Shown piece by piece: positions 1-64,000 of a DNA stretch of 64,000 bases. This DNA is from an uncultured virus (IMG/VR IMGVR_UViG_3300029931_000005). Taxonomy: Duplodnaviria; Heunggongvirae; Uroviricota; Caudoviricetes. The stretch is taken from IMG/VR virus record IMGVR_UViG_3300029931_000005. One strand, written 5' to 3'. Numbering within the stretch: position 1 is the stretch's first letter; the number at the start of each line of letters is the position of its first letter. Position numbers and translations under genes: made by a program. Under the pieces are notes generated by a model. It saw nothing but the letters and a program-made list of their open reading frames with translations, was not told where the DNA came from and did no database searches.

Positions 1-355
1 TCCTTGGCCAGTGTGCTCAGCGCTCCCAGGCAATCGGCAAAAGCCGGGTCTAGCTTCCATTTCGTGTGATAGGTTTTGACGTTGCAGGTGTCAGGGCGGC
101 CAAACACGGCCGTTTCCGACTCGCCAGCCAGACGCGCATCCACAATGGCCAGGATGGTGCGGATCATCTTCTCCACATGTGGGTGGTTGTTGTGCGCCTG
201 GCGCAGATCGTCGAGCGCCGATCTCGCCGCTGCCTCTTTTAGCCAGCCGTCGTCCTTCTTCTCTGGCTGGGCGGGCTCCTGCCCAATAGCAGGCAAGGGT
301 GCTACCTCTTGGGTAGCGGTCGGCAGCGTGGCCATAAAATCCGCAACCTTTGGAT

Positions 356-682
356 TCACCGCCACCTACCCAGCAGCCAGCCGGCCGTACCCAGTAATAT
401 TCGGTCAACGGTGAAATGGTATTCAGGTCCGCGGTCTACGCCTTCCTGCCAGACGATGTACCCATCTTCTACCCCATGGCCACAGCAGGCAGAGATTGCG
501 CCAGGGATGTAGCCCAAACAGGCATCATGTCCAGCAGGGGTTGGTGGGCGATGGCAGAGGAAACACGGCCGTTCCTCGGCGGGATCGGTGGGCACGGGCG
601 TGCCGTCTGAGCGATAGCGCCACACCTCCACCACATCGTCATAGTAGACCTCGTGGCCACGGGAGTGCGCTCTAGCTGTCAC
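356..682 (-). CDS. Cys/His-rich phage hypothetical protein
   Basis: ORF with RPCFLC and HDACLG...ACCGHG motifs; GTG start chosen from overlap with upstream gene. Confidence 0.55.
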   Translation of the reverse strand: MTARAHSRGHEVYYDDVVEVWRYRSDGTPVPTDPAEERPCFLCHRPPTPAGHDACLGYIPGAISACCGHGVEDGYIVWQEGVDRGPEYHFTVDRILLGTAGWLLGRWR

Positions 683-1361
683 GGGCGTCCCCCATTCCAT
701 CTCGGAAACGCTCAACGGCAATTAGGTTTTCCTCATGCTGCGCCTCAAGGCGCTTAAGCTCAACATCTTTGGGGAGAGCGGTTGTCGGGTAAGGTTGCCC
801 CGTTTCGGTTCGCACAAATGTAAAGGGAGAGGCCACACCGTTGCTGAAATAGGCAGCAGCCTCCAGCGCCAACTGCAAGGTGACAATAGGGCTCATGGGT
901 TGGCCGGACTTTTGCTCAGCGTGGCGCAATCTAACCCACACGGCGACCAGGGCATATCTGTCACCGCAGCCAACGGCCTCGTACCCATCTTGAGACCGAA
1001 GGACGGAAAATTCATCAATCACCTTGTATAGTTTGCCCCTGTAGCCCACCAGGAACACCCCGCCAGTCTCCTGGCTTTCTTTTACGGCCGTAAATCCACC
1101 CTTCTTCATACACTCGCGTAATGCCGGCACAAACCGGGTGACCATGTAGGCCATGTCGTCATCACAATCGTTTTCGGGTGGGGTGAACTCATATTGCAGC
1201 AGCTGGCCCATGCGGAAACTGGTGGTATATCCCATCACAAACTCGCCCAACTTGAACACCTTGGGGGCGGCCTGAATGCGCGTGTCCCACCCCGATGTGG
1301 CCGCAGAATCGCCGCCCAGATAAACAACCCCCTTATGTTCCATTCCTACGATGCAGGTCAT
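672..1361 (-). CDS. HslV/proteasome-like Ntn-hydrolase peptidase
   Basis: N-terminal MTCIVG (Thr nucleophile after Met removal), GGDSA, KVF, AVGCG motifs. Confidence 0.8.
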   Translation of the reverse strand: MTCIVGMEHKGVVYLGGDSAATSGWDTRIQAAPKVFKLGEFVMGYTTSFRMGQLLQYEFTPPENDCDDDMAYMVTRFVPALRECMKKGGFTAVKESQETGGVFLVGYRGKLYKVIDEFSVLRSQDGYEAVGCGDRYALVAVWVRLRHAEQKSGQPMSPIVTLQLALEAAAYFSNGVASPFTFVRTETGQPYPTTALPKDVELKRLEAQHEENLIAVERFRDGMGDARDS

Positions 1362-1708
1362 ATCAAAAACCCCCCTGGTGCCAATTCGTAGACCTCCCTA
1401 CTAAGACGGCGAGCTTTATCTACTACAGCGCTAGATTTATGAGTTTCCATCCAGGCCACAAACGCCAAAGCCATTTCGTCCAAATCGTGTTTGGTTACCG
1501 CCAGAGCCTGAACGAGTTCCTCACGGGTCATGTCGCCAATAGGCTTGGCAGATTCATGGCTTCGGGACCACACATACTGTTCTGTCAAGGCGAACGACCA
1601 CTCTTCTTTGTCGCTGTCAAAATCAAACCACCGACTCAGCATACGGCCGTCATCATCAACAAATGGCTTCGCCGGTTTATCTGTAAAACCACGGATAATA
1701 TCTGTCAT
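1358..1708 (-). CDS. hypothetical protein
   Basis: ATGA-coupled ORF in minus-strand operon. Confidence 0.55.
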   Translation of the reverse strand: MTDIIRGFTDKPAKPFVDDDGRMLSRWFDFDSDKEEWSFALTEQYVWSRSHESAKPIGDMTREELVQALAVTKHDLDEMALAFVAWMETHKSSAVVDKARRLSREVYELAPGGFLI

Positions 1709-1718
1709 TACAATCGCC

Positions 1719-2354
1719 TCACTTGAGATTGATAACCTCGTCTACTTGTTCCCCGGAAGTAGTAGCAATAGCTGTATACACCCCGCCGCCTTCCTGTGCC
1801 CATGTATAGCCAGCTTCTTTTAGCACTTTGTGTATCAGCGCAGATGTTTCTGGATGCAGCTTGAAGTCTGGTAGTTGTTTACCCACCCACTCCGATATAT
1901 CCCAGTGCCCCTCATACGCCCTACTGGCTCCATGCCAGTCGGCCACCATTTCTCTCACGTCGGCATCGGGCATCGGCAACGGCCGTCCAGCCCACTGGCC
2001 ACTACGGGGAATCCAGTAACTCCAATGATGGGAGTTTCGATTTTCATGATTCAGCCAGGCCAGGGCGAAGTCGTGCTCCACCTGCCCTACGTCAAATGGG
2101 AAAGACGGCCGTGTCAGACCGCTGACATGAGGCGGGACAGCGTTCCACGCCTCCATCTCCTTTTTGTACCGGCGCAGCTCGGAATAGCGCGCATAACGGC
2201 CGAATTCAGCGAGGGTAAACTTGGTCCAGTCGTGGAAGATGAGGCGCAGGAATGGCACACCCAACTTGCGGCCTGCCAGGTAGACATACCATTTGTGCTG
2301 CCAAACGCTGATAAAGTGACGTAAATACACCGATATAAGAGTCATCGCCACCAC
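1719..2354 (-). CDS. DUF5662-like HD-type protein
   Basis: HKWYV, HDWTKF, HENRNSHHW, EMVADW motifs. Confidence 0.7.
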   Translation of the reverse strand: MVAMTLISVYLRHFISVWQHKWYVYLAGRKLGVPFLRLIFHDWTKFTLAEFGRYARYSELRRYKKEMEAWNAVPPHVSGLTRPSFPFDVGQVEHDFALAWLNHENRNSHHWSYWIPRSGQWAGRPLPMPDADVREMVADWHGASRAYEGHWDISEWVGKQLPDFKLHPETSALIHKVLKEAGYTWAQEGGGVYTAIATTSGEQVDEVINLK

Positions 2355-2716
2355 CTGTGCTTGATGTCACGCGCAAGGTCAATGATCATCAGGTATGTGT
2401 AGCCGTGCCACGAGAGAACGGATGCCAATGCCAGTACCCACGTCGGACGGCCGTTGAACAGAGATGATTCGTAAAATCGCCTGCGCATCCAGTATTCAAC
2501 GAACGTGAACGGCACCCCGATGATGTACGATTCCCAAAAGCCAATCATGCCCGCCGTCTCCCATCCCACCCTGGCTGCCTGGAATAGCACCGCCATCATA
2601 TGCCACACTATCGGAGGGGGTGGATTGGGTGGACGCCACTTCTTTTTGGATTTTCTGAGTGCAATTGATGTCATCACATTGGCTCCAGGCGCACACCCAC
2701 GTAGGGGACGCGCCAC
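2342..2716 (-). CDS. small membrane protein (start uncertain)
   Basis: hydrophobic segments; fills gap in operon. Confidence 0.45.
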   Translation of the reverse strand: MARPLRGCAPGANVMTSIALRKSKKKWRPPNPPPPIVWHMMAVLFQAARVGWETAGMIGFWESYIIGVPFTFVEYWMRRRFYESSLFNGRPTWVLALASVLSWHGYTYLMIIDLARDIKHRWWR

Positions 2717-3285
2717 TGGTTCATTGGCTCCATGTAGGCTTCCACAGCCTCTACCAATCGCATGTTGAATTTCTTGGGGGCAAGGTGCAGCATGTACTGG
2801 ATGTGCATATCGAAGAACTGGCCAGTGAGGGCGCTCATCACAGAGAGGCCATCAAAGGTCAGCCCCATTGCGTTCAGAGCCACCTGGGGAATCTTGGCCC
2901 GCTTTGGCCCTGGCCCACTACGGCCGATAGTTAGGAATACCGTCAACGGCCGTCCGTTGGCGTTGGTCAGCATGGCCACCCAATGGGTCCAGGGTGAGCC
3001 GTAGGTGTCAATGTCGATGACATTCTGCACCCAACCAGGCTGAGCCAGAATCCGGGCCGAATCGATCTGCAGCCGGCCCTTCTTGTACTTCTCGTCGACG
3101 CCCCAATAACCAGCAAGTTGGTATTCTCTCTCCAGGTGCGACCAGATCACGCGCTCTCCCTGGCAGCAGTCCAGTACGTTGGGCGGGTCTCCCTGGCCAG
3201 TGTGGTACCGGTCCAGGAAGTAGCGGCGCAGCAGCAGCTTAGGCGCCAACGTGGAATTGTCCTTTTGGTAGATCGGCTCGCTCAC
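2674..3285 (-). CDS. SAM-dependent methyltransferase-like protein
   Basis: VLDCCQG motif-I-like segment, YWGVD, IDIDTYGSPW; next to a ParB-domain gene. Confidence 0.55.
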   Translation of the reverse strand: MSEPIYQKDNSTLAPKLLLRRYFLDRYHTGQGDPPNVLDCCQGERVIWSHLEREYQLAGYWGVDEKYKKGRLQIDSARILAQPGWVQNVIDIDTYGSPWTHWVAMLTNANGRPLTVFLTIGRSGPGPKRAKIPQVALNAMGLTFDGLSVMSALTGQFFDMHIQYMLHLAPKKFNMRLVEAVEAYMEPMNQWRVPYVGVRLEPM

Positions 3286-3929
3286 GAATCCCGCTCCTCG
3301 TTGTTGGTGGTCATTTCCAGGATGACATCGGGATTGTTGGCCAGATGGTCAATAACGGCCGCAATAGCACCAAACTTAACGACGGGGATACCAATGAGCG
3401 CCCACACCATGTTTGGCGGCGGTTTGGCTACATCTAGCGGCTTGAGCTTGGCCTGGTTATTGCCCTCCCCCACTTCGCCGAGCAAAGCCATAAATTCAGC
3501 ATCGGTGAAACCCGCGGCGGCCACCATCTGCTTGTCGAAGTCCTGTACCTCTTGCAAGATGCTGGCCATCTGCACGTCATCATCCAGGCTGCGCCGGGTA
3601 TGTTCATTGTCAGCCACCAGGTATGCCATCACCTTTTGGTGCGGCCAGCTCTCCGGGATGACGCGACAGTCCAGTTCCTTGAGCCCCTCCAGTCGAGCAG
3701 CCTCACCCAGGCCATGACCAGCGACAAACACGTAACGGCCGTTGGCCTGGCGCTGCACCACCACGCTCTGTACCTGGCCACCAAACTGACGGATGCTGGT
3801 GCGCAGCCCGGCAATCTGCTCTGCCGGATGCCGTCGATAGTTCATGGGGTGGGGGTCTATCAACCCTATTTCAATTCGCTCGCTGGTAATCTGCTGTTCG
3901 ATTTCTTCTTGTTTGGCTTTAGCGGCCAT
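3282..3929 (-). CDS. ParB/Srx N-terminal domain protein
   Basis: PHPMNYRRH, LRTSIRQFG, VAGHG..AA, ADN motifs. Confidence 0.8.
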   Translation of the reverse strand: MAAKAKQEEIEQQITSERIEIGLIDPHPMNYRRHPAEQIAGLRTSIRQFGGQVQSVVVQRQANGRYVFVAGHGLGEAARLEGLKELDCRVIPESWPHQKVMAYLVADNEHTRRSLDDDVQMASILQEVQDFDKQMVAAAGFTDAEFMALLGEVGEGNNQAKLKPLDVAKPPPNMVWALIGIPVVKFGAIAAVIDHLANNPDVILEMTTNNEERDS

Positions 3930-4073
3930 TTCTTCCTCACTTCTGCCCCAAACAGGCCAATTTCATATGGCTTTCGTTTGGTTTTGCTTTGGTTTTAATG
4001 CGGAAATTCGGGGTAAATACTCGCTAATGTGGCTACGCGAAGCGCATCATCTTCTCCCCCGAAAGTCGCGCTG

Positions 4074-4334
4074 CTAGTCTGCTCCCACGTGGTAGCGCAG
4101 CACGTTGATCTGGTGACGCTGCCAGGACGTAACTGCCTTGGGTGTACGTCTGGCCTTGCGCTCCAGGATGGCTAATGCGCCCTTGCGATTCATGCGCTTG
4201 ACCTGGCCCTGAACGGTCACCGGGCTTTCCTTAAGCAGACCGGCGATGTAGCTCAACGGGTTGAACTTCCAGTGCTCCCGAATGACTTCCTCAGGCGACA
4301 AGGGACGATCTTCCACAACAGGCTTCTGGTTCAT
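4074..4334 (-). CDS. hypothetical protein
   Basis: ORF preceded by GGAGG RBS. Confidence 0.55.
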   Translation of the reverse strand: MNQKPVVEDRPLSPEEVIREHWKFNPLSYIAGLLKESPVTVQGQVKRMNRKGALAILERKARRTPKAVTSWQRHQINVLRYHVGAD

Positions 4335-4682
4335 GCGATTCCTCCATTCGATTGGTGATAAAAGTTGGGTTTAACGGCCGTGATAAAAGGCCGCATGGTG
4401 AAGATGCGGCCATCGAACTGCATAGGTAATGCAACCACGGAAAGCGGACGACCATTTAGATTGTGTTTGTAGGGGAAAGAGATGCAGCTGTCATTCCTCC
4501 CACGATTGCAAGCGCCTGCCAGCGCTGGATGCTATGTCAACTCCTGCGGAATATTATAGGCGCAAGCCCCTTACGTGTCCAGTTACGGCCGTTGCATAAT
4601 GTTAGGCGTATGGTTGCCTCGCGCTGGCGTGCGTGGGCGAGGATGGCGTCATTTTGCTCGGCGAAGGTGGTGCGGTGATGCA

Positions 4683-5123
4683 TCAGCACTCCTCCTCCCC
4701 GGCAACATCTTGCCAATCTTCCACACACTCGTCGCAGCCACCGTCGATGTCATCCTCGAAAAATAAATCTTGCACTAAATTGCCGCAGTAGTTGCATTTC
4801 TGAGGCGATAGCCTCCAGAGATTCAATAGACGGCCGCTTTTAGTTGTTTCCGATCCTTCCAGAGCGAAGCCCATGCGGGCATACCAGCCGTTGCTGGGAA
4901 GATCTGCGGGGCACTTGGCAAAAACAGACGACGCCTCGGGATGACGGCTTTTCATCGCCTGCAACATTAGCCGCCCGATGCCCTTGCAGCGTTCCCCTGG
5001 TAACACAATAATTTCACGGATGGTGAGCTGGCCATCCCTACGCAAGTGATAATGCAGCAGGCCGCCTGGCCACAGGATCAGCTCCCGTCTATCTGCGGAT
5101 TCCATAAGGGTTTCAAAAATCAT
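4683..5123 (-). CDS. GNAT-family acetyltransferase
   Basis: IREIIV..ERCKGIGRLML acetyl-CoA motif, AKCPADLPSNGWYARMGF. Confidence 0.75.
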   Translation of the reverse strand: MIFETLMESADRRELILWPGGLLHYHLRRDGQLTIREIIVLPGERCKGIGRLMLQAMKSRHPEASSVFAKCPADLPSNGWYARMGFALEGSETTKSGRLLNLWRLSPQKCNYCGNLVQDLFFEDDIDGGCDECVEDWQDVAGEEEC

Positions 5124-5326
5124 GGCTGAGACTCCTCGGCGACGGCAGTTGCATCTTCGACACGATCCAGGTCGTAAAGAATGCTCCAAAGTGCCTCGAT
5201 AACCTCGCTCTTCACCATTGCCTCAATTTTATGATTGTGTAGGTTCAGCCAGTCGCGCTCGTCGCGTAACCTCGATATTTTTTCGCGCCACCGAGCTTTT
5301 ACCTGATCAAGCGTCATCGTTTTCAT
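5120..5326 (-). CDS. hypothetical protein
   Basis: ATGA overlaps on both sides. Confidence 0.55.
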   Translation of the reverse strand: MKTMTLDQVKARWREKISRLRDERDWLNLHNHKIEAMVKSEVIEALWSILYDLDRVEDATAVAEESQP

Positions 5327-6192
5327 GATTCCTCCTGGACAACGGCCGCTGCCCGTTGATACCGCCCCCAGGCCAGCGCTGACGGCTCCTCGGGCACGGT
5401 CCACAACTGCTGCATTCCCCGACATTCCACAGGCTTGATTGCCTTCGCGTCGGGCACATGCCAGGCAAAGCGGCCAGGCGAATAGTCGCCGAAGTACGCC
5501 TCTGGAGCAGATGGTGGCATGGTGATATTGCCGTAAACGGCCGTTTCCCCATACTCTACCGGGGTGCGATAGCAGCCGGTCATGCTGCCAATGGCCAGAA
5601 TTGACCCATAGTGGAAGTGTCCGCTTTCGGTATAACCATGCGCAGCCAACGTGTCTATGATCACACTGTTAAGCTCGCGCCAGTTCACCTTGCGCTTGGC
5701 GGAGTGGATGGCCAGTGGGCCGCGGTGTTCTGTTCCCCATGAGCGGGTCTCAAATAGCTTTAAGCCCAGCGCCATGAGCGTGGCCCACGGCTCCCAAAGC
5801 GTGATGGCCTTCAACACTTTCGGCATAGCCAGCCCGTCCACACGGCCGTTGCCCCCACTCTGCTGGCGCAGCCAGGCCGCAGCCTTAACCACAACGTCAC
5901 CATGACACACTTGCGGGGCACACCAACAGATAATCGCCGTATTTTCACCGATTTTTTGCAGCTCCTCCAAAACGGCCGTTTCACCCTTCTTGATCCGCGC
6001 CCACAGGTACTGCTTGTACAGCTCAACGGCCGTTTTCCGGTCTGTCCGGTCGTCAATACGGTATGGGTTGGCCAGCGGACTGCCCGGCAGGCCGCAGCGG
6101 GGGTTGGCTCGCCCGATGTACAGCCAGTCGTCGCCGTAGGCCGATTTTATGGCATAGATGGAACCATAGAGTTTGAAGTTAACGACGGGCAT
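5323..6192 (-). CDS. DUF4326 + ASCH domain fusion protein
   Basis: N-term YIGR..SPLANPY..CWCAPQVCHGDV; C-term AITLWEPWATL..KLFETRSW..RGPLAIHS. Confidence 0.8.
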   Translation of the reverse strand: MPVVNFKLYGSIYAIKSAYGDDWLYIGRANPRCGLPGSPLANPYRIDDRTDRKTAVELYKQYLWARIKKGETAVLEELQKIGENTAIICWCAPQVCHGDVVVKAAAWLRQQSGGNGRVDGLAMPKVLKAITLWEPWATLMALGLKLFETRSWGTEHRGPLAIHSAKRKVNWRELNSVIIDTLAAHGYTESGHFHYGSILAIGSMTGCYRTPVEYGETAVYGNITMPPSAPEAYFGDYSPGRFAWHVPDAKAIKPVECRGMQQLWTVPEEPSALAWGRYQRAAAVVQEES

Positions 6193-6430
6193 CTTCCCTC
6201 TCCTTGGCTAAACGCTCGATATCATCCACAAGGGAAGCGGGCAGACTGTTCATATAGCTCTGCCAAACGTTGAACAATACCTCTGCTGCAGCAGCGACGT
6301 GGGCACGCATTGATTCAAAAACTTCGCCAATTTCCACAAAAGCCTCACGCACGAGCTGAACCTCTTCATCGGTGGGCGGGATGCCTGCTTTTACCTTTTC
6401 GACAATAGCGTCCAGATTCGGCTTATCCAT
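6179..6430 (-). CDS. hypothetical protein
   Basis: overlapping operon ORF with GGAGG RBS. Confidence 0.55.
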   Translation of the reverse strand: MDKPNLDAIVEKVKAGIPPTDEEVQLVREAFVEIGEVFESMRAHVAAAAEVLFNVWQSYMNSLPASLVDDIERLAKEREDARR

Positions 6431-6665
6431 GGCCAGCCTCCACGCCAATGAGCATGTTGCCGGGAGTCACTTCCCGAGCGCCGATCACCTTGACGCCCAT
6501 CAGCTCGACCTCTCCCCCTACCTCGCCTTCATTGACCTTGCAATGGGTAGGCTTTTTACTAAAACGCTCCACATACCGCTCGATTGCCCGGCGCAGCCGG
6601 ATTTCCAGCTTTTCGCCGCTGTTATCGAATAGTTGAATGCCATCTATTTGAATACTCACTGTCAT
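6423..6665 (-). CDS. hypothetical protein
   Basis: starts at GGAGAAATGACAG box. Confidence 0.55.
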   Translation of the reverse strand: MTVSIQIDGIQLFDNSGEKLEIRLRRAIERYVERFSKKPTHCKVNEGEVGGEVELMGVKVIGAREVTPGNMLIGVEAGHG

Positions 6666-6733
6666 TTCTCCATTGACTTGACGGCCGTGCCTGCTGCCAC
6701 GCACGGCCGTCTGCTTAAGTTTTGCCCTAGAAA

Positions 6734-7168
6734 CTAAAAGGGGATGTCGTCCTCTTCCGTGGCGGAGCCGCCAGAGGCATAGCCATCCCCGCCCTCGTAG
6801 CCGCCACCGCCACTGTCGCCGCGGCTGCTCAGGAAGCGCACGGTGCTGGCATTCACCTCAAACGATGTGCCTACGGTGCCATCCTGGCGCGTCCAGAGGC
6901 GAGGCGCGCCGGTCTGCGGGTCGGCTTTTAGCTCGCCCTCGACCAACACTTTGGAACCTTTGGACAGATATTGGTTGCAGTCTTCAGCCTGCTTGCCAAA
7001 GACAGAGACGCGGAACCAAGTGGTTGTCTCTCTCGCTTCCCCGGTGGCTTTATCTGTCCACTTTTTGCCGGTGGCCACACTAAAACTGGTCACCGCCTGA
7101 CCATCAGGGAAGTAACGCATTTCGGGGGCACCCCCCAGGTTGCCTGCAATGATCACGGTCTGAAACAT
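6734..7168 (-). CDS. ssb: single-stranded DNA-binding protein
   Basis: GNLG..PEMRY, TTWFRVSVFGKQAE, LSKGSKVLVEG, Gly-rich linker, acidic tail EDDIPF. Confidence 0.97.
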   Translation of the reverse strand: MFQTVIIAGNLGGAPEMRYFPDGQAVTSFSVATGKKWTDKATGEARETTTWFRVSVFGKQAEDCNQYLSKGSKVLVEGELKADPQTGAPRLWTRQDGTVGTSFEVNASTVRFLSSRGDSGGGGYEGGDGYASGGSATEEDDIPF

Positions 7169-7370
7169 GGATTAACCTCTCTTTGCTCGATATACAAGCG
7201 TGTTTTGGCCAATGATGTGGCCGATATAAATGTGATACACCTTTGCTCGCCCTGTCCGCTTGCGGCTACCTGGGCGAAAATGGCGAACAATTCGCTTTTC
7301 AATCCAAACTGTGGCCAGCCGCACCGCAATTATTCTCCGTTGCCAATATGGTCTGGATTTCTCGCGGGAT

Positions 7371-7652
7371 TTAACCAGCAGTCGCCGTCTCTTGCTCATT
7401 GACTTCCTCATCTTTGTTGTAGGGCTGACCATCACGTCGGATGACCTCCAGTTCATAGAGAGACATCCGCTTGCGGTAAGCGCGACCAGGGATGCGAATC
7501 ATGGCCTTGCTGCCGCGAAATTCGGTTATGGTGCCCCTGTGCTTTTTAATCTCGATTGTGCCGCCGGAGCGCTTGATGGTGATCCACTCCACCTCGTCAC
7601 CAATCTGAAACCTATCCCGAATGGTTTTGCCTTTTACCTTTTCTGCGTCCAT
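7371..7652 (-). CDS. small beta-rich hypothetical protein
   Basis: ORF with GGAGG RBS. Confidence 0.55.
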   Translation of the reverse strand: MDAEKVKGKTIRDRFQIGDEVEWITIKRSGGTIEIKKHRGTITEFRGSKAMIRIPGRAYRKRMSLYELEVIRRDGQPYNKDEEVNEQETATAG

Positions 7653-7656
7653 ATGG

Positions 7657-8196
7657 TTATCCTCCTAAAAACAGGCTCATCTGAGCCGGGTTTTTGGCAA
7701 CGGGAACGGCCGTATATTGGGCCAGCCATGCCGCCGCATCATCCACAGAAGCGGGTATCACTTCGGCCACGCGTCCGGCCTGCACCGTGCTGTACCAGCG
7801 AATGACGGCCACTGTGTAAGCCAGGGCGAGGGCAATGTCGTCGTCATCTCCCCACACGTCCCCCAGCTCGGTGTTACGGCCGTAATCGCTATCGAGCAGG
7901 GTCACCCGGTCCACCAGAGTTTCGGCCAGTGGCAGAAGACTGTGGCCATGTTTGGCATGAACAGCCTCTGCCCAGCTGTGGATCAACTCGTCGCGCCAGT
8001 AGATGTACATGCGGTCAGCAATACCCAACAGGTGTGCCGGATCGATGTCAGTCTGGCCCCGCAGCTCCTTATAAGCTGCCGCGAAAAAGTCATGGACAGT
8101 CAAGCCGCAGGGCAGTCGGAAGATGGTATTCCCGCGAGACTGCGCTTCTTTCTCCAGCCAGCGGATTTCCTCGGTGCTGATTTTTAATCTAGTCAC
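7657..8196 (-). CDS. hypothetical protein
   Basis: ORF ending in QMSLF, a beta-clamp-binding-like motif. Confidence 0.6.
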   Translation of the reverse strand: MTRLKISTEEIRWLEKEAQSRGNTIFRLPCGLTVHDFFAAAYKELRGQTDIDPAHLLGIADRMYIYWRDELIHSWAEAVHAKHGHSLLPLAETLVDRVTLLDSDYGRNTELGDVWGDDDDIALALAYTVAVIRWYSTVQAGRVAEVIPASVDDAAAWLAQYTAVPVAKNPAQMSLFLGG

Positions 8197-8554
8197 GCTG
8201 CACCAATCGGGCTTGCACTTCCATCACCGTCCAGATGAGCCAGGTGAGCAGCCAGCGCAAGTGATCGCCCAGGTTGCCCGGCTGCCCCTTGAATTTCGGG
8301 GACGTATCCGACTCGCCGCCCTTCTCCTTCATGGTCACAATCAAATTGGGTGCGGGTGGCTGCTCGGGAAGCCACTCCACCTCGGCCGTGTATACTGTGT
8401 CGGCGCGCTGCATCTCGGCCACGATTGACCGCGGCATACGGCCGTTCACCACTGGGAAGGCCACAAAGTAATGCCGCTCCCGCGTGATAGGGTTCACCCA
8501 GGCTTGCAAGTCGTGGTTGTCTGATCTTTCTTCGCGGATTGCTTGGCTATCCAT
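8189..8554 (-). CDS. hypothetical protein
   Basis: overlapping operon ORF. Confidence 0.55.
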   Translation of the reverse strand: MDSQAIREERSDNHDLQAWVNPITRERHYFVAFPVVNGRMPRSIVAEMQRADTVYTAEVEWLPEQPPAPNLIVTMKEKGGESDTSPKFKGQPGNLGDHLRWLLTWLIWTVMEVQARLVQRD

Positions 8555-8798
8555 TGGCTATTACCTCATTTAGCTGATTGAAATACGGGGTATTTAGGTC
8601 AATTTCCAGGGCTTTAAGCGCCCAGGTCCATGACTCTTTTTCGTGCTCTGGGCAGTGGGCCATTGCATCAGCCCACGTGGGATAACGGCCGTGCTGAGCA
8701 AAAAACCACTTGGCGTAATTAGGACTGTCCATGTTGTCCAGGTGAGCCAGGCGCTCGCGGTCGTATTTGGTTTCGGAAACGGTCTTTTTCTTTGCCAT
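8547..8798 (-). CDS. hypothetical protein, paralog of 20500-20787
   Basis: FFAQHGRYPTWADAMAHC matches FYYQHGREPTWADAMDHC. Confidence 0.65.
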   Translation of the reverse strand: MAKKKTVSETKYDRERLAHLDNMDSPNYAKWFFAQHGRYPTWADAMAHCPEHEKESWTWALKALEIDLNTPYFNQLNEVIANG

Positions 8799-9590
8799 TG
8801 CTATGCAGCCCTTCACTTCGCCTTGGCCGCGCCAATCCAGGCCCTGCGTTGCCCTTGCGGTACTTCTCGGTGCATTGCCTCAGCTGGGCAACTCAATGCC
8901 TTGCTTTGCCTCGGCGGCGCTCCTCAGTGCCAAGCTTTACCATTGCTGACCTGCGCCCTGCCGCTGCCTTGCATCGCGATACTCCTCATTGCCTTTGCTG
9001 CGCCGCTCTGAGCGGTTCGCTGCGTTTCGGTGCCTTTGCTTTGCCAAGCTACCCAACGCGGTGCCCTCGCAACTCTCTGCATCGCCTTGCCTTTGCTGTG
9101 GGCTTCACCGCATCGCCATTGCCATCTGTGCCTTGCTCAGCTTCGCCTTTGCTTTCTGTGCGGCACTTAACCTTGCTTTACCTTTGCTTCGCGCCACCAA
9201 GCACCTCAACTCAGCACCCGGCTTGGCCGTTGCAAAGAGATGCCATGACCCACTTCGCTTTGCCTTCGCTGTGCCGCTCACCGCCAACACGAGGCTTAGC
9301 TTGGCCATTGCTGTGCTACGCCGCTCTGAGCGGTTCGCTGCGTTTCGGTGCCGTCGCAACTCTCTGCCTCGCTTTCCTTGGCGGCGCTATGCTGAGCCGT
9401 GGCGGTGCAGCACCTAACTCTGCCTTTGCTTTGCTTTTGCCGCGCGGTACGGCGCTTCGCTCAACTTTGCCGCTGCTGTTCGACGCTATGCCATGCCTTT
9501 GCCGTACGACACATGGCCGCGCCCCGGCTGAGCCGAGCTATGCAACGCCTTTGCTGCGCAAAGCCTTGCCAGGCATCACCATGCCCCTGC
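8793..9590 (-). ncRNA. putative guide/scaffold RNA array with 5-nt periodicity (NG[C/T]NN pentamers, ~25 units)
   Basis: minus strand reads GGCAT GGTGA TGCCT GGCAA GGCTT TGCGC AGCAA A GGCGT TGCAT AGCTC GGCTC AGCCG G ...; G at every fifth base, one extra base before a GGC/GGT every 4-9 pentamers; starts right after the RAMP stop codon. Confidence 0.75.
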
Positions 9591-9593
9591 GGA

Positions 9594-10193
9594 TCAGTCG
9601 CCTAATTTGTTAATCGTGTAGCTGAAACGGCCGTACCCAGCGTTGCGCCACTGGCCAAGACCGCGATTCTCACCATAGTCCAGCCACTCGCGCAGCAGCT
9701 GCTCGGAGATGCTGCCACCCAGCGCGTTGATGGTGAACTCCAACACCGTCCCCGCCGGCACTGTGTCCGACCGCGCCAGGGTCACCCGCTCGCCCTGGGC
9801 CGTTTGGGCACGCAACGGCCGTTCCAGGACACCCATGCCATCGCCATTCACCCGAATGGGAATCTGCCGGGGAGTGATGAAAACCAGCCCGTCGATCTCC
9901 TTCTTGTACGCCCGAACCTTGGATGATTCGCTTTTGTCCACCCGACGCAGCATGCCGCAGGCGTCCTTGAAGAAGCCCTTGACAACGTAGTCATAGATGA
10001 TGGGTTTCCCATCGACCTGGTGGAATCCGGTCCAACCCTTCTCCTCGGCGTGCTCGACAGATTCCAGCTCCTCGGCGGCCTGCTCGTCGGTGAGGGCCGC
10101 TTTGGTCATGATGTGCGAGGCGTAAACCTCGGGGTCTTTGGGCACGGTGCCCAACATCGGCTCTAAAAGTGTGAGTGTTACCTGATATTTCAT
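9594..10193 (-). CDS. stand-alone Cas7-like RAMP-superfamily protein
   Basis: first strand YQVTLTLLEPMLG, GKPIIYDYVVKGFFKDA (RAMP P.I.gss.KG..R equivalent), DTVPAGTVLEFTI, C-terminal Gly-rich loop GLGQWRNAGYGRF. Confidence 0.8.
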   Translation of the reverse strand: MKYQVTLTLLEPMLGTVPKDPEVYASHIMTKAALTDEQAAEELESVEHAEEKGWTGFHQVDGKPIIYDYVVKGFFKDACGMLRRVDKSESSKVRAYKKEIDGLVFITPRQIPIRVNGDGMGVLERPLRAQTAQGERVTLARSDTVPAGTVLEFTINALGGSISEQLLREWLDYGENRGLGQWRNAGYGRFSYTINKLGD

Positions 10194-11281
10194 CGCGCTT
10201 TTTCCTTTGTTGTGAATAGGTTTAGCTGGACGTAAGGCACGTCCTGCAAGGTATTGATATAAGTCCGCACACGCTCATCCACGGCCGTTACCACTGGCTC
10301 CGGATCGGGGGCAGCCTCATTAATCACTTCGTCGGGTTCAATCGGGTCCATAACTGGCGGGGCGGCTGGGCTTTCTTCGGTCGCTGGATCGGGCTTCCAC
10401 TCACCAGCATGAAACTGCTGCATGATGCGCTCCTGCTCCAGGTAGAACATTGGTGCCCACACGCCGTTCAGGCCATAAAGCATCATGTTGATTTGTGCCA
10501 TCCTGACGCAGGTGACATCAATGTCCTGGCCAAAGAACTGGACCAGCCCCATATTGATCATCCAGGGGGGAGTGTTTCTCGCGTAGGCCAGGAACATCAC
10601 GCCGCTGCCACATGCGGGATCGTGGACCTTTACTGGCTCATAATGGGAGAGTATGTGAGGCAGGATACGGGTGGTGAAATAAGCGCGGTAAATGGTCTCG
10701 TCACTCATCACCGAGTAAGCCAGGCCAGCCATCAGGCGCGCCTGGGCCGGGATTGACTTACTGATAGCCTCGACCAGATTCTTCTGGACTTCGGCGGCGG
10801 GGCCACCCAGTACACTGGCCATGAGATCGGCCACGTGGAATGGGGTGAAAAACTGGCCGTTCCATTTATTGGCCACGCCCCATTCCTGGTAACAGTCGCC
10901 CACGGTATCCCAATAGCCATCGGCTGTGGTTTGCCATAGTGCGGCCGTTGCCTGGGCAAAATAATCAAAGGGGTTGGTGCGGCGGGTGGAACCGTCGCCG
11001 TAGCGGTGGCGCAGCCGCGCGAAGAGTTTTACGGACTCTTCCGGCTCCTCGTAGGGTGCCTGATCCAGGGTGCAGCGAAAGCGATCACGCACGCTGGTCA
11101 GGGAATCCAAAACTAGGTCCAGCCAGTCGTCAAAAATTTGCCAGGGGGTTGAGCCGTAGGCGGTTAGCCGCTCCAGGTTCTTTAGGATTTCCTTGCGGGC
11201 CGCATCGCGGCTCGGGGAAAATGGGGGTAAATTTTGCTGCGCATCGCTAACGCGGCGAGCATAATCAATAGTTGCTGTCAT
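10190..11281 (-). CDS. N-6 DNA methylase (HsdM-like) domain protein lacking a visible NPPF/Y motif
   Basis: GQFFTP, DPACGSG, GQDID..CVRMAQIN; no catalytic motif IV seen. Confidence 0.75.
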   Translation of the reverse strand: MTATIDYARRVSDAQQNLPPFSPSRDAARKEILKNLERLTAYGSTPWQIFDDWLDLVLDSLTSVRDRFRCTLDQAPYEEPEESVKLFARLRHRYGDGSTRRTNPFDYFAQATAALWQTTADGYWDTVGDCYQEWGVANKWNGQFFTPFHVADLMASVLGGPAAEVQKNLVEAISKSIPAQARLMAGLAYSVMSDETIYRAYFTTRILPHILSHYEPVKVHDPACGSGVMFLAYARNTPPWMINMGLVQFFGQDIDVTCVRMAQINMMLYGLNGVWAPMFYLEQERIMQQFHAGEWKPDPATEESPAAPPVMDPIEPDEVINEAAPDPEPVVTAVDERVRTYINTLQDVPYVQLNLFTTKEKAR

Positions 11282-11327
11282 TTCTCAGTTTCTCCCCCCA
11301 CCCCGGCGGCCTGCCAGCCATGTGCCG

Positions 11328-11357
11328 GGGTGGGTTAATGTGATTTATTTAGGTCAA
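11328..11357. repeat. 30-bp direct repeat, copy 1 (copy 2 at 13240-13269)
   Basis: GGGTGGGTTAATGTGATTTATTTAGGTCAA; 28/30 identical to copy 2. Confidence 0.9.
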
Positions 11358-11361
11358 TTTA

Positions 11362-13197
11362 CTACTTTTCGAGACGCTTACGAATCATTCGCCATGCTTT
11401 ATCATTGTCCTCTCCTAACGGTCGTTTCCAGATATTTTTCTTTTTCCACCACTCGACAGCTTCCCACACGGCCGCTTCCTCAAAACCCTCAATACGGGCA
11501 AGGTGTCCAACGAACTCCGCCTCTAGCTTGGTTTCTTCCAGGCGCTGCCGATAGATTTGATACAGCACTGGCAAGACTTCCATGTACCGGCGGCGCTCCA
11601 CACGACGGCCGATGTAGAACGACACTTCTTCCAGCGTGATGTCATCGTAGTTCAGAATGAATCCATCAAATTCCGACAATAAGAACGAGACGCGCTTCTT
11701 GCGAGTATCGTACGTAGCCCACCCCCACCTGTCACGACTAAGCACGTCGTCGCCTGGGTTAAAAAGAATTTTGTAGAGCGTCTCTCTTTGTGTAGTCGAG
11801 TACCGACGAAGCCGGCTAACGACCTCTACTACCTTGTATATGCCTGGCTCTGGCAGCGGCGGGCACGTATTCAGAAAGCGATTGTCGAATCGGCATTTCC
11901 ATTCATCTTTATTTTCCCATCGGTATCGCCCAGGAATATCGGCCAGCAGAACACGTGAGCCGCGCGTGAGCCGCGCGTTTAGTTTCTCTCGCCAGGTAAA
12001 GTAATCGTCCCAACCATCTGGAAGAGACATAGTTTCATAGTCGCGATGCAAGACGATGCGCCCAGATTCGTAATCACTCTCGGCAAACATATCGAGATTA
12101 GACGGCTTCGGATTCATGACATCGGTGCGGTCCACGAGGCCCTGGAGCAGAGCGACACGGCTTTGCCAATGAATCATGTCTTGTTTCGTTTTCATTATCT
12201 CATCTTCATATTCGGACTCCTCGGCCTTAGCGATCGCCTCGACAATCTGCTGCCATGTGTCGAGTTCTGGAAAAAGCACATCGCCATACACCAAGCCGGT
12301 CTCTATGCGGTAGAAGATATCCCCGTTGCGAATCAGCAAATATACGGCGTTGTTCCGCGCCTTGGCCTCCATGTTTGCAAAGGCATCACCGTAGTCGCGA
12401 AATTGGCGGCTCGGCTTAATCCCTACGATGCACTTCTCGTATGGAAGAATGTTGCGCCAATTTCCGTCGCGCGTTACCCAATCGTCGAACACCTGAATGC
12501 TGTGGAAGTCCACACCGACCTGCCCGCCGCGACGCAGCTCGACGTCACCAACCTCTTCATCCATCCACAAGATGGTTTGCAAGATATGAATTGGCGTGTC
12601 AATTGGTGCCGGATCGCCATCCTTAATCTTGACGATTTGCTCGTACACACCAAGGTATGCTTCAATCATTTCCATGATTTTGTTCAGGTAGGCAACTCGC
12701 CGCTGCATCTTGACGGTTATCTGCCAGATTTCGTTTTTCTTGTGCTTGAGAATACGTTCCAGCATCATAGCTTTGTCTGCGACCACTTGGAACCTGGTTG
12801 CAGCTTGCATCATCTGGGCGCGATTTGCGGTCGATGCGATGATAGCTTTACTATCGCTGTCCTCAGCCATGTCTGGGTCCAGGAGTTCCGGGTTGTCGAA
12901 AAAAGCCTGATTGTCGCGAGCCGCCTTTTCAAACCCACCAGGGAGTTTGATATACTGTCTGGAATGTGCCAGGAAGCACGAGAGCGGCTCCGCCCTCGTG
13001 CTTCCCCAAGAGCTGCGCAGAATGACAAGGGTCTGCACTTTTTCGTTTTCGTACCCATTCTGCTTACCACGGCGCACCCCGACTACTGTGAAGATACGGC
13101 CGTCGCTGTCGATGTATTCTTCTTCTGGTTTCAGTCCTAATTCATTCTGAATCAGCTCAATATCTTCCACAGGTATCAGATCGCTATCTTCACTCAT
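11362..13197 (-). CDS. large hypothetical protein with coiled-coil segment
   Basis: ~610-codon ORF; no recognisable motif. Confidence 0.8.
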   Translation of the reverse strand: MSEDSDLIPVEDIELIQNELGLKPEEEYIDSDGRIFTVVGVRRGKQNGYENEKVQTLVILRSSWGSTRAEPLSCFLAHSRQYIKLPGGFEKAARDNQAFFDNPELLDPDMAEDSDSKAIIASTANRAQMMQAATRFQVVADKAMMLERILKHKKNEIWQITVKMQRRVAYLNKIMEMIEAYLGVYEQIVKIKDGDPAPIDTPIHILQTILWMDEEVGDVELRRGGQVGVDFHSIQVFDDWVTRDGNWRNILPYEKCIVGIKPSRQFRDYGDAFANMEAKARNNAVYLLIRNGDIFYRIETGLVYGDVLFPELDTWQQIVEAIAKAEESEYEDEIMKTKQDMIHWQSRVALLQGLVDRTDVMNPKPSNLDMFAESDYESGRIVLHRDYETMSLPDGWDDYFTWREKLNARLTRGSRVLLADIPGRYRWENKDEWKCRFDNRFLNTCPPLPEPGIYKVVEVVSRLRRYSTTQRETLYKILFNPGDDVLSRDRWGWATYDTRKKRVSFLLSEFDGFILNYDDITLEEVSFYIGRRVERRRYMEVLPVLYQIYRQRLEETKLEAEFVGHLARIEGFEEAAVWEAVEWWKKKNIWKRPLGEDNDKAWRMIRKRLEK

Positions 13198-13239
13198 TAG
13201 GTTCCTCGCCCTTCGCGCATCCTGACCCACCCCACACCA

Positions 13240-13269
13240 GGGTGGGTAAATGCGATTTATTTAGGTCAA
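13240..13269. repeat. 30-bp direct repeat, copy 2
   Basis: GGGTGGGTAAATGCGATTTATTTAGGTCAA. Confidence 0.9.
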
Positions 13270-13303
13270 CTTATTTGCTGCGCTTGCTGGCCATAACATG
13301 CCC

Positions 13304-13750
13304 CTAGGCGTCGATCTCCGTCCAGCCAAACTGCTGGCGCAGCCACTGCACCGCATCCTCTGTCAGTGGCTCGGTATAGCTGCAATTGCCAAGAGCGCGA
13401 TGGGCCACCTTTGCCGGATCGCCGTCCCCCTTTTGAATCCGCTCCAGAGCGTAGCGCAGGCGGTAAATAATCAGATTGGAGGACAAACGGCCGTATGATG
13501 GCTTGATGGTCACCTCAAACTCGCGCATGGTGGCTACATCGAAAAACTTCATCTCCAGGAATTTGATAGCGCCAGAGCTATCGAATATCTCGGTGCAGGA
13601 GCTGATAAACTCCACGAAGATGGGATGGTTCATATGGATTTCAGCCGTACTCTTCTCGACATCAACGCTCATCCGCTTGATATGCAAATCGACTTGTTTA
13701 CGCCGAAATGTCCGATTGAATAGATAGAAAAGTTTTCGCTTGAACATCAT
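13304..13750 (-). CDS. hypothetical protein
   Basis: GAGGAGG RBS, ATGA overlap. Confidence 0.6.
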   Translation of the reverse strand: MMFKRKLFYLFNRTFRRKQVDLHIKRMSVDVEKSTAEIHMNHPIFVEFISSCTEIFDSSGAIKFLEMKFFDVATMREFEVTIKPSYGRLSSNLIIYRLRYALERIQKGDGDPAKVAHRALGNCSYTEPLTEDAVQWLRQQFGWTEIDA

Positions 13751-14040
13751 GCCTCCTCGTCCATCCACGACGGCTTTTCCGTTTGGAGCAGCCACCAGGC
13801 ATCCACAGGGTATTCCTTACCTGTATTCAGATTGCAGATCGTCACCCGCGGCGAGCTCCACCAGTTGTTGGAGACTCTCAAGACCTCGGCTTCGATGAGC
13901 GCCCCGCCCCGATAAAACTGCACCACCGAACCTTTAGGGAAGGCAATGCACACGGCCGTGTGGTAATCTTTCTTTGCCTTGCCCAACTTTTCGGCCGCCA
14001 CGCGAACCCGCTGGATTGCTGCATCATCTACAAGTGCCAC
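13747..14040 (-). CDS. hypothetical protein
   Basis: GGAGG RBS, operon context. Confidence 0.6.
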   Translation of the reverse strand: MALVDDAAIQRVRVAAEKLGKAKKDYHTAVCIAFPKGSVVQFYRGGALIEAEVLRVSNNWWSSPRVTICNLNTGKEYPVDAWWLLQTEKPSWMDEEA

Positions 14041-14450
14041 GATAATCCTCCTGTCTTTTCACAATATGTTCCGTCACCACAAGGTCGTAGAGCGATTTCT
14101 TCGTTGTGGTAGTTAACGCTGTACGCTGGCCCATCTGGCAACTGGACAACCTTCACCTGTGCCCGGAACGTTCGACCCTTAACCGTGACTGTGGCCTTGG
14201 TAAACGATGGCTCTGGGCCGTCGCTCCAGCGCCAGGACCAGTTGCGAGGATGGCAGGTGTCGAAATTGCACAGCTGAGGAATGGATCCGCTGGTGACACT
14301 TGTCACCACCTCGATGGCCTTGTCCCGGTGAATGTGCTCGTTAAGAGAATGCACATTCCCGTTTCGCACCTCATCCAGATAGTAAAAGTGCCCGATACGG
14401 CTGACCTTGATGCGTGTCCCTGTTTGTTGTGATAACGTTGTTGGTAGCAT
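14028..14450 (-). CDS. hypothetical protein
   Basis: operon ORF. Confidence 0.55.
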   Translation of the reverse strand: MLPTTLSQQTGTRIKVSRIGHFYYLDEVRNGNVHSLNEHIHRDKAIEVVTSVTSGSIPQLCNFDTCHPRNWSWRWSDGPEPSFTKATVTVKGRTFRAQVKVVQLPDGPAYSVNYHNEEIALRPCGDGTYCEKTGGLSWHL

Positions 14451-14522
14451 TGTTCATGTACTCCGTGAATGATGTCAGGCCGTTCCTCGATGGTTGATCG
14501 CCTGCTCGGGGAACGGCCGTTT

Positions 14523-14888
14523 TTATTGTTGTTTGTTGGCATCCTGAGGATGCTGCTTAAATCCGTACACATGCCAAGGGTAGCCATCAAACGGTCGCGT
14601 CCCAGTGCGAATGGCTACAATCTCAATGCTTGGATCGTCAAAATACAGTTGCAAATATCTTTCTATGCGCCGTGCGGTGCGCCGGTTGCCACATTCGGCG
14701 ACGGCGGCTTCCCATGCGGACTCGTGCTTTTCTGGGTCATATTGCTCTAAGCGGTCATCATATTCCCAACGGAGGCCGTCAACTTGGTGGCCAAAAATGA
14801 TTGCGCCGTTTCCATCAAAAGCAGGATCGCTGTAGTGGGAGAAGGCGTACTCTGCCGTTTTGATGTTAGTGTGATAAAAATAACTCAT
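14523..14888 (-). CDS. hypothetical protein
   Basis: GAGGAG RBS. Confidence 0.6.
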   Translation of the reverse strand: MSYFYHTNIKTAEYAFSHYSDPAFDGNGAIIFGHQVDGLRWEYDDRLEQYDPEKHESAWEAAVAECGNRRTARRIERYLQLYFDDPSIEIVAIRTGTRPFDGYPWHVYGFKQHPQDANKQQ

Positions 14889-14914
14889 GCTACTACTCCT
14901 CTTTTGTCAGGTTT

Positions 14915-15802
14915 TTAGTTATGCTGAGAAATATACTTCGGATTGTGATACCCATCCGGCAGATAGCGTTGGAGGTCTTTTTTGATGTAATGCCGCACAC
15001 CCAGGCGGTTCACCAGCTCCAGGATACGATGCGTGTAGCTCTCCCAATCAGTGGTGTCCGTCATGGGCAGATAGTTGGCACGGCCGATCTTGTACAGGTC
15101 CACAAACTCGTGGGTGCGCTCGATAATGGCCAGGCTGCTCTCGGTGTCGAGTGTCGGTTCCAGGGATACCCAGGTGAAGATACCGGCATCATGAAATGCC
15201 TTGAGGGTAGCAATGCGATCGCCAGGAAGAGCGGCCCCCCGTTCCCATTTCAGAGAGAAGGTATCATCCAGGCTGGTGAGGGTGCTGGCAAAGGCATCCT
15301 GGCCCGGACGGAACATGCTCAGGTAGGGCAACGCGCGCTGGCCGCCCTTGGTCAACGTACAAACGCCAAGACCGTGGGCCTGTAGGATTTCAATGGTGGG
15401 GCCGGTTAGAGACATATCAGACGGGTTAAAGGGATCGGTGGTGAATGACATCATCACCTGCTCCTTAACACCCATTGCCTGATATTTTTTCGCGTCCTTG
15501 AGCAAATTCTTGAGGAAGTCTGGACGAGGAACGGCCGCTTCATCAAACTCCGACCGCTTCATGCGGAGCATGTCGGGCACATAACAATAACTGCACTTAT
15601 GGCTGCATCCCCGATACGGATTGGTGGCCAGCTTGCTGTACTCGCCTGCCCGCCCTCTGGGGGCGTAGATGATGGTGCAACCTTTGACACTCCACCCGTC
15701 CGGGTTAAGCGTATAGGGTGTTTTGGGCACAGGGATGCCCGAGGGGGTATCTTCCGACGCTGCCACGTCGAAAAACGACATTTGGTTGGTCATAGCTGTC
15801 AT
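14915..15802 (-). CDS. radical SAM protein (SplB-like)
   Basis: NPYRGCSHKCSYC (CxxxCxxC), SFTTDPF, LTKGG, TWVSLEP. Confidence 0.9.
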   Translation of the reverse strand: MTAMTNQMSFFDVAASEDTPSGIPVPKTPYTLNPDGWSVKGCTIIYAPRGRAGEYSKLATNPYRGCSHKCSYCYVPDMLRMKRSEFDEAAVPRPDFLKNLLKDAKKYQAMGVKEQVMMSFTTDPFNPSDMSLTGPTIEILQAHGLGVCTLTKGGQRALPYLSMFRPGQDAFASTLTSLDDTFSLKWERGAALPGDRIATLKAFHDAGIFTWVSLEPTLDTESSLAIIERTHEFVDLYKIGRANYLPMTDTTDWESYTHRILELVNRLGVRHYIKKDLQRYLPDGYHNPKYISQHN

Positions 15803-15871
15803 TTCTCCTGTGGGTTGTTCCCACGCTGTTGGAGCTGCCTCGCTTAGCCGCTGCCACGGCCGCAAGAAGCG

Positions 15872-16432
15872 TTATTCTTGCCGCGATTCGATAAACTCGT
15901 CTAGCTGCTCCTTGTCAAAATATTTGCCATCAATTCCTTGCTTGTATTCTAGCGCTCCGGTCTGAGCGTGGTACCAAACGGTTCGCTTGCTCAGCTCGAC
16001 GCCACGTTCGGCCAGGTACTCGATGGCTTCATCAATATTGTAATCGCCTGGCTCAGCAATCTTCGCCAGATCTTTCCGCCAGTAGACATAGCGGCTGCCA
16101 ATCTTCTGACCAGGGATGTTGTCTACCCTGGTGTGATAGTTTACGTTCACGATGTCCGTGCTCAGCAGCTCTGCCACTTCGGCCGAGCCCACAATATCCG
16201 GGGCCGGCTTGTCGGTGTGCCCGCCATTTTTGATGTAATCATCTAGCTGGGCACGGCCGTAAACCCACACGCCGCCGATGTTGGCCGGCTTAATCTTGCC
16301 ATGGCGGCGATGGTGGCGCAGGGTTGGCAGTGGGGTTTCGGTATACATGGCTGCATCGACCTCACCAAAGAGGCGCTTTTTCTCCGCCATATGATCCACT
16401 CCTAAAACTTCTTGATCTTCGAGGATTAACAT
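15872..16432 (-). CDS. DNA-binding protein with three tandem MerR/excisionase-like HTH repeats
   Basis: three repeats of the EAA.YL...TV.YH...G.I.....G...Y....LD.. pattern. Confidence 0.65.
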   Translation of the reverse strand: MLILEDQEVLGVDHMAEKKRLFGEVDAAMYTETPLPTLRHHRRHGKIKPANIGGVWVYGRAQLDDYIKNGGHTDKPAPDIVGSAEVAELLSTDIVNVNYHTRVDNIPGQKIGSRYVYWRKDLAKIAEPGDYNIDEAIEYLAERGVELSKRTVWYHAQTGALEYKQGIDGKYFDKEQLDEFIESRQE

Positions 16433-16474
16433 ACCATACCCCTTGTTTTTGCCCGTAGGCGTGACCTACAGGAT

Positions 16475-16502
16475 ATTATATAGACAAATAGAAATAATGC
16501 AA
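16475..16502 (-). promoter_or_regulatory. sigma70-type promoter TTGCAT-N16-TATAAT
   Basis: read directly in an AT-rich intergenic gap. Confidence 0.75.
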
Positions 16503-16562
16503 CACATTAGCGGAAAATAGGCCAAAACTGCTACCAGTGTGCCAGATGTCAATGCGGGTTAA

Positions 16563-17468
16563 CTACTCCGAATTGTCGTCGGGGGCGCGGCAACTCTGAC
16601 ACACATCGTCATCATCCAGGTCGGCCCACAGCTTGAACTCGCCACACTCGTCACAGTCAGCACCATGCTTGCGACTGCAATCTTCGCAGACCACCCCTAC
16701 CCCTGGCACACTGGCGTAATACTCGTTGTCGCGGTTATATGGCTCATGGCACCCCTCGCACACGTCCCAGGAATCGCCCATAAATCCATAGTGTTCCTGC
16801 AACAACCACATGATAGACGCCGCCTGCTCAGCCTCGATCGGCTTCCACCCCTCTATATGGCACAGGTCCGGGATACGGCCGTCCACCAGGAACTGCCACA
16901 GGGACATGAACTGCCACTCCTCGTGGCAGTCGTCACAGAGGGGAGTGGAAACAACAGTTGCGTCGTCACGTGACTGCCACTCCTGAATGATGTTGGTGGC
17001 CACGCTGCGACGACTCCCAGAGCAGCGAGCGCAGCGGACCGACTCCAGAACATTACGGCTCACATAAAACGACCCATGCGCGGGAAACTGAACCAGAGCG
17101 ATGTCGCCATATTTGCTGTCGGTCGAAACTACTCCTAGGGCACCTACAGGTACGGAGGGATTTTTGCCCCGATCGATAGGCTCAAGCAGCCTGGCAACTT
17201 GGCCCGGCCGAATCTCTTCCCAAAAGGGAACGGCAAGCCGGTGGCTGGGGCTGGTAAGCGTGAGGGCTGGCCACCGCTCCAGAAAAGCAGCGACTGTCAG
17301 CGTTTCGTACTTCACGCTACCGGCGGGAAACATTCTAATCACCAGCTGTATCGCGATCTCAACCATCGGCTGGCCAGTGTCCAGGTCCAGCCACATGGCG
17401 CGAATGCCGATGTGGTTATTGTCAATTCGGAAAAAGTTACCGACTTCCAGCTTGTTTTCGCTCATCAT
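16563..17468 (-). CDS. hypothetical protein with multiple CxxC motifs
   Basis: CARC, CDDC, CEGC, CEDC, CDEC, CQSC. Confidence 0.7.
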   Translation of the reverse strand: MMSENKLEVGNFFRIDNNHIGIRAMWLDLDTGQPMVEIAIQLVIRMFPAGSVKYETLTVAAFLERWPALTLTSPSHRLAVPFWEEIRPGQVARLLEPIDRGKNPSVPVGALGVVSTDSKYGDIALVQFPAHGSFYVSRNVLESVRCARCSGSRRSVATNIIQEWQSRDDATVVSTPLCDDCHEEWQFMSLWQFLVDGRIPDLCHIEGWKPIEAEQAASIMWLLQEHYGFMGDSWDVCEGCHEPYNRDNEYYASVPGVGVVCEDCSRKHGADCDECGEFKLWADLDDDDVCQSCRAPDDNSE

Positions 17469-17494
17469 TCACCTCAAATAACGGCAACGGCCGT

Positions 17495-17719
17495 TTAGCC
17501 CGTCTGCATCCACGTATTGACAATTGACAAAACGAGCATCAATGTTGAAACGATAGTCAAAAATGAAAAGGCATTTGCCCGAAACAAAAGTGGGCGATTC
17601 ATGCGGACAGAGCGATTCAGATCGCAGCGCATCTTCGCCCAGCTGGCCAGCAGGCCAAAGACAACCAGAAGCACCAACCATAACCAGGGACTCAAAATCA
17701 ACATATCAAGCTCCATCAA
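17495..17719 (-). CDS. small membrane protein
   Basis: two hydrophobic segments. Confidence 0.5.
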   Translation of the reverse strand: MMELDMLILSPWLWLVLLVVFGLLASWAKMRCDLNRSVRMNRPLLFRANAFSFLTIVSTLMLVLSIVNTWMQTG

Positions 17720-18584
17720 AAAGCGTCAACGGCCGTTTCTCGCTCTCTTTCTTTTCCTGGGCCAGCGCCTGTTGGGTACGGGGACAAAGCCACAAACATT
17801 CGGTGCGCATGTTGCCGGCATTATCCTTCTGCTGCCTCTCCACGCGCTGGTAGCCATAGGCCTCATACATTCGCTCGTACAACCGGCTGCGATACCCAGC
17901 CACAATGACATACCCCTTATGCTGGCGCAGCGTTTGTGCGGCCAGGCGGTGCCAGGCCGGGGTTGGCTCGTGGTTGTACCCCGTCTTGCGCGCACGCAGA
18001 TGGCGCAAGTAAGGCGGGTCAAAGTAAATGACACAATCTGGCTGGTCCAGGAAGAGCCGGATAAAGCGAATGGCATCCCGTTGAAAAATCTGCACACCCC
18101 GCAGCCGGTCTGCGGTCACATCCAGGTCAGATCGATCGATAATGTCCCACGGTGGTGGAGCATAGCGACTCTCAACATTTACCTGATAGCGAAAGTCCCC
18201 CGGCCGCGCCGTTGGGCCACCCTGGATGGTGAGCCAGCACAAGATAAAAAAACGGCGAGCATCTTCCAGCGGGTCTCTGGCCATAGGGATGCAGTTGGCC
18301 AGCTCGGCTTCGGCATAGGGCGTGTATCGAATCAACTCCAGCAGCCGGTGGCGATTGTCGCGCAGCTGCTGGAAAAAGTTGGTAACACGGCCGTCCCTGT
18401 CATTGATGGACTCTAGTCGCGCCTGCGGTTTACGCAGAGTGACAGAGCCAGGCCCAAACGTAGGATCGGCATAGTTCAGCCGCGCCGCCTGGGGAAAGAA
18501 TCCGATGGTCCAGGCGGCACGGGTCCACCCGCCGCCATACCATTGCAGGGCTGGCCGCTTGGGGGCATAACGACTTACTTTCAC
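17706..18584 (-). CDS. Dam-like (D12 class) DNA adenine methyltransferase
   Basis: WYGGG, DPTFGPGSV, ESINDRDG, YFDPPY. Confidence 0.9.
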   Translation of the reverse strand: MKVSRYAPKRPALQWYGGGWTRAAWTIGFFPQAARLNYADPTFGPGSVTLRKPQARLESINDRDGRVTNFFQQLRDNRHRLLELIRYTPYAEAELANCIPMARDPLEDARRFFILCWLTIQGGPTARPGDFRYQVNVESRYAPPPWDIIDRSDLDVTADRLRGVQIFQRDAIRFIRLFLDQPDCVIYFDPPYLRHLRARKTGYNHEPTPAWHRLAAQTLRQHKGYVIVAGYRSRLYERMYEAYGYQRVERQQKDNAGNMRTECLWLCPRTQQALAQEKKESEKRPLTLFDGA

Positions 18585-18793
18585 CGCTTTTTCTCTACAC
18601 CAGATGCATAGGGGCCACGGTCGCCATGTTTGCGGTTGAAGCTAACCTTTTCACCCTCTTCGAGATTTTTCTCGTATCTGGCCCCGTCTTTAATCTCGGA
18701 GTAATGGACGAACAGCTCCACACCGTCTAAGTCGCTGATAATAAAGCCAAAGCCCTTAAGCTTGTTGAACCATTTCACTACGCCAGTTTCCAT
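18581..18793 (-). CDS. cold-shock domain protein
   Basis: GVVKWFNKLKGFGFI (RNP1), LFVHYSEI (RNP2). Confidence 0.92.
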   Translation of the reverse strand: METGVVKWFNKLKGFGFIISDLDGVELFVHYSEIKDGARYEKNLEEGEKVSFNRKHGDRGPYASGVEKKR

Positions 18794-18856
18794 GCTGTCA
18801 CTCCTCGTTTGTTGGCCAAGCGCTGCCACGCTTAAACGGCCGTTTCTCAATAACGC

Positions 18857-19210
18857 CTAACTATTGGCTACCTCTTGATCTAAAGCACTAATGTCTACCA
18901 CGGTGCATTCGCGGGACATGAATGTGATGGGCAACGGTTGAACGTGAATGTAGCCTGGGCCAACCAGCTCGGCCACGGCCTCGCGGACCACAGCCTCATC
19001 GGTGGCCATGCAGATGTACTCAACGCGCTGGATGCCCCCGCCCGGCAAAAAGGCGATGGTGCTGGCCTTGAACGGCCGTCTGTCGGCCTCCTGGGTCAAG
19101 AGATCGATTACGAAATCTCGACCGCCACGAACGGCCTGGAGCTGAGCTCCAAGGTCTGCAATTGTGGTGCTAACGGGGAAATCTTCTTCTACGAATATCA
19201 TGGCTGTCAT
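18857..19210 (-). CDS. hypothetical protein
   Basis: starts at GGAGAAATGACAGC box. Confidence 0.6.
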   Translation of the reverse strand: MTAMIFVEEDFPVSTTIADLGAQLQAVRGGRDFVIDLLTQEADRRPFKASTIAFLPGGGIQRVEYICMATDEAVVREAVAELVGPGYIHVQPLPITFMSRECTVVDISALDQEVANS

Positions 19211-19267
19211 TTCTCCTGTTTGATTATTTGCCGCTTCTGCCAAAGCGGGGCTTTTACGCCGAATTGT

Positions 19268-19534
19268 TTACCAGTTCTGTTTTTGCTCTCGCCACTTGCG
19301 GAACTCAATGAGTAGGCCAGTAGCCTCTGCCTCGGTGCCGCCAATGGCATGGATGAAGAATTCAATCAGAAACGCATCGCTGTAGGCGGCTTCTGCCGCT
19401 TGCAGGAGGTTAACTGCCAAATCGCGGGCATTTTCTGGCGACATCTGGATACGCAGCTCCGGTACGTTAATTTCCACGAATGGCTCTTTGGTGTTGTGGC
19501 CGTAGCCGGTGGATACGTTAATTTGCTTCGTCAT
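19268..19534 (-). CDS. hypothetical protein
   Basis: GAGGTGG RBS; MTKQINVSTG start. Confidence 0.55.
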   Translation of the reverse strand: MTKQINVSTGYGHNTKEPFVEINVPELRIQMSPENARDLAVNLLQAAEAAYSDAFLIEFFIHAIGGTEAEATGLLIEFRKWREQKQNW

Positions 19535-19943
19535 CTGCCACCTCAGCCGGGAGAGAATACCAATACCAGTGGTCATCATCATCGCAGATGCAGGTGGACC
19601 AGCCATCGCCATATTCTCCACCACAAGAATCACAGGTGTAGGTACGGCCGTATTCGTCGTCCTCGTCGTCCTCGTCAAACTCATCGTAGTAGCCGTAATC
19701 GGCCAGCACGCTGCGGCAGTCAAAACAATAGCCGCTCGGAGACACCTCCAGGAAACGAACAGTGCCTAATGCGGTGACATCGGCTTGGTCGATGCACTCG
19801 TTGCCACAGTTAACACACTGGCAGCGGAGATGAACATAGGTCAGGCGCGGTGCGGCGGGGCGAAACGTTCTGACTAGCCCTCGGTAATGAACCAGCATGT
19901 ACGGGGCGTACTTCACAAGCTTTTCAATGCGCTCAATGCTCAT
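19518..19943 (-). CDS. Cys-rich acidic hypothetical protein
   Basis: CVNC, CFDC, CDSC motifs. Confidence 0.55.
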   Translation of the reverse strand: MSIERIEKLVKYAPYMLVHYRGLVRTFRPAAPRLTYVHLRCQCVNCGNECIDQADVTALGTVRFLEVSPSGYCFDCRSVLADYGYYDEFDEDDEDDEYGRTYTCDSCGGEYGDGWSTCICDDDDHWYWYSLPAEVADDEAN

Positions 19944-20503
19944 GCTAGATTCTCCTCAGCTGGGGCCAGCGCATCCTGCTCGGCTCCCCACAAGGCCACC
20001 CACCAGGTTGCGTTGTACAGACAAAACAACTTGTCCGTGTTCGAGGCCCCCGGAAACAAAACGGTATCGACGTAGCCAACAATAGCTTTCGCCTTATCGG
20101 AAAACGGAAACGAACTCAGGTTGGGGCCAAAATAGTAGTGAGCCATTGCCTCTACCAAATCGGAAAATACATCGCCTGTGAGATCGTCATCACCGATGCA
20201 CCATTCCAGGAGCTGCCCGGCCAGCCCGTCGCTCTCCGAAACGGACATACGAGATGTCAGGGTCACTGTGCCCTTTTTGTTAATCGACTTAAGTAAGTCA
20301 ATTCTACGGACTGGCTCATCTGGTTCGGCCCCATCCAGCAAGATGCGGTTGTAGTTACTGCCGTCAAACTCGCGGAAGGTGGCCCCACCGGCGGCAATAA
20401 TCGCAATCTGGACATCTGGCTTAAAGTGAACCAGGCGCACCTGGCTGCAATTGGTATCCTCGTGCTCGGGTAACAAGTCCAATCTATCTACGATAAGTTT
20501 CAT
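19940..20503 (-). CDS. hypothetical protein
   Basis: ATGA-coupled ORF. Confidence 0.6.
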   Translation of the reverse strand: MKLIVDRLDLLPEHEDTNCSQVRLVHFKPDVQIAIIAAGGATFREFDGSNYNRILLDGAEPDEPVRRIDLLKSINKKGTVTLTSRMSVSESDGLAGQLLEWCIGDDDLTGDVFSDLVEAMAHYYFGPNLSSFPFSDKAKAIVGYVDTVLFPGASNTDKLFCLYNATWWVALWGAEQDALAPAEENLA

Positions 20504-20787
20504 GATGACTCCTCCGTAGCAGCGGGCTGCTCAACTACCATCCCAAGCTTTGCCAATTCGGCAGTCCACAACGCTTTCACCTCATCGGTGCAGTGGTCCA
20601 TTGCGTCTGCCCATGTTGGCTCACGGCCGTGTTGGTAGTAAAAAACAAACTTGTAATAAAAGCTCTGCTGGTTATGCGGCTCGCCAGGCTCGTGCTGGAC
20701 GGCACACGTCTGGCAACAGCCAGGCGGTGGTGGCAAAAGTTTGAAGCCACCTACCTGTTTCATTTCGCGCTCGCCTTTGTCCGTCAT
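20500..20787 (-). CDS. hypothetical protein (CQTCAVQH...PTWADAM family)
   Basis: paralogy with 8547-8798. Confidence 0.65.
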   Translation of the reverse strand: MTDKGEREMKQVGGFKLLPPPPGCCQTCAVQHEPGEPHNQQSFYYKFVFYYQHGREPTWADAMDHCTDEVKALWTAELAKLGMVVEQPAATEESS

Positions 20788-21119
20788 GAAGATGCCTCCG
20801 TTTCAAACACATTTCCAACAACTGTTACTGCGTCCCGTATGTCGCGCAAAAGAATGGGGTGACCGCCACCCGGATGTGGCACAGCCGAAAAAGAGCCTTC
20901 GTGAAAAACAACTAGCCAGCGCGCCTCCAGCACCTCATCCAACAGCAGGTCGCCCTCGTAGATGTCCTTGCCGTCACGATCGGACAAGCCTGTGTACTGC
21001 ATGAGGTTCGGTTCCTCAACAGTGAGATCGTCAATCATTTTTAACGAGGGTTGGGACAGAGGGTCGCCGCTGTCGAATTTACTGATAGACCACAGTCTGA
21101 ACTTGATTACCCGATTCAT
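20784..21119 (-). CDS. YopX family protein
   Basis: IKFRLW, LMQYTGLSDRDGKDIYEGD, VVGNVFE. Confidence 0.9.
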   Translation of the reverse strand: MNRVIKFRLWSISKFDSGDPLSQPSLKMIDDLTVEEPNLMQYTGLSDRDGKDIYEGDLLLDEVLEARWLVVFHEGSFSAVPHPGGGHPILLRDIRDAVTVVGNVFETEASS

Positions 21120-21949
21120 GATGCCTCCTCGACGGCCGTTTCAGGCTCGCGCTTATACTTTGGGTTTTCCACCAAAGAATCCATCCAGAGATTTTCTGGA
21201 GAAGCGTATTGAAAGCGAGACCCGTTCCGAACCTGCCAGAAGCCTCCAGACTCAAAGGGGACAGGAATTTCCTCGTACCAACCCCATGCCCCACTAAAGT
21301 CTTGGGCTAAATAACTTGCCCAACCTGGCGCAGATGCCCATGATGGCTGCTGGTCGCCCGCAGCATCCTCGCCGGCAGTTTCCGCCACGAACAATTGATA
21401 CGCCTCCCGGAAGCGGCGCTGAATTGCGGCCAGCCAGATGTAATCAGTAGTCGGGTATCCCCAAAACTGACCGTGATCCCAAAGATCGGAGATGTGTTCC
21501 GAAACAGCGTCATACCAGGTTTGGGCACTCTCGTAAATCCAGGGTGACGTGCGCAACATGTTGCGCAGCCCCCTCAACCGTTTAACGGTCCGCTTGTCAC
21601 GCTGGCACCACGCCTCACCTGTATGCTCATGGATATACCGCTGGAGTTCGTCCCTGGCCCGGTCCTCTTCCCAAACGCCACTTTCCAAAAACTTGCTGGC
21701 CAGATAGTCGGGTTCCAGATTACGGCAGAACCATTCCAGACCGTAGCCAGCAGCGCTTATAACACCATGCCGACCAGGGTGCAGGTCGCCAGTAATGATG
21801 ATGTTCTCAGGAGTAAAAACCAGCATGGCGCTCATCATGCGGGTGGTCATGACGTCCCCGCCATGCAGGTAAAATGCTTTCACATTCCCATCGCTAATTT
21901 GCGTCAACCTATGCCCGGCAATATCTTCGTATGCCTGCTGAATGTCCAT
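21116..21949 (-). CDS. hypothetical protein
   Basis: long ORF with C-terminal W..AP.WA.YLAQD..G.W.WYE module. Confidence 0.7.
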   Translation of the reverse strand: MDIQQAYEDIAGHRLTQISDGNVKAFYLHGGDVMTTRMMSAMLVFTPENIIITGDLHPGRHGVISAAGYGLEWFCRNLEPDYLASKFLESGVWEEDRARDELQRYIHEHTGEAWCQRDKRTVKRLRGLRNMLRTSPWIYESAQTWYDAVSEHISDLWDHGQFWGYPTTDYIWLAAIQRRFREAYQLFVAETAGEDAAGDQQPSWASAPGWASYLAQDFSGAWGWYEEIPVPFESGGFWQVRNGSRFQYASPENLWMDSLVENPKYKREPETAVEEAS

Positions 21950-22323
21950 TATTGCTTATCCTCCATGATGCCATCCCACAATTGAGACACCGGCAAAACA
22001 TCGCCAGCCATCGCCTGCTGCCAGGCTGTGCGGAAACTCTCAGCGGGATCACTCTCCAGCAACGAATCAAGCTCTGCCTGAAGCCGAGCAGCCTCTTCGG
22101 ATGCCGCAATGTACCGCGCATGGTGTACAGACGCTTCCCGGCGCAGCTGCTTAATGCGGTGCTGCAGCACGGCCGTCTGCTCCTGCCCTGCTGGCACACA
22201 CTGCAAACAGGCGTACAGGGTTGGGTCGCCGGGGACTGCGCGGACATCTTGCTTGCGCTCTTTACACAGAGGACACGTAAAACCAACAGGAAAAACATCT
22301 TCGCCGCCAATTGACCCTGCCAT
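21949..22323 (-). CDS. zinc-ribbon/coiled-coil hypothetical protein
   Basis: CPLC, CLQC; TAATG coupling. Confidence 0.55.
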   Translation of the reverse strand: MAGSIGGEDVFPVGFTCPLCKERKQDVRAVPGDPTLYACLQCVPAGQEQTAVLQHRIKQLRREASVHHARYIAASEEAARLQAELDSLLESDPAESFRTAWQQAMAGDVLPVSQLWDGIMEDKQ

Positions 22324-22730
22324 TAACTCTCCATCTCCTCTAGCCGAAAAACGGCCGTGTACGTCCAGTTGCATGAGGCTACGTCAAACACTGCCTCGCC
22401 CTCACCGCCTGGATTATTTTCCACCAGCTGCATGGCCCGATCCCGCGAGATCGGCTGGGCAGCCACATCCAACGTTTCGCCACGATGCCGACTGAAAAAG
22501 TAGACATGGACACGGCGCTCTACCTCGATGCGGATCTGCGGTGGCCGAGCGGCTACCCGACGATACTCCACGCTTCGCACCGAGGCGGACTTACCCTGGT
22601 CGAAACACCACTCAGCGTACTCCCAAGAAGAGCCCAGGCGCTCGCGCAGGTTGGCCTCGTTGATGACGCGCCACCCCTGACCATCGTGATGATTAAGCTG
22701 ATAAACGTTTGCGTTTGACATATGCACCAT
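22323..22730 (-). CDS. hypothetical protein
   Basis: downstream of promoter and GGAGTATGG box. Confidence 0.6.
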   Translation of the reverse strand: MVHMSNANVYQLNHHDGQGWRVINEANLRERLGSSWEYAEWCFDQGKSASVRSVEYRRVAARPPQIRIEVERRVHVYFFSRHRGETLDVAAQPISRDRAMQLVENNPGGEGEAVFDVASCNWTYTAVFRLEEMES

Positions 22731-22783
22731 ACTCCCGTTTGGCTTGGATTGTTAATATCTGGATGACCAATCCAGAAAAAACA

Positions 22784-22812
22784 ATTTTACCACAAGATAT
22801 AAAATAATGCAA
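22784..22812 (-). promoter_or_regulatory. sigma70-type promoter TTGCAT-N17-TAAAAT with TG extension
   Basis: read directly. Confidence 0.75.
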
Positions 22813-22870
22813 ACATTAAAACGCAGGTGTAACGGCACAATTGCGGGTTATTTACCTCGAATTTTCGCCC

Positions 22871-23692
22871 TCATCTTCCCGGCCGCAGCAACATGCCAGC
22901 CTGCTCTGGCGTACGGCCGTTTTTACGCAGCAGGCATTCATCACAAATAGCCACCACATTGCCCAACTCGGATACACCGCCGTTGCTGGGCGGGATTAGA
23001 AAGTCAACCCTGGACGCGGGCTGACCGCAGAAGCGACACTGGTGGGCATCCCTTGTCAGGGCCATCTGTGCCAGGTGGCCAGACACGGCCGTTAGCTGCA
23101 CAGTGCCAGAAGCCGGGTCAAGCCACGTCCAGCCAGTGGCGCTCACCATATCAGGCACCAACGAGGCCTCGGCAATATCCCGCCAGCGGGGCAAATCAAA
23201 ACCGCGCAGGGAGCCCAGGAACCGTTCGTGCTGATCTGCCCAGCGCCGGGGCAGTTGTGCCGCCTGGGCGGGTGTCAGCGCCGGGAGATGCAGCAGCACC
23301 CCAAACTGATAGCTACGCTGGCGACCGCGACCCACGGTGCGCAGGCGCAGCAGCATCTCGTCGCTGAGCTGCTGGAGCATCCCCGATTGCGCCTTCCGCC
23401 CAGCAGCGGCTTCTCTGCCCTGCACTGCCCCCCTGCCCCCAAATATGTCGGCCAGGGCCTGCACCGTGGGCCGCTCGATATAACCACAGGCAACGGCCGT
23501 TACATGCTGGCTAAGCTGGTCATAAAGCGCGAATGTCCGCACCCCCAGGTATGCTGGCCAGAAGATGCGTGTGTACATTTCATGCGCATCCCCCAACCGC
23601 CATACAGACGGCCGTTGAACCGACCGCTCCACATCTGCCGCGATAGCCTGCAAGAGAAGCCGCCCCGTGTCTGATTTAGTCGTTGTTTTCAT
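22871..23692 (-). CDS. protein with C-terminal degenerate HNH (McrA-like) domain
   Basis: RDAHQCRFCG..VDFLIP...GG....NVVAICDEC...K; His replaced by Phe. Confidence 0.7.
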   Translation of the reverse strand: MKTTTKSDTGRLLLQAIAADVERSVQRPSVWRLGDAHEMYTRIFWPAYLGVRTFALYDQLSQHVTAVACGYIERPTVQALADIFGGRGAVQGREAAAGRKAQSGMLQQLSDEMLLRLRTVGRGRQRSYQFGVLLHLPALTPAQAAQLPRRWADQHERFLGSLRGFDLPRWRDIAEASLVPDMVSATGWTWLDPASGTVQLTAVSGHLAQMALTRDAHQCRFCGQPASRVDFLIPPSNGGVSELGNVVAICDECLLRKNGRTPEQAGMLLRPGR

Positions 23693-23766
23693 AGTTCTGT
23701 ACCGTTTGATATGTCTAGGACACAACTTCGTATAGTAACAATAGGGTTATACCAAAAACAGAATCC

Positions 23767-25227
23767 CTAAGCCGCCACGAGTTGCGCCGCTTCTACCGCG
23801 CCGACAATCGCCAGGTCGGCCCACTCCTGCCCTGTGTGGCGGGTGAGTATTTTCCAATTGCGCTTAATCGTCTCAAGCAAGCTGTTGTTGACCCAATCTG
23901 CTGCGTAGGAGTTGGCCACCTGGATCACGGCAGAACGGCCGTCTACCAGCAACGTGGTGGATTTAAGCCATGTTTTGAACGCCGGGCTGCGTTCGTTGTA
24001 AAGCAACAGTTCCCACAGCTCATCAACTTCCGCTATGCGCTGGCCGCTGGGAAGGACAGAGGGGGAGTTATCCACCTCGACATCGTGAGTCGGCAGCTCG
24101 TTATCTGGCTCAGCGTAATCACCGTCGGGGCGATCTGGCAGCAGGGCATCGGGCAAAGAGTCACCCTGAGTAACCCTGAACAGCTCTCTGAAAGCGGGCA
24201 GCACGTCTGGATAAGGGAATTCATAACTGAGCAGGTGGCTCTGGCCACCAGTGCTCAACATCTCCAAACGGCCGTTGTCATCCAGGTCAAGCCAGGCCCT
24301 GGCCAGCTCAAGCCAACGAGCAGGCGGAAGAGATGGCCCGTGACGGCCGTTTCCGGTCCACTTCGACCGGCAAACGCCGACGGGATTACGGCAGCGCCCG
24401 CCCTCGACCTTCACCCAAAAAGCCCAAGCCAAAAGTGCAGCCAGGGTAAGATCGTGCTGCTGCATTTCAACGGCGATGTTCCCGGTAAAACCCATCCACT
24501 CCGCGATGGCGGTTGCGGCAGTGGCCACGTCTGAGGGCACTGCCGAAATATTTCCCCCTGCCCCATCAACATCATCAACATCAATTTTTCCCACTTCGCC
24601 CGTATGTTGATGTTGATGTTGATCTTTATGTTTCTTAGAAGAAATCTTAGAAGAAGTCTTAGGTATCGTCGTGATCATTTTGTAACCCCCCCCCTTACAT
24701 TTTGTAATCCCCTCAGCTACATTTTGTAAGGGGGTTACATTTTGTAGGTGGGGGGTTACATTTTGTAAGGGGGTCGCGCGGGGTTCATCTTGCAAAGAAA
24801 CTTCTTCGGCCTCTTCGTTCTCGGTCCCTTCGTAGCGACTGCTGATTGCTTCTTTGCGCTTTTGGTTGATTTCAGCCAAACGTTCCACCAGGCCGTCTAT
24901 CTTTTCAAATGCGCCAATGTCAACTGCGTACCATCCAGTTTTGTCATAGGCGTGGCGGTTGAGATCGTCGCGATACAAAAGCAGCCCATCATCCTGAAGG
25001 TTTTTGATAATTCGCCGCAGAGCGGCCACAGAAAAGAACGGGAACTGCTTGTGCCAATCTGGGAGCGAGTTTCTGATCCATTTACGGCCGTCGTCCACCC
25101 TGCCGTAATGGTCTTGCTGGGACATCCAGTGGAGCTGCTGAATAAAAATAGCCTCGTTTAGCCCTATCCTGGTGGCCAGCGTGGGTAAAACCTGTAGAGG
25201 GGTTTCGCTGATAAGGAGCTTGCTCAT
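23767..25227 (-). CDS. phage replication initiator / replisome organizer with C-terminal DnaA-N-like domain
   Basis: LLISETPLQVLPTLATRIGLNEAIFIQQLHW winged-helix N-terminus; FKTWLKSTTL..VIQVANSYAADWV C-terminus; internal iterons. Confidence 0.8.
   Translation of the reverse strand: MSKLLISETPLQVLPTLATRIGLNEAIFIQQLHWMSQQDHYGRVDDGRKWIRNSLPDWHKQFPFFSVAALRRIIKNLQDDGLLLYRDDLNRHAYDKTGWYAVDIGAFEKIDGLVERLAEINQKRKEAISSRYEGTENEEAEEVSLQDEPRATPLQNVTPHLQNVTPLQNVAEGITKCKGGGYKMITTIPKTSSKISSKKHKDQHQHQHTGEVGKIDVDDVDGAGGNISAVPSDVATAATAIAEWMGFTGNIAVEMQQHDLTLAALLAWAFWVKVEGGRCRNPVGVCRSKWTGNGRHGPSLPPARWLELARAWLDLDDNGRLEMLSTGGQSHLLSYEFPYPDVLPAFRELFRVTQGDSLPDALLPDRPDGDYAEPDNELPTHDVEVDNSPSVLPSGQRIAEVDELWELLLYNERSPAFKTWLKSTTLLVDGRSAVIQVANSYAADWVNNSLLETIKRNWKILTRHTGQEWADLAIVGAVEAAQLVAA
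24676..24768. repeat. iterons (5 x CATTTTGTA), probable replication origin
   Basis: copies at about 24676, 24698, 24720, 24738, 24759 inside the initiator gene, beside an AT-rich tract. Confidence 0.75.
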
Positions 25228-25946
25228 AGCATCACCCAATTCCCGTTCAGCGTAGACATGAGCTGGCTGAGATCGCCATCGGTTAGATCGAAATACTCAT
25301 CACGTACGCGAACCCGTTCAAACATCTCATGAAGCTGCTTTTCTGCCTTTTCGGCATCCTCGACGGGGTGCCAGGCAAGCAATATGTTGTGTAAGCTATT
25401 GGCCCTTTTTAATGGATTGAGGCTGCGCCCTATTTTGTATCCATACACACCCTTCATGAGGTAGACAAAACCAGGAGATCTGCCTGTACTCGGAGGGGTA
25501 AAGTCTATTTTTGGGTAGCGCCTATTCGCCTCCACTGTGGCACGCGTTCTCTTTTTGCATCTCGCTTTTTTGCTTCCGTGACGCGCCCGCAACGCAGCAA
25601 GATCGATGCCACCTTCCTCAAGCTGCAAGGCCCATTCTTTGCCCTCGTTTACCGAGGAATCGTTTGGCTTGAGTTCGATTAAAACGCCAAACTCAACCAG
25701 CCTCTTTAGGCTTTCTATCTGAGCGCTTTTTGATAAACCGGTTCCGCCCTGCCGGTGCGCCGGGTAGCCCCCGATGAAATCGCTCGTGCTGATTCTGGCG
25801 GATGACACCCCCTTACCTAACGTGTGCCGTGCTACGAAAAAGAGCGTCCTGAGCTCTGCCAGATTAAACAATCTCATGTTGTTGAAATAAAACGTAGGCA
25901 CATCGGTTACATCGTGTGTATCGGCTGCATTGTCTTTCGCTGTCAT
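25224..25946 (-). CDS. replication-O-like HTH fused to GIY-YIG (T5orf172-like) domain
   Basis: ELRTLFFVARHTLG..TGLSK; GFVYLM..YKIGRS..P.KR..EKQLH..F...RVRDEYF. Confidence 0.75.
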   Translation of the reverse strand: MTAKDNAADTHDVTDVPTFYFNNMRLFNLAELRTLFFVARHTLGKGVSSARISTSDFIGGYPAHRQGGTGLSKSAQIESLKRLVEFGVLIELKPNDSSVNEGKEWALQLEEGGIDLAALRARHGSKKARCKKRTRATVEANRRYPKIDFTPPSTGRSPGFVYLMKGVYGYKIGRSLNPLKRANSLHNILLAWHPVEDAEKAEKQLHEMFERVRVRDEYFDLTDGDLSQLMSTLNGNWVML

Positions 25947-26393
25947 GTTTGCTATAATCTCCTTGTTGTCTTTGAACGTTTAGGGCGGGATGCAAAACAC
26001 CCCCCTCCCCAACAAAGGGGCCGTTCAAAAATCTATATCGCACACGTAAACCGCCAGGTTTGGCCGCCAGGGCGGTTTTTGTGTTTCTAGGGACAACGGC
26101 CGTGAATGGTCATCTCCCTGCTGCAACGATCGGCAAAAATGCCGAATAGCCCGGCTGGTCCGGGCACATATCTGTCTGCACATAGTAACAATTCGGTGTA
26201 CTTTCGGCGAATTGGCCGTGGTTACCCACGGCTGCCGGAAATACAAAACGGCCGTGGGTTAACCCTTACGGCCGTTAATGAACTCGTCTGTTACTACGCA
26301 CAGGGGATAAATAAATTGAATGGCGGGAACGCCGCCGGTCGCTGTCATCATCTGCAATCTCCGTCGCTGCCACGACGCCGGCTTTGCCGGACG

Positions 26394-26822
26394 TTAAAGG
26401 ATTTTTAGGATTTCTCTAACTCTACTGAGTGACCGCTCCTGAAAGGCCAAAGGGTCTGCGATGGCACCCTCGTCATCAAAGCCATTCATCTTGACCACCT
26501 CTACCCCCTCATCGGCCGCTATTCGCATTTCGTTGTATGCGTCTAAGAGGCTGGTAGATGAGTCGGATAGAGCATCTTCCAATGATACAAATTCCTGCCA
26601 GAATTGCAACCAGTCTCGATCTGACCGCGGCGGCCTGGCTCCCCACTTCTCTCTAAACGCCGCATACTGGTCTCTATAACGAATTAACCCCCGGCTGGCT
26701 TTCCACAGAGCCGCCAGGCCCAACCTTATTTCTTGCCACAGGGCCATCATCTTGTAGCCTGTGATGCCTGGGTATTTCGGGTTACTGCCACCACCTCCGC
26801 TGTTGCCCATTATTAACGCCAC
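26394..26822 (-). CDS. hypothetical protein
   Basis: ORF; start uncertain. Confidence 0.5.
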   Translation of the reverse strand: MALIMGNSGGGGSNPKYPGITGYKMMALWQEIRLGLAALWKASRGLIRYRDQYAAFREKWGARPPRSDRDWLQFWQEFVSLEDALSDSSTSLLDAYNEMRIAADEGVEVVKMNGFDDEGAIADPLAFQERSLSRVREILKIL

Positions 26823-27282
26823 CTTTCTTTTGCCTCATAACTTCTTGATAGATTCGACGGCCGCGACGTGCCGCCAGAACCCCTCCCAGTTTAGACAAAG
26901 CATACCCAACCGCACAACCGAATGCCATTGTGCCTACACACAGCACCAGTGCAGCGTGGATTGTAATGCTTTGACTGGCTTTTTGCACATGGCCTATTGT
27001 CAGCCAGAGCAGATACGCCAGAAGCGCCCACATGGCCACAGACAAAACTTTTACAGCGATGGGCATACCAGAACGACCGTTACTGCTGTTGATGAAATAT
27101 TGAAATGTGACACCAGCACCAAAAACAATAGCACCGAGCGTCACGTCGGCTACCGAGTGGAACATTGCGATCTCCCTGTATTTTGACGCCCGATGAGCTG
27201 GGTCTACTTGTATCGATCTCGCAGATGGGTAAATATGAAACTGACTACAATCAAGGCCAGTAGCAAGAACAGCAGGCCCCAT
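26782..27282 (-). CDS. membrane protein (about 3 TM; start uncertain)
   Basis: hydrophobic segments. Confidence 0.5.
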   Translation of the reverse strand: MGPAVLATGLDCSQFHIYPSARSIQVDPAHRASKYREIAMFHSVADVTLGAIVFGAGVTFQYFINSSNGRSGMPIAVKVLSVAMWALLAYLLWLTIGHVQKASQSITIHAALVLCVGTMAFGCAVGYALSKLGGVLAARRGRRIYQEVMRQKKGGVNNGQQRRWWQ

Positions 27283-27629
27283 ACTATCTCAGAGCCCACG
27301 TCCGCACCCATCTCACACTTCCTTGTTTGGTAGAAACCGGGTAGATTTACCGTAGAATTGTGGTAGATTCTGCCCGTTCATTTTACAATGCAGGTAGCTG
27401 TCATTTCTCATGCAGGCCTGCCAGCCTGCATAGAAAGCAAATTGTTAAGCCGCTGCCAAGCGGCTTAATTGCTTTATAGACCACACTTGTTAACCCCAAA
27501 CACTGTATCATAATTTGCGAAAAATTGGAACGGCCGAAGGCACTGCGGGCTGGTGAAATTTTATAGTAATTTTATTCACGCCACAATCCCCAATTTTAGC
27601 CACAAATCGACTTATTTCCGCTGATTTAC

Positions 27630-27974
27630 CTACGCCGGTTTGCCCCACGCTGGATGATCATACAGCCATCCCGTGTCCATCTCCAGCAGCTGCGCGTAGC
27701 ATTCGTGTGGGTAATACGGCTCAAACGCCAGCAGCCCGCTTTCAAATCGCGACCGCTGCTGCTTGTACCAGGGCACAAATACATCTGGACCCTGGCTGAA
27801 TCTGGCCGCATATGCCTCAAACCAGCGCAAGAATTCTTCCAGGTCAATCCGGTAGGTAGCGGCGGTAAGCATGAGCGACTGGAGCTTGATGGTTGGCTCC
27901 ATCTGCTGCCACGGCCGTTCGTTTGTTAATAAAGTGGCTTCTACGCCTGTCTTGTTTTGTGGTGTTGGCTTCAT
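27630..27974 (-). CDS. hypothetical protein
   Basis: ORF with AGGGGG RBS. Confidence 0.5.
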   Translation of the reverse strand: MKPTPQNKTGVEATLLTNERPWQQMEPTIKLQSLMLTAATYRIDLEEFLRWFEAYAARFSQGPDVFVPWYKQQRSRFESGLLAFEPYYPHECYAQLLEMDTGWLYDHPAWGKPA

Positions 27975-28021
27975 GCGCGACCCCCTTACTGTAAATATGG
28001 TTCGTTAAGATTTGTCTTAAG

Positions 28022-28579
28022 TTACGATTTGCCATCCCACTGCTTAGCGATGGCGTCATCTATGGTGATGCTGGTGCGCGGCAGAAAGCCATCCACCGGC
28101 CAGCGCAGCACAAACGCCTGCTGGCTGAAAACCACCACCAGCAGGGAAACGGCTCCCAGGCGATTGTTTTCATCCAGAGCGCGGACCTGGTGGTCCTCCA
28201 GGCGGCTCCATAGAATCCGGTCGCCGCTGGTGCTCTTTACCTCGGCCAGCACGCGGCGGCCGGTGCCATCCCCCATGACACCTCGCCGATCGCCACTCAC
28301 CTTGGCTTTGCGCTTAATGCGCACCCACCCACCCTCGCGGCTGTCGGTGACAGCATAGGGAGTGGTGATTTGTTCCACCATCTTCACCCCATACGCCTCC
28401 AGCGCTCGCTCAGCAACGCCCTCGCCCTCAGCACCGAGCTGCTGGGAGTGTTTAGCTTTTGCCTTACGGCCGTATACCTCCAGGTACGTTTCCAGGTCGG
28501 TGAGTTCATCCAGCGGCGTCACGGCCGTTTCGGTGCCATATTTCTCCAGGTATTCGGCCAAATCCCAGGTTTCAGTCAT
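28022..28579 (-). CDS. RecU-like Holliday junction resolvase
   Basis: GD..G....LAEVKST..I.WSRLEDHQVRAL....GAVSLLVV. Confidence 0.75.
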   Translation of the reverse strand: MTETWDLAEYLEKYGTETAVTPLDELTDLETYLEVYGRKAKAKHSQQLGAEGEGVAERALEAYGVKMVEQITTPYAVTDSREGGWVRIKRKAKVSGDRRGVMGDGTGRRVLAEVKSTSGDRILWSRLEDHQVRALDENNRLGAVSLLVVVFSQQAFVLRWPVDGFLPRTSITIDDAIAKQWDGKS

Positions 28580-29150
28580 GAAAGCGCTCCTTCCAGTTGG
28601 GCACAAAGTGGACGCGGGTTCCGCAATCATCGTATTCCGCGGTTACATACCGACCTGGCTTTTTCCACACCATCCAGGCGGTGGTCACGTTGTCCGTACG
28701 GCCGTCGCCGGTGAAGGACGGCCGTGGCTGGCCGAAGATGATCAGATCCGTCATGTTGCTGGCGTGTGCATCCAGCCAGGCCCCGCGGTTGGCGCATGGT
28801 TCCAAGTAAGAAAGACGCAACAGAAAAGCCACACCAATCTTGGCTGCACTGTAAGCCAGCGGCAGGATGTCATGGGCCACGGTAAATGGCGGGTTGGCTA
28901 CCACCCAATCGGGCTGTACATATGGGTTCCACATGGGAGCAAATGGGTCGGTGGCATCCTCGTGTGTGTCAGTTGGGTGCTGGGGATCAATGTCATTGGT
29001 AATGACCTGGCAGCCATGAGCAACGAGTACGCGGGCCATTGCACCGGGTCCGGCTGTTGGCTCGATCACCTTACCACGAATATTCACCCGCTGTAACAAG
29101 TGCCGGGTCAGCATTTCGTCGGTTTCGTAAAAATCCAGTTTTCTACGCAT
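28572..29150 (-). CDS. phage N6-adenine DNA methyltransferase
   Basis: DFYET, EPTAGPG, TNDID, VANPPF, FLLRLSYLE. Confidence 0.88.
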   Translation of the reverse strand: MRRKLDFYETDEMLTRHLLQRVNIRGKVIEPTAGPGAMARVLVAHGCQVITNDIDPQHPTDTHEDATDPFAPMWNPYVQPDWVVANPPFTVAHDILPLAYSAAKIGVAFLLRLSYLEPCANRGAWLDAHASNMTDLIIFGQPRPSFTGDGRTDNVTTAWMVWKKPGRYVTAEYDDCGTRVHFVPNWKERFHD

Positions 29151-29364
29151 GGCAAGCTGCCCCCTCTCTGATCTTGGCTTTGACAACATTGGACTTACGG
29201 CCGTAGTGGTACAGTCGGCATTCCTTGCAGCGGTAGACATCATAATCGTTGATGTCGAACCCATAACGTTCGGCCGCTTGGCGCAGCCCGATTTTTGCCG
29301 ACTTCCGGTTTCGGTAGGCGTTTTTCCGCTTTTTGATGCCGCCGGAAAAGGTGTGACATTGCAT
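29143..29364 (-). CDS. small basic zinc-finger protein
   Basis: K.AY....A......Y.C..C..YH; TGATG coupling. Confidence 0.5.
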   Translation of the reverse strand: MQCHTFSGGIKKRKNAYRNRKSAKIGLRQAAERYGFDINDYDVYRCKECRLYHYGRKSNVVKAKIREGAACHA

Positions 29365-29645
29365 CAGGCACCCCCTTCCCCATAGGGCGCACCGGGGAGA
29401 GGCATCCAGTAGGAGGCTTGCAGCCAAAGCATTTCGCCAAGGTAGAATCGCCGGGCTTTCGCCAGATACTTGCCCAGGTGAACTTTACCGTTGTACCAAA
29501 AGAGTACCCGCTGGTTGGGTTTGGGCTGCTCATCGTCCAACTTGTGCCAGGCTGGCCAGGAACGGCCGTTTGGGGTGCCGCTTACTGCGGCGGATGCGGG
29601 TTGAGTGGACGCTGCCACGTCCAGTTGGTCATTCATTGCTGTCAT
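29364..29645 (-). CDS. DUF551-like protein
   Basis: W....DEQP...QRVL.....YWMPLP. Confidence 0.6.
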   Translation of the reverse strand: MTAMNDQLDVAASTQPASAAVSGTPNGRSWPAWHKLDDEQPKPNQRVLFWYNGKVHLGKYLAKARRFYLGEMLWLQASYWMPLPGAPYGEGGA

Positions 29646-29784
29646 TTCTCCTGTCTATTTGGTTTTAGAAAGCCAACTTGTTGGCTAGTCATCGGCCACG
29701 GCCAGAGCACGCCGGGAGTCACGCTCTGGCCTGGCCGATGGTAAGATAACACAACGGGCCTGCCAGCCTGTTGGTGTTAACAAA

Positions 29785-30135
29785 TCATGTGCCTACCCAT
29801 TCTGGCTGCTTATATCCGTTAAATCGGATTTGGCTAGGCTTATTGACGCAATAGTCCAGCCACGACGGGGGCAACTGCCCATTGAAGCACAACCAGCAGA
29901 TAGGTTGATCGGGCGATTCATACGGCCGCAAATAGTTGGTGTCGCCAACTACCACGACGTCAAAGGCTTCTCGGCCTGGGTAGGCGCTGCCCGGAACATG
30001 CCACCGAACGCCCGTTGCTATGTCGTAATCAATTTCGCGCCAACTGTCCGGTTCCAACAGCGGTGGCTCGAAAAGCCGATCCGACTGCTCACCGCAATAG
30101 GCACAAGTGCCAGGTTCTTTAAGTTTGTTTTCCAT
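29785..30135 (-). CDS. hypothetical protein
   Basis: CAYC ... CWLC; GAGG RBS. Confidence 0.5.
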   Translation of the reverse strand: MENKLKEPGTCAYCGEQSDRLFEPPLLEPDSWREIDYDIATGVRWHVPGSAYPGREAFDVVVVGDTNYLRPYESPDQPICWLCFNGQLPPSWLDYCVNKPSQIRFNGYKQPEWVGT

Positions 30136-30142
30136 GTTATCC

Positions 30143-30694
30143 TCAACGATTGAAAAAGGCATTTGCTTCTACAAATTTACACCCAGCTGCCGCAGCGGCC
30201 AGATGATCCTCTTCGCTGTTGCCCACCATCAAGGTGTGGCCAGCGTTGGCTCTGTATTCACGCATGAAGTCCAGCAACATGCCGGGAGCGGGTTTGCGAA
30301 AAGTGGCATCCCAACGGCCGTAAACACTGTGAAATTCGGCTTGATAAATATCCGGGGTTGGTGCCCACTTCCCACTTGCCTTTGACTGATAGGCAAAAGC
30401 CATGCAGGCATCGTCTATCCCACGGCCGTTAAACTCAAGCTGCTCCATCACGCTCAGCAGGCGCGCCTCAACGCCTTTGGCTGTTGGGTATTTTTCTGGC
30501 TCACCAAAGCCCTGGCTCTCCATCCAGTATCGCAGCCCCACGCCTCCTTGATTGCTCGCCAAGACTACCACTGCGCTGAGCGATGGCCTTGCGTGCTGGA
30601 ACCAGGAGCGCACGCCCGGCAGCAGCTGGCTGGTATCCCGGTCGGCTAATGTTCCATCTAAGTCAAAAATGATTAAATCGTATTGCTCTAGCAT
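30143..30694 (-). CDS. HAD-IIIA family phosphatase (GmhB/PNK-phosphatase-like)
   Basis: FDLDGTL, ASNQGG, RKPAPGML, MVGNSEED. Confidence 0.88.
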   Translation of the reverse strand: MLEQYDLIIFDLDGTLADRDTSQLLPGVRSWFQHARPSLSAVVVLASNQGGVGLRYWMESQGFGEPEKYPTAKGVEARLLSVMEQLEFNGRGIDDACMAFAYQSKASGKWAPTPDIYQAEFHSVYGRWDATFRKPAPGMLLDFMREYRANAGHTLMVGNSEEDHLAAAAAGCKFVEANAFFNR

Positions 30695-30747
30695 CGTTCC
30701 ATACTCCCTTTTGCGGGGGCGATTGACCATATCACCCGTCACAAAGC

Positions 30748-30775
30748 ATTGTACCATAGATTTTACTTTATGCAA
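30748..30775 (-). promoter_or_regulatory. sigma70-type promoter TTGCAT-N16-TACAAT
   Basis: read directly. Confidence 0.7.
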
Positions 30776-30816
30776 TCGCCTGTTGAGAGAAATTTACCCT
30801 GAAATAAGCGATTTAC

Positions 30817-31779
30817 TTACACCGACAATGCAGTCAGCCGCCTGACCTCGCTGAACAAAACTTCGTCAGCCACGGCATCTAGATTATCAGCCAACTCGGA
30901 CGGCCGTGTCTCGGCGCTCCATCTATCCCAAACTTCTTGGACCATTGTCGCGGGCAGCAGGTTTCTCATGAGGATATAGTCGGTCATACGGCCGTCGTGT
31001 CCCCACAGCCCCTTGATAGTTTTCAGGTTGGGCGAAGCGTTTGCTTCCAGGATAACAATTACCCAAAGAGAAGCGGGATCAAGATCGTCAATTTCTTCCG
31101 GTTTCATGGATGGGCAAAACACGCAGCTGCTTTTGCCAGGAGATGGTAGCCCGGCCTGAATGATGGCGCGTTCGCAATCGCCCCGATTCATTCCCCACAG
31201 CTGCAATGGATGCAGATACATGTCATTTGCGCGTGCCCCACCGGGCTTGGTTTTGGTGGAGAAGCGGCTTACCCGTTTGATTTCCGTGCAGTCATACCCC
31301 ACCAGACGATAGCAGGGCTGGTCGCCATAAACGGCCGTTACGTGCTTATCTATCTGATCGCCTTTCCACTTCAAGCTGCAACTGTGATTACGACGAAAGG
31401 CAATGCTGGGCAAAGTCCGGTTGGAGATGCAGTTCCCGGCCAGGCTCTCGTAATGATGGTGCTTGGCTTTGCGCCCCAGCTCGTAACGAACAAAGGTGAT
31501 AGCTGGAAAGCCCACCCGCTTTAGCCATGTGTCCAGCAGGGGCAGGTACAAATAAAATCGGGGATGCTCGTTGCCATACTTCCCCTGCCCCACCAATGCT
31601 GTGATGATGGTGTCAGGCCGTATCCCGCGCCGGTGCATTTCCACCAGCATGGCCACGGAATCCACCCCTACGCCCAACGAGACCACAATGGGGGCATCAC
31701 CAAGCGGCCCGGCAATACGACCGTTTTCAAACCGCACCGGCGCGCCAATGTCAGCAGGGAATAGCCGTATCTGGTTCAC
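30817..31779 (-). CDS. PAPS-reductase-like PP-loop protein
   Basis: VSLGVGVDS, HSCSLKWK, GYD..E..R, HPL..WGM.R..C, KSSCVFCP. Confidence 0.8.
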   Translation of the reverse strand: MNQIRLFPADIGAPVRFENGRIAGPLGDAPIVVSLGVGVDSVAMLVEMHRRGIRPDTIITALVGQGKYGNEHPRFYLYLPLLDTWLKRVGFPAITFVRYELGRKAKHHHYESLAGNCISNRTLPSIAFRRNHSCSLKWKGDQIDKHVTAVYGDQPCYRLVGYDCTEIKRVSRFSTKTKPGGARANDMYLHPLQLWGMNRGDCERAIIQAGLPSPGKSSCVFCPSMKPEEIDDLDPASLWVIVILEANASPNLKTIKGLWGHDGRMTDYILMRNLLPATMVQEVWDRWSAETRPSELADNLDAVADEVLFSEVRRLTALSV

Positions 31780-32072
31780 GTTGCCACCCTCGTGGCCTTC
31801 CTTCGCCTGGGTGCAGGCAACGGCACACGGCGACGACACTCCAGCTCTTGATAGGCTCGGAGCTCGTCAATATCGCCGCGCCGAATGCCCTCAAACACCA
31901 TTGCAGTTCGGCCGTCACCGACAAGCTCATACCGCTCGCGAATGGCTATCACGTGGGCATGCACAGTCATTCGGCTAACCTTGAGCTTCTGCGCCACTTC
32001 TTCGCACTGTGCGCCACCGGCGATCATCTGCAGCACCGTGATTTGGCGGGGGGTCAAACTTGTCAGCATCAT
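31776..32072 (-). CDS. LuxR-type HTH regulator
   Basis: LTPRQITVLQMIAGG....VAQKLKVSRMTVHAHV. Confidence 0.85.
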   Translation of the reverse strand: MMLTSLTPRQITVLQMIAGGAQCEEVAQKLKVSRMTVHAHVIAIRERYELVGDGRTAMVFEGIRRGDIDELRAYQELECRRRVPLPAPRRRKATRVAT

Positions 32073-32740
32073 GCAAACTCCATCCGCAGCGTGCGCGGCC
32101 GTAAAATCTCAATATCCTGCCACGTCCAGTCCGGCTCCGGCAGCCGCCACACCCAACCGTACTTACCATTTGATCCCACGGCGGGGATAGCACGGCCGTT
32201 TTCATCGACGGCCGTATACATCGGCTCAGCGCCAGAGGCTTTGTAAATCGTGCCTCGATGGAAAGCTGGATCGTGGTAGGAGATGGCCAGGCGAATGTGG
32301 TAAGGCTGCTGCGGGTAAACTGGTGGCCACATAGCCACCCGATCCCGCTGAACGCGTCCCAGCACCTCGCCGATCAGCCAGGAGGCTACCGTGGGGCGGA
32401 ATACGCCGCCGCGGTCGGCGAAGCCGGGGACGATGCCGGGTTTGCAATATGCCCCGCCCTGCTGCAGCAGCGGGTCTATCCAGATGCGGTTAAGGTCCAC
32501 CACCTGCCACTGCGTAGGCTTGCCCTTAACCCCATACCAGCGCTTGTTTTTGGTGGCGTGGGGAATGCCGACCATGCACAGGCCGAGGCGGCGGGGAGTG
32601 CCGTTAGGGGCATACCACAAGATGTAGACCATCGAGCGGGTTTGTGGGTGAGGGATTGTTTTCAGATAGTGGAAGTGCTCGACGGTTTTTTGTGTCCAAG
32701 TCATATCGGCGTGGTCGCCTAAAGTGACAAATAGCTTCAT
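32069..32740 (-). CDS. Mom-like / GNAT-fold DNA modification protein
   Basis: HFHYL, DLNRIW, ISYHDPAFHRGTIYKASG. Confidence 0.65.
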   Translation of the reverse strand: MKLFVTLGDHADMTWTQKTVEHFHYLKTIPHPQTRSMVYILWYAPNGTPRRLGLCMVGIPHATKNKRWYGVKGKPTQWQVVDLNRIWIDPLLQQGGAYCKPGIVPGFADRGGVFRPTVASWLIGEVLGRVQRDRVAMWPPVYPQQPYHIRLAISYHDPAFHRGTIYKASGAEPMYTAVDENGRAIPAVGSNGKYGWVWRLPEPDWTWQDIEILRPRTLRMEFA

Positions 32741-32743
32741 GAC

Positions 32744-33946
32744 TTACCTACCTCGGTTATTTTGATCGCCGCTAGAGCCTGGATGCGAAAATAAGGGTAG
32801 ACTAGATAGATCTTCGCGTTCCATCTTTTCTGTCGTGCTGGGAAAAGCGTAATTCAGGATGGTCTCCACGTTGTTTGTATGGAGTTGCCCAGCCATCTTG
32901 AGCCACCAATCCAGCCTGATCTGGGCAATCTCTGTGTAGGCTTTGCTTAGGTCAATCCCAACCACTTCATCCCAACCAGCCAGGAGCGCGCCTATCATTT
33001 CTGACCCGCTACCGCAGAACGGAACAAGAAGTCGGCGCGGACGTCCGGTGACAGGCGGCAAAATCATAGTCGCCAAATACTTTGTCAGCTCAATGGGCTT
33101 AACTGTGGGGTGGTCGTTTTTAGTGCCGTTTGGGAGTCCAGCGTCCCGCTCTTTCTTGTGTGGTTTTGCCGCGTAAAAGAATCGGGCAGCCGATCCGGTG
33201 TCGCCCCGCGGCTCAGCTGAAGCGATGCGGTTGATCATGCCGCTGTACTTGACGCTACCAGAGAACCCGTTTTTAGTTGGCTCAGTTCCCTTTACAACGC
33301 CCTGCTGCCCTGGAACATCAGGAAAGCAGCCTTCTGTTTCCTGGCTGCCATCGTGAATGAGGTTGGCTGGCCAACGTCCACTTGTGCTGCCACTAGAAAA
33401 CGGAACATTAGAACCTCCGTACCCAATAGACGCCTTGTTATTCGCCCTGATTGTGTTCGCTGTTCCGATGCGACTCCTTCCAACATTCAAACCAGCCACA
33501 CCGTGCATCGCTGCGTTGTTGGCAAATGTCCCATCAAGAGGATTCATTGCCAGCACAACTGGTTCCCACGCGGGCTTCAAGGCTGTGCCGTACCCCTCCC
33601 AGACATCGTTGTCAATCTTGGAAGGAAAGTCATGATTTTTCGGGAACCCGTTGCCGTGTACCCAGGCGTAACCGACGCAATCTCTGATTTGAAAGCCGCC
33701 ATCCTCAATTGCCACGGCGATGCGGTGATATGTTCTATTGCCGCCAAAGCTCAAAAGTATTGAGCCAGGGCGAAGTAGGTTGCGAATGCCAAGCCATGTC
33801 AGATGACTGAACGAGACTCCAGCCTTGTCCCAATCCTTACCCATGAAACCCAGCTCGTAAGGCGCGTCAGTAAAAACTGCATCAAATGGCTCGCCTTGAT
33901 AGTGGCTGGTAAACTCATTGATGTCGCAGACCTGAAGGTCAAACAT
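32744..33946 (-). CDS. N4/N6 DNA methyltransferase (beta class)
   Basis: TDAPYELGFMGKDWD, HPTVKP, LVPFCGSGS. Confidence 0.9.
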   Translation of the reverse strand: MFDLQVCDINEFTSHYQGEPFDAVFTDAPYELGFMGKDWDKAGVSFSHLTWLGIRNLLRPGSILLSFGGNRTYHRIAVAIEDGGFQIRDCVGYAWVHGNGFPKNHDFPSKIDNDVWEGYGTALKPAWEPVVLAMNPLDGTFANNAAMHGVAGLNVGRSRIGTANTIRANNKASIGYGGSNVPFSSGSTSGRWPANLIHDGSQETEGCFPDVPGQQGVVKGTEPTKNGFSGSVKYSGMINRIASAEPRGDTGSAARFFYAAKPHKKERDAGLPNGTKNDHPTVKPIELTKYLATMILPPVTGRPRRLLVPFCGSGSEMIGALLAGWDEVVGIDLSKAYTEIAQIRLDWWLKMAGQLHTNNVETILNYAFPSTTEKMEREDLSSLPLFSHPGSSGDQNNRGR

Positions 33947-34520
33947 TCGGCCCTCCGATTATTTCGGCCAGCGAACGGCCGTTACGTTGATCTAGGATTC
34001 TTTGCTTGATGAATTTGCAGACCGACATAAACCCATAGCGGCGAGCCTTTGCGTCGTTTTCTGCCACGCAATCCATCAAGCTTCTCTTTATTCGCTTAGC
34101 ATCCTTTGAAGGAGATTGACACAGGCCAGATAGGGTTTCTATAAGGCGATCAACTTTTGACGCCTGAACAGTACGAGCATCATTGATGCACAACCAAAGG
34201 CCGCAATCGTCACTGTCTAGGGCTTGGCCACTTATGTAGCGCAAGTAATCAGCAACCTCTTGCTTGCTTATATTCGGAGGCAAAGTGGGGCGCATCACAA
34301 ATGGGTCTGACAGTATATCTAAAATCCGAAGGGCTTTTTCTCCAGCAACACCGCCTTTCTTAACTGCCCGAACTACATCTGCCGTTTCACCACAGGCGGC
34401 AGCCACTTCACCAAGACTCCACCCCCGATAGCGACGTAACTTATCGACCTTTTTTCCAACAGAAAGGCTTGGGTCATCACGCATGGTGGCCATATCTTCA
34501 AAAATCTTATTCACTGTCAC
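33939..34520 (-). CDS. XRE-like HTH protein
   Basis: LRRYRGWSLGEVAAACG; lower GC than flanks. Confidence 0.6.
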   Translation of the reverse strand: MTVNKIFEDMATMRDDPSLSVGKKVDKLRRYRGWSLGEVAAACGETADVVRAVKKGGVAGEKALRILDILSDPFVMRPTLPPNISKQEVADYLRYISGQALDSDDCGLWLCINDARTVQASKVDRLIETLSGLCQSPSKDAKRIKRSLMDCVAENDAKARRYGFMSVCKFIKQRILDQRNGRSLAEIIGGPNV

Positions 34521-35658
34521 CTCCGATTATTTCGGCCAATGAACGGCCGTGTTTGAACGTAGCCCCGCCAATCTCCTCCAGGCGGATGTAATGAGCAGCC
34601 AGCTCCGGTTGATGCCGTGCCCCGTTGCGGATGTCGTTGTCACTGGCCAGGATACACAAGGCACAGGACAGGCGTTCGTTGCCGAACACATAGGCGGGAT
34701 GGGCGGGGAATTGCTTCACCGCCAGCCACTTGAGCGCACCAATAAGATTGGAATCCGCCCCACCCTCTTCCAGCTCCAGCGCATATCGGTAGACCTCCCG
34801 GCGCTGGGCCACATCAAAGGCGGATGTGCCGCAGGCCGTCCAGACATCCTCCAGCAGCCAGTCATGGATCGGATACCAGGTGATGGCCAGGCGCGGCCGT
34901 TTCTCCTTGCCAATGTAGTAGGTGAAATCGGGGAAGCGTTCATAAATAGCCGTGTAGTTTTCTGCATCCAGCAGATCCGTAACGGTCAGCCACGTGGCCA
35001 GGGCTTCCTCGACCGGCAAGTCGCGCAGCGGCTTGGCCGTGATTTGTGCCCGGATACTCACCTGGGGGTCTTTGCGCCGTTTAGGAGATTCCTGAGCGCG
35101 ATTCCCCTCGGCGGAAATAATCAGGTCATAAGCCCGGTAAGCCTTATCGGCCTGGTTGGACTTGTGATGAGAGGTGCAGTACCGATTGGTGGAGGATGGC
35201 CAGAAAGGTGAAACTGCCGTTTTTACATCCCGGTAAACCTTGTCGGCCTGGCTGCGCTTCTGGTCGGCCGTGCAGTAGCGCGAGGCGGAGCTGGGCCAGA
35301 ACGGCGCACCAGTCCCAGCCAGCTTCTCCATACGATCCTCGATCTCCTGCACCAGATCACCCTGCGGCCGCCGCACCACCGTCAGCCAAAGTTCGTTTTC
35401 ATCGGCAATGCGATCTACATGGTTAGGGGTTTCGAGCCATTCGGCCCGGCCCAGGTCCATGTGCAAAGCAAAAATCGGGTTATTTAGCCCATTTTCCCGC
35501 CAGTAAGCGGCCAGCAAGTTGGCAATCGCCTGGCTGTCCTTGCCGCCGCTGATAGACACGGCCAGGGTAGCGCCGACGGCAATGGCCTGCTGAATGACGG
35601 GTGGCACAACCAGGCTGGTTTTGGGCGGTTCTTGGAAGAGGGATAATTGATTAACCAT
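34507..35658 (-). CDS. PAPS reductase family protein
   Basis: SISGGKDS, RYCT (duplicated), EGNRAQES..R, RLSCALC. Confidence 0.88.
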   Translation of the reverse strand: MVNQLSLFQEPPKTSLVVPPVIQQAIAVGATLAVSISGGKDSQAIANLLAAYWRENGLNNPIFALHMDLGRAEWLETPNHVDRIADENELWLTVVRRPQGDLVQEIEDRMEKLAGTGAPFWPSSASRYCTADQKRSQADKVYRDVKTAVSPFWPSSTNRYCTSHHKSNQADKAYRAYDLIISAEGNRAQESPKRRKDPQVSIRAQITAKPLRDLPVEEALATWLTVTDLLDAENYTAIYERFPDFTYYIGKEKRPRLAITWYPIHDWLLEDVWTACGTSAFDVAQRREVYRYALELEEGGADSNLIGALKWLAVKQFPAHPAYVFGNERLSCALCILASDNDIRNGARHQPELAAHYIRLEEIGGATFKHGRSLAEIIGGDSE

Positions 35659-35932
35659 CTTGTCCCTCCTGCTGCTTTTGAAACATCGCCTGCGCCGGGC
35701 GCAGCTGCGCCCGGCGCTTCTGGTGGGTGAAGGCGTCTACCACCTTGAGGCGCTTGGTCTTGCAATACTTTTCCAGGTCGGCGCGTTTTACGGCCGTTAC
35801 GCCAAAGATTTGCTCCAGCTCGATTTCCGGCGCGTGCTCCCGTAGGTGCCGCCACACATTGCCCTTGCCAACCGATACACCAACTAGCTCGGCCGCTTCG
35901 GTTTCGGTAACATAGTCGCTTAAATTAGTCAT
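35651..35932 (-). CDS. HTH DNA-binding protein
   Basis: YVTETEAAELVG. Confidence 0.55.
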   Translation of the reverse strand: MTNLSDYVTETEAAELVGVSVGKGNVWRHLREHAPEIELEQIFGVTAVKRADLEKYCKTKRLKVVDAFTHQKRRAQLRPAQAMFQKQQEGQDG

Positions 35933-36293
35933 GGGGCGCTCTCCCCTGCCCCGACTGGCAGCAATCAGCATGGTCGTATCCGGGGCAAGCGCCACCCAGG
36001 CCAGGGGCGCTGCCGCACCAATGCTGACCAAAGCAGCGCACGCCACCTGGCGCAAAGGAGAGGATGGCGATACCCTGGGCCAGCTCGTTGAAGATGTGTC
36101 CTGGCTCGTCTTTTTTGCCGTTGCCAAACTGGAGGATGTCGCCTTTCTCGGCGATCAGTTGGCCAATCTCTTTGGCTCTGGCGAGGTCTGAATCGTTAAG
36201 CCCCCCACGGCCGTTAATGGCAATGATTCTAAGGGGAACAGCCGCAAGCAAAGCGGCCGTCAACGGGGAATTTTCAATTGTATTGGCTGTCAT
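35925..36293 (-). CDS. hypothetical protein
   Basis: starts at GAGAAATGACAGC box. Confidence 0.6.
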   Translation of the reverse strand: MTANTIENSPLTAALLAAVPLRIIAINGRGGLNDSDLARAKEIGQLIAEKGDILQFGNGKKDEPGHIFNELAQGIAILSFAPGGVRCFGQHWCGSAPGLGGACPGYDHADCCQSGQGRAPHD

Positions 36294-36374
36294 TTCTCGG
36301 TTATCCAATGCGGCGTAAATACCGCGATTAAGGGCGTGGGCAGCCTGCCAGCTGGGCCACGCCCTGTCTGAAAA

Positions 36375-36974
36375 TTAGATTACATTATTTTTAATGCGCT
36401 CTGCAATGGCTTTGTCAACGGTCTCGACCGGAATGTGCAGGTGATCGGCCCAAATGACCGGCGTTTCCGGCTTGATGGCCACCCCGCTGGAAATTTGTGA
36501 GTTAACAAACGCCACGGCCGTGTGCCAGTTGGTTGCCTCCACGATGTAATCGTAGCAATCCCGGCACAAAACCTCGCGCCGCCGGTGAGGTTCAATATAT
36601 CGCTTCCACTCTTCATCGGGAACCCGGAAAAAGTGTGGCCAATGCTCACCACACAGAGCACAGAGGACGGGATATTGAATGTAGGGGAATCGCCCTTGCT
36701 CGTTGAGCATTTTTTCAAACTGCTGCCACTGCGCCTCACTCACACCATTGCTGAAAATTTCTGGTGGCAGGAAAGCGGTTTCGTTCGTGTACTTCTCATG
36801 GTCGTAGAGGTCCAGATTCTTGTATAGGCAATCGCAAGAAATGAGCTGCCAGCCGCAGAACGGACACTTTTCCATGTCGCAGCCCAGCTGGTGCAGCTGC
36901 CCCTCTTTTGCGCCACAGTCGCGGCACGTGATTTCGCTTCTTTCATCCATCATGTTATCTGACATACCTACCAT
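36375..36974 (-). CDS. Cys-rich hypothetical protein
   Basis: CRDCG...H..GCDMEKCPFCG.QLISCDC; CALCG; CRDC. Confidence 0.7.
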   Translation of the reverse strand: MVGMSDNMMDERSEITCRDCGAKEGQLHQLGCDMEKCPFCGWQLISCDCLYKNLDLYDHEKYTNETAFLPPEIFSNGVSEAQWQQFEKMLNEQGRFPYIQYPVLCALCGEHWPHFFRVPDEEWKRYIEPHRRREVLCRDCYDYIVEATNWHTAVAFVNSQISSGVAIKPETPVIWADHLHIPVETVDKAIAERIKNNVI

Positions 36975-37038
36975 ACTCCTTTTCGGTGAAAATAAATTGA
37001 ATTAAGCGGGGCAGTTGACCGACTGCCCCGCGTGAAAC

Positions 37039-37995
37039 CTATGCTGGCTGTGCCTGGTACATCATCCAGGTCACTGTTTCTTCGTTGCCCATGATGTCGG
37101 CCGCATCCACCAGATCGGGCAACTTGGGTTCTGTTAACGATACGGCCGTTGGCAGGCCCCCCCGCGCAAAGAAGCGGGTGGCCACCTCGATACGGTTCTG
37201 CAATCTGCGCTCCAGGTCGCGGTATGTTCTGTGGATGAACATGGCATCGAGGAACGATATCGCCGTGTCCCTGGGCATGGTGCGAATTTTGTCCAGGACG
37301 GGGCTGGTGGCCAGCAGGTTGACCGATTCTGCTTCCCGGTCGCTCATCATGTCGCCAACCGTTGGTGGCTGCTGGCCACCGGGATCGATGGCCACCGGCT
37401 CCCAATGCGGCCCAGAGAAGCGGGTGCGCATCCACACGTCAAAAATGTCGCCACCAGGATCGGCATAGGTGCGCACCTGGCCGCGCCGGGAATGGATGAG
37501 GAATCCGGCACAGTTGGGACAGTTAACGGGGGACCAGTGTTCAACGGAGTGGGCCTGGGCGCACTCCGTGCAGCTGACCACCCACCACTCGGCGGCTGGC
37601 TTGCGGCCGCGCTTGCCCAACACACGGCCGATCCGGTCCATCACTTGAGAATCCTCTTTTGTCATGATGAGATTTTCGGTGAGGCTGATACGGCCGATGC
37701 TGACCGTGGGGTGTCGCCCCTCCAACTCTTCTTCGGGCAGCTCGTCGAAGCACTCCTGCGCCAACCATGCCATTTGCCGCGCCAGAGATTCAGACGTGGT
37801 AATAACTGCGCCTTCCTGGAAGATAACGCTTGTGCCCTCCTCTCCGGCACGACGCATCAGTGGCCCCAGCTCCTTGTCACCCCGGACTCGCAAAGCGAGT
37901 TCGTCGCGGCGACGGTAATATTTCGAGCCAAGCTGACAGCCGTCCGCTTCAATTAAACAAATCCATAATCGCTGCGATGTATCAAGCATGACCAT
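37039..37995 (-). CDS. hypothetical protein with zinc ribbon
   Basis: CTEC...CPNC; GAGTATGGTCATG start box. Confidence 0.75.
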   Translation of the reverse strand: MVMLDTSQRLWICLIEADGCQLGSKYYRRRDELALRVRGDKELGPLMRRAGEEGTSVIFQEGAVITTSESLARQMAWLAQECFDELPEEELEGRHPTVSIGRISLTENLIMTKEDSQVMDRIGRVLGKRGRKPAAEWWVVSCTECAQAHSVEHWSPVNCPNCAGFLIHSRRGQVRTYADPGGDIFDVWMRTRFSGPHWEPVAIDPGGQQPPTVGDMMSDREAESVNLLATSPVLDKIRTMPRDTAISFLDAMFIHRTYRDLERRLQNRIEVATRFFARGGLPTAVSLTEPKLPDLVDAADIMGNEETVTWMMYQAQPA

Positions 37996-38001
37996 ACTCT
38001 C

Positions 38002-38235
38002 CTATGCGTGGTAGACGGCCGTGACCAGCGGCGCGTCCTTCAAAATGATCTGAGTTGCCCCGGCGCAAACCGCCGTAAGCGCTTCATCAAGTTCCACGCG
38101 GCCGTCTACAAAGCGAACCTGTGCGCGGCAAAGCTCGCAGGTGGCCCCGGCGTCTGTGAAACTATTCAGGCGATGTTTGAGCGATTCCGCATCTCGCCGG
38201 ATTTTTATTTTTTCGTTAAGGGTGATAGCTGTCAT
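38002..38235 (-). CDS. hypothetical protein
   Basis: starts at GAAATGACAGC box. Confidence 0.5.
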   Translation of the reverse strand: MTAITLNEKIKIRRDAESLKHRLNSFTDAGATCELCRAQVRFVDGRVELDEALTAVCAGATQIILKDAPLVTAVYHA

Positions 38236-38276
38236 TTCCCTACCCTGCTACAGCAACGGCCGTCTGCCAACGGCCG

Positions 38277-38957
38277 TTAATTCGAAACATGTGTCCATGT
38301 TTTTCCGTTAACAATTTTCCCGATTGCTCGGCGGCTAACACCAAACATCCTTGCCAGATCGCGTTGATAATGATGTCCTGCTTTGTGCAGGCGCCGAATT
38401 TCCCGCACGCTTTCTTCGGTTAACTTCGAGGTTGGACAGTCCTCGCCCCTGCGTGGGCCAGGTGGGGTAAATCCATCGGGTCGGGGTATGTGCGCCCAGT
38501 GGTTTCCATTTAGAATATAATGCACGGTCGCGTAATGTACGCCAAACATGTCACCCAGGTATTCCATGGTACACCGTTCTTGATGCCACAGATCGATAAT
38601 TTGACGAACATCTTCCTCGGTTAATATCGAAAGGCCATGCCTCTCGCCCGCAGCCGCGCGCCCCTTTGCTGCCATGTCTGCCATATTATCTGCATGAGTG
38701 CCCAGCCAGAGATGGTGCGGGTTAACGCAGGCTCTGTTGTCACACGCGTGGCAGACAAACAAGCCTGCGGGGATTCTTTCACTGTGATGTACTTCGTAGG
38801 CGACACGATGGGCGAAACCGTTTGCGCCAGGATGAGAAAAATAACCGTAACCAGCGGCGCCTGTCTTGCCGTGCCACATCCAACATTCGTGCTTGTCACG
38901 CCGATCTACGTTTTGCCAAAAAGCGGAAATTACCTCGTCCGAAAATAGCTTTTTCAC
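38277..38957 (-). CDS. HNH homing endonuclease with two C-terminal HTH modules
   Basis: [32 protein letters not shown]; repeated LTEE.VR.I. Confidence 0.92.
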
Positions 38958-38968
38958 AACTCTCCTCC

Positions 38969-40447
38969 CTACAGCCAGCGCCCTAGATTACCAGCTAAAT
39001 TTGCCCCCGTGGCCTCGTCTAGCTCGCTCACATTTAGGACCTTGTCGGCCAACTGCTCTATATCAATATAGCCACCACGACCAACGGGCACATAAAACAT
39101 GCGCGAACCAGATTGCTCTTTATACTCATTCCACAGTGCAACGGTTTCTTGAGATACTCCCGCTTCCCCGTCGGAGATAAACAACAGATCGGCTTTGTCA
39201 GCATCTAGTTGCTTCAATCTCCCAACGCTGAAACTCACCGCAAGATTGAAGTCAGTCCCGCCGCTCTGCGAATTGCTGGCCCACGCCAGGTGTTTATCCC
39301 ATCCGTCATCACTGGTGACCACCTGCATGGTTTTCTCATCGCTGGCAAAAGCAAAGAGTACGTACGGCCGTCCATCTTGAGCTGCCGTTTGGGCTACCCC
39401 CAGCGCTACGGCCTTGGCCACCAGATCGCGGCCACCGTGCATCGAGGGGGAGACATCCACCGCACCCACAAATGGACCGCGTTTCTTGGCGTCGCCCTGC
39501 GGCTTGTAGCCAAGTACGCCGAACTCTGCCAGCTGGGCCATCTTCTGAGCGCGCAGCACAGGCGGGGCATCTGGACGCAGCAGCGCTAGTTCCGTTGGGA
39601 ATGTGCGGGTCAGGTCTTGGGTCAGCCCTGCCTGTTTGGGGATGATGCCTGTGGGTACGCGGTCGCGTTTCGCCTGGAGCGCAAAGCCGCGCATCCGTCC
39701 GGCCAGCTTGGCAATCTGGGCAATGCGGCCCTTGTTCTTTTTCAAAAATTCCATTGCGGCGGCGGGGTCTTGCTGGATCAAACTGCCAGGGCCATTGCCC
39801 CACCCTGCTGCCGCCTCGGCGGCATCCTGGGCCTGCTGGCTTGCTTGCTTGGCGGCGCTGGCCATCTTGGCATGTTGCAGCGGCTTGCCCTTCATGTCGT
39901 CCACCATCTGCTGGGCCGCTGCGGCCGTATCCTGGGCTTTCTGCCGGGCTGCATCTGCCGCGGCCTGGGCCGCGGCGGCTTGCTGAGCCATCTCGGTAGA
40001 GCCAGAGGCCTGGGCAGCTGCGTTCAGGGCATCAGCGGCCGTTTGCTGGCGTTTTGCCTCTTCGGCTGCCTCATCAGCCTCCTGCTGCTTTTCCATGACT
40101 TCCTGGAGCGTTTCGTCGTTGGTGAGGTGGTCGTACATAAAAGCGGATGCGGCCATGGCTGCTGGTAAATTGCCCACGGTGCTGGCCCGGCTCTGCTCCC
40201 ATCCATGCGTTTCGCCCATCCAGTCCAGCAGCGCCCGGTTAACAACACGGCCGTCTGGCGGCTGCTCTAAGCGGTTTGGTTGACTGGCATACATTTCAAA
40301 GAAGATGTCCCCGGCGAGGTCTGCCTGCGCCTGACCTTCGGGGGTTTGGTGGAGAGGAAGCTTGGTGAGTCGTCCCGTAGCACGCTGGCCCGGTGACAAA
40401 TGGAGAGTGCTTTGTTGTGGTAACGCTGATACGGTAGTTTCATTCAT
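38969..40447 (-). CDS. von Willebrand factor A domain protein (ViaA-like)
   Basis: MIDAS DVSPSM, GGTDF, FISDG; Ala/Gln coiled coil. Confidence 0.88.
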
Positions 40448-40497
40448 GACCATACTCCTGTGTTTAACGGTTTTGGATGACCAATCCAGAGACCTAA

Positions 40498-40525
40498 ATT
40501 ATAACAAAGTTTGCAAATAATGCAA
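40498..40525 (-). promoter_or_regulatory. sigma70-type promoter TTGCAT-N16-TATAAT with TG extension
   Basis: read directly. Confidence 0.78.
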
Positions 40526-40653
40526 ACATTATACGGTTAATGTGACGTATTTAAGCCGATATACTAGGCGAAAAATAGGCCGTGTGGCGGGGTATCTGTC
40601 CAGGATGTGCCACCACACGGCCGTCGTCATGTCTGACTAAAGCCAGTATACCA

Positions 40654-41730
40654 CTATTCGACCGGCTTGCCCTGGATGGCCAGGGACAGCCAGCCGTTCA
40701 TGGTGGTAACCGCTTCGGCTACCCGCTGGTTGTCTGCGCCTGCCAGAGATTCCAGGGTCGTCTGGACACTCTGCATGGTGGTGGCCAGCTGCGGGATGAG
40801 CGCCGTCCGCTGCGCCTGCGGTGCGGCCGAGACTTGCTTCATTTGCGCCAGCACCTGATTCATTGCATCCTCGATTGCAGCGCCGAGGGTGTCCACCACG
40901 CTGGCAGCGATTTGCGCCCACGTGGCGGCGTCGCTAGGCTGGATGGCTGGCCAGCAGTAGCGCAGCAGCCGCGCGGCCGTATCGGGCACAGTAGAGAAAT
41001 CGGCCGATCCCGACTGCCACACCCCCACCCTGAACAGCACGTGCGTCCACTGCGTCACGCGCCGTGGATGGGGCCGGTGGCCCTGGGCCTGCGCCTCGGT
41101 CGAGAGGTTTTCTAGCAGCTCCCCAATCGCCTTGATGGCGTTTCCCCCAGGGGCGGCCTTGCGAATATCCTGAACCTCGGGCCAGGTCGGCAGGTCGCTT
41201 ACGTCCACCTGCGGCCCCTGCCCATTGAGCTGGGCGGCGGAAATGGCCGCCACGTCCAGCCCCTGCGGATTAATCCAGTACCACAGGGCGAAACGGTCGA
41301 TGAGCGCCGCCACCCGCTCGTTGCTGGGCATAAAGTTGGACGTAGCCCACACCGGCGGGGCGTCGGGGCTATCCAGTCGGTCCAGGGTGTCCAGGAGGGC
41401 GTCAAAGGTGACCTCGTTGCCACGGCCGATTTCATCAATCAGGGCCAGGCGCATATTGGGATCATAGGCCGTGCCATCCACCACCCGCTCCAGACGGCCG
41501 TCTAACAGGGCTGCTGGATTGTAAGCCCCGCGCACCACATCGGGCGGCGTGCTCGGGTCGATACGGGCAAAGGCATACTGGCCGCTGGTGAGCTGCCCTG
41601 CCAGGCTGCGCGTAACGGCCGTTTTGCCAAACCCCGGCGCGCCCAACATGATGGCGTTTTGCCGGGCCAAAGCCGAAGCGGTTAAGATGAGCTTCATATC
41701 GTTTACATAGGAACCTACAAAATTAGACAT
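40654..41730 (-). CDS. MoxR/RavA-family AAA+ ATPase
   Basis: Walker A GAPGFGKT, Walker B LIDEI, ATSN, ALIDRF. Confidence 0.92.
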   Translation of the reverse strand: MSNFVGSYVNDMKLILTASALARQNAIMLGAPGFGKTAVTRSLAGQLTSGQYAFARIDPSTPPDVVRGAYNPAALLDGRLERVVDGTAYDPNMRLALIDEIGRGNEVTFDALLDTLDRLDSPDAPPVWATSNFMPSNERVAALIDRFALWYWINPQGLDVAAISAAQLNGQGPQVDVSDLPTWPEVQDIRKAAPGGNAIKAIGELLENLSTEAQAQGHRPHPRRVTQWTHVLFRVGVWQSGSADFSTVPDTAARLLRYCWPAIQPSDAATWAQIAASVVDTLGAAIEDAMNQVLAQMKQVSAAPQAQRTALIPQLATTMQSVQTTLESLAGADNQRVAEAVTTMNGWLSLAIQGKPVE

Positions 41731-41744
41731 GACAGTTTTTCCTT

Positions 41745-42212
41745 TTAGTGAATGTGCTTCCATCGTTCTCTCCGAACGATTCTGCCAACTTGTTGAGGAG
41801 TTACATTGAACAAGCGAGCTAACTCTTTTTGGGTATACCCGCCCGTTGCATACATAAATCGAATGTTTCTTACTTTATCGGGCGTCAGCTTTGCGGTGCA
41901 TGTTTTAACGCCCCTTACCTGATTGCCCTTTGCCACTTTGTCATCGTGATTCTGGCGTGGCGTACCTAAGAATAAGTGTTTTGGGTTGCAGCATGGTGGA
42001 TTGTCGCAGATGTGGCAAACGAGCATGCCATCGGGAATCTCGCCGTGAGTTAACTCCCAGGCTGCACGATTGGAACGGATGTTACCCTCGCCCCTACGAC
42101 CACGGCCAATGAGACCATAACCTTTTTTGTTTTTCGCAGCCTTCCAGGGCCAGCACTCGTCGGGGCCACCTACGTCAACCTTCTCCCAGAAGCGAACCTC
42201 AAAAGATTTCAT
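41745..42212 (-). CDS. HNH homing endonuclease
   Basis: RFWEKV..ECWPW, VCHICDNPPCCNPKHL..GT..N. Confidence 0.92.
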   Translation of the reverse strand: MKSFEVRFWEKVDVGGPDECWPWKAAKNKKGYGLIGRGRRGEGNIRSNRAAWELTHGEIPDGMLVCHICDNPPCCNPKHLFLGTPRQNHDDKVAKGNQVRGVKTCTAKLTPDKVRNIRFMYATGGYTQKELARLFNVTPQQVGRIVRRERWKHIH

Positions 42213-42592
42213 CGGTTAGCCTCTGCGTCAAACGGCCGCATCTCCCACCACATCTCGCCGTCCGTTTCAGCCTTGGCTGCCTCGTTCAGGTTGGCCAGGT
42301 CGCGGGGGTGGATGCTGCGCCGGTCGTGAATGTGTTCGCCGTCGGTCAAAACAATTTGAACCGTTACGGCTGCGTTGGTCAACAGGCTGCCCGCGGTGCC
42401 CATCAGGTGGGCGGCTTCCAGCAGGCCGAGGTAACCGCGCACCTGGCAGGTGATCCAGAACGGATCGTCGGATGCCAGGATGTCGGCCAGCTTGCTGTTG
42501 GCCATGCGCCAGTTGATGTGCTGGTGGTCAATCTTTTGCGTCGGCCGCTTGGGGCGGAATTCGTCTTTGCTGTGCTGGAGAACTGCTGTCAT
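42209..42592 (-). CDS. hypothetical protein, paralog of 44958-45218
   Basis: LTDGEHI....S..P..LA.LNE.A...T.G.MWWE shared. Confidence 0.65.
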   Translation of the reverse strand: MTAVLQHSKDEFRPKRPTQKIDHQHINWRMANSKLADILASDDPFWITCQVRGYLGLLEAAHLMGTAGSLLTNAAVTVQIVLTDGEHIHDRRSIHPRDLANLNEAAKAETDGEMWWEMRPFDAEANR

Positions 42593-42987
42593 TTCGCACC
42601 GCCATTCAGGCTGAAGCTGTAACGGCCGTCTACCCAAATCACGCTGCCTCGCACGGCAACCTGCTCAACCAGGAACTGCTGCTCGCGGCCGCCTTCGTTG
42701 AGGAAGATTTTGACCAGTTCAACAATATCATTGTTGTAGATGGTGCCATCTTTCGTCAGGCCGGACCAGTGACAACGGCCGTCAAGCGGGCGGGCAATCA
42801 GGGTGAGATTGGTGCCCGGCAGCGAGAAGTAAAGCGCCTCGTCAATCCGCCCCATAGTGGGTGCCAGCGCATAGCTGATCACCTCGCGGACACAGCACAA
42901 CACACTTGCGGGAAGGTCCGTCCGTGGCTGGCTGCGATTGAGGCAGTCCAGGATCGATACAATCTGTTCGGGGGTAAATTCGTGCAT
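42589..42987 (-). CDS. hypothetical protein
   Basis: GGAGTATGGTCATG start box. Confidence 0.65.
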   Translation of the reverse strand: MHEFTPEQIVSILDCLNRSQPRTDLPASVLCCVREVISYALAPTMGRIDEALYFSLPGTNLTLIARPLDGRCHWSGLTKDGTIYNNDIVELVKIFLNEGGREQQFLVEQVAVRGSVIWVDGRYSFSLNGGAK

Positions 42988-43069
42988 GACCATACTCCTT
43001 CGGTTTGCTACTCGCCAGAGTGACCAGCCCCGGCTGCTTGTCTGGTTTGCTAAATTTCCAGACTCAAGA

Positions 43070-43098
43070 ATTTTACCACAAGATTAAAAATAGTGCAA
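43070..43098 (-). promoter_or_regulatory. sigma70-type promoter TTGCAC-N17-TAAAAT
   Basis: near copy of the 22784-22812 promoter. Confidence 0.72.
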
Positions 43099-43189
43099 GC
43101 ATAAAACGAGAAAGTGAGCCACAACTTCGTCAATTTTTTGCCCCAGTAAGATCGTTACCGTCCCTCAACCGCCACCAGTTGGTTAGTTG

Positions 43190-43320
43190 CGACATTGTGC
43201 ATATGAACCATACCGCCACCCAACAAGTAAACCCTTCAACCGACATCGCCCCCCAGAGGGGGTCTTACGCGCCGTCTGGATCCGTTTTACGTCTCGACTT
43301 GGCTAATCCCGCGACGTTCT
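43190..43320 (-). ncRNA. putative TnpB omega/reRNA overlapping the tnpB 3' end
   Basis: minus strand ..CGTAAAACGG..GTAAGACCCCCTCTGGGGGGCGATGTCGGTTGAAGG resembles TnpB right-end scaffolds; boundaries approximate. Confidence 0.5.
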
Positions 43321-44432
43321 TCTAAAAGCCGCAAACCCTCACTGAGGATATTTGCCGCTGCGTTACCATCTCTATCGTGGATTGCGCCGCATTCGGGGCA
43401 CACCCACTCTCTAATCTTCAAGTCCTTTACGGCCGTATTCTTTGACCCGCACTCAGAACAGGTCTGGCTGGAGGCGAAGAATCGCCCCACCTTCACTACC
43501 ACGCAACCGTTTAGGGTGACCTTGTACTCAAGCTGCCGGACCAGCTCACCCCACCCCGCATCAGAGATCGACCGGGCCAGCCGCCGATTTTTGACCATAC
43601 CAGCTACATGCAAATCCTCCACGCAGATCACTTTGTAATTACGGGTTAATTCCGTCGTTATTTTGTGCAAATTATCCAGGCGGCGGTTTTTGATCTTGCC
43701 GTGCAGCTTCTTGAGCTTGGCTTTGGTTCTCAGCCAGCCGTTGCTGCCCTGCTGCCGCCGGGCTAACTCGCGGTTCAAACGCCGGAGTTTGCGTAATTCG
43801 TTCTTCTGGTGATGCGGATTCTCGTGGGTGAAGGTGCGGCCGTTTTCATCGTGGCCGACAATCAATTCTTTGATACCCAGGTCCAGGCCAACAGCTACGC
43901 CTGGCCGTGGTGGCTGCTCAATATCCGTCTCCACGGTAATAGATACATACCAATGCAGACCATCGGTAGAAATTACCGCGCTCATGATCTTGCCCTTAAA
44001 CCGCAGTGGCTCGGCCATGTTTACCCAGCCAAGCCTAGCCACAAAAAGTTCATTGTGTCTGTGTTTGATATTCTGATTGACCAAGTAGAACGTTTGCCTC
44101 TTGTATTTGCGCGACCTAAACCTTGGGGGTTTAATATTTTCCTCGCCAGCCTTTATCCGTCGGAAGAAATTACTAAACGCTGCCGACAAATGGGCAAAAC
44201 CGTACTCGGTGCAACGCCCAGATACCTCGCGCACCCAGGGGAACCGATCGTCCTTGATAGAGTTAAACTCCTTCTTTAGCGCCAGCGCCGACGGCCGTTC
44301 TCCAGCCTCATACAGTTCCTTCCACCGAGCCAGACCCCAATTGTAGGCAAAGCGCACAGTGCCCACCGCCTTGCGGAAATAGGCCTCTTGCTCTGGAGTT
44401 GGATTCAGTCTGGTTTTGTGCGCTAAGATCAT
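43287..44432 (-). CDS. tnpB: RNA-guided endonuclease TnpB family protein
   Basis: N-term [12 protein letters not shown]; RuvC-I GLDLG, RuvC-II VEDL, Zn finger CSEC/CPEC, Ruv[14 protein letters not shown]. Confidence 0.95.
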
Positions 44433-44511
44433 TTCGATTCCTAAATTAAGGGCGGGTGCCCGGCTATAAACCGGGCACCCTGGATGTGCAGCGGGGTCCA
44501 GTTCTGCACAT

Positions 44512-44883
44512 TTACAACCACACGGCCGTACCCTTCTTCTCATTACACTCACGGCAGCACGGCAAGATGTTGGTCAACGTGGTTCCGCCGCCGCAAGCCA
44601 GCGGGATGATGTGATCCATCGTTTCATACGGCCGTCCACAGTAAGCACACCTGAGATCATAGGCAAAAAGCAGCAGCAGCCACTCGGCTACGGCCAGGTC
44701 GCCCCGTTGGCCGCGCCGTCTGGCGCGTCGGTTATTGAGACTGACCCGCCGCCACTCAGAGCGAGGTCGAAGAGAACGGCCGTTGACCACCACCCGCTGC
44801 CGCCGCGTGTTGTGAAAGTTGCCCAGTTCACCGGCCACGACCCACCTCCCCCATTGCCATGAAGTAGGCACGTCGGGCCACAC
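44512..44883 (-). CDS. HNH endonuclease (start uncertain)
   Basis: CAYCG...MDHIIPL..GG.....N..PCC..CN..K. Confidence 0.75.
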
Positions 44884-44957
44884 GGCCGTTTCTGATGGTC
44901 AACAGGCGTTGGCAAATACGGAATGAAATCACCAAGAGTAGACAAAGGCGGCAGATT

Positions 44958-45218
44958 TTACACATGGTCACGATCTCCAGACCCCAGAATGCCGCTGCGG
45001 AACTCCCACCACATTGAACCGTTGGTGACTTCCTGGGCTGACTCATTCAGTTTGGCTAACTCTTTGGGAGACATGGAGTGGATTTCGTAGATGTGCTCAC
45101 CGTCAGTCAAGATGCCCACCACGATATTCAGGCATTCATCACATTCTGGCGGACGGTGGTCGTAGCACAACGGCCGTTTTTTGACATCGACATTGTAAAC
45201 CGGTACACTTTCTGACAT
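44958..45218 (-). CDS. hypothetical protein
   Basis: AGGAGG RBS; paralog of 42209-42592. Confidence 0.7.
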   Translation of the reverse strand: MSESVPVYNVDVKKRPLCYDHRPPECDECLNIVVGILTDGEHIYEIHSMSPKELAKLNESAQEVTNGSMWWEFRSGILGSGDRDHV

Positions 45219-45311
45219 AACAACCTCCTATGGTTGGCTGAAAGCACCTCTCAGATTTGACGGTCGTGGAAGGTGCTTTCTTAATAAGAATAATTGTTCA
45301 AACTTAGAACA

Positions 45312-45339
45312 ATTATAGCCAAAAAAAGGGGCTTGTCAA
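45312..45339 (-). promoter_or_regulatory. consensus sigma70 promoter TTGACA-N16-TATAAT
   Basis: perfect hexamers; inverted repeat AATTGTTC-N7-GAACAATT overlaps the -10/+1 region. Confidence 0.85.
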
Positions 45340-45341
45340 AC

Positions 45342-45590
45342 TTAATCTTCCTTTGGGCGGCCGGGTTCTCGCCGAGAGTTAAACCACTGAATAAAAGAAT
45401 CCTTTGGAAACAACCAGGGGGCACTCTTTGACCCACCCACCTTTTTTGCGCCCTCAATACGGCCGTCTCTGGCGCACCTGGCTACGTATGATGCCGATAG
45501 ATCGGCCCCTCGCTCCTCCGCGAAGCCCAGCGCATCGGACATGAATATATACTCAACACCATCAATTTGAATAGACATACTGGAAATCAT
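45342..45590 (-). CDS. excisionase-like HTH protein
   Basis: YVARCARDGRIEGAKKVG....PWLFP; ends PGRPK. Confidence 0.6.
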   Translation of the reverse strand: MISSMSIQIDGVEYIFMSDALGFAEERGADLSASYVARCARDGRIEGAKKVGGSKSAPWLFPKDSFIQWFNSRREPGRPKED

Positions 45591-45641
45591 ACCACCATAC
45601 TCCTTGTGCGTAAATTGCGGGTGACCAAACCCGTTTAAGGT

Positions 45642-45669
45642 ATTGTACAGATAATTTGAAATAATGCAA
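45642..45669 (-). promoter_or_regulatory. sigma70-type promoter TTGCAT-N16-TACAAT
   Basis: read directly. Confidence 0.72.
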
Positions 45670-45689
45670 GCGCCCGTTTATTCTTCGTC

Positions 45690-46375
45690 ACATTACAAAA
45701 TACGGCCGTCTGGCTGGCGTAGCTTCCGGCAACGGCCGTGCCCAGCCTGTCGAGCCGTGGAAGAGGATGGCCCACAAACGGCCGTCTGACTGGCGCAGCT
45801 TCCGGCAACGGCCGTAATGGGGCGGATGCAAAATGGTTGAAGTGGGTTGAGATGGTTGAAGTGGGTTGAAATGGCGTCAAGAGGTTCAAGAGGTTCAAGA
45901 GGTTCAAGAATATGGGGTGGAATTGGTTGGTCTCCTTGACCACGCGCTGCTCGACGCGAGCGTTTGTCGTGCGCCAGTTTCCGGCAACGGCCGTTACCAG
46001 CCTGCTGGAAATTTGGTGTAAGTATTTCATGGGGGCCAGAGATGCCCAGCTCGCCTGATCGGTAATGTGGGGCAAATACTTCACATTGGCAGCATACGGC
46101 CGTAGGTGAGCCGGGTAAATGTGGTGTAAGTATTTCACCGGGGGCCACCAGGCACGCGGGGCTGCCGGGCAATTATGGGGGATTTACTTCACATTATGAG
46201 GAACGGCTGGGAACGGCCGTTTGTGGGCATAGTGGTGGGAATGTAGCCAGCGAGCCGCCTTGCTTGCCCTGGCCCAATTCTGGCCCGGTCTGGCCCAATT
46301 CTGGCCATGCTGCCGGGAATGAAAAACGGCCGTTTCAAGAATGGTTAGAAACGGCCGTTTTCGGTGTAAGTACCT
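45690..46375. repeat. repeat-rich, apparently non-coding block
   Basis: TTCCGGCAACGGCCGT x3, GGTGTAAGTA x3, AAGAGGTTC x3 tandem, GGTTGA x4, TGGCCCAATTCTGGCC x2. Confidence 0.8.
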
Positions 46376-46812
46376 CACCTGGCTGCCAGGTTGGGCCTGG
46401 TGAATTCGTTAAGGGTTTCCTGCCAGTTTAGCCGACAATGCGGCAGGTGAACGGCCGTGCGCTGCAAAATGGATTGCAGCTGCTGCCGGGCCATACGGCC
46501 GTGCGGGATTACCTCGGGCTGCTGGCCGTCAACCAGCAGCGCCACCTCGCGCTGTCGGCTCAGCCGATCCAGCAGTCTGGCCACGGCTGGGTCAGCCGGG
46601 TTTACAATCACCTCCCCCTCACCCACGGCAATGGCAACGGCCGCGCCGGTGGGATAAAAGGCAGCCACATAACGCAGCTTGTACGGCCGTTGGCCAGGCT
46701 CGCTGGCGGAAGAGATAGCGGTTAGTTTCTGGTGTTCAATTACGTTCATGTTGCGTTCGGTTATGGGTCCTGTATAATTCGACTTGTGAAGGGGCTCCTC
46801 GCCCCGGACCAT
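46375..46812 (-). CDS. hypothetical protein (start uncertain)
   Basis: ORF after GGAGTATGG box. Confidence 0.55.
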   Translation of the reverse strand: MVRGEEPLHKSNYTGPITERNMNVIEHQKLTAISSASEPGQRPYKLRYVAAFYPTGAAVAIAVGEGEVIVNPADPAVARLLDRLSRQREVALLVDGQQPEVIPHGRMARQQLQSILQRTAVHLPHCRLNWQETLNEFTRPNLAAR

Positions 46813-46837
46813 ACTCCAGCCACCTGACCCGTGGCAC

Positions 46838-46869
46838 TAAAGGCGCGGCCCACAAAGCCGCGCCTTTTT
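46838..46869. terminator. intrinsic terminator-like hairpin
   Basis: AAAGGCGCGGC-loop-GCCGCGCCTTTTTT. Confidence 0.6.
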
Positions 46870-46923
46870 CTCTCTATGGGCTGTGGCGGAAAACGGCCGT
46901 GCACCGGGCGATAGTCATTCCAA

Positions 46924-47247
46924 TCACGACTTCAACTTCTTTACTTCAACAACCTCGAACTCCGGCCGTTCGCCACCTTCCAGGGCGCTGAGGCCGCGGC
47001 CAACAATCCAACGCTTTACGTCCTCTTTGCTAATTTCAAGGAAGTCTGCCCATTTACCGATCGCGTCAAAGTCCTCTTCGGACAAGCGGAAGGTGAGCTG
47101 GTGGAAGGAACCGTGCGTTCGACTGCCGCCAGTGCCTGTCGCCTGGCGCACTCGTTCTGGAGCTACGTTGAGCGGCTGGCTAAAGGACTGCTTCGGCTTC
47201 TTCTTTTTTGTGGGTTGCACATTATCGAATGGGTTATCAAAAGACAT
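46924..47247 (-). CDS. small ParA partner (ParG/RHH-like)
   Basis: disordered N-terminus then QLTFRLSEE strand-helix-helix; directly downstream of parA. Confidence 0.6.
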   Translation of the reverse strand: MSFDNPFDNVQPTKKKKPKQSFSQPLNVAPERVRQATGTGGSRTHGSFHQLTFRLSEEDFDAIGKWADFLEISKEDVKRWIVGRGLSALEGGERPEFEVVEVKKLKS

Positions 47248-47251
47248 TGGT

Positions 47252-48121
47252 TTATCTCATTGCGTAAATGCGATCTGTTAGATCGTCATACGCCACAGCT
47301 GCCGGCGAATCCGGCATATATTCTGTTACAGTCAGCCCACCGCTAGCCGGAGCCTCCGCCACCTTCACGGTGTTGGGTATCGGGCGGGTCACCACACGGC
47401 CGTAAGTCTGGACGATGTTTTGCAGCATCGCCTTTGTCAGATTAGAACGGCCGTCAACAAAGGTTGGGACCACGGCTGCGATCTTGATGCTGATGCCATC
47501 CGCCTGATCTTCCAGGATGTTGCTGGTATGGCGACCGGTAGCCGATGCGCCGTGGTAGTCCACCTTCACCGGCACAATGGCTTCATCGGCAAACTGGTGC
47601 ACCGCTTGCTGCAACATGTCTAACGTCGGTGGGCAATCGATGATGATGTAATCAAACACCTGCTTGGCCGCTGCCAGCTTCTCATCAAGCACATTGACCA
47701 GGTTGCCCACCTGCGCCCCTTTGCGGTTGCGCATTTGCCGAGCAGCCACCAGGGCATACTCTGTAAGAAGGTCCTCTTTGGCATCGCTTAATGCGTCGCT
47801 TGCTGGGATAACAAACAGATTCGGCCGAGCTGGCCCACCATCGGCCGAGCGATCGGCGGGCATGACGTTTCGCTTTAGCACATCAATGCTGCCATCGCCG
47901 CTCAACACATTGCTAATGCAACGGCCGTTTGGATTGAGGCCAAGTGCCCGAGCGGCATCGCCCTGGGCATCCATGTCAATCAACAAGACGCGCCCCGCCG
48001 CCTTCACATTTCCGCCCGCCTGGGCAAGTAAACGATTGGCTAGGCCAACCGCCAACGTCGCTGCCGTGGTGGTCTTGCCCACCCCACCCTTTCGATTTTC
48101 GACCGTAAAAACCTTGCTCAT
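47252..48121 (-). CDS. parA: ParA/Soj partition ATPase
   Basis: NRKGGVGKTT, LLIDMDAQG, IIIDCPP. Confidence 0.95.
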   Translation of the reverse strand: MSKVFTVENRKGGVGKTTTAATLAVGLANRLLAQAGGNVKAAGRVLLIDMDAQGDAARALGLNPNGRCISNVLSGDGSIDVLKRNVMPADRSADGGPARPNLFVIPASDALSDAKEDLLTEYALVAARQMRNRKGAQVGNLVNVLDEKLAAAKQVFDYIIIDCPPTLDMLQQAVHQFADEAIVPVKVDYHGASATGRHTSNILEDQADGISIKIAAVVPTFVDGRSNLTKAMLQNIVQTYGRVVTRPIPNTVKVAEAPASGGLTVTEYMPDSPAAVAYDDLTDRIYAMR

Positions 48122-48141
48122 CACCATACTCCTTTTGTGCT

Positions 48142-48204
48142 TTGTGTACCAACTGTGTACGATGGTGTACACTGGTGCACAGTATGGTATACCATTGGTG
48201 CACA
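48142..48204. repeat. array of six GTRYAC palindromes upstream of parA (centromere/operator candidate)
   Basis: GTGTAC, GTGTAC, GTGTAC, GTGCAC, GTATAC, GTGCAC spaced 10-13 bp. Confidence 0.7.
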
Positions 48205-48393
48205 AAAATCAAGATATTTATCAAATTTGCCCCAGGATGCGCGGAAACGAAAAATAGGGCAGGGGGATAGCCTCGTCGGTCTTGCGCCTCGTACAGAGCG
48301 AATTCGGCAAAAACGGCAGTTCGGCTTGATTCAAACTTGCCTGGGCATTAAACTGTGGCGAATATCGTTTCTCAATTCCACAAGGAGACACCC

Positions 48394-48756
48394 ATGAAAA
48401 AACTTCTTTTACTTCCCCTGCTTTTGATCTTCGCGCTGGCTGCCTGCGGTGGCGGCGGCGGCGTGCCCATCGAGGAGCGCATTATTGGCGAGTGGTCCGG
48501 CCTGCAAACTGCAACGGGCGGACAGAAGGTGCCAGCTACCTGGGAGTTCCTGGAGGGTGGCACGATGGTGGTCAGCGTGGGCGGGATCACCTATGGGGCC
48601 GATTGGTCCGTCGATGGTGACCGGGTAAATATCGCTACGGAGCTAGACCCAGATAACCCCACCTACCGGGATGTTGAATTCGTTTCGGATGACGTTATGC
48701 GGCTCACCAAAGCAGAGTCAGACATCGAAGAGACCTGGACCAGGGTCGAAGAGTAA
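48394..48756 (+). CDS. lipoprotein
   Basis: AAGGAG RBS, MKKLLLLPLLLIFALAAC lipobox; IIGEW lipocalin-like beta domain. Confidence 0.85.
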   Translation: MKKLLLLPLLLIFALAACGGGGGVPIEERIIGEWSGLQTATGGQKVPATWEFLEGGTMVVSVGGITYGADWSVDGDRVNIATELDPDNPTYRDVEFVSDDVMRLTKAESDIEETWTRVEE

Positions 48757-48777
48757 ACGGCCGTTTGTTACAAAAAA

Positions 48778-48818
48778 CAAAAAGAGGCAGACTGATGGGC
48801 TCGGTCTGCCTCTTTTTA
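48778..48818. terminator. bidirectional intrinsic terminator
   Basis: AAAAAGAGGCAGAC...GTCTGCCTCTTTTT between convergent genes. Confidence 0.85.
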
Positions 48819-48857
48819 TGTGGCTGGGTGGAGGGGTGCCACGTAAAAATTATAACA

Positions 48858-49652
48858 TTAGAATGGGGCGTCGCCAATGTGACTCTGTAGCCACTCGTTC
48901 AGGAACGCCATGACCGCCTCGAACCGTCGTTGTGGAATTGCCTTATAGCTGGCCACATTAAAGCGCCGGTACAGCTCTCCATACACTGCGCCGAATTCGT
49001 TACGCTTCGTTTTCTTGCCGATGGCTAACGCCACCGCTTTCACTGCCTGGCTGATCTGCGCCGCTTGTGCCTCCGTGACATGCTTCCCGCTTACGGCCGC
49101 TTCGAGCTGGTCCAGGCGCTCAGCATGCTCACCAAGCTGGGCGCCATGCTCGTTTAGCCGAGCTTCCAGGATGAGCTGCTGCCGGGCCATACGCACCACA
49201 GCCATTGCCATCTGATAAGCCTGTGCCGCCGGGGAATCTTGATGCAGCAGCGCCTCGATGTCCACATCCGGTTCAGTGGTCAAACGGCCGTCCTGAAAGG
49301 CTTCGGCCAATACCTTGTAACATTCGCGCTGGTAGCGGATGAGGCGATCCCGTACGTCTGGATTAACCCGGTCGGCATTGATGCCGAACAACCAACCACT
49401 GATGTAATCCAGCGGCAGACACGTCATCTCCTGCTTGCCGCCAGGTGTGACCGTTACGGTCACACCTTGAACCTCATCGGCCAGCACAGCATCCCGATTG
49501 ATGCGCCGGAGCTGGGGCGACCAGGCCACGCCCAGTCGGTCACACAACGGGCGTACCGGAATCATCACACGGCCGTCACTCATGCGAACGGCCGTGATCT
49601 CATCATCATAGAATAAAACGGTCTTTTGTTCAGTAGGTACCAATTCACTCAT
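48858..49652 (-). CDS. phage antirepressor (P22 AR N-terminal + ORF6C-like C-terminal)
   Basis: PVRPLCDRLGVAW..Q..RI, CLPLDYISGWLFGI, YQRECY; YGELYRRFNVASYKAIP. Confidence 0.9.
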   Translation of the reverse strand: MSELVPTEQKTVLFYDDEITAVRMSDGRVMIPVRPLCDRLGVAWSPQLRRINRDAVLADEVQGVTVTVTPGGKQEMTCLPLDYISGWLFGINADRVNPDVRDRLIRYQRECYKVLAEAFQDGRLTTEPDVDIEALLHQDSPAAQAYQMAMAVVRMARQQLILEARLNEHGAQLGEHAERLDQLEAAVSGKHVTEAQAAQISQAVKAVALAIGKKTKRNEFGAVYGELYRRFNVASYKAIPQRRFEAVMAFLNEWLQSHIGDAPF

Positions 49653-49906
49653 GAGCTGCGTCCTTTGTTGAACAGGCTGCGGGCAATCATTGGCGCGCCG
49701 GCCACTACAAACGCCAGGAGCACTTGCCACCAAACCTCGGTGGGAATGATCAGGTAAAGAGCAAACAACACCAGCAGCGTGCCAATGACCACGGTCGCCG
49801 AGGTGTATTCTTTAGCGAAGTATTTACCCCGAGATGTGTTGAGCAGCATCGCGTAGGTGGCCGCCGCAAGCAGCAGGCCCGCGTATACCAAAAAATTTAT
49901 ATCCAT
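49649..49906 (-). CDS. small 3-TM membrane protein
   Basis: three hydrophobic segments; AGGAGG RBS. Confidence 0.65.
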   Translation of the reverse strand: MDINFLVYAGLLLAAATYAMLLNTSRGKYFAKEYTSATVVIGTLLVLFALYLIIPTEVWWQVLLAFVVAGAPMIARSLFNKGRSS

Positions 49907-50144
49907 CGAAACATCCTCCTGAGTTTGATGCGGAATGTTACCACACACGGCCGTTGCTATCACTCCTCTGGATGGTCACCAAACCACCACAGAAGATCGA
50001 TGGCCAGGTAGACATACGCCAGCAGGGCCAGCACTACGACCCAGCTGGGCAGCGGCAGCTCGCCACGGACTGTCACAAAGATACCGCTGGCGGTGCCCAC
50101 CGGATTTTCTTTGAGCTTTTCTCGAATGTATTTCATGCGCCCTC

Positions 50145-51287
50145 CTAATCAACCCAGGTTTGCACAATTGCATACTGCAACGGGTTCACGTTGCGCTGCA
50201 GCGGTTTGTTGAACATATTTAGATGAGCATGGTCGCCGCAGCCGTCTGCGCCAAAGCACTGCCGTCCGCCTGACCACGTGTTCCCGTTGTTGCCTTCAAA
50301 GCCAATCAACCACCCCTGCTGCACCTGGCTGCCCAGCTTGGCGGTGTAATCCCCGTGCAGCAGCGTGATTACCCAGCAATCATTCTCAATTACCAGGACG
50401 GTGTTGTTGATGCCGTCCACATAGCGCTCGGTGATCTCGCCGGTGATGGGCGAGTACAGCGGGGTGCCTGGCCCGGCGCTCAGGTCGATGGCGTCGTGGC
50501 CATAGCTCTGTCCGTGGCTGCCCTGGGTCAGGCGGGCATACTCGTAGAGTGGCCCAATGCTGCAAGCTTCTTCCGTGCCGATGCCCACGTGCCTCAATAG
50601 GCCAACAGATGCTTTTGCCCGATAGTCCTCATAATATCCAAGCACACGTTGTGCATAGTAGCGGTCCAGCTCTGTGGCACCGCGAGTGTCCATGTTGCTT
50701 GGACCGGCATGGTAGGCCATAATGGCCGTTTCCAGATCGCCGTTGTAATAATCCAGCAGCCAAGTAATGTAGCGCATGCCGCCGCGGATGCTCTGCTCGG
50801 GGTCGTACGGATCTGTCACGCCCAGCTCGGCCGCGGTATCGGGCATCAGCTGCGCCAGACCCATTGCCCCGGCCGGGGAGAGCGCGTCTGGATTCCAGGC
50901 GCTTTCCTGCTGGATGATGCCCATCATCAGCTCAGCCTCAATGGTGTGGCCCAGCTCGTCTGCAATTCTGTAAGTCATTTGCAGATAGCTTGCTGGAGCG
51001 ACTCCGCGCGAGATCGTTGGCACAATTGAAGAATTTTTTTGAACGGAAAAATTTCCGGCGCTTCCAGAATAGAAGTTTTGGGCAACGGCCGTGCCCTGCG
51101 GGGTCTGCACTATAGCCCCCCCTACTACCAAGGCCATGAACAGCATGTACCCTATGAACCAGGTGCGCCAGGCCCACAGGGCCAGCCTGCGGGGGAGGGG
51201 GGAGCGCACGAACACGCGGATCGCCACGTAGGGGCCGAAGGTGAATAGTAGGAAGGGTGCCCAGGCTCTGAGCAAGTGCAAAAGCAT
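50145..51287 (-). CDS. membrane-anchored lytic transglycosylase (SLT) + M23 peptidase
   Basis: QQES..P.ALSPAGAMGLAQLMP.TA, AYHAG; HDAID and HAH M23 motifs; two N-terminal TM segments. Confidence 0.9.
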   Translation of the reverse strand: MLLHLLRAWAPFLLFTFGPYVAIRVFVRSPLPRRLALWAWRTWFIGYMLFMALVVGGAIVQTPQGTAVAQNFYSGSAGNFSVQKNSSIVPTISRGVAPASYLQMTYRIADELGHTIEAELMMGIIQQESAWNPDALSPAGAMGLAQLMPDTAAELGVTDPYDPEQSIRGGMRYITWLLDYYNGDLETAIMAYHAGPSNMDTRGATELDRYYAQRVLGYYEDYRAKASVGLLRHVGIGTEEACSIGPLYEYARLTQGSHGQSYGHDAIDLSAGPGTPLYSPITGEITERYVDGINNTVLVIENDCWVITLLHGDYTAKLGSQVQQGWLIGFEGNNGNTWSGGRQCFGADGCGDHAHLNMFNKPLQRNVNPLQYAIVQTWVD

Positions 51288-51371
51288 GACTGCAACTCGA
51301 TCCCCTACGTTTTTTGCAGCCCTACTGCAAATACTGCAAGGAATTTTGCAGTGATGCAGTCGAGTAGGGGT

Positions 51372-52694
51372 TTAGGCCGCGTTCGGATTGATGGCGTCAA
51401 AATCGCCAAAGCGCTCTTTCCACAACGGCCGTACCTGGTTGTAGTAAGTGCGTTCGGACGCCTTGTATTTCAGCAGGAATTCTTCTACCGACGGCCGTTC
51501 GCGGAAGCTGTCGAACCAAACCCACAGCGTTTCCCGTTTCTGGTCATCAGACTTACCGTTCCATTCTTCGCGCAGGTCATCTTCTTCCAGGTCCAGCTCA
51601 TCCTCGTCGATGAGCGCGTAATCGTCCCAGCTCATGTCGCCATTGCCGGAACGGTCGTTGGCCATGGCCTCCAGCTCATCATAGGGAACCACGTCGGTAC
51701 GCAGGGCAATGTAGGTACGGCCAGTGGTGCCAAGCGAGGCGTAGCATTCATGCTCATTCAGCTCATGGTCCGGCCGCACGTCGTCATACACCTCAGCCAC
51801 GCGCAGCGCCGTGGGGGCCATCGGGAAAACAAACCGGGTGGGCAGCTGCTGACGCAGGATGGCCGGGATGGATTCGTTGGTGGGATACTGCGTACAGATG
51901 TACGGATATACCCCAAAGGCCCGGCCTTGCTCGGCGATTTTGACCAACCGCTTGAGGTGCTTGGAATTGCGGGTGAACTCGCTTACCTCGTCGATGAATA
52001 CCAACAAGTAGGGCAAGTCCGGGGCGCTGTGCAGGTTTAGGCTGCGCTTTAGCTCGTGGTAGCGGTCGATGTTGTTGCACACGCGCAGGTAATCGCCGCC
52101 CGAAATCATGCGGAACAGATTGGCCCGCCGCTCCATCTCTTCCAGGACGGCGAGGATCAGCTGGTCTGCCTCATCAACAGTGTTGGCCAACGGCCGAAAC
52201 AGCAGGCGCAGGCGGCTGTACAGGGAGAAATCGACAGCGCCCACCTTTAAATCAATAAATGCCAGTTGAATGGATCGAGGGTCTAAATAATAGGTAATGA
52301 TGAAATGAACAATAGACATGACGTGGCTAGTTTTCCCAGCGCCGGTGACCCCCACAATTAAACAGCCTTTCAGATCGTTGATGTGGCGATGCACCCATCG
52401 ACGGCTTTTAATATCAACGCCCAGGGCCAGCTCACCCCAACGCATCTTTACTTTGCGCTCCCAGCGCAGCAGCTGCAGCAGCCAGTCCCAGCCAGCAACA
52501 ATGGCCTGCCATACGGCCGTGCGTACCGGCGCCAGGCTTTCGGTCATCAGGAATACAATGCCAACCTCAGCAGCGATTGCCCAGACAACAGCAGCAGCCA
52601 ATGAACCGGTCGCCAGGAACGCACCAAAAAAAGCGAGCACGGCGGCCATCATGTATTCCATTGTGCTCATTGGTTGCTGCTGTTTTTTACTCAT
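51372..52694 (-). CDS. FtsK/SpoIIIE-domain ATPase
   Basis: N-terminal TM; GVTGAGKT, FIDLK, EMERR, VFIDE, GRAFG, TQYP. Confidence 0.92.
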   Translation of the reverse strand: MSKKQQQPMSTMEYMMAAVLAFFGAFLATGSLAAAVVWAIAAEVGIVFLMTESLAPVRTAVWQAIVAGWDWLLQLLRWERKVKMRWGELALGVDIKSRRWVHRHINDLKGCLIVGVTGAGKTSHVMSIVHFIITYYLDPRSIQLAFIDLKVGAVDFSLYSRLRLLFRPLANTVDEADQLILAVLEEMERRANLFRMISGGDYLRVCNNIDRYHELKRSLNLHSAPDLPYLLVFIDEVSEFTRNSKHLKRLVKIAEQGRAFGVYPYICTQYPTNESIPAILRQQLPTRFVFPMAPTALRVAEVYDDVRPDHELNEHECYASLGTTGRTYIALRTDVVPYDELEAMANDRSGNGDMSWDDYALIDEDELDLEEDDLREEWNGKSDDQKRETLWVWFDSFRERPSVEEFLLKYKASERTYYNQVRPLWKERFGDFDAINPNAA

Positions 52695-52696
52695 CG

Positions 52697-52918
52697 TTAC
52701 TGGCCCTGGTCTCTCGGTACAGGCATCACGAACGTTTGGCGGCAGCCCGCCTGTGGAAAGCCGCTCGGTCCCCCATCACAAACGGTTGCCCAGTCGAACA
52801 GCCCGTCATTTATTGCCTGGACCGTCCGCTCAACCACCGTCTCGTGGCTACTGGCGGAGTAAATCTCGCCCGCTGATCCGAGAATCTCATCTTTTGAAAA
52901 CACATAAAACCTTGCCAT
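52697..52918 (-). CDS. hypothetical protein
   Basis: GAGGAG RBS. Confidence 0.5.
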   Translation of the reverse strand: MARFYVFSKDEILGSAGEIYSASSHETVVERTVQAINDGLFDWATVCDGGPSGFPQAGCRQTFVMPVPRDQGQ

Positions 52919-52942
52919 CTCATACTCCTCTTGATGATTTGG

Positions 52943-53530
52943 TTACCGGCAATCCTGGCCAGTAACCTTATAGGCCAGAGCGCGTCGGCGCGCCTGGATG
53001 TTTACGTCTACCGTTTGTTCGGCCAGCTCGCACGTGTCGAGATGGAGGCCGGGATACAGGTGGATGAATCGAATAGCGTTGGGATTCAACGGATCAACGG
53101 CCAGCAGATCGGCGGCCATGTCTACCACGGCCTGCTGGTGGGGAGGGGCTAACTCTTTATACGTGCTGTCGGTCCACTCGACCGGCCACAACCACCAGCC
53201 GAGGATGGGCAGGCCAATGACCACGCCAGCAGCCAGAGCCAGGGTGATGGCCAACTTGGCCTGTCGCCACTCCGCGGCGATGCGGGCAAACATCTGCCGT
53301 AGGCTGTCACCAATCTGGAAGCTGCCGCGTACGGCAGTTTCCAGCCGCACCTGGGTGTTTTGCAAGCGCATCGTGGGCACAGTGGCCGGCTCTTCAACGG
53401 GTGGGCTAACCACATGGATAACCTCATCGTCGTGCGTTTCCACGTCAATGCCGTGCGCCTGTAGATTTGCCACGTGAGCTGCGGGCGCTCCTTCAAATTG
53501 AAATTCGGGTCGGATTCGTTTTTTCATCAC
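52943..53530 (-). CDS. single-pass membrane protein
   Basis: TM segment LAITLALAAGVVIGLPILGWWLW. Confidence 0.7.
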   Translation of the reverse strand: MMKKRIRPEFQFEGAPAAHVANLQAHGIDVETHDDEVIHVVSPPVEEPATVPTMRLQNTQVRLETAVRGSFQIGDSLRQMFARIAAEWRQAKLAITLALAAGVVIGLPILGWWLWPVEWTDSTYKELAPPHQQAVVDMAADLLAVDPLNPNAIRFIHLYPGLHLDTCELAEQTVDVNIQARRRALAYKVTGQDCR

Positions 53531-54147
53531 TATCCTCCAGGGCTCCGCGTGGGAGCTGGTGTCATCACATTCCAGATGCTCATGTCCAGGGTCGGCTCGG
53601 CCGTTGGTGGCCGTGGTGTATACGTGGCAGTCAGCTGCTGGATGATGACGGCCGTTGCCGCTTCTTCCATCGTCAGCGTGGCCGTGGGATCTCCGCCGCC
53701 CACACCATCCGGCGTGGCAGATGTGGGCGCTTCTGGCGTGGATGTGGGCACATCTGGCACGGGGGTAGGGGGGCCACTCGTAGAGATGATGGTCACATCG
53801 CCACCGGTGACAGTTAGCACTGGCTGCGGCGCATCACCATCCAGCCACGGGGCCACACCCAGATCGATGGCATCGCCAACGCTCTGCTGAATCTGGGGAA
53901 CCCATAGCAACGAGTCAGCAATGCCATAGTTCAGTAGCTCTGTGGCAAACGGAATGCCGTACCTCAAACCGATTCCCAGGAATATGGCCACCAATATCAC
54001 CATGAACCATGCATACCGGTCTCCGTCACGTCGCAGCAGAAAAACGGCCGAGGTGACTAGAAACGCCACCAATGCGACGACGAAGATAAACCAACCAAGA
54101 ACGGTCAACGATTGAAAGAAGTTGCGTATGCCGTCTATAATTTCCAT
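53530..54147 (-). CDS. membrane protein with Pro/Thr-rich tail
   Basis: two TM segments, PTP/TAT-rich C-terminus. Confidence 0.7.
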   Translation of the reverse strand: MEIIDGIRNFFQSLTVLGWFIFVVALVAFLVTSAVFLLRRDGDRYAWFMVILVAIFLGIGLRYGIPFATELLNYGIADSLLWVPQIQQSVGDAIDLGVAPWLDGDAPQPVLTVTGGDVTIISTSGPPTPVPDVPTSTPEAPTSATPDGVGGGDPTATLTMEEAATAVIIQQLTATYTPRPPTAEPTLDMSIWNVMTPAPTRSPGG

Positions 54148-54166
54148 CTGGCTGTCCTCCAAAAAC

Positions 54167-54198
54167 AAAAAAGAGGGTCGCAATTGCGACCCTCTTTG
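54167..54198. terminator. strong hairpin with A/T flanks
   Basis: AAAAAAGAGGGTCGCAATTGCGACCCTCTTT. Confidence 0.6.
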
Positions 54199-54306
54199 AT
54201 CTCGAAAATAAAAGCGGATATGATTAGAAGCTGGTAGAGTGGTGTCGGACCAGGTCGCATCTGGTTCGACACCCTCTACCTTCCGCAGATAATTCGTTAA
54301 TTAATT

Positions 54307-54558
54307 TTAATCAGTAAATAAATAATCCTCTGGTATCCCCAAAAACGAGCCAATTTCTTCCTTCAATACACGACGAGCCTCTTCTAAGGTGGGGGCGCGA
54401 TACGCCTTCATGATCAAAGCATTCAACCTGCGTCGTTTCAAATAGAAATCGACTGCTTCCTCGGCTGCTGCGCCAATTGGAATAGGCACACCCGTATCGG
54501 AAATGTCGGCTGCTAGCGCTTCATGTTGTTCGTCTCTTATGCGTACCTGTTTCGCCAT
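54307..54558 (-). CDS. ribbon-helix-helix-like regulator
   Basis: MAKQVRIRDEQHEAL...AAEEAVDFYL. Confidence 0.5.
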   Translation of the reverse strand: MAKQVRIRDEQHEALAADISDTGVPIPIGAAAEEAVDFYLKRRRLNALIMKAYRAPTLEEARRVLKEEIGSFLGIPEDYLFTD

Positions 54559-54891
54559 GTGTTGGTTACCTCGAAGCGTATCGTAGCATATCGCGGAGGC
54601 GGCGTCAATAGTTGTTGATAAATCCATTGAAATATCAACACTTGTCACAAAATAAAACAGCCCCCGGCCAGGAGGATGAACCGGGGGCTGAGTAGGGAAC
54701 GCATCAACCGCTGAGGGAAGGGGGGGGTCAGCGGCTGTGCGGAAACCTCGTGAGTTGTTCGCTTTCGGCCGTATCTACGAGTTGCTCGTGCTGTTCTATG
54801 ACTTCCTCTTTGCTTATCTGTGACGACAGCGCCAGGGCCGCTACCACAAGCACGGATGCCAAAAGACCAAAAACCAACCATGTCAACACAA

Positions 54892-55230
54892 TCAGAACGG
54901 GGTACAAGTCAACCTCGCAATAACGGCCGTAATCAAACGGCGACCCTCTGGATTCGTAGAATGGCAGCATAGGGTCAGAGCCGGGATACGGCCGTTGCCA
55001 ACGGCCTCTTCAATCCACAGCGCGACATCGAGGCCGGTTTTTGCCTCTGCGTTAACGGTGGCCACAGCAAGGCCGCTGGCCAGCACCGGCGCAGCCACCA
55101 GGTACAGGTCATAGTCCAGGCTTGCTTCAACGACCGTTCCCTGGGCCAGGATAGATACCGCTTCCTCGAAGTGCCGCGCCAGCGTCCAGCCAGCTGGGGC
55201 GGGGCGGGCATCGTCGAGCCATAGTTTCAT
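54892..55230 (-). CDS. cyclic-phosphate processing receiver-domain protein
   Basis: MKLWLDDARPAP.GW, SLDYDL, TGLDVA.WIEE, HSTNPEG. Confidence 0.8.
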   Translation of the reverse strand: MKLWLDDARPAPAGWTLARHFEEAVSILAQGTVVEASLDYDLYLVAAPVLASGLAVATVNAEAKTGLDVALWIEEAVGNGRIPALTLCCHSTNPEGRRLITAVIARLTCTPF

Positions 55231-55431
55231 CGGTACGTGACCTCGATGGTGACAGATTTCTGGCTGGCGCTGCCACTGATTGGCAATTGCTTGACAAGCC
55301 TGTAGCCAAGCACCAACCTGCGGCGATCCCCTTGAGGAACGGCCGTGCAGATGGCAGACCACAGACCGTCGCTGTCATTAACATCCAGGTCTGCACGAAC
55401 GTTGGCTGTAAAGTCGCTCTTTCGCATAGTA

Positions 55432-55737
55432 TTAAGTCCTGCCGTTGTCGCTGTGCTGTGCGGGCTGCCATATTAGAGACCTGGCCACCGCTCGTAGAAA
55501 CGGCCGTTCGCCCCATTTCGTGGCCCCAAAACGCAAAATCCATTTGGCCAGATTGCCCACGCCATACAGGGGGAGGTCTGGCTGGTCCAGGCCCAGCACA
55601 TCAGCGGCCAGCTGCGCCAGGTCTACCATCTCGGCCTGCTCAACTCGAATAATCTCGCCACCTACGGCCGTGGGTTCTGCTTCGGTAAATACAGAGCCGT
55701 ATCCGCTGCCCTGGTAATGGATTTCCAGCAGATTCAT
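55432..55737 (-). CDS. hypothetical protein
   Basis: ATGA-coupled ORF. Confidence 0.5.
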   Translation of the reverse strand: MNLLEIHYQGSGYGSVFTEAEPTAVGGEIIRVEQAEMVDLAQLAADVLGLDQPDLPLYGVGNLAKWILRFGATKWGERPFLRAVARSLIWQPAQHSDNGRT

Positions 55738-56276
55738 TCGCCGCCCACCAGTTCCCACGCATCAGGTTCTACTATTAAATACTGCCACCAGGGTGGCGCA
55801 GTGTGGTGCTCCAGGGCATCGAACGGAACAACCCACAATGTCACGAATCCTTGGTGTGGATGGTAAACCTCGCGATATGTTGGCACAACCGCGCCGCCGG
55901 TGTCGAGGCAGTGGCGCAGCCCCAAATGCTCGATCTCCAATTTGAAATCAAACCACTGCGGCAGGCACGCGCCAGACCATCCGTACATGGCCTCGGTAAC
56001 GGCCGTGCCGCCAGCCATGTGCGCAGGGTCCTCGTTGCAGTTGATGTTCTCAATCACACGGCCGTCTGCGGCATAGCACAGCGCCGGGTCATACCAGGAA
56101 AGCCAGAGCGGCAGCTCCTCCAACGGTGGCAGCGGGGGCGGGCACTCATTGATCAATACCAGGATGTCGGTACGGCCGTCTGACCAGCACCCCCCCACAA
56201 AGTCCTTTTTGCCGTCTCCAGTAGGGGGGGCAACCAACAGCGCGGCCAGGATGATCGGTAACGGAGGTTGTGGCAT
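55734..56276 (-). CDS. secreted protein, possibly 3D/RlpA-like fold
   Basis: hydrophobic N-terminus; SWYDP..C...NC, MAGG, CLDTGGA. Confidence 0.55.
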   Translation of the reverse strand: MPQPPLPIILAALLVAPPTGDGKKDFVGGCWSDGRTDILVLINECPPPLPPLEELPLWLSWYDPALCYAADGRVIENINCNEDPAHMAGGTAVTEAMYGWSGACLPQWFDFKLEIEHLGLRHCLDTGGAVVPTYREVYHPHQGFVTLWVVPFDALEHHTAPPWWQYLIVEPDAWELVGGE

Positions 56277-56395
56277 CAGATGGTCACCGACTGCTGCGCC
56301 TGGATGAAAAAATAAATACCAACACCAAGCGCGAGCGAAAGAAGTACACCGACGACGATAACCAGGATGCGCCATACTTTACTTTTCAGCATCAT
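56276..56395 (-). CDS. single-TM peptide (not in ORF track)
   Basis: MMLKSKVWRILVIVVGVLLSLALGVGIYFFIQAQQSVTI; TGATG overlap with next gene. Confidence 0.55.
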   Translation of the reverse strand: MMLKSKVWRILVIVVGVLLSLALGVGIYFFIQAQQSVTI

Positions 56396-56599
56396 TAACA
56401 CGCTTTTTCTCCTGTACAATCATACTCCTGATAATTCGCATTATCACGAGTATGATTATATTCAACCCCTCTGCCCTGTTTTGTTCGCCGTGCAATCTCC
56501 CACCTTGCAATCCCTTTCATGAGTTTCTAAAAACACGGTTGCGGAAGTTCATGCGCTGGTTGCTTCCAGCCACGGCATCAATATCGGCCTCCTCGGCCG

Positions 56600-59257
56600 T
56601 TATTTCTTAGCTAAATAGGCATCGCCCAGCCCCAGCTCCAGCCAGCTCTCTTTATGCTCCACCTGCCCCGCAGGCGGCTGCCAATGGCTGATATACCAAA
56701 CCGCAGCCTCGATGCCGGGAATCTTCGCCAGCTGCTTCTCAACGCCTCGATAAACGGCCGCTTTGTAGGCGGCGATGGTGGCATTGGAGGCATTGGGCTG
56801 AGCACGATTAACGGAACATTCTGAGACAATCATGGGCCGGTCCATCCATTTGTACGCCTGTGCCCCGCGCACCTGAGTAACAATGTCGGCAACGGCCGTT
56901 TCCACATTGTCCAGGGTGTCCGTGTAGGCATGGATGCACACACCGTGACAGAGGTGGGCTACGTGGGGCCACGCCTGGTTGGTAACCGCGAATTGGTTGG
57001 TCCAGGGAGAGCCAGGGGACAGCCCCGGATAATAGACCTGGATTTCGGGGCACTCGATCACGGCATACTTGATGAAATCAGCCAGCCAACGGCCGAAATC
57101 ATCACCGTTCTGCCAGCAGTAGCCCATCCCCTCGTCGGCAAGGTTTGGCTCGTTGAGAAATTCAAACTTTCGGGCACCCTGCTTGTAAAAGCGCAGCACC
57201 CCATCGCGCACGTCACCCCACGCCTCCAGCGGCGAGCGGTATTTGTGGCCAGGCTTCCAGTTAATGCGGACCAGGTGGAAATTGCTCTTATTGAAACGGC
57301 CGTAATAGTCAGCATTCACACCGTCGCTGAGCCACTTCACCGGCAGACCGAGGGCGGAAAACATTCCCTGGATGTTCCCCATCTGCCACATCCAATCGCT
57401 GCCCGGCTGGTGCAGCGCGGGGGTGAACTTTACGGCTGGCCCGGAATACTTTGGTGGTGCAGGTGCGGGTGCAGGAGCAGGCGTAGGTGCTGGCTGCGTA
57501 CCCCCCTCCCCCACTACGGTGTATTCAAAATGCGCGATTGAAGGGGTGGGATCAAAGATGCTGAACGGCCACTTGTTACCGGCCGCATTTGTGTAGGTAT
57601 AACCTGGTCGCTTTAGCGTCAGGTGCAGGTGATCGCCGAAACTGTTCCCCGTGTTGTCCGCTTCACCAATTAGTTGACCAGCCTTGACAGTAGCCCCGAC
57701 CTCAACGTATCGCTTCTTTAGATGAGCATAAACAGTCTGCCACCCATCAGCGTGATTGATGTAAATGCGACGGCCGTAATTGTGGCCTCCATTTGCCTTA
57801 TTCTTTTCGTCGTCACCAACTGCCACCACGACACCAGCAGCCACCGCGTAAATCGCCCCACCGTGAGGGGCTTTGATGTCCAGCCCTTCGTGGCCAGGCA
57901 GCCCAAACCCGGCATAATTCGCCGGATTTACCCCGAATTTCTGGGTGGCAACCCGGTGATTTGTCGGCCAGAATTCAAACTTAAAGGCAGGTCCATCGTC
58001 GGCAAAGGTAACGGCCGTGTTGGGGTAGTATTGCTTATAGTGGGCCAGATATTCAGCACGCTTATCCATCGGAATACCGTGCAGGACATTCTCATTAGAT
58101 AAGACGCCAGGGGCATGGCCACCGTCATCATTGCTGAATGACACGGAATTACGGCCAGGATAGGCCAGCTTGCAAATCTCCAGCCACTCTTCCAGGGTGG
58201 CGTCCTGGGGGGCAATGTGGTATTTACGGCTGTATGGCACACGTGGTTTACATCCTGCCTCAACCGGCGGAACTGGCTCCTCTGGCATCGGATTCTCTAC
58301 AGGGGCGTACTGGCTCCAGCCATCAATGATGGGTAACTGGGGCAGCGCAGGAGAGCCGGCCTCCAACTCAAAGCGGTGCTTGAGGGTAAACTCGGTCACC
58401 GGCTTGATGAGGCGCTGGGCCTTATCAGCGATGCCGCCAAAGGTGGCGCCAAGATACCAGATGGCCGCGCCTTCAATCTCCGGGAAGCGGGCGTATAGTT
58501 CACCCACGCGGCGAATATCCTCGATGGCTTTCTCAGGCGACGGCACGCTATCCAATGTCCAGCCCCATTCGGTGATGTGAACGCGGGGCCGAGGAATCTT
58601 GTGTTTATCGCACACGGCGAAGAGATATTGAAAACGGCCGATCTTAAACGGAAACTGGTGGAAAATGTCGCTCTCGATGAAGCTGTACTCATGGATGGCG
58701 ACGGCGGCCTGATGCGGCCGTTCTGCGCAGATCCGCAAGTAGGCCAACATACCTGGCGTTTCCCAGCCCTGTGGCTCTGGCTCACCACCAGCCCAGCCGA
58801 AGAGTGAAACTTTGTAGCCATCGCGCTGGGCCAGGTTGGCAATGCGCACGGCAAACCGACCCAGCCAGTCGCACAGATTGCGGTCCACCTCGTTAACAAC
58901 TTCCAGCCAGACGCGCTTTTTGTCAAACTCAGGCGGCAGCTTGGCCACCGTCTTTGCCCAATGCAGCTCCGCCCCACCCTCCGGGTCATTCGCGTATTTC
59001 GGGTCTTTATAGGGTGGGGTATCATACTTGTAACTATCGTCTGGCCCGTGCCGGTCGCTGAGACGGAAGATGAGCACGTGCGGCACGCCACTCTTCTTCA
59101 TAATCTCCTGGGCCTCGAAGATGGGGCCATAGTGATCGACCGACTTGATGACCATCGGGATACGAGCCTTGTCCAGCGCTCGCATGTAATCGCCGATGCC
59201 GGTGGGATTGCCACCAGGTCCAGTGTGAAACCCGGATTTATTGGGGACTTTAATCAC
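56600..59257 (-). CDS. multi-domain wall hydrolase / endolysin candidate: glycoside-hydrolase-like + M23 peptidase + glycoside-hydrolase-like
   Basis: two NE(V/P)...H(E/A)Y...(T/S)E GH-A-like domains flank M23 motifs HEGLD, YAHL, HLH; PA-rich linker. Confidence 0.8.
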   Translation of the reverse strand: MIKVPNKSGFHTGPGGNPTGIGDYMRALDKARIPMVIKSVDHYGPIFEAQEIMKKSGVPHVLIFRLSDRHGPDDSYKYDTPPYKDPKYANDPEGGAELHWAKTVAKLPPEFDKKRVWLEVVNEVDRNLCDWLGRFAVRIANLAQRDGYKVSLFGWAGGEPEPQGWETPGMLAYLRICAERPHQAAVAIHEYSFIESDIFHQFPFKIGRFQYLFAVCDKHKIPRPRVHITEWGWTLDSVPSPEKAIEDIRRVGELYARFPEIEGAAIWYLGATFGGIADKAQRLIKPVTEFTLKHRFELEAGSPALPQLPIIDGWSQYAPVENPMPEEPVPPVEAGCKPRVPYSRKYHIAPQDATLEEWLEICKLAYPGRNSVSFSNDDGGHAPGVLSNENVLHGIPMDKRAEYLAHYKQYYPNTAVTFADDGPAFKFEFWPTNHRVATQKFGVNPANYAGFGLPGHEGLDIKAPHGGAIYAVAAGVVVAVGDDEKNKANGGHNYGRRIYINHADGWQTVYAHLKKRYVEVGATVKAGQLIGEADNTGNSFGDHLHLTLKRPGYTYTNAAGNKWPFSIFDPTPSIAHFEYTVVGEGGTQPAPTPAPAPAPAPPKYSGPAVKFTPALHQPGSDWMWQMGNIQGMFSALGLPVKWLSDGVNADYYGRFNKSNFHLVRINWKPGHKYRSPLEAWGDVRDGVLRFYKQGARKFEFLNEPNLADEGMGYCWQNGDDFGRWLADFIKYAVIECPEIQVYYPGLSPGSPWTNQFAVTNQAWPHVAHLCHGVCIHAYTDTLDNVETAVADIVTQVRGAQAYKWMDRPMIVSECSVNRAQPNASNATIAAYKAAVYRGVEKQLAKIPGIEAAVWYISHWQPPAGQVEHKESWLELGLGDAYLAKK

Positions 59258-59499
59258 GTGCCTTCTCCTTCTATTAAGCCAGCCGAGACCAGCGCCTGGT
59301 AAATTTCCCCCATTGCTTGCTCTGGTGGCTTTTCGTAGTCTGCTGCCTCGTTGAAATTCACCTGCTGCCAACGGCCGTTAATCACCAGGGACAACACTAA
59401 GTTGATGCCGTCGTCTGAAAGCGTTAAGTTGTGTTTTGCTGGGCCATCATGGGGCAGTGCTCGCGTGAGCATCTGTAGCAGTTGCAAAGCGTTTTTCAC
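59254..59499 (-). CDS. hypothetical protein
   Basis: AGGAGG RBS; GTGA overlap. Confidence 0.6.
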   Translation of the reverse strand: MKNALQLLQMLTRALPHDGPAKHNLTLSDDGINLVLSLVINGRWQQVNFNEAADYEKPPEQAMGEIYQALVSAGLIEGEGT

Positions 59500-59507
59500 G
59501 TTTCCTC

Positions 59508-60056
59508 CTAAATCGACCAGTCCAGAAACGGCCGTTCCCGCTTTCCTATCTTCGCCAGGTCATCCAGGCGATTGCGGCTGGCCGCCCAATAGACCAGGGC
59601 CTGCGCTTTTGCCTGCGGGATGGAGCCGTGCAGCTGGTCATAGCGCAGGCCCAACTCCATGCAGACATCGACCAACTCCGTCTCGTTGAAATATTCGCCC
59701 AGATGCTGGGCGAGGCGATGTTCTGTATCTCGCCTGCGCTCCTTGGGGGGGATTTCCAGCAGCAGTTTGGCGTCGGTAGGCAGCTCCCAAACAGGCACAC
59801 CCCCATCCTGTACAATCTGCGCCGTCAGCTCCTTTACGCCGCTGCTCAATTTGTCGATGAGGCGCACCGCATCGTAGATGCGCTTCTCCATTTGCCTCAA
59901 TTCGCCACGGTTGGCCGCAGCTTCCGCCTCCAGCTCGCGCACCTGTTGGCTGAGCAGGCGCACCGTCTCGGGCAAGTCTCGTGGCTGCTGGAGGTAGATG
60001 AATACGGCCGTTGCTGCAACGATAACGATGATTAAAGCGACGATTAGCCAATCCAC
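59508..60056 (-). CDS. TM + coiled coil + effector-associated (EAD-like) domain protein
   Basis: C-term FNETELVDVCMELGLRYDQLHG....KAQALV.W...RNRL..L. Confidence 0.7.
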   Translation of the reverse strand: MDWLIVALIIVIVAATAVFIYLQQPRDLPETVRLLSQQVRELEAEAAANRGELRQMEKRIYDAVRLIDKLSSGVKELTAQIVQDGGVPVWELPTDAKLLLEIPPKERRRDTEHRLAQHLGEYFNETELVDVCMELGLRYDQLHGSIPQAKAQALVYWAASRNRLDDLAKIGKRERPFLDWSI

Positions 60057-60060
60057 TCAT

Positions 60061-61311
60061 CTAGTCCTCCGCGCCAGGGGTGACATCCATAGGCGGCACC
60101 CCGGATCGATTGGCTGGAATGACAAAAAAGAAAGCGGCACCGTTACCCAAGCGACTTATCACATACGCATGGCCGTCGTGAGCCCTGGCCACGGAAGCAA
60201 CCACTGCCAGCCCCATGCCTGCCCCTTCAAACGGCCGTTTTGTGTCCATTCTCACCTGGTACAGCGGCTCGAAAATGTCTCGTTGATACTTCCGGGAAAT
60301 GCCGATCCCGTTGTCTCGGACGCGGGAAACAATCTCGCCGTCCTCTTCATACATCGCCAGGTCGACCTGAGTGGAGCCAAATTTGATGGCATTATTGAGC
60401 AGCTGCACGAGTGCGGTGCGCAGCATCTCCGTATCGCCGATTACAAATAGATGATCGGGTATATCGCTGGTGAGGGAGATTTCTGCCGGATCGCGCCTGA
60501 CGTTCAGCCAAATATCGGGGTCGCTGAGGGCCTGGCGGCCGATCGTGGCAATATCCGTGGGTTGCAAAGACGGTTCCCGCCACGTGTTGACCATCCGTTC
60601 AACCACGGCATTCATGCGCCGGGTGCTGAGGTGTACGGTGGAGATGGGTTCATGTAAATGGGTGGCCACTTCCCCAAACGTCCCGTCCAGGATCATCGAG
60701 GCATACCCCAAGGCGATGGCCAGCGGGGTTTTTAATTCGTGGCTGACATTGGAAATAATCAGTCGCTTCAGCTCGGCCAGCTGCCGGTGCTGCTCGTCGT
60801 TGCGTAACCCGGCCGTGCGCAATTGATCTTGTAGCCGGGAAACAGTGAGCTGTGCAACCTGCTTCTCGCTGGCTAACTGTTCCTGTGCAACCTGCCTCTC
60901 GCTGGCTAACTGTTCCTGTGCAACCTGCCTCTCGCTGGCTAACAACTCGCTGCTGGCCCGTTCCATTCGCAACTGTTTTTCACTGGCAAAATAGATGGCA
61001 AAGGGGAATATCAGCGCAGTGATGGCAACGAGCCACAGCGGGCCGCGCACGTCGGCGGTAATGGTTGTGCTGCCGGGGAATTGGGGTACAACCAGCCGGG
61101 CATAGGCAATAGAAAACACAAGGTCCATCGTGCCCGTGGCCATGATCAAGGTCGGGATTGGCCACGGCCGTTTCTGGATATATCGTGCTGACAGGGCCGC
61201 CAGCACCGAGACCAGAAAAGCAGCCAGGAACGTTGCCAGAATCAGCCACATGAGGGTATTTGGCGGAGAGATCATTGCGCTATGAGCGATAGGTCGGTTA
61301 AATCTCGCCAA
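60061..61311 (-). CDS. membrane sensor histidine kinase
   Basis: H box SHELKTPL, N box LLNNAIKF, G1 DNGIGI, F box IFEP, G2 GAGMGL; three N-terminal TM segments. Confidence 0.95.
   Translation of the reverse strand: MARFNRPIAHSAMISPPNTLMWLILATFLAAFLVSVLAALSARYIQKRPWPIPTLIMATGTMDLVFSIAYARLVVPQFPGSTTITADVRGPLWLVAITALIFPFAIYFASEKQLRMERASSELLASERQVAQEQLASERQVAQEQLASEKQVAQLTVSRLQDQLRTAGLRNDEQHRQLAELKRLIISNVSHELKTPLAIALGYASMILDGTFGEVATHLHEPISTVHLSTRRMNAVVERMVNTWREPSLQPTDIATIGRQALSDPDIWLNVRRDPAEISLTSDIPDHLFVIGDTEMLRTALVQLLNNAIKFGSTQVDLAMYEEDGEIVSRVRDNGIGISRKYQRDIFEPLYQVRMDTKRPFEGAGMGLAVVASVARAHDGHAYVISRLGNGAAFFFVIPANRSGVPPMDVTPGAED
60850..60943. repeat. 33-bp tandem repeat (about 3 copies) in the kinase gene
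   Basis: encodes LASE(R/K)QVAQ(EQ) x3. Confidence 0.9.
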
Positions 61312-61540
61312 ACTCCTCGGCTGTGGGAATTCCTTCTGCCTGCATCACTTGCAGCAAGGCGGCCTTCTCGCTGTCAGACATGGCGGCCAGCTTGCGCGTG
61401 GCTTCGGCCGTCTGCATCTTGCGGTCCAGGACGGAATGAATCGCCAGCTTCTGCTGCTTCAGTCGGCTCTGCTCCAGGGTAATAGCCGCAATGGCAGCCT
61501 CCAACTCTTCGATGGTGAAATCCTCGTACTCATTGCTCAT
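61298..61540 (-). CDS. small coiled-coil protein
   Basis: AAGGAG RBS. Confidence 0.6.
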   Translation of the reverse strand: MSNEYEDFTIEELEAAIAAITLEQSRLKQQKLAIHSVLDRKMQTAEATRKLAAMSDSEKAALLQVMQAEGIPTAEEFGEI

Positions 61541-61925
61541 TTGCTTGCTCCTTGGGGGCGTGCTGGATGATGGTGGCCCGCCCAAAAATCTCTTGAGAGT
61601 CGATACCTTTGGCTCGCGACGGCCGTATGTAGCGCCGTAGATCGCTGTTCCACGCCGCTTCGTTGGCAGCCACGCGCAAAATGCGGGGGTTGTTGGTCAA
61701 GCCAACCGGCACACCCAGCCGGGTGAGAATCGCCTGGTCAAAAATAATCTGCTCTTGGTTGGCGAACTCTTCGGCATTTTTGGCCTGCACACGGATGATG
61801 CGGGCCAGGTTCTCAGCCGCTTCCCATGGTAGAGAGGTGACCAGACGGCCGTTGTAGATCAACAGCACCCGATCCCCCTCTTGTCGTACGACAAATTCTT
61901 TAGTTTGCCCGCTCTGTATCATCAA
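61530..61925 (-). CDS. hypothetical protein
   Basis: operon ORF. Confidence 0.6.
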   Translation of the reverse strand: MMIQSGQTKEFVVRQEGDRVLLIYNGRLVTSLPWEAAENLARIIRVQAKNAEEFANQEQIIFDQAILTRLGVPVGLTNNPRILRVAANEAAWNSDLRRYIRPSRAKGIDSQEIFGRATIIQHAPKEQANEQ

Positions 61926-62748
61926 GTACGCTTCCCTTTAGCCACCGCAGTAGTGTCAACTTATCTTCGGGTGGCAATCGGCCAACTTGGTGTTTGACTC
62001 TGTCTAACTGACGCTGGCCAGCCGGGTCTTTCTGCCCAACGGTCCAAAGCTCCAGGTTTGATTCCCTGTTATCATTTCGTACGCCATTTCGGTGGTGAAT
62101 CCGCTCGTGTGGTTCAAGGGCGCGGCCAAGCTTTTGAGCCATGACATAGCGGTGCTCAAACATCCACCCTTTTGCGTCAGCCCCAGGGTGGCCTTTGCCA
62201 ACCTTGACCTTGGCGTAACCGCTGTTTGTTTCCCGCCGTGCACCAAGTGGTATCGAGCGGCATTCACTTGAACAAAAGCGGCGATACCGATCGCTGGTGC
62301 GAGGAATTTCTTTGCCACATCGTTCGCAGAGCGACGACATCGGCCCCTTTCTGCGCAACATGCCCGCGCACTCTCGACCACATGTGAGCTTGTGGCGATG
62401 TCTGCCATAATCGAACTCTTTTTGACAAACCGGGCACGTCCGAGTTCGCGAGTTCCCCCTATCTTTCTTGTAGCACTCGCGACTGCACCGCAAGTGACCA
62501 TCGCGCGCAGGCTTAAATGGCTTCCCGCAAACAATGCATGGCCGCTTACGCCTACCTGGAAGAGCCCTGCCAGCGTTAGCGCAGTCACGAGAGCAGTATT
62601 GCCCAGTGGTGCCGGACTTCTTTTGGAAACCCTTTCCACAGTGCTTACACTTGGCCTCGCCGATATACCGAGAGTGATCAACGCAATATTTCTGACGGTT
62701 GCTACCTGCATCAAATTCCTTCCCGCAAACAACGCATTTTTTCTTCAT
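61900..62748 (-). CDS. HNH endonuclease with five N-terminal zinc-binding repeats
   Basis: repeated C..CGK.F......(Y/F)CS..C; EHRYVM...LGR....E.IHHRNG.R.DNR..NL. Confidence 0.9.
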   Translation of the reverse strand: MKKKCVVCGKEFDAGSNRQKYCVDHSRYIGEAKCKHCGKGFQKKSGTTGQYCSRDCANAGRALPGRRKRPCIVCGKPFKPARDGHLRCSRECYKKDRGNSRTRTCPVCQKEFDYGRHRHKLTCGRECAGMLRRKGPMSSLCERCGKEIPRTSDRYRRFCSSECRSIPLGARRETNSGYAKVKVGKGHPGADAKGWMFEHRYVMAQKLGRALEPHERIHHRNGVRNDNRESNLELWTVGQKDPAGQRQLDRVKHQVGRLPPEDKLTLLRWLKGSVLDDTERAN

Positions 62749-62815
62749 GGCACAACTCCCTTTAGAACAAATTTTCTACGGGAATTATACCATTTCTAAT
62801 ATTGATTAACTATCT

Positions 62816-63223
62816 TTATAGCCTGAATATTTTGTTACTACCGTCACTCCATTGGCAAACTATATCCCCACCATTTGGCGTAACGGGGAGATTTGTGGCG
62901 GCGTCTATATTGAATATCAGACGGCTGGTAGCCTCCGTGCCGGTGTCCTGGTAGCAATCAATGGATTCGGCCTGGTCGCCAGTTACGGCCGTAAATGTCA
63001 CGTTGGCCGCATCCGCCACTCCAGCGGCGACGGTCTTGGAACCCAGGTTGCTAGACGTGGCCACACGCGAGCCAGCGGCTCGGTCGGCCAGGTCCTGGTC
63101 GCTGGCCAGGTTGATGGTGTCATCCGCTTCATCGATCAGGACGAGCTTGATGTTGTCGCCATCCCAATCAATGTCGCCCGCTAAAAAGCCTTCTCGGCCA
63201 TAGTCATACAGGGAGTCTGCCAT
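62816..63223 (-). CDS. virion structural (minor tail-like) protein
   Basis: MAD.LYD.GRE.FL.G.I.W..D.IK ... LPVTPNGGDI...W family pattern. Confidence 0.7.
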   Translation of the reverse strand: MADSLYDYGREGFLAGDIDWDGDNIKLVLIDEADDTINLASDQDLADRAAGSRVATSSNLGSKTVAAGVADAANVTFTAVTGDQAESIDCYQDTGTEATSRLIFNIDAATNLPVTPNGGDIVCQWSDGSNKIFRL

Positions 63224-63235
63224 AAGGTTCTCCTT

Positions 63236-63595
63236 CTACGAGACGGTCTTTGATTTCTTGAGGCGAATGCGCCCCTCAAACACCACCTCCGGTTTGCCAG
63301 ATAATGTCACTCGGCACTCATGGTAATAGCGCCCCGGCAACAGGTCGTTGGTGTCGGCTGCATCCAGCGTGATTTGCACGGCATCATTTGTGCCATCTTC
63401 ACTAACCAGCACGACCCCATCCCCCACGCTCTTTTCGATGACCGCCGACCCCGCCCCTTTCGACGTAAATACCCCGTAATAAATGGTGGCCCCGGTCATG
63501 TTTAATGGCTGTCCGGTGATGCTATCGGTCACTGGAGCGGTAATAATCTTGGCCGTCCCCTGCATCATTTCCAGGTCTTGATTTTTCTTTGTCAT
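63236..63595 (-). CDS. BppU-N-like baseplate/tail Ig-fold protein
   Basis: QG....T..VTD..G.PLN.TGAT ... DT..L.PG.YYHE. Confidence 0.65.
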   Translation of the reverse strand: MTKKNQDLEMMQGTAKIITAPVTDSITGQPLNMTGATIYYGVFTSKGAGSAVIEKSVGDGVVLVSEDGTNDAVQITLDAADTNDLLPGRYYHECRVTLSGKPEVVFEGRIRLKKSKTVS

Positions 63596-64000
63596 ATCTG
63601 CCCCTCTAGATTCTTGTCTAATGCGTATTCACCAAGCAGCCTGACGTTTAGGTCATAAATCCCCACCAGCGCCACGCGACCGGCAGCAGTCACAGTCAGC
63701 ACCATGACGGCCGTACCAAAAGCCTCGGCGCTGGCAATGCCTGCTGGCACAATAAACACAGCGTTATTGTTTATTTCCGTCGCCCCAAACACCTCGCTGC
63801 TGGCTATCCCGGCGGCAACCAGCGAAATGATGGTTTGAATATCGGCAGACCCGAACGCCTCGCCGCTGGGCATGCTGCTGGTCCCCAAGGTGATCCCTGT
63901 GTTTATAACGGCCGTACCAAACGCTTCCAGGGAATCAACGCTAACAGGCAAGAGGATAAGCGCGCCAGAGTCAACCGAGGCCGCGCCAAACGCCTCGCCA
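63592..64000 (-). CDS. tail fibre-like protein, C-terminal part (runs off window)
   Basis: repeated GI.S.EAFG.A units; frame open to the window edge. Confidence 0.65.
   Translation of the reverse strand, partial: GEAFGAASVDSGALILLPVSVDSLEAFGTAVINTGITLGTSSMPSGEAFGSADIQTIISLVAAGIASSEVFGATEINNNAVFIVPAGIASAEAFGTAVMVLTVTAAGRVALVGIYDLNVRLLGEYALDKNLEGQI

Follow-up and report, generated by a model that had tools for sequence, protein, structure and literature searches.

A hairpin and a start-codon box at phage gene junctions

The 64,000-nucleotide stretch of DNA analysed here (the window) comes from a siphovirus-like phage of 91-100 kb, uncultured and found in sludge. About 11 of its gene junctions bear an element made of a stem-variable hairpin with the loop TGGCAG and a 13-letter start-codon box. 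From 5' to 3', the layout consists of an upstream stop codon, the hairpin 0-30 nt further on, a spacer, and the box with its AUG. The stem (4-11 bp) is unconstrained in sequence and the loop UGGCAG is invariant; the box, (G)GAGAAAUGACAGC in RNA letters, provides the AUG of the next ORF or of a mini-ORF coupled to the next ORF. The spacer from hairpin to box measures 8-114 nt, with a second hairpin inside it at some sites. An earlier note on this DNA had listed about 11 constant-loop hairpins, each followed by a box near a start codon; all 11 were found by scan and inspection, with 13-51 nt between loop and box ATG and a single outlier of 114 nt.

Every copy lies on the minus (coding) strand and points the way the genes do. 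With every gene on a single strand, an orientation set by transcription cannot be told from one set by replication. The copies are confined to the non-structural module, in long early/middle operons with genes for DNA metabolism and modification, and are absent from the 23.3 kb that lie past window position 1 and from the region upstream of 42.6 kb. The junctions that carry them have gaps of 41-348 nt, and only such gaps, and the genes there are not translationally coupled. The only real relative found is G002, a phage whose complete genome of 100,373 bp carries terminal repeats and which matches the window at 65-82% nucleotide identity in 16 patches (about 70%) and bears the same elements at orthologous junctions.

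Following the direction of transcription (all coordinates on the minus strand), the hairpin at 38255..38278 has 9 bp, with ACGGCCGT in both arms around the loop TGGCAG, and the HNH gene upstream ends, with its stop codon, in the 5' arm; the box GAAATGACAGC (38228..38238) opens a 77-aa ORF conserved in G002 at ATG 38235. At 36331..36365, an inner stem of 4 bp and an outer stem of 8 bp enclose TGGCAG, and the outer stem retains its pairing in G002 with a wholly different sequence; box GAAATGACAGC (36286..36296) starts a 122-aa ORF, also conserved in G002, at ATG 36293. The bulged hairpin at 29747..29779 (3 bp, a bulge, then at least 4 bp; loop TGGCAG) is the one with its box 114 nt downstream, and a large unrelated hairpin sits between the two; here box GAAATGACAGC (GGAGAAATGACAGCAATG; 29638..29648) starts a 93-aa ORF at ATG 29645, and a second TGGCAG hairpin of 6 bp (29606..29623) lies within the ORF, about 30 nt past the box. 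Two hairpins share the next junction: a terminator-like one of 7-10 bp with the loop TTGGCA (27445..27468), and an 8-bp one with TGGCAG (27410..27431) that immediately adjoins box GAAATGACAGC (27397..27407), whose ATG (27404) starts an ORF of just 8 codons that overlaps (ATGA) one of 22 codons. The 5-bp TGGCAG hairpin at 26362..26377 precedes a degenerate box, GATGATGACAGC (26341..26352), with ATG 26348 and 29 codons.

Further along the operons, a 6-bp TGGCAG hairpin (19231..19248) is followed by box GAAATGACAGC (19203..19213) and a 117-aa ORF from ATG 19210. The cold-shock gene is preceded by a hairpin of 5 bp (7 counting G-U) with the loop TGGCAG (18818..18833) and by the box variant GGAGTGACAGC (18794..18805), which serves as the spacer from GGAG to the cold-shock ATG at 18793. 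At 15847..15860 a hairpin of 4 bp plus a G-U pair (loop TGGCAG) leads to box GAAATGACAGC (15795..15805) and, from ATG 15802, a radical SAM ORF of 295 aa, inside which another TGGCAG hairpin (15755..15770; 5 bp perfect, 11 with G-U) lies about 30 nt past the box. The TGGCAG hairpin at approximately 11301..11330, with an inner stem of 3-4 bp (11308-11319) and an outer one of 7 bp, precedes box GAAATGACAGC (11274..11284) and an N6 methyltransferase ORF of 363 aa (ATG 11281). A stem of 11 bp, with ACGGCCGT included in its arms and the loop GTGGCAGCAG, occurs at 6680..6711 ahead of box GAAATGACAGT (6658..6668) and an 80-aa ORF (ATG 6665); its counterpart is absent in G002. The last hairpin (4511..4526; 5 bp, loop TGGCAG) is identical in G002 and comes about 25 nt after the -10 hexamer in a sigma-70-like promoter (4581-4553); box GGAATGACAGC (4487..4497) opens 12 codons at ATG 4494, followed directly (TAA ATG) by a 54-aa ORF.

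One further box GAAATGACAGC (42585..42595, minus strand), with ATG 42592 and a 127-aa ORF, lacks a TGGCAG hairpin, and one TGGCAG hairpin within a gene (26590-26605, minus strand) has no box nearby. The latter had been missed in the earlier note, as had 15755-15770 and 29606-29623, both downstream of a box.

Excess over chance, covariation and selection on the box

An unbiased scan of the minus strand for all perfect stems of at least 5 bp with loops of 3-10 nt returned 525 hairpins, among which the commonest loop was TGGCAG, found 9 times. The scan retrieves 4511-4526, 6680-6711 (with a wider loop), 18818-18833, 19231-19248, 26362-26377, 27410-27431 and 38255-38278; closer inspection shows 11308-11319, 15847-15860, 27445-27468, 29757-29768 and 36331-36365. 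TGGCAG is the sole hexamer that recurs as a hairpin loop on the coding strand: a perfect abutting stem of at least 5 bp flanks 9 of 71 coding-strand occurrences, against 1 for the runner-up hexamer and 0 of 25 for TGGCAG on the other strand. In 2000 trials with permuted 3' flanks the mean count was 0.29 and the highest 3, against the 9 observed; dinucleotide shuffles averaged 0.11 stems of at least 4 bp, against 11. In the window and G002 together, stems of at least 4 bp surround 15 of 21 box-associated TGGCAG sequences versus 7 of 120 others (Fisher 1e-10), and four of those seven adjoin degenerate boxes. Among unrelated genome matches to TGGCAG-N(8-38)-GAGAAATGACAGC, only 1 of 120 has a stem. 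The hairpin/box pattern is thus confirmed to be far above chance expectation.

The comparison of two independent genomes, the window phage and G002, yielded 25 aligned sites, four of them added as hairpins beside degenerate boxes. Across these, 82.6% of stem cells pair (shuffled, 43%; slid, 32-50%), covariation scores 0.905 versus 0.233, all six pairs vary on both sides, and the six loop columns are invariant. For the 10 orthologous pairs (six positions each), 33 positions are unchanged, 13 are compensatory, 2 are kept through a one-sided change, 10 are paired in one genome only and 2 are unpaired, and the loop is identical in 10/10. Two of the compensatory changes fall within an ORF, and there the encoded amino acids differ on both arms (29617 versus G002 66900, in the hairpin at 29606..29623). 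We regard the covariation of the stems around an invariant loop, as the earlier note had it, as real on the strength of these alignments. The coding-strand fold is the more stable in 21/24 cases, but the constant loop itself, with its U-G closing pair, mainly accounts for this; elsewhere the two strands have similar G-U counts, which makes G-U pairing weak evidence for strand. Where one flank alone is homologous it is usually the downstream one, so the element mostly tracks the downstream gene, as a leader element should.

The box, (G)GAGAAATGACAGC, occurs 13-114 nt after each of the 11 hairpins, with its ATG beginning the next ORF and in frame with it. With at most one mismatch, GCTGTCATTTC has 10 matches, all on the + strand, versus 1.28 expected and a shuffle maximum of 5; degenerate boxes lie at 26348 (GATGATGACAGC) and 18801 (GGAGTGACAGC). 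The Thr in every box is encoded by ACA, a codon used for 112 of 759 Thr residues overall (14.8%; 52 long ORFs), and three boxes open ORFs of only 12, 29 and 8 codons (4494, 26348 and 27404). The box is therefore selected as a nucleotide sequence, not as protein, and is not merely a favoured N-terminus, as had been suspected from the tiny ORFs. It is retained despite a replaced downstream gene (15856 versus G002 52684). Its variable position is A in all boxes except G002 52643 (GAAATGGCAGC) and G in 25/25 loops, so loop and box are not interchangeable. GGAG or GAG stands only 2 nt ahead of the box ATG, unusually near for initiation led by a Shine-Dalgarno sequence. At three sites in the window the box ATG, here the putative start, has another in-frame ATG 9 nt beyond it.

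A putative leader signal and its alternatives

The element matches no Rfam family and corresponds to no described RNA family. Intrinsic terminators were rejected as an identity, the hairpins having no U-tracts and only 27468-27445 being flagged as terminator-like, and so were sigma-70 promoters, with no sigma-70-like promoter at 10/11 sites.

The element is best read as a lineage-specific, strand-specific cis-acting signal that would act in mRNA, in the leader of the downstream gene; taken whole, this reading has about an even chance of being correct. A sequence-specific trans-acting factor, encoded by phage or host, would dock on the UGGCAG loop, and the box would be a specialised translation-initiation region; together they may set the translation, and perhaps the stability, of the downstream gene. 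Here we infer action at the RNA level, the existence and identity of a factor, and the direction of control. No recurring segment complementary to the loop was found in the neighbourhood of the sites, and the loop seems available to a partner. As the earlier note envisaged, loop and box may plausibly form a two-site operator that a single protein binds. If the reading is true, about eleven early/middle genes would share one control signal and form a post-transcriptional regulon.

The candidate factor is the phage cold-shock-domain protein, whose own gene is preceded by the element in both genomes. It is common to both and has intact RNP1 and RNP2 motifs, and its best-scoring NCBIfam model is the CspE antiterminator. 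As a point against the reading, cold-shock proteins generally show little specificity in their RNA binding. PHROG scans of the window and G002 proteins showed no annotated translational repressor. The earlier note had placed copies at the cold-shock gene and at an operon leading to a RAMP gene; the first holds, in G002 as well, and the RAMP identity comes down to a single weak PADLOC match of 9594-10193 to type IV Cas7 (E = 0.0064). That gene is an unlikely partner, since G002 has elements and no counterpart of it.

The signal could instead be two ordinary, independent junction features, a generic protective or insulating stem-loop that closes the upstream cistron at its 3' end and an optimised ribosome-binding region of the gene that follows, with no dedicated factor. 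The restriction to uncoupled junctions and the variable hairpin-box spacing fit this, as does another stereotyped start box, GGAGTATGGT (14 matches, 13 on the coding strand, versus 2.7 expected), which marks stereotyped start regions as a habit of this phage. However, a generic hairpin needs no fixed 6-nt loop, and this one is the same at all sites and in all pairs while the stems are saturated with changes; hairpin and box co-occur far more often than independence allows, and TGGCAG hairpins also lie past the box within ORFs. We consider this explanation unlikely.

A DNA-level signal, as a single-strand hairpin or cruciform used in priming or replication, or as a PeSL-like junction for recombination and module shuffling, is quite unlikely. 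Perfect Watson-Crick stems would permit a DNA hairpin on either strand, mosaicism is extreme (4/62 junctions are syntenic between window and G002), elements persist beside replaced flanking genes, and PeSLs, composite stem-loop and promoter motifs, are implicated in such exchange in the account of PMC4122927. Yet enrichment at block edges is not significant (7/11 element junctions versus 22/51, P = 0.32), sigma-70-like promoters are missing from nearly all sites, and no phage RNA polymerase turned up in scans of 81 window and 64 G002 proteins; the constant sequence, at 6-13 nt, is short for homologous exchange, and the fixing of the box on the start codon would be left unexplained.

There is a slim chance that the element is a recognition or cleavage site for a Cas6- or RegB-like endoribonuclease, which would cut the polycistronic mRNA so that the hairpin becomes terminal (3' or 5'), with the box in the new 5' leader. 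The intercistronic hairpins directly past stop codons, the specific recognition implied by a constant loop and the weak Cas7-like match suit such an enzyme, and T4 RegB is described as cutting GGAG with a long A-rich 3' context in early start regions (PMC3014915). Against this, the box fits the RegB consensus given there, GGAGRAYARAA, poorly, and the window and G002 share no nuclease candidate, the Cas7-like gene being missing from G002. The nut-like antitermination site suggested in the earlier note, a nascent-RNA hairpin and linear box that load a processive antiterminator onto RNA polymerase, proved a weak proposal and is very improbable: the bipartite RNA layout and the CspE score recall it, but 11 sites per genome are each fixed at a start codon, the hairpin precedes the box, terminator-like sites are unassociated with elements, U-tracts are missing, and no N-like or Q-like protein was recognised among the window proteins. 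The observation made in the earlier note is confirmed and its interpretation partly supported.

Comparison with known systems

The putative leader signal follows a bipartite logic seen elsewhere. Lambda nut (boxA, boxB), the thrS operator (two anticodon-like hairpins) and the Lin28 site on pre-let-7 are bipartite RNA sites: one protein or dimer binds both a sequence-read loop and a second site whose distance is flexible. They differ from the phage element in sequence, order and copy number, being single sites rather than an 11-site regulon, and none of their proteins was found in the phage.

PeSLs of T4-type phages resemble the element as small composite stem-loop motifs that recur at gene boundaries in plastic regions of large phage genomes; as described in PMC4122927 they combine a terminator with an early promoter, whereas the element has no promoter at 10/11 sites, no U-tract and a start-codon box, and its association with breakpoints is not significant. 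The T4 RegA/RegB systems, as presented in PMC3014915, offer a functional parallel: a signal over or next to AUG and GGAG is shared by early mRNAs across the phage, and one small phage protein uses it for the shutdown or inactivation of the group. In that account RegA sites are rich in A+U, lack structure and show poor conservation, RegB requires GGAG and an A-rich tail, and neither site is paired with a constant-loop hairpin.

Nearest in layout are the SAS/ESAS sequences of Cluster K mycobacteriophages, of which the element is not a member. They too are short asymmetric motifs (11-19 copies per genome, in a single orientation); they stay within the non-structural half, are associated with start codons of genes unrelated to one another and are conserved among related phages, with an inverted repeat just upstream in about half of the copies. 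SAS (GGGATAGGAGCCC) lies 3-7 bp upstream of the start, whereas the phage box GAGAAATGACAGC includes the start codon. In ESAS the arms follow a conserved 17-bp consensus, and because departures from it do not favour RNA pairing, the authors of that work favoured DNA-binding proteins. In the present phage, of an unrelated lineage and with an unrelated host, the hairpin arms have no consensus and covary, and the constant part is the loop.

Hairpin, box and their coupling

In an unbiased list of 525 perfect coding-strand hairpins in the window (stem of at least 5 bp, loop of 3-10 nucleotides), the commonest loop was TGGCAG, which occurred 9 times. A stem of at least 5 bp abuts 9 of the 71 coding-strand TGGCAG in the window, compared with a rate of 0.15% over all hexamers and at most one for any other hexamer; on the opposite strand the count is 0 of 25. 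The related phage G002 gave 5 of 72 on the coding strand, with a next-best hexamer of 2 and 0 of 23 on the opposite strand. Permutation of the 3' flanks among the sites yielded a mean of 0.29 such stems (maximum 3 in 2000 trials) versus the 9 observed, and dinucleotide shuffles yielded 0.11 stems of at least 4 bp versus 11 observed. The idea that these hairpins are equally frequent in shuffled sequence is contradicted by both controls, and all 11 of the minus-strand hairpins described in the earlier note are present. Three additional minus-strand TGGCAG hairpins were identified: two lie within ORFs about 30 nucleotides downstream of a box (15755-15770 and 29606-29623), and one is genic and lacks a box (26590-26605). 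Three junctions have a second TGGCAG hairpin beyond the box: two of them are in the window and one is in G002. Every element is on the coding strand, within the interval from 4.5 to 42.6 kb of the window, and no copies were found in the structural genes of the G001 extension, 23.3 kb of the same genome beyond window position 1.

That the hairpin is followed by a box, as the earlier note also held, was confirmed with a box pattern chosen blind to pairing: in the window and G002 together, a stem of at least 4 bp abuts 15 of 21 box-associated TGGCAG versus 7 of 120 others (Fisher 1e-10). Four of these seven adjoin degenerate boxes overlooked by the pattern, and the six box-associated sites that lack an abutting stem also form hairpins, in which a bulge or internal loop interrupts the stem or the loop is shifted. 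As a control, TGGCAG-N(8-38)-GAGAAATGACAGC was searched in bacterial genomes, giving 120 singletons with a stem in only one.

The fuller box consensus, (G)GAGAAATGACAGC, includes the ATG, and the box has 10 window matches at up to one mismatch, all in a single orientation, versus 1.28 expected. The box ATG is in frame with the downstream ORF; at three window sites a second in-frame ATG follows (ATGACAGCnATG), and at the cold-shock gene (ATG at 18793) the variant GGAGTGACAGC forms the spacer 5' of the real ATG. Genes downstream of the elements are mutually unrelated and belong to different families. Three boxes do open only tiny ORFs, of 8, 12 or 29 codons, as had been claimed, and two of these mini-ORFs run up to or into the start of the small ORF that comes next. 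The Thr codon in the box is always ACA, although ACA makes up just 112 of 759 Thr codons in 52 long ORFs, so the constraint on the box acts on nucleotides. Because GAG or GGAG lies just 2 nucleotides 5' of the box AUG, the latter is only a putative start codon.

The stems differ from site to site and lack any consensus sequence, and the earlier note had taken this variation to be covariation. In a loop-anchored alignment of 25 sites (the 21 from the coupling test plus four next to degenerate boxes, whose addition biases the result slightly), standard pairs occupy 82.6% of cells over six stem pairs, versus 43.0% in shuffles (sd 4.0; 0 of 500 as high), and sliding the partner arm reduces pairing to 32-50%. 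The covariation score is 0.905 versus 0.233, with both-side changes in every one of the six stem pairs and all six loop columns invariant. As the aligned sites are paralogous copies, kinship inflates this result little.

The only two independent genomes available, the window and G002, were also compared directly at 10 orthologous hairpins with six positions each. Thirty-three stem pairs are unchanged, 13 have changed on both sides with pairing retained, two are retained by a one-sided change, 10 are paired in just one genome and two are unpaired in both; the loop is the same in all 10. The arms are entirely different with pairing retained at 27410-27431 versus G002 61528, and likewise in the outer stem of 36331-36365 versus G002 74416, and at 29606-29623 versus G002 66900 the compensating changes replace amino acids on both arms. 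The hairpin at 6680-6711 has no G002 counterpart, and G002 site 48706 has none in the window. Covariation is therefore borne out across both the 25 sites and the 10 orthologous pairs, and this pattern of substitution indicates that the hairpin structure is under selection. G-U pairs are a confounded guide to the strand, since the loop itself closes with a U-G pair, and the window's genes are all on one strand.

Genome setting and accompanying motifs

The window has a G+C content of 55.6%, and every plausible gene lies on the minus strand. PHROG and Pfam matches define an early/middle module with an SSB, a DnaD-like loader, a RecU-like resolvase, several DNA methyltransferases, PAPS-reductase-like and Mom-like proteins, a radical SAM enzyme, a cold-shock-domain protein, several HNH endonucleases and one TnpB; further upstream are ParA, an anti-repressor, an SLT/M23 lysin, an FtsK-like ATPase and a histidine kinase. 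Contig G001 is 100% identical to the window over 1-16562. G002, the sole true relative recovered, is a complete genome of 100,373 bp with terminal repeats; it is syntenic with the window at 65-82% nucleotide identity in 16 patches, and encodes tape measure, head, portal, terminase and integrase. The histidine kinase and M23 peptidase are present in G002 too; in the window, a phage-encoded histidine kinase, an EAD7 domain protein and a cREC_REC (cyclic-phosphate processing receiver) protein occupy 54892-55362, 59508-60056 and 60061-61311. No tRNA genes were found in the window.

Queried by megablast, pieces of the window matched no phage, plasmid or E. coli genome, and no cultured relatives were found, tblastn of the vWA protein against cultured phages returning only matches of about 30% to Bacillus and Moorella phages. 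Locus searches at the protein level recovered nothing beyond G002, the 91-kb metagenome contig of the window itself and two element-free fragments of 2-3 kb. This phage nevertheless has a wider family, because metagenome runs from four other studies, of wastewater, activated sludge and aquatic samples, contain contigs 80-95% alike to window positions 18500-38400; no RNA data set was among the public runs that carry it. Among viral contigs the 14-mer GGAGAAATGACAGC has at least 120 singleton matches, which are due to chance. The gapped TGGCAG/box pattern matched 12 loci there, including two in G002, one in the phage's own genome and one in a provirus (G003) of 42% G+C that has no similarity to the window, and the covariance model R1 gave nothing above 13 bits in unrelated loci.

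Several other repeated motifs share the window. In the 64 kb of the window the 8-bp palindrome ACGGCCGT is present 137 times versus 1.12 expected, or about once every 470 bp, and falls in coding as well as intergenic DNA; G002 (100 kb) has 224 copies and the 23-kb G001 extension has 32. It lies inside both arms of the TGGCAG hairpins at 38255-38278 and 6680-6711 and often sits immediately 5' of TGGCAG, including at places that form no hairpin (59370, 27911, 52511); a full-text literature search for it found nothing relevant. A second stereotyped start box, GGAGTATGGT, has 14 matches at up to one mismatch versus 2.7 expected, 13 of them on the coding strand, including minus-strand copies at 22726-22735, 36970-36979, 40449-40458, 42989-42998, 45594-45603, 46808-46817 and 48123-48132. 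The ATG within this box provides the ORF with its first in-frame start, often with another ATG 2-3 codons on, and the box tends to come after sigma-70-like promoters rather than TGGCAG hairpins. A conserved promoter-like motif, TTGCATTATTT with TGnTAAAAT or TATAAT after it, matches 7 times versus 1.3 expected, with minus-strand copies at 16492-16502, 22802-22812, 40515-40525, 43088-43098 and 45659-45669; at four sites (16.5, 22.8, 40.5 and 43.1 kb) it leads to a small leader hairpin, for example CTGGATTGGTCATCCAG, and then a GGAGTATGGT box. These motifs are probably early promoters.

Repeats are also found in gaps and at junctions. The region 8816-9594 has two long gaps with no called gene, full of degenerate short repeats rich in GGCAAAG and GCAAGGC, and BLAST detected an internal 48-nucleotide repeat at about 8987-9034 and 9306-9352. 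Four TCTAC(C) copies about 11 nucleotides apart (27290-27385) lie downstream of the box at 27404, within a 347-nucleotide gap in which two hairpins are also present; these copies could represent iterons or sites of protein binding. A repeat of about 33 nucleotides, AA(A/G)TTGACCTAAATAAATC(A/G)CATT(A/T)ACCCACCC, is common to the junctions at 11330-11362 and 13240-13300, and only the first copy is followed by a TGGCAG hairpin.

Proposed mode of action and alternative readings

The element is a real, lineage-specific and previously undescribed cis-element, present at 11 uncoupled junctions of the non-structural module. Very probably it has a function, most probably one exerted at the RNA level. 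Covariation of the stem around an invariant loop points to a folded single strand that is read by a specific partner. The element would act within the mRNA, as a signal in the leader of the gene downstream, with the TGGCAG loop docking a specific factor and the box serving as a specialised initiation region. The hairpin at 4511-4526 is located in a 5' leader, because a promoter conserved in G002 (4581-4553; TGGACA, 17 nucleotides, TATAAT) lies upstream. Known two-hairpin operators work by bracketing a start site, and the three junctions with a second hairpin past the box suggest that here, too, a binder of multivalent type could do so.

A more specific form of this model is that a phage RNA-binding protein reads UGRCAG twice, as a hexaloop on any stem and single-stranded over the start codon, switching about 11 operon-internal genes on or off together; we regard this version as possible but rather unlikely. 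One G002 box that reads TGGCAG is suggestive of such a common word, but against it G is invariant in the loops and A nearly invariant in the boxes. Candidates for this reader are the phage cold-shock-domain protein and some small, unrecognised protein that both genomes encode. Besides the cold-shock protein (18581-18793), the proteins common to the two genomes include a 77-aa CxxC protein (38002-38235) and the products of 26394-26822 and 22323-22730. The cold-shock protein retains RNP1 and RNP2 and is the only recognisable RNA-binding protein common to the window and G002, and its gene carries a copy of the element in both genomes, extending what had been noted for the window; that it is the loop partner nevertheless has a slim chance at most. 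The proposed RAMP gene fared less well: a 199-aa product (9594-10193) has a weak PADLOC match to type IV Cas7 (Csf2; E = 0.0064), and, having no G002 counterpart, it was rejected as the trans-acting factor. Among other leads for a factor, those from the Protein Atlas all scored below 0.9 (a GGDEF or cyclase-like palm domain at 37039-37995 and SLOG at 35925-36293), and Pfam searches of eight small proteins at E up to 5 gave nothing useful.

Lambda-type nut sites have boxA, then a boxB hairpin, and an N-type protein by which downstream terminators are read through. The earlier suggestion of a nut-like antitermination site was not upheld: the order is reversed, with hairpin then box, there are no associated terminators and no N-like family matched. 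Sigma-54 promoters have TGGCAC at -24 and TTGC at -12 with fixed spacing; TTGCA is present at one site, 4511-4526, where the spacing is one base short and the G002 orthologue lacks TTGCA, and in general the sequence 3' of TGGCAG is the variable 3' arm and the spacing is wrong. A sigma-70 promoter cassette was rejected as well, the promoter at 4581-4553 being the sole strong one near an element and promoter-like sites being at shuffle level (14 versus 11.2 and 12 versus 11.6); spacing told against both the sigma-70 reading and the box as a -35 element, and no phage RNA polymerase-like protein was found among the 81 window and 64 G002 proteins scanned. No segment complementary to the loop was found to recur nearby, and a loop pseudoknot appears unlikely. 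An intrinsic terminator requires a G+C-rich hairpin with a U-run after it, and only 27468-27445 was flagged by the terminator scan, the other hairpins having no T-run. Rfam gave no matches at gathering score over the whole window, and only two weak, unrelated ones at E up to 5 over 4000-43000. The element mostly accompanies the downstream gene where only one flank is conserved between the window and G002, and enrichment at breakpoints was not significant (7 of 11 element junctions at a conserved-block edge versus 22 of 51 others, P = 0.32).

If the UGRCAG reading is true, the element would represent a new bipartite RNA operator class and a post-transcriptional regulon in a DNA phage. Should the partner be found, it would provide a compact hairpin-plus-box module that is portable and allows coordinated control of translation, a case in which a non-T4 phage times a whole regulon post-transcriptionally, and a candidate new RNA family for Rfam, and would show that uncultured sludge phages carry regulatory RNA motifs detectable from sequence alone.

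Comparison with known systems

Composite stem-loop motifs at gene boundaries are also seen in PeSL of T4-type phages, described as a stem-loop joined to a sigma-70 early promoter (PMC4122927). Unlike PeSL, the window elements have no promoter, with promoter-like sites only at shuffle level. PeSL are also found at indel or replacement breakpoints that separate related genomes, for which the window elements gave the non-significant figures above (7 of 11 versus 22 of 51). As a functional analogy, T4 RegA/RegB offers a start-region regulon, phage-wide and post-transcriptional in its action (PMC3014915).

The closest layout is that of SAS/ESAS in Cluster K mycobacteriophages, where a 13-bp SAS, GGGATAGGAGCCC, lies 3-7 bp upstream of the start codon, and the upstream ESAS consists of 17-bp imperfect inverted repeats with a conserved consensus, departures from which do not support RNA pairing. 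Start-associated repeated motifs have been known in phage genomes since 2011 with their mechanism still untested, and the function of SAS/ESAS was still untested in 2025. Both systems are repeated in a single orientation, confined to the non-structural half and tied to the starts of varied gene families, and SAS likewise often has an upstream inverted repeat. However, SAS precedes the start codon, whereas the window box (G)GAGAAATGACAGC includes the ATG and is a different motif, and ESAS arms are conserved with no RNA-type compensation, whereas the window arms covary without a consensus around a constant loop. Motif, start-codon position and arm behaviour thus rule out membership in SAS/ESAS. 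With its covarying stem, its box fixed to the start codon and only about 11 targets, the window element is a cleaner case than the earlier start-associated motifs.

Follow-up and report, generated by a model that had tools for sequence, protein, structure and literature searches.

The minus-strand array at 8795-9593 of the window, by which we mean the whole stretch of 64,000 nucleotides from an uncultured virus that we analysed, probably serves a phage-borne VIPR system as its array of guide RNAs (vrRNAs). Its ~155 Y-N-N-N-G repeats fall into 25 units, and a CNNNGG hexamer closes every unit. Its anatomy is periodic throughout, its protein partner has the RAMP fold, the two are strictly linked and co-oriented, and the array turns over cassette by cassette. 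Systems of this kind have already been published, in preprints that appeared from April to October 2026, and the locus is a further, non-canonical member, distinguished by a GY/NNN repeat, a long array devoid of tails, ~25 hexamer-closed cassettes and the lack of a vap gene. We do not claim the 5n+1 grammar of the cassettes as new. So far, our analysis has rediscovered a published system independently and has added some descriptive detail that is new.

VIPR was first described in 2026 as a CRISPR-like RNA-guided system, and passages of the original preprint present it as a phage-encoded ancestral RAMP protein, Vipr (~20 kD), together with vrRNAs in which 9-16 YNNGG repeats are followed by a 3' tail that does not vary (bioRxiv 10.64898/2026.04.26.720920). 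According to the same passages, the NN bases pair with double-stranded DNA, with every third target base skipped; there are seven types of VIPR; and variant repeats (NNNGG, YNNNG, NNNNG) occur together with varied array architectures, among them 'staggered arrays with overlapping vrRNAs' (10.64898/2026.04.26.720920). The portion we cite of the companion structural preprint reports that the Vipr of SUSP1 places one protomer on each repeat in a binary filament of six subunits per turn, that G1 is read by H17 and D177 and G2 by R138 and W178, and that the Y pocket excludes purines (10.64898/2026.04.26.720927). Later preprints, again as represented by passages, tell of solo or stand-alone, satellite-borne vrRNAs that redirect VIPR, and of decoys (10.64898/2026.10.15.759431), and of 21 clusters with non-GGY pentamers (10.64898/2026.10.21.760802).

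Read on the minus strand, the array of the window is an unbroken series of 5- and 6-base Y-N-N-N-G repeats extending over ~800 nt. It lies between two minus-strand genes, one encoding a 199-aa protein (9594-10193) and the other an 83-aa ORF (8547-8798), and contains no credible ORF of its own. Self-match at a lag of 5 nt is 0.448 in the array versus ~0.25 in both flanks, and the peaks of self-match fall at 5, 10, 15/16, 21, 26, 31, 62, 93, 124 and 155 nt. Spectral power rises to 14.4-14.6 at a period of 5.15-5.20 nt, whereas its median over the window is 0.65 and it never exceeds 2.9 outside the array; at a period of exactly 5.0 it is 0.25, the background level. Both the missing peak at 5.0 and the failure of Tandem Repeats Finder to detect the array are explained by a +1 register slip at about every sixth repeat. 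GC dinucleotides on the minus strand are spaced 5 nt apart 43 times and 6 nt apart 22 times. Tandem 5-nt repeats (at least four), a fixed scaffold with hypervariable bases and an intergenic position beside the gene, the features by which a VIPR array is recognized, are all found here.

How regular is the array at the level of single repeats? A cyclic HMM applied to the minus strand of 8790-9600 returned 157 repeats, of which 131 are pentamers and 26 are hexamers. In the resulting logo, position 1 is C at a frequency of 0.71, position 2 is A (0.49) or G (0.32), position 3 is mixed, position 4 is G (0.36) or A (0.32), and position 5 is G at 0.96. The canonical GGY/NN consensus does not hold, with its first G at only 0.36, and the consensus is therefore Y-N-N-N-G. 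The sequence-only reading that preceded this analysis had counted, by eye, about 150 pentamers in about 25 units, most of them ending in a 6-nt step, with a few register slips; the parse agrees on each count, giving ~155 repeats in 25 units that are all 5n+1 nt long. Unit lengths are 11, 21, 26, 31, 36, 41, 46 and 91 nt, and the cassettes hold 2 to 9 repeats, most commonly 5 or 6. The slips are concealed in the 91-nt 'unit', which has three 4-nt steps, each adjoining a hexamer. The hexamers have the general form CNNNGG, mainly as CAAAGG and CAATGG; GG is the ending of 24 of the 25 that lie inside the array, and 13 begin with CAA.

The same grammar extends to the arrays of relatives. All parsed arrays together yielded 439 distinct clean units, defined as at least four repeats consisting of pentamers and a terminal hexamer, and their lengths peak at 6 repeats (128 units), followed by 5 (97) and 7 (68). 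CAAAGG (100), CAACGG (47) and CAATGG (35) are the commonest hexamers. In 24 clusters of homologous units, 11, 44, 50, 47 and 4 of 129 columns are variable at positions 1 to 5, respectively, from which it follows that the G and the Y are fixed and that the three positions between them vary about equally. The modal unit of 6 repeats (31 nt) agrees in number with the six subunits that make one turn of the binary filament in the published Vipr structure, which may be a coincidence.

Two internal duplications that had been read from the sequence are both real. An exact 34-bp repeat (9001-9034 and 9319-9352) cannot be extended on either side, and an exact 14-bp repeat, TCGCAACTCTCTGC, occupies 9067-9080 and 9354-9367; both are embedded in longer stretches that are imperfectly duplicated (47 nt at 91%, 30 nt at 90%). 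The 34-bp repeat is contained in unit 18 (8992-9032, minus) and unit 10 (9305-9350, minus), which are copies of one another and whose hairpin folds score z values of only 0.25 and 0.14 relative to shuffles. Assemblies of sequencing runs X1-X4, which probably stem from the source samples, break at this repeat, with contig ends at 9030/9034 and 9348/9352, and its copies are long enough to mislead short-read assembly of the array. The last junction of the array reads CATAG CAATGG CAAAG on the minus strand. The ATG that had been pointed out within it is present (8798-8796) and opens the downstream 83-aa ORF (8547-8798, minus) as a candidate start inside the final hexamer, with a GTG at 8816 as the alternative; this ORF lies outside the conserved module.

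A close relative of the locus is found in contigs of runs X5 and X7, which come from two other studies. Its vipr gene is ~88% identical to that of the window, the vipr part differing at 87 positions and by 2 gaps in 755 nt. The array, by comparison, is common to the two only in blocks, namely 8735-8908, 8940-8998, 9106-9153, 9251-9271 (X7 only) and 9527-9560. In both contigs the joint 8908>8940 removes exactly 31 nt, corresponding to unit 21 (8909-8939, minus; TAAAG CTTGG CACTG AGGAG CGCCG CCGAGG), which is wholly missing from the relative. The remaining block ends lie 0, 5, 7, 7-8, 10 and 12-13 nt from a unit boundary, and several in the X5 contig are 10-13 nt off, which counts against the cassette reading. 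From this block comparison, turnover is faster in the array than in the sequence on either side, and whole units account for at least part of it.

Arrays of related gut phages extend the observation. Units are held in common in different orders, single units are gained or missing, and others are chimeric or fused. Loci L010, L011, L015 and L018 have four leading units in common and then diverge, L011 having three of them in full and the fourth in chimeric form, and L015 carries three L012-type units, two identical and one variant, in another context. In a set of 38 unique arrays, a unit boundary is no more than 3 nt away from 33.7% of the 617 block ends versus 21.0% of all positions, an enrichment that counts non-independent events. 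The shuffling of units that had been proposed from the window alone is thus seen among relatives, whose arrays, when compared for gain, loss and reordering as the sequence-only reading had suggested, are not invariant. These comparisons support the view that the units bounded by 6-nt steps behave as evolutionary modules.

The 31-nt difference also bears on whether the array might encode protein, for example through the 273-aa plus-strand ORF at 8792-9613. That frame is indeed open, but a difference of 31 nt between relatives is not a multiple of three; moreover, the translation is of low complexity and rich in Cys, Leu, Pro and Ala, the plus strand is so poor in A that stop codons are rare by composition, and the flanking genes are all on the opposite strand. 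We regard the probability of a coding function as negligible.

The gene adjoining the array (9594-10193, minus) encodes a stand-alone Cas7-like RAMP of 199 aa with the G-loop GLGQWRNAGYGRF, its C-terminus being RGLGQWRNAGYGRF, the glycine-rich loop of RAMP proteins. Its family comprises no fewer than 4,357 unnamed proteins. A Pfam search with the protein gave no match, even at an E-value of 10. A 24-sequence profile of the family, compared with solved structures, matched type VII Cas7 (E 0.0066) and Csm4 (E 0.015). The AF2 model (pLDDT 87.9, pTM 0.82) retrieved type VII Cas7 and type III Csm3 in Foldseek with E ~1e-7 and TM scores of 0.55-0.61. PADLOC reported a weak match to type IV Cas7, and the neighbors of the protein in the ESM Atlas are viral clusters, one of them labeled 'RAMP superfamily'. 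The G-loop, the profile and the model with its Foldseek matches together identify a stand-alone RAMP like that of VIPR (RRM core, G-loop and thumb), and the scans described below found no CRISPR-cas context around it.

Similarity to characterized Vipr is weaker. A tblastn search did not recover SUSP1, and hhalign aligned the family profile colinearly with SUSP1 Vipr along 170 columns, G-loop to G-loop, at a weak E of 5.4e-4 and a probability of 30%. In this weak alignment (probability 30%), the G1-reading residues H17 and D177 of SUSP1 are opposite T16 and Q181 here, and the W and R of the loop are kept. Such a replacement would fit the lost conservation of the first G in the repeats of this family. 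The weakness of the similarity speaks against identification of the locus as VIPR, as do the departure from the canonical GGY, the lack of a conserved structured 3' tail and the lack of a natural target in our searches.

Relatives of the protein at ~47-60% identity gave 91 loci, 79 in viral contigs and 12 in genomes. Of the 91, 89 have an array with a period of 5.0-5.3 nt no more than 1.2 kb away from the gene, downstream in 65 and upstream in 24; among windows more than 1.5 kb from the gene, only 15 of 7,969 reach the same power. On the sense strand of the vipr-like gene, each of the 89 arrays is rich in purines and has more G than C, and CAAHGG occurs in them 234 times in the sense and 0 times in the antisense orientation. 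No other part of the surroundings is conserved: for 14 neighbor proteins of the window, no conserved neighbor gene was found at any of the 79 loci (SSB occurs in 5), no accessory (vap) gene is conserved among the 79, and none of the 79 has a relative of the 83-aa ORF beside its vipr gene. The conserved module therefore consists of a RAMP gene and a co-oriented array, which points to a function in RNA rather than to a symmetric DNA site.

A DNA-level element, in which a DNA-binding protein would coat sites recurring every half turn of the helix (5.17 x 2 = 10.3 bp) as at a centromere or an origin, might be suggested by the coherence of the 31/6-nt period over at least 155 nt and by the presence of a ParB-like gene at 3282-3929. 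However, the 5.17-nt period follows from about one hexamer per six repeats, the orientation of the array agrees with that of the RAMP gene in 89 of 89 cases, the hexamer is strand-specific (234 versus 0), and the conserved partner has an RNA-binding RAMP fold. We consider such an element extremely improbable.

Does the locus belong to a CRISPR-Cas system instead? The window holds no CRISPR array, and no cas genes were found among the 21 ORFs of 672-18584 searched against Pfam and PHROGs or the 9 ORFs of 7172-13795 searched with PADLOC. A repeat-spacer array with further cas genes beside the Cas7-like protein, the hallmark of class 1 CRISPR-Cas, is therefore absent. The sequence-only reading had taken the array for a set of guides diversified without Cas1-Cas2, and the lone Cas7-like RAMP partner, which resembles that of VIPR, agrees with this. 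Its interpretation stands as regards a guide array that does without Cas1-Cas2 and turnover by units; recombination between junctions, which it named as the cause of the shuffling, is a candidate mechanism, and the role that it gave to the 6-nt steps is taken up below as a proposal. The location is viral, since the flanking genes are of an early phage type (SSB, ParB-like, methyltransferases, an excisionase-type HTH), the stretch is identical to part of an IMG/VR contig, and loci of relatives are likewise found in viral contigs. The last 4 nt of a 363-aa gene (10190-11281, minus) are shared with the vipr gene. The 363-aa product contains no more than part of an N6-adenine methyltransferase domain (residues 204-272), and a 622-aa protein without a family match is encoded upstream of its gene (11362-13230, minus); neither is conserved beside the vipr genes of relatives.

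A search for RNA sequencing runs that contain the locus found none. An Rfam search of the array gave no match, hammerhead included, and no promoter-like or minus-strand terminator-like sites were found inside it; a plus-strand terminator-like match at 9018-9032 is within the expectation from shuffles. There is no fold signal, and the duplicated 47-nt block folds no better than its shuffles. A conserved structured 3' tail following the tracts, as is typical of type II, was not found in the array, whose sole long repeat has only 2 copies. With neither promoter nor terminator, and with no Rfam or fold signal, the array looks like part of an early operon transcript that has no promoters or tails for individual guides.

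Natural targets were sought in a local set of 1.18 Mb with 167 units, each having 7 or more repeats, and six pairing models (NN or NNN reading, target steps of 2 to 4), and real units scored the same as shuffled ones. A seeded search of this set showed no excess of skip 1 over skips 0, 2 or 3 or over shuffled order. An exact NNx scan gave 3 viral-contig and 15 metagenome-contig matches for unit 9 and 1 viral-contig match for unit 14, both units having 9 repeats; these matches fall in unrelated genes and are about as many as estimated by chance, in a scan whose restriction to exact matching gives it low power. The base opposite position 4 is matched in 0-4 of 9 repeats. One match (L135 = L140) runs into the flanking unit, with 5 of 6 bases across the hexamer, and the others do not extend; after correction for the 8 flank tests this extension is at chance level, and it is in doubtful coding sequence. 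Units of 4-6 repeats would specify only 8-12 bases under the published NN rule and have fewer repeats than characterized vrRNAs with their 9-16, a further point against the VIPR reading. As a unit of 5-6 repeats amounts to only 10-12 bases under NN, it can be argued, on this reckoning alone, that either position 4 is also read or several units act together.

Could some or all of the units be decoys that capture or redirect the Vipr of a competing phage? Stand-alone vrRNAs that redirect VIPR are described in passages of a preprint (10.64898/2026.10.15.759431), and no target was found in our searches. Those searches had little power, however, and the array is beside a vipr gene of its own in 89 of 91 loci and hence is not solo. 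A decoy role is, in our estimation, highly unlikely.

By analogy with the systems of SUSP1 and P. fulva, we can outline how a VIPR system of this kind might operate. The 800 nt downstream of the vipr gene would be transcribed from the minus strand together with it. One Vipr protomer would bind each repeat, gripping the G of position 5 and the pyrimidine that follows at position 1, and the variable bases would be free to pair, with gaps, to the double-stranded DNA of a rival phage or prophage, whose silencing is the presumed result. The first G of GGY is free in this family, so that the repeat comprises GY and three variable bases. The hexamer may mark the 3' end of a guide, either as the end of a filament or as a cleavage site, and the ~25 cassettes are what related phages gain, lose, replace and fuse.

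Taken to its full extent, this outline leads to a more specific proposal. This large family of Vipr proteins (at least 4,357) may have a code and an array logic that differ from those of characterized type II systems, with a G-Y scaffold and three programmable bases, and guides placed head to tail without tails or promoters. CNNNGG would mark where a filament ends and the next begins, each filament having about six protomers and thereby making close to a full turn of the published binary helix. We offer this as possible, though on the whole we lean toward doubting it. If it is true, the hexamer would be the functional counterpart of the CRISPR repeat in a tail-less guide array shuffled by cassettes.

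Alternatively, the array could belong to VIPR without the hexamers being guide boundaries. It would then form a few long guides or one continuous filament, the +1 steps would be tolerated shifts of register, and the cassettes would result only from recombination at CAAAGG, the commonest short repeat. The shortness of single units, with their mode at 6 repeats, agrees with this, as does the binding of 6- and 7-nt units by SUSP1 Vipr within a filament of 12 protomers, as judged from a tract that we read in the SUSP1 locus and from the 12 subunits given in the structural preprint (10.64898/2026.04.26.720927); the chance-level match of L135/L140 likewise crosses a hexamer with 5 of 6 bases. Yet a whole 31-nt unit is deleted in a relative and units recur in other contexts, and the sole read-through match carries little weight after the 8-test correction and given its doubtful coding sequence. 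We find this reading rather unlikely.

The SUSP1 locus itself (NC_028808.2) shows how a 6-nt step can be placed. Its 195-aa RAMP gene (28474-29061, minus) has GGTNN tracts on both flanks (27499-28031 and 29061-29511, minus), each of which ends in a 6-nt GGTATG or GGTGTG before the tail, followed once by a 7-nt unit. A characterized system therefore also has a +1 step where its tracts end on the 3' side, and such a step is not peculiar to the family of the window.

With VIPR type II, represented by Escherichia phage SUSP1 and the P. fulva prophage, the locus has in common a phage-borne stand-alone RAMP of ~20 kD with a G-loop and thumb, adjoining co-oriented 5-nt repeats with a fixed G and Y, tracts that end in a 6-nt unit, and the absence of Cas1-Cas2 and of a CRISPR array. 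It differs in having GY/NNN instead of GGY/NN repeats, T16 and Q181 instead of H17 and D177, and no conserved vap gene. It also has one 800-nt array of ~25 units where type II has separate vrRNAs of ~100 nt, each with 9-16 repeats and a structured tail of ~40 nt, whereas the array of the window is without tails; and this system is known from sequence alone. The non-canonical VIPR arrays (YNNNG, NNNGG and NNNNG, and the 21 non-GGY clusters), as described in passages of the preprints, also place a degenerate pentamer array beside a Vipr-like fold. The main-text passages of those preprints mention neither a 5n+1 grammar nor punctuation by hexamers, which supplementary fig. S18 may already draw. 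The Cas7 backbone of class 1 systems (type III Csm3, type VII Cas7) is the best structural match and likewise places a protomer on each short RNA segment with periodic flipping of bases. Unlike those systems, however, the window has no repeat-spacer array and no other cas or adaptation genes, and its period is 5 nt with an occasional 6 rather than a uniform 6 nt.

Why is a further member of a published kind of interest? VIPR is a newly described mode of DNA recognition by a small protein and a repeat RNA, and has been proposed as a forerunner of CRISPR. The locus represents a very large unnamed branch with a looser GY/NNN repeat, in which ~25 short cassettes are held in one transcript-sized array with +1 punctuation and whole cassettes are swapped between related phages. 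Should the hexamers delimit guides, they would explain how such an array is parsed without tails, promoters or a step of the Cas6 type, and would make it possible to call guides and predict targets by rule across thousands of metagenomic loci.

Other repeats were encountered in the course of the analysis. The window has further short tandem repeats at 24633-24774 (22- and 18-nt units with C7 or G5 runs), 45831-45909 (19- and 9-nt units) and 60850-60943 (a 33-nt unit in 2.8 copies at 98%). Signals of period 5.0 near relatives of the 83-aa gene (L104:1550-2150, L112:1200-1450 and L117:1-480) were considered as arrays and rejected, being genes for pentapeptide-repeat proteins with 15-nt coding repeats (e.g., GCCAATCTGTGCGGA); such genes are a class of false positives for period-5 scans. 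At L109:7300-7560 and 7615-8148, a canonical GGYNN array of ~45 repeats, which keeps a strict 5-nt register but is interrupted by the odd pentamers GCTTT, GGAAT and GACTT, is followed by an ORF that looks Vipr-like by eye, with ELTGSCPILFHRW near its N-terminus. The array lies ~3 kb from a relative of the 83-aa gene.
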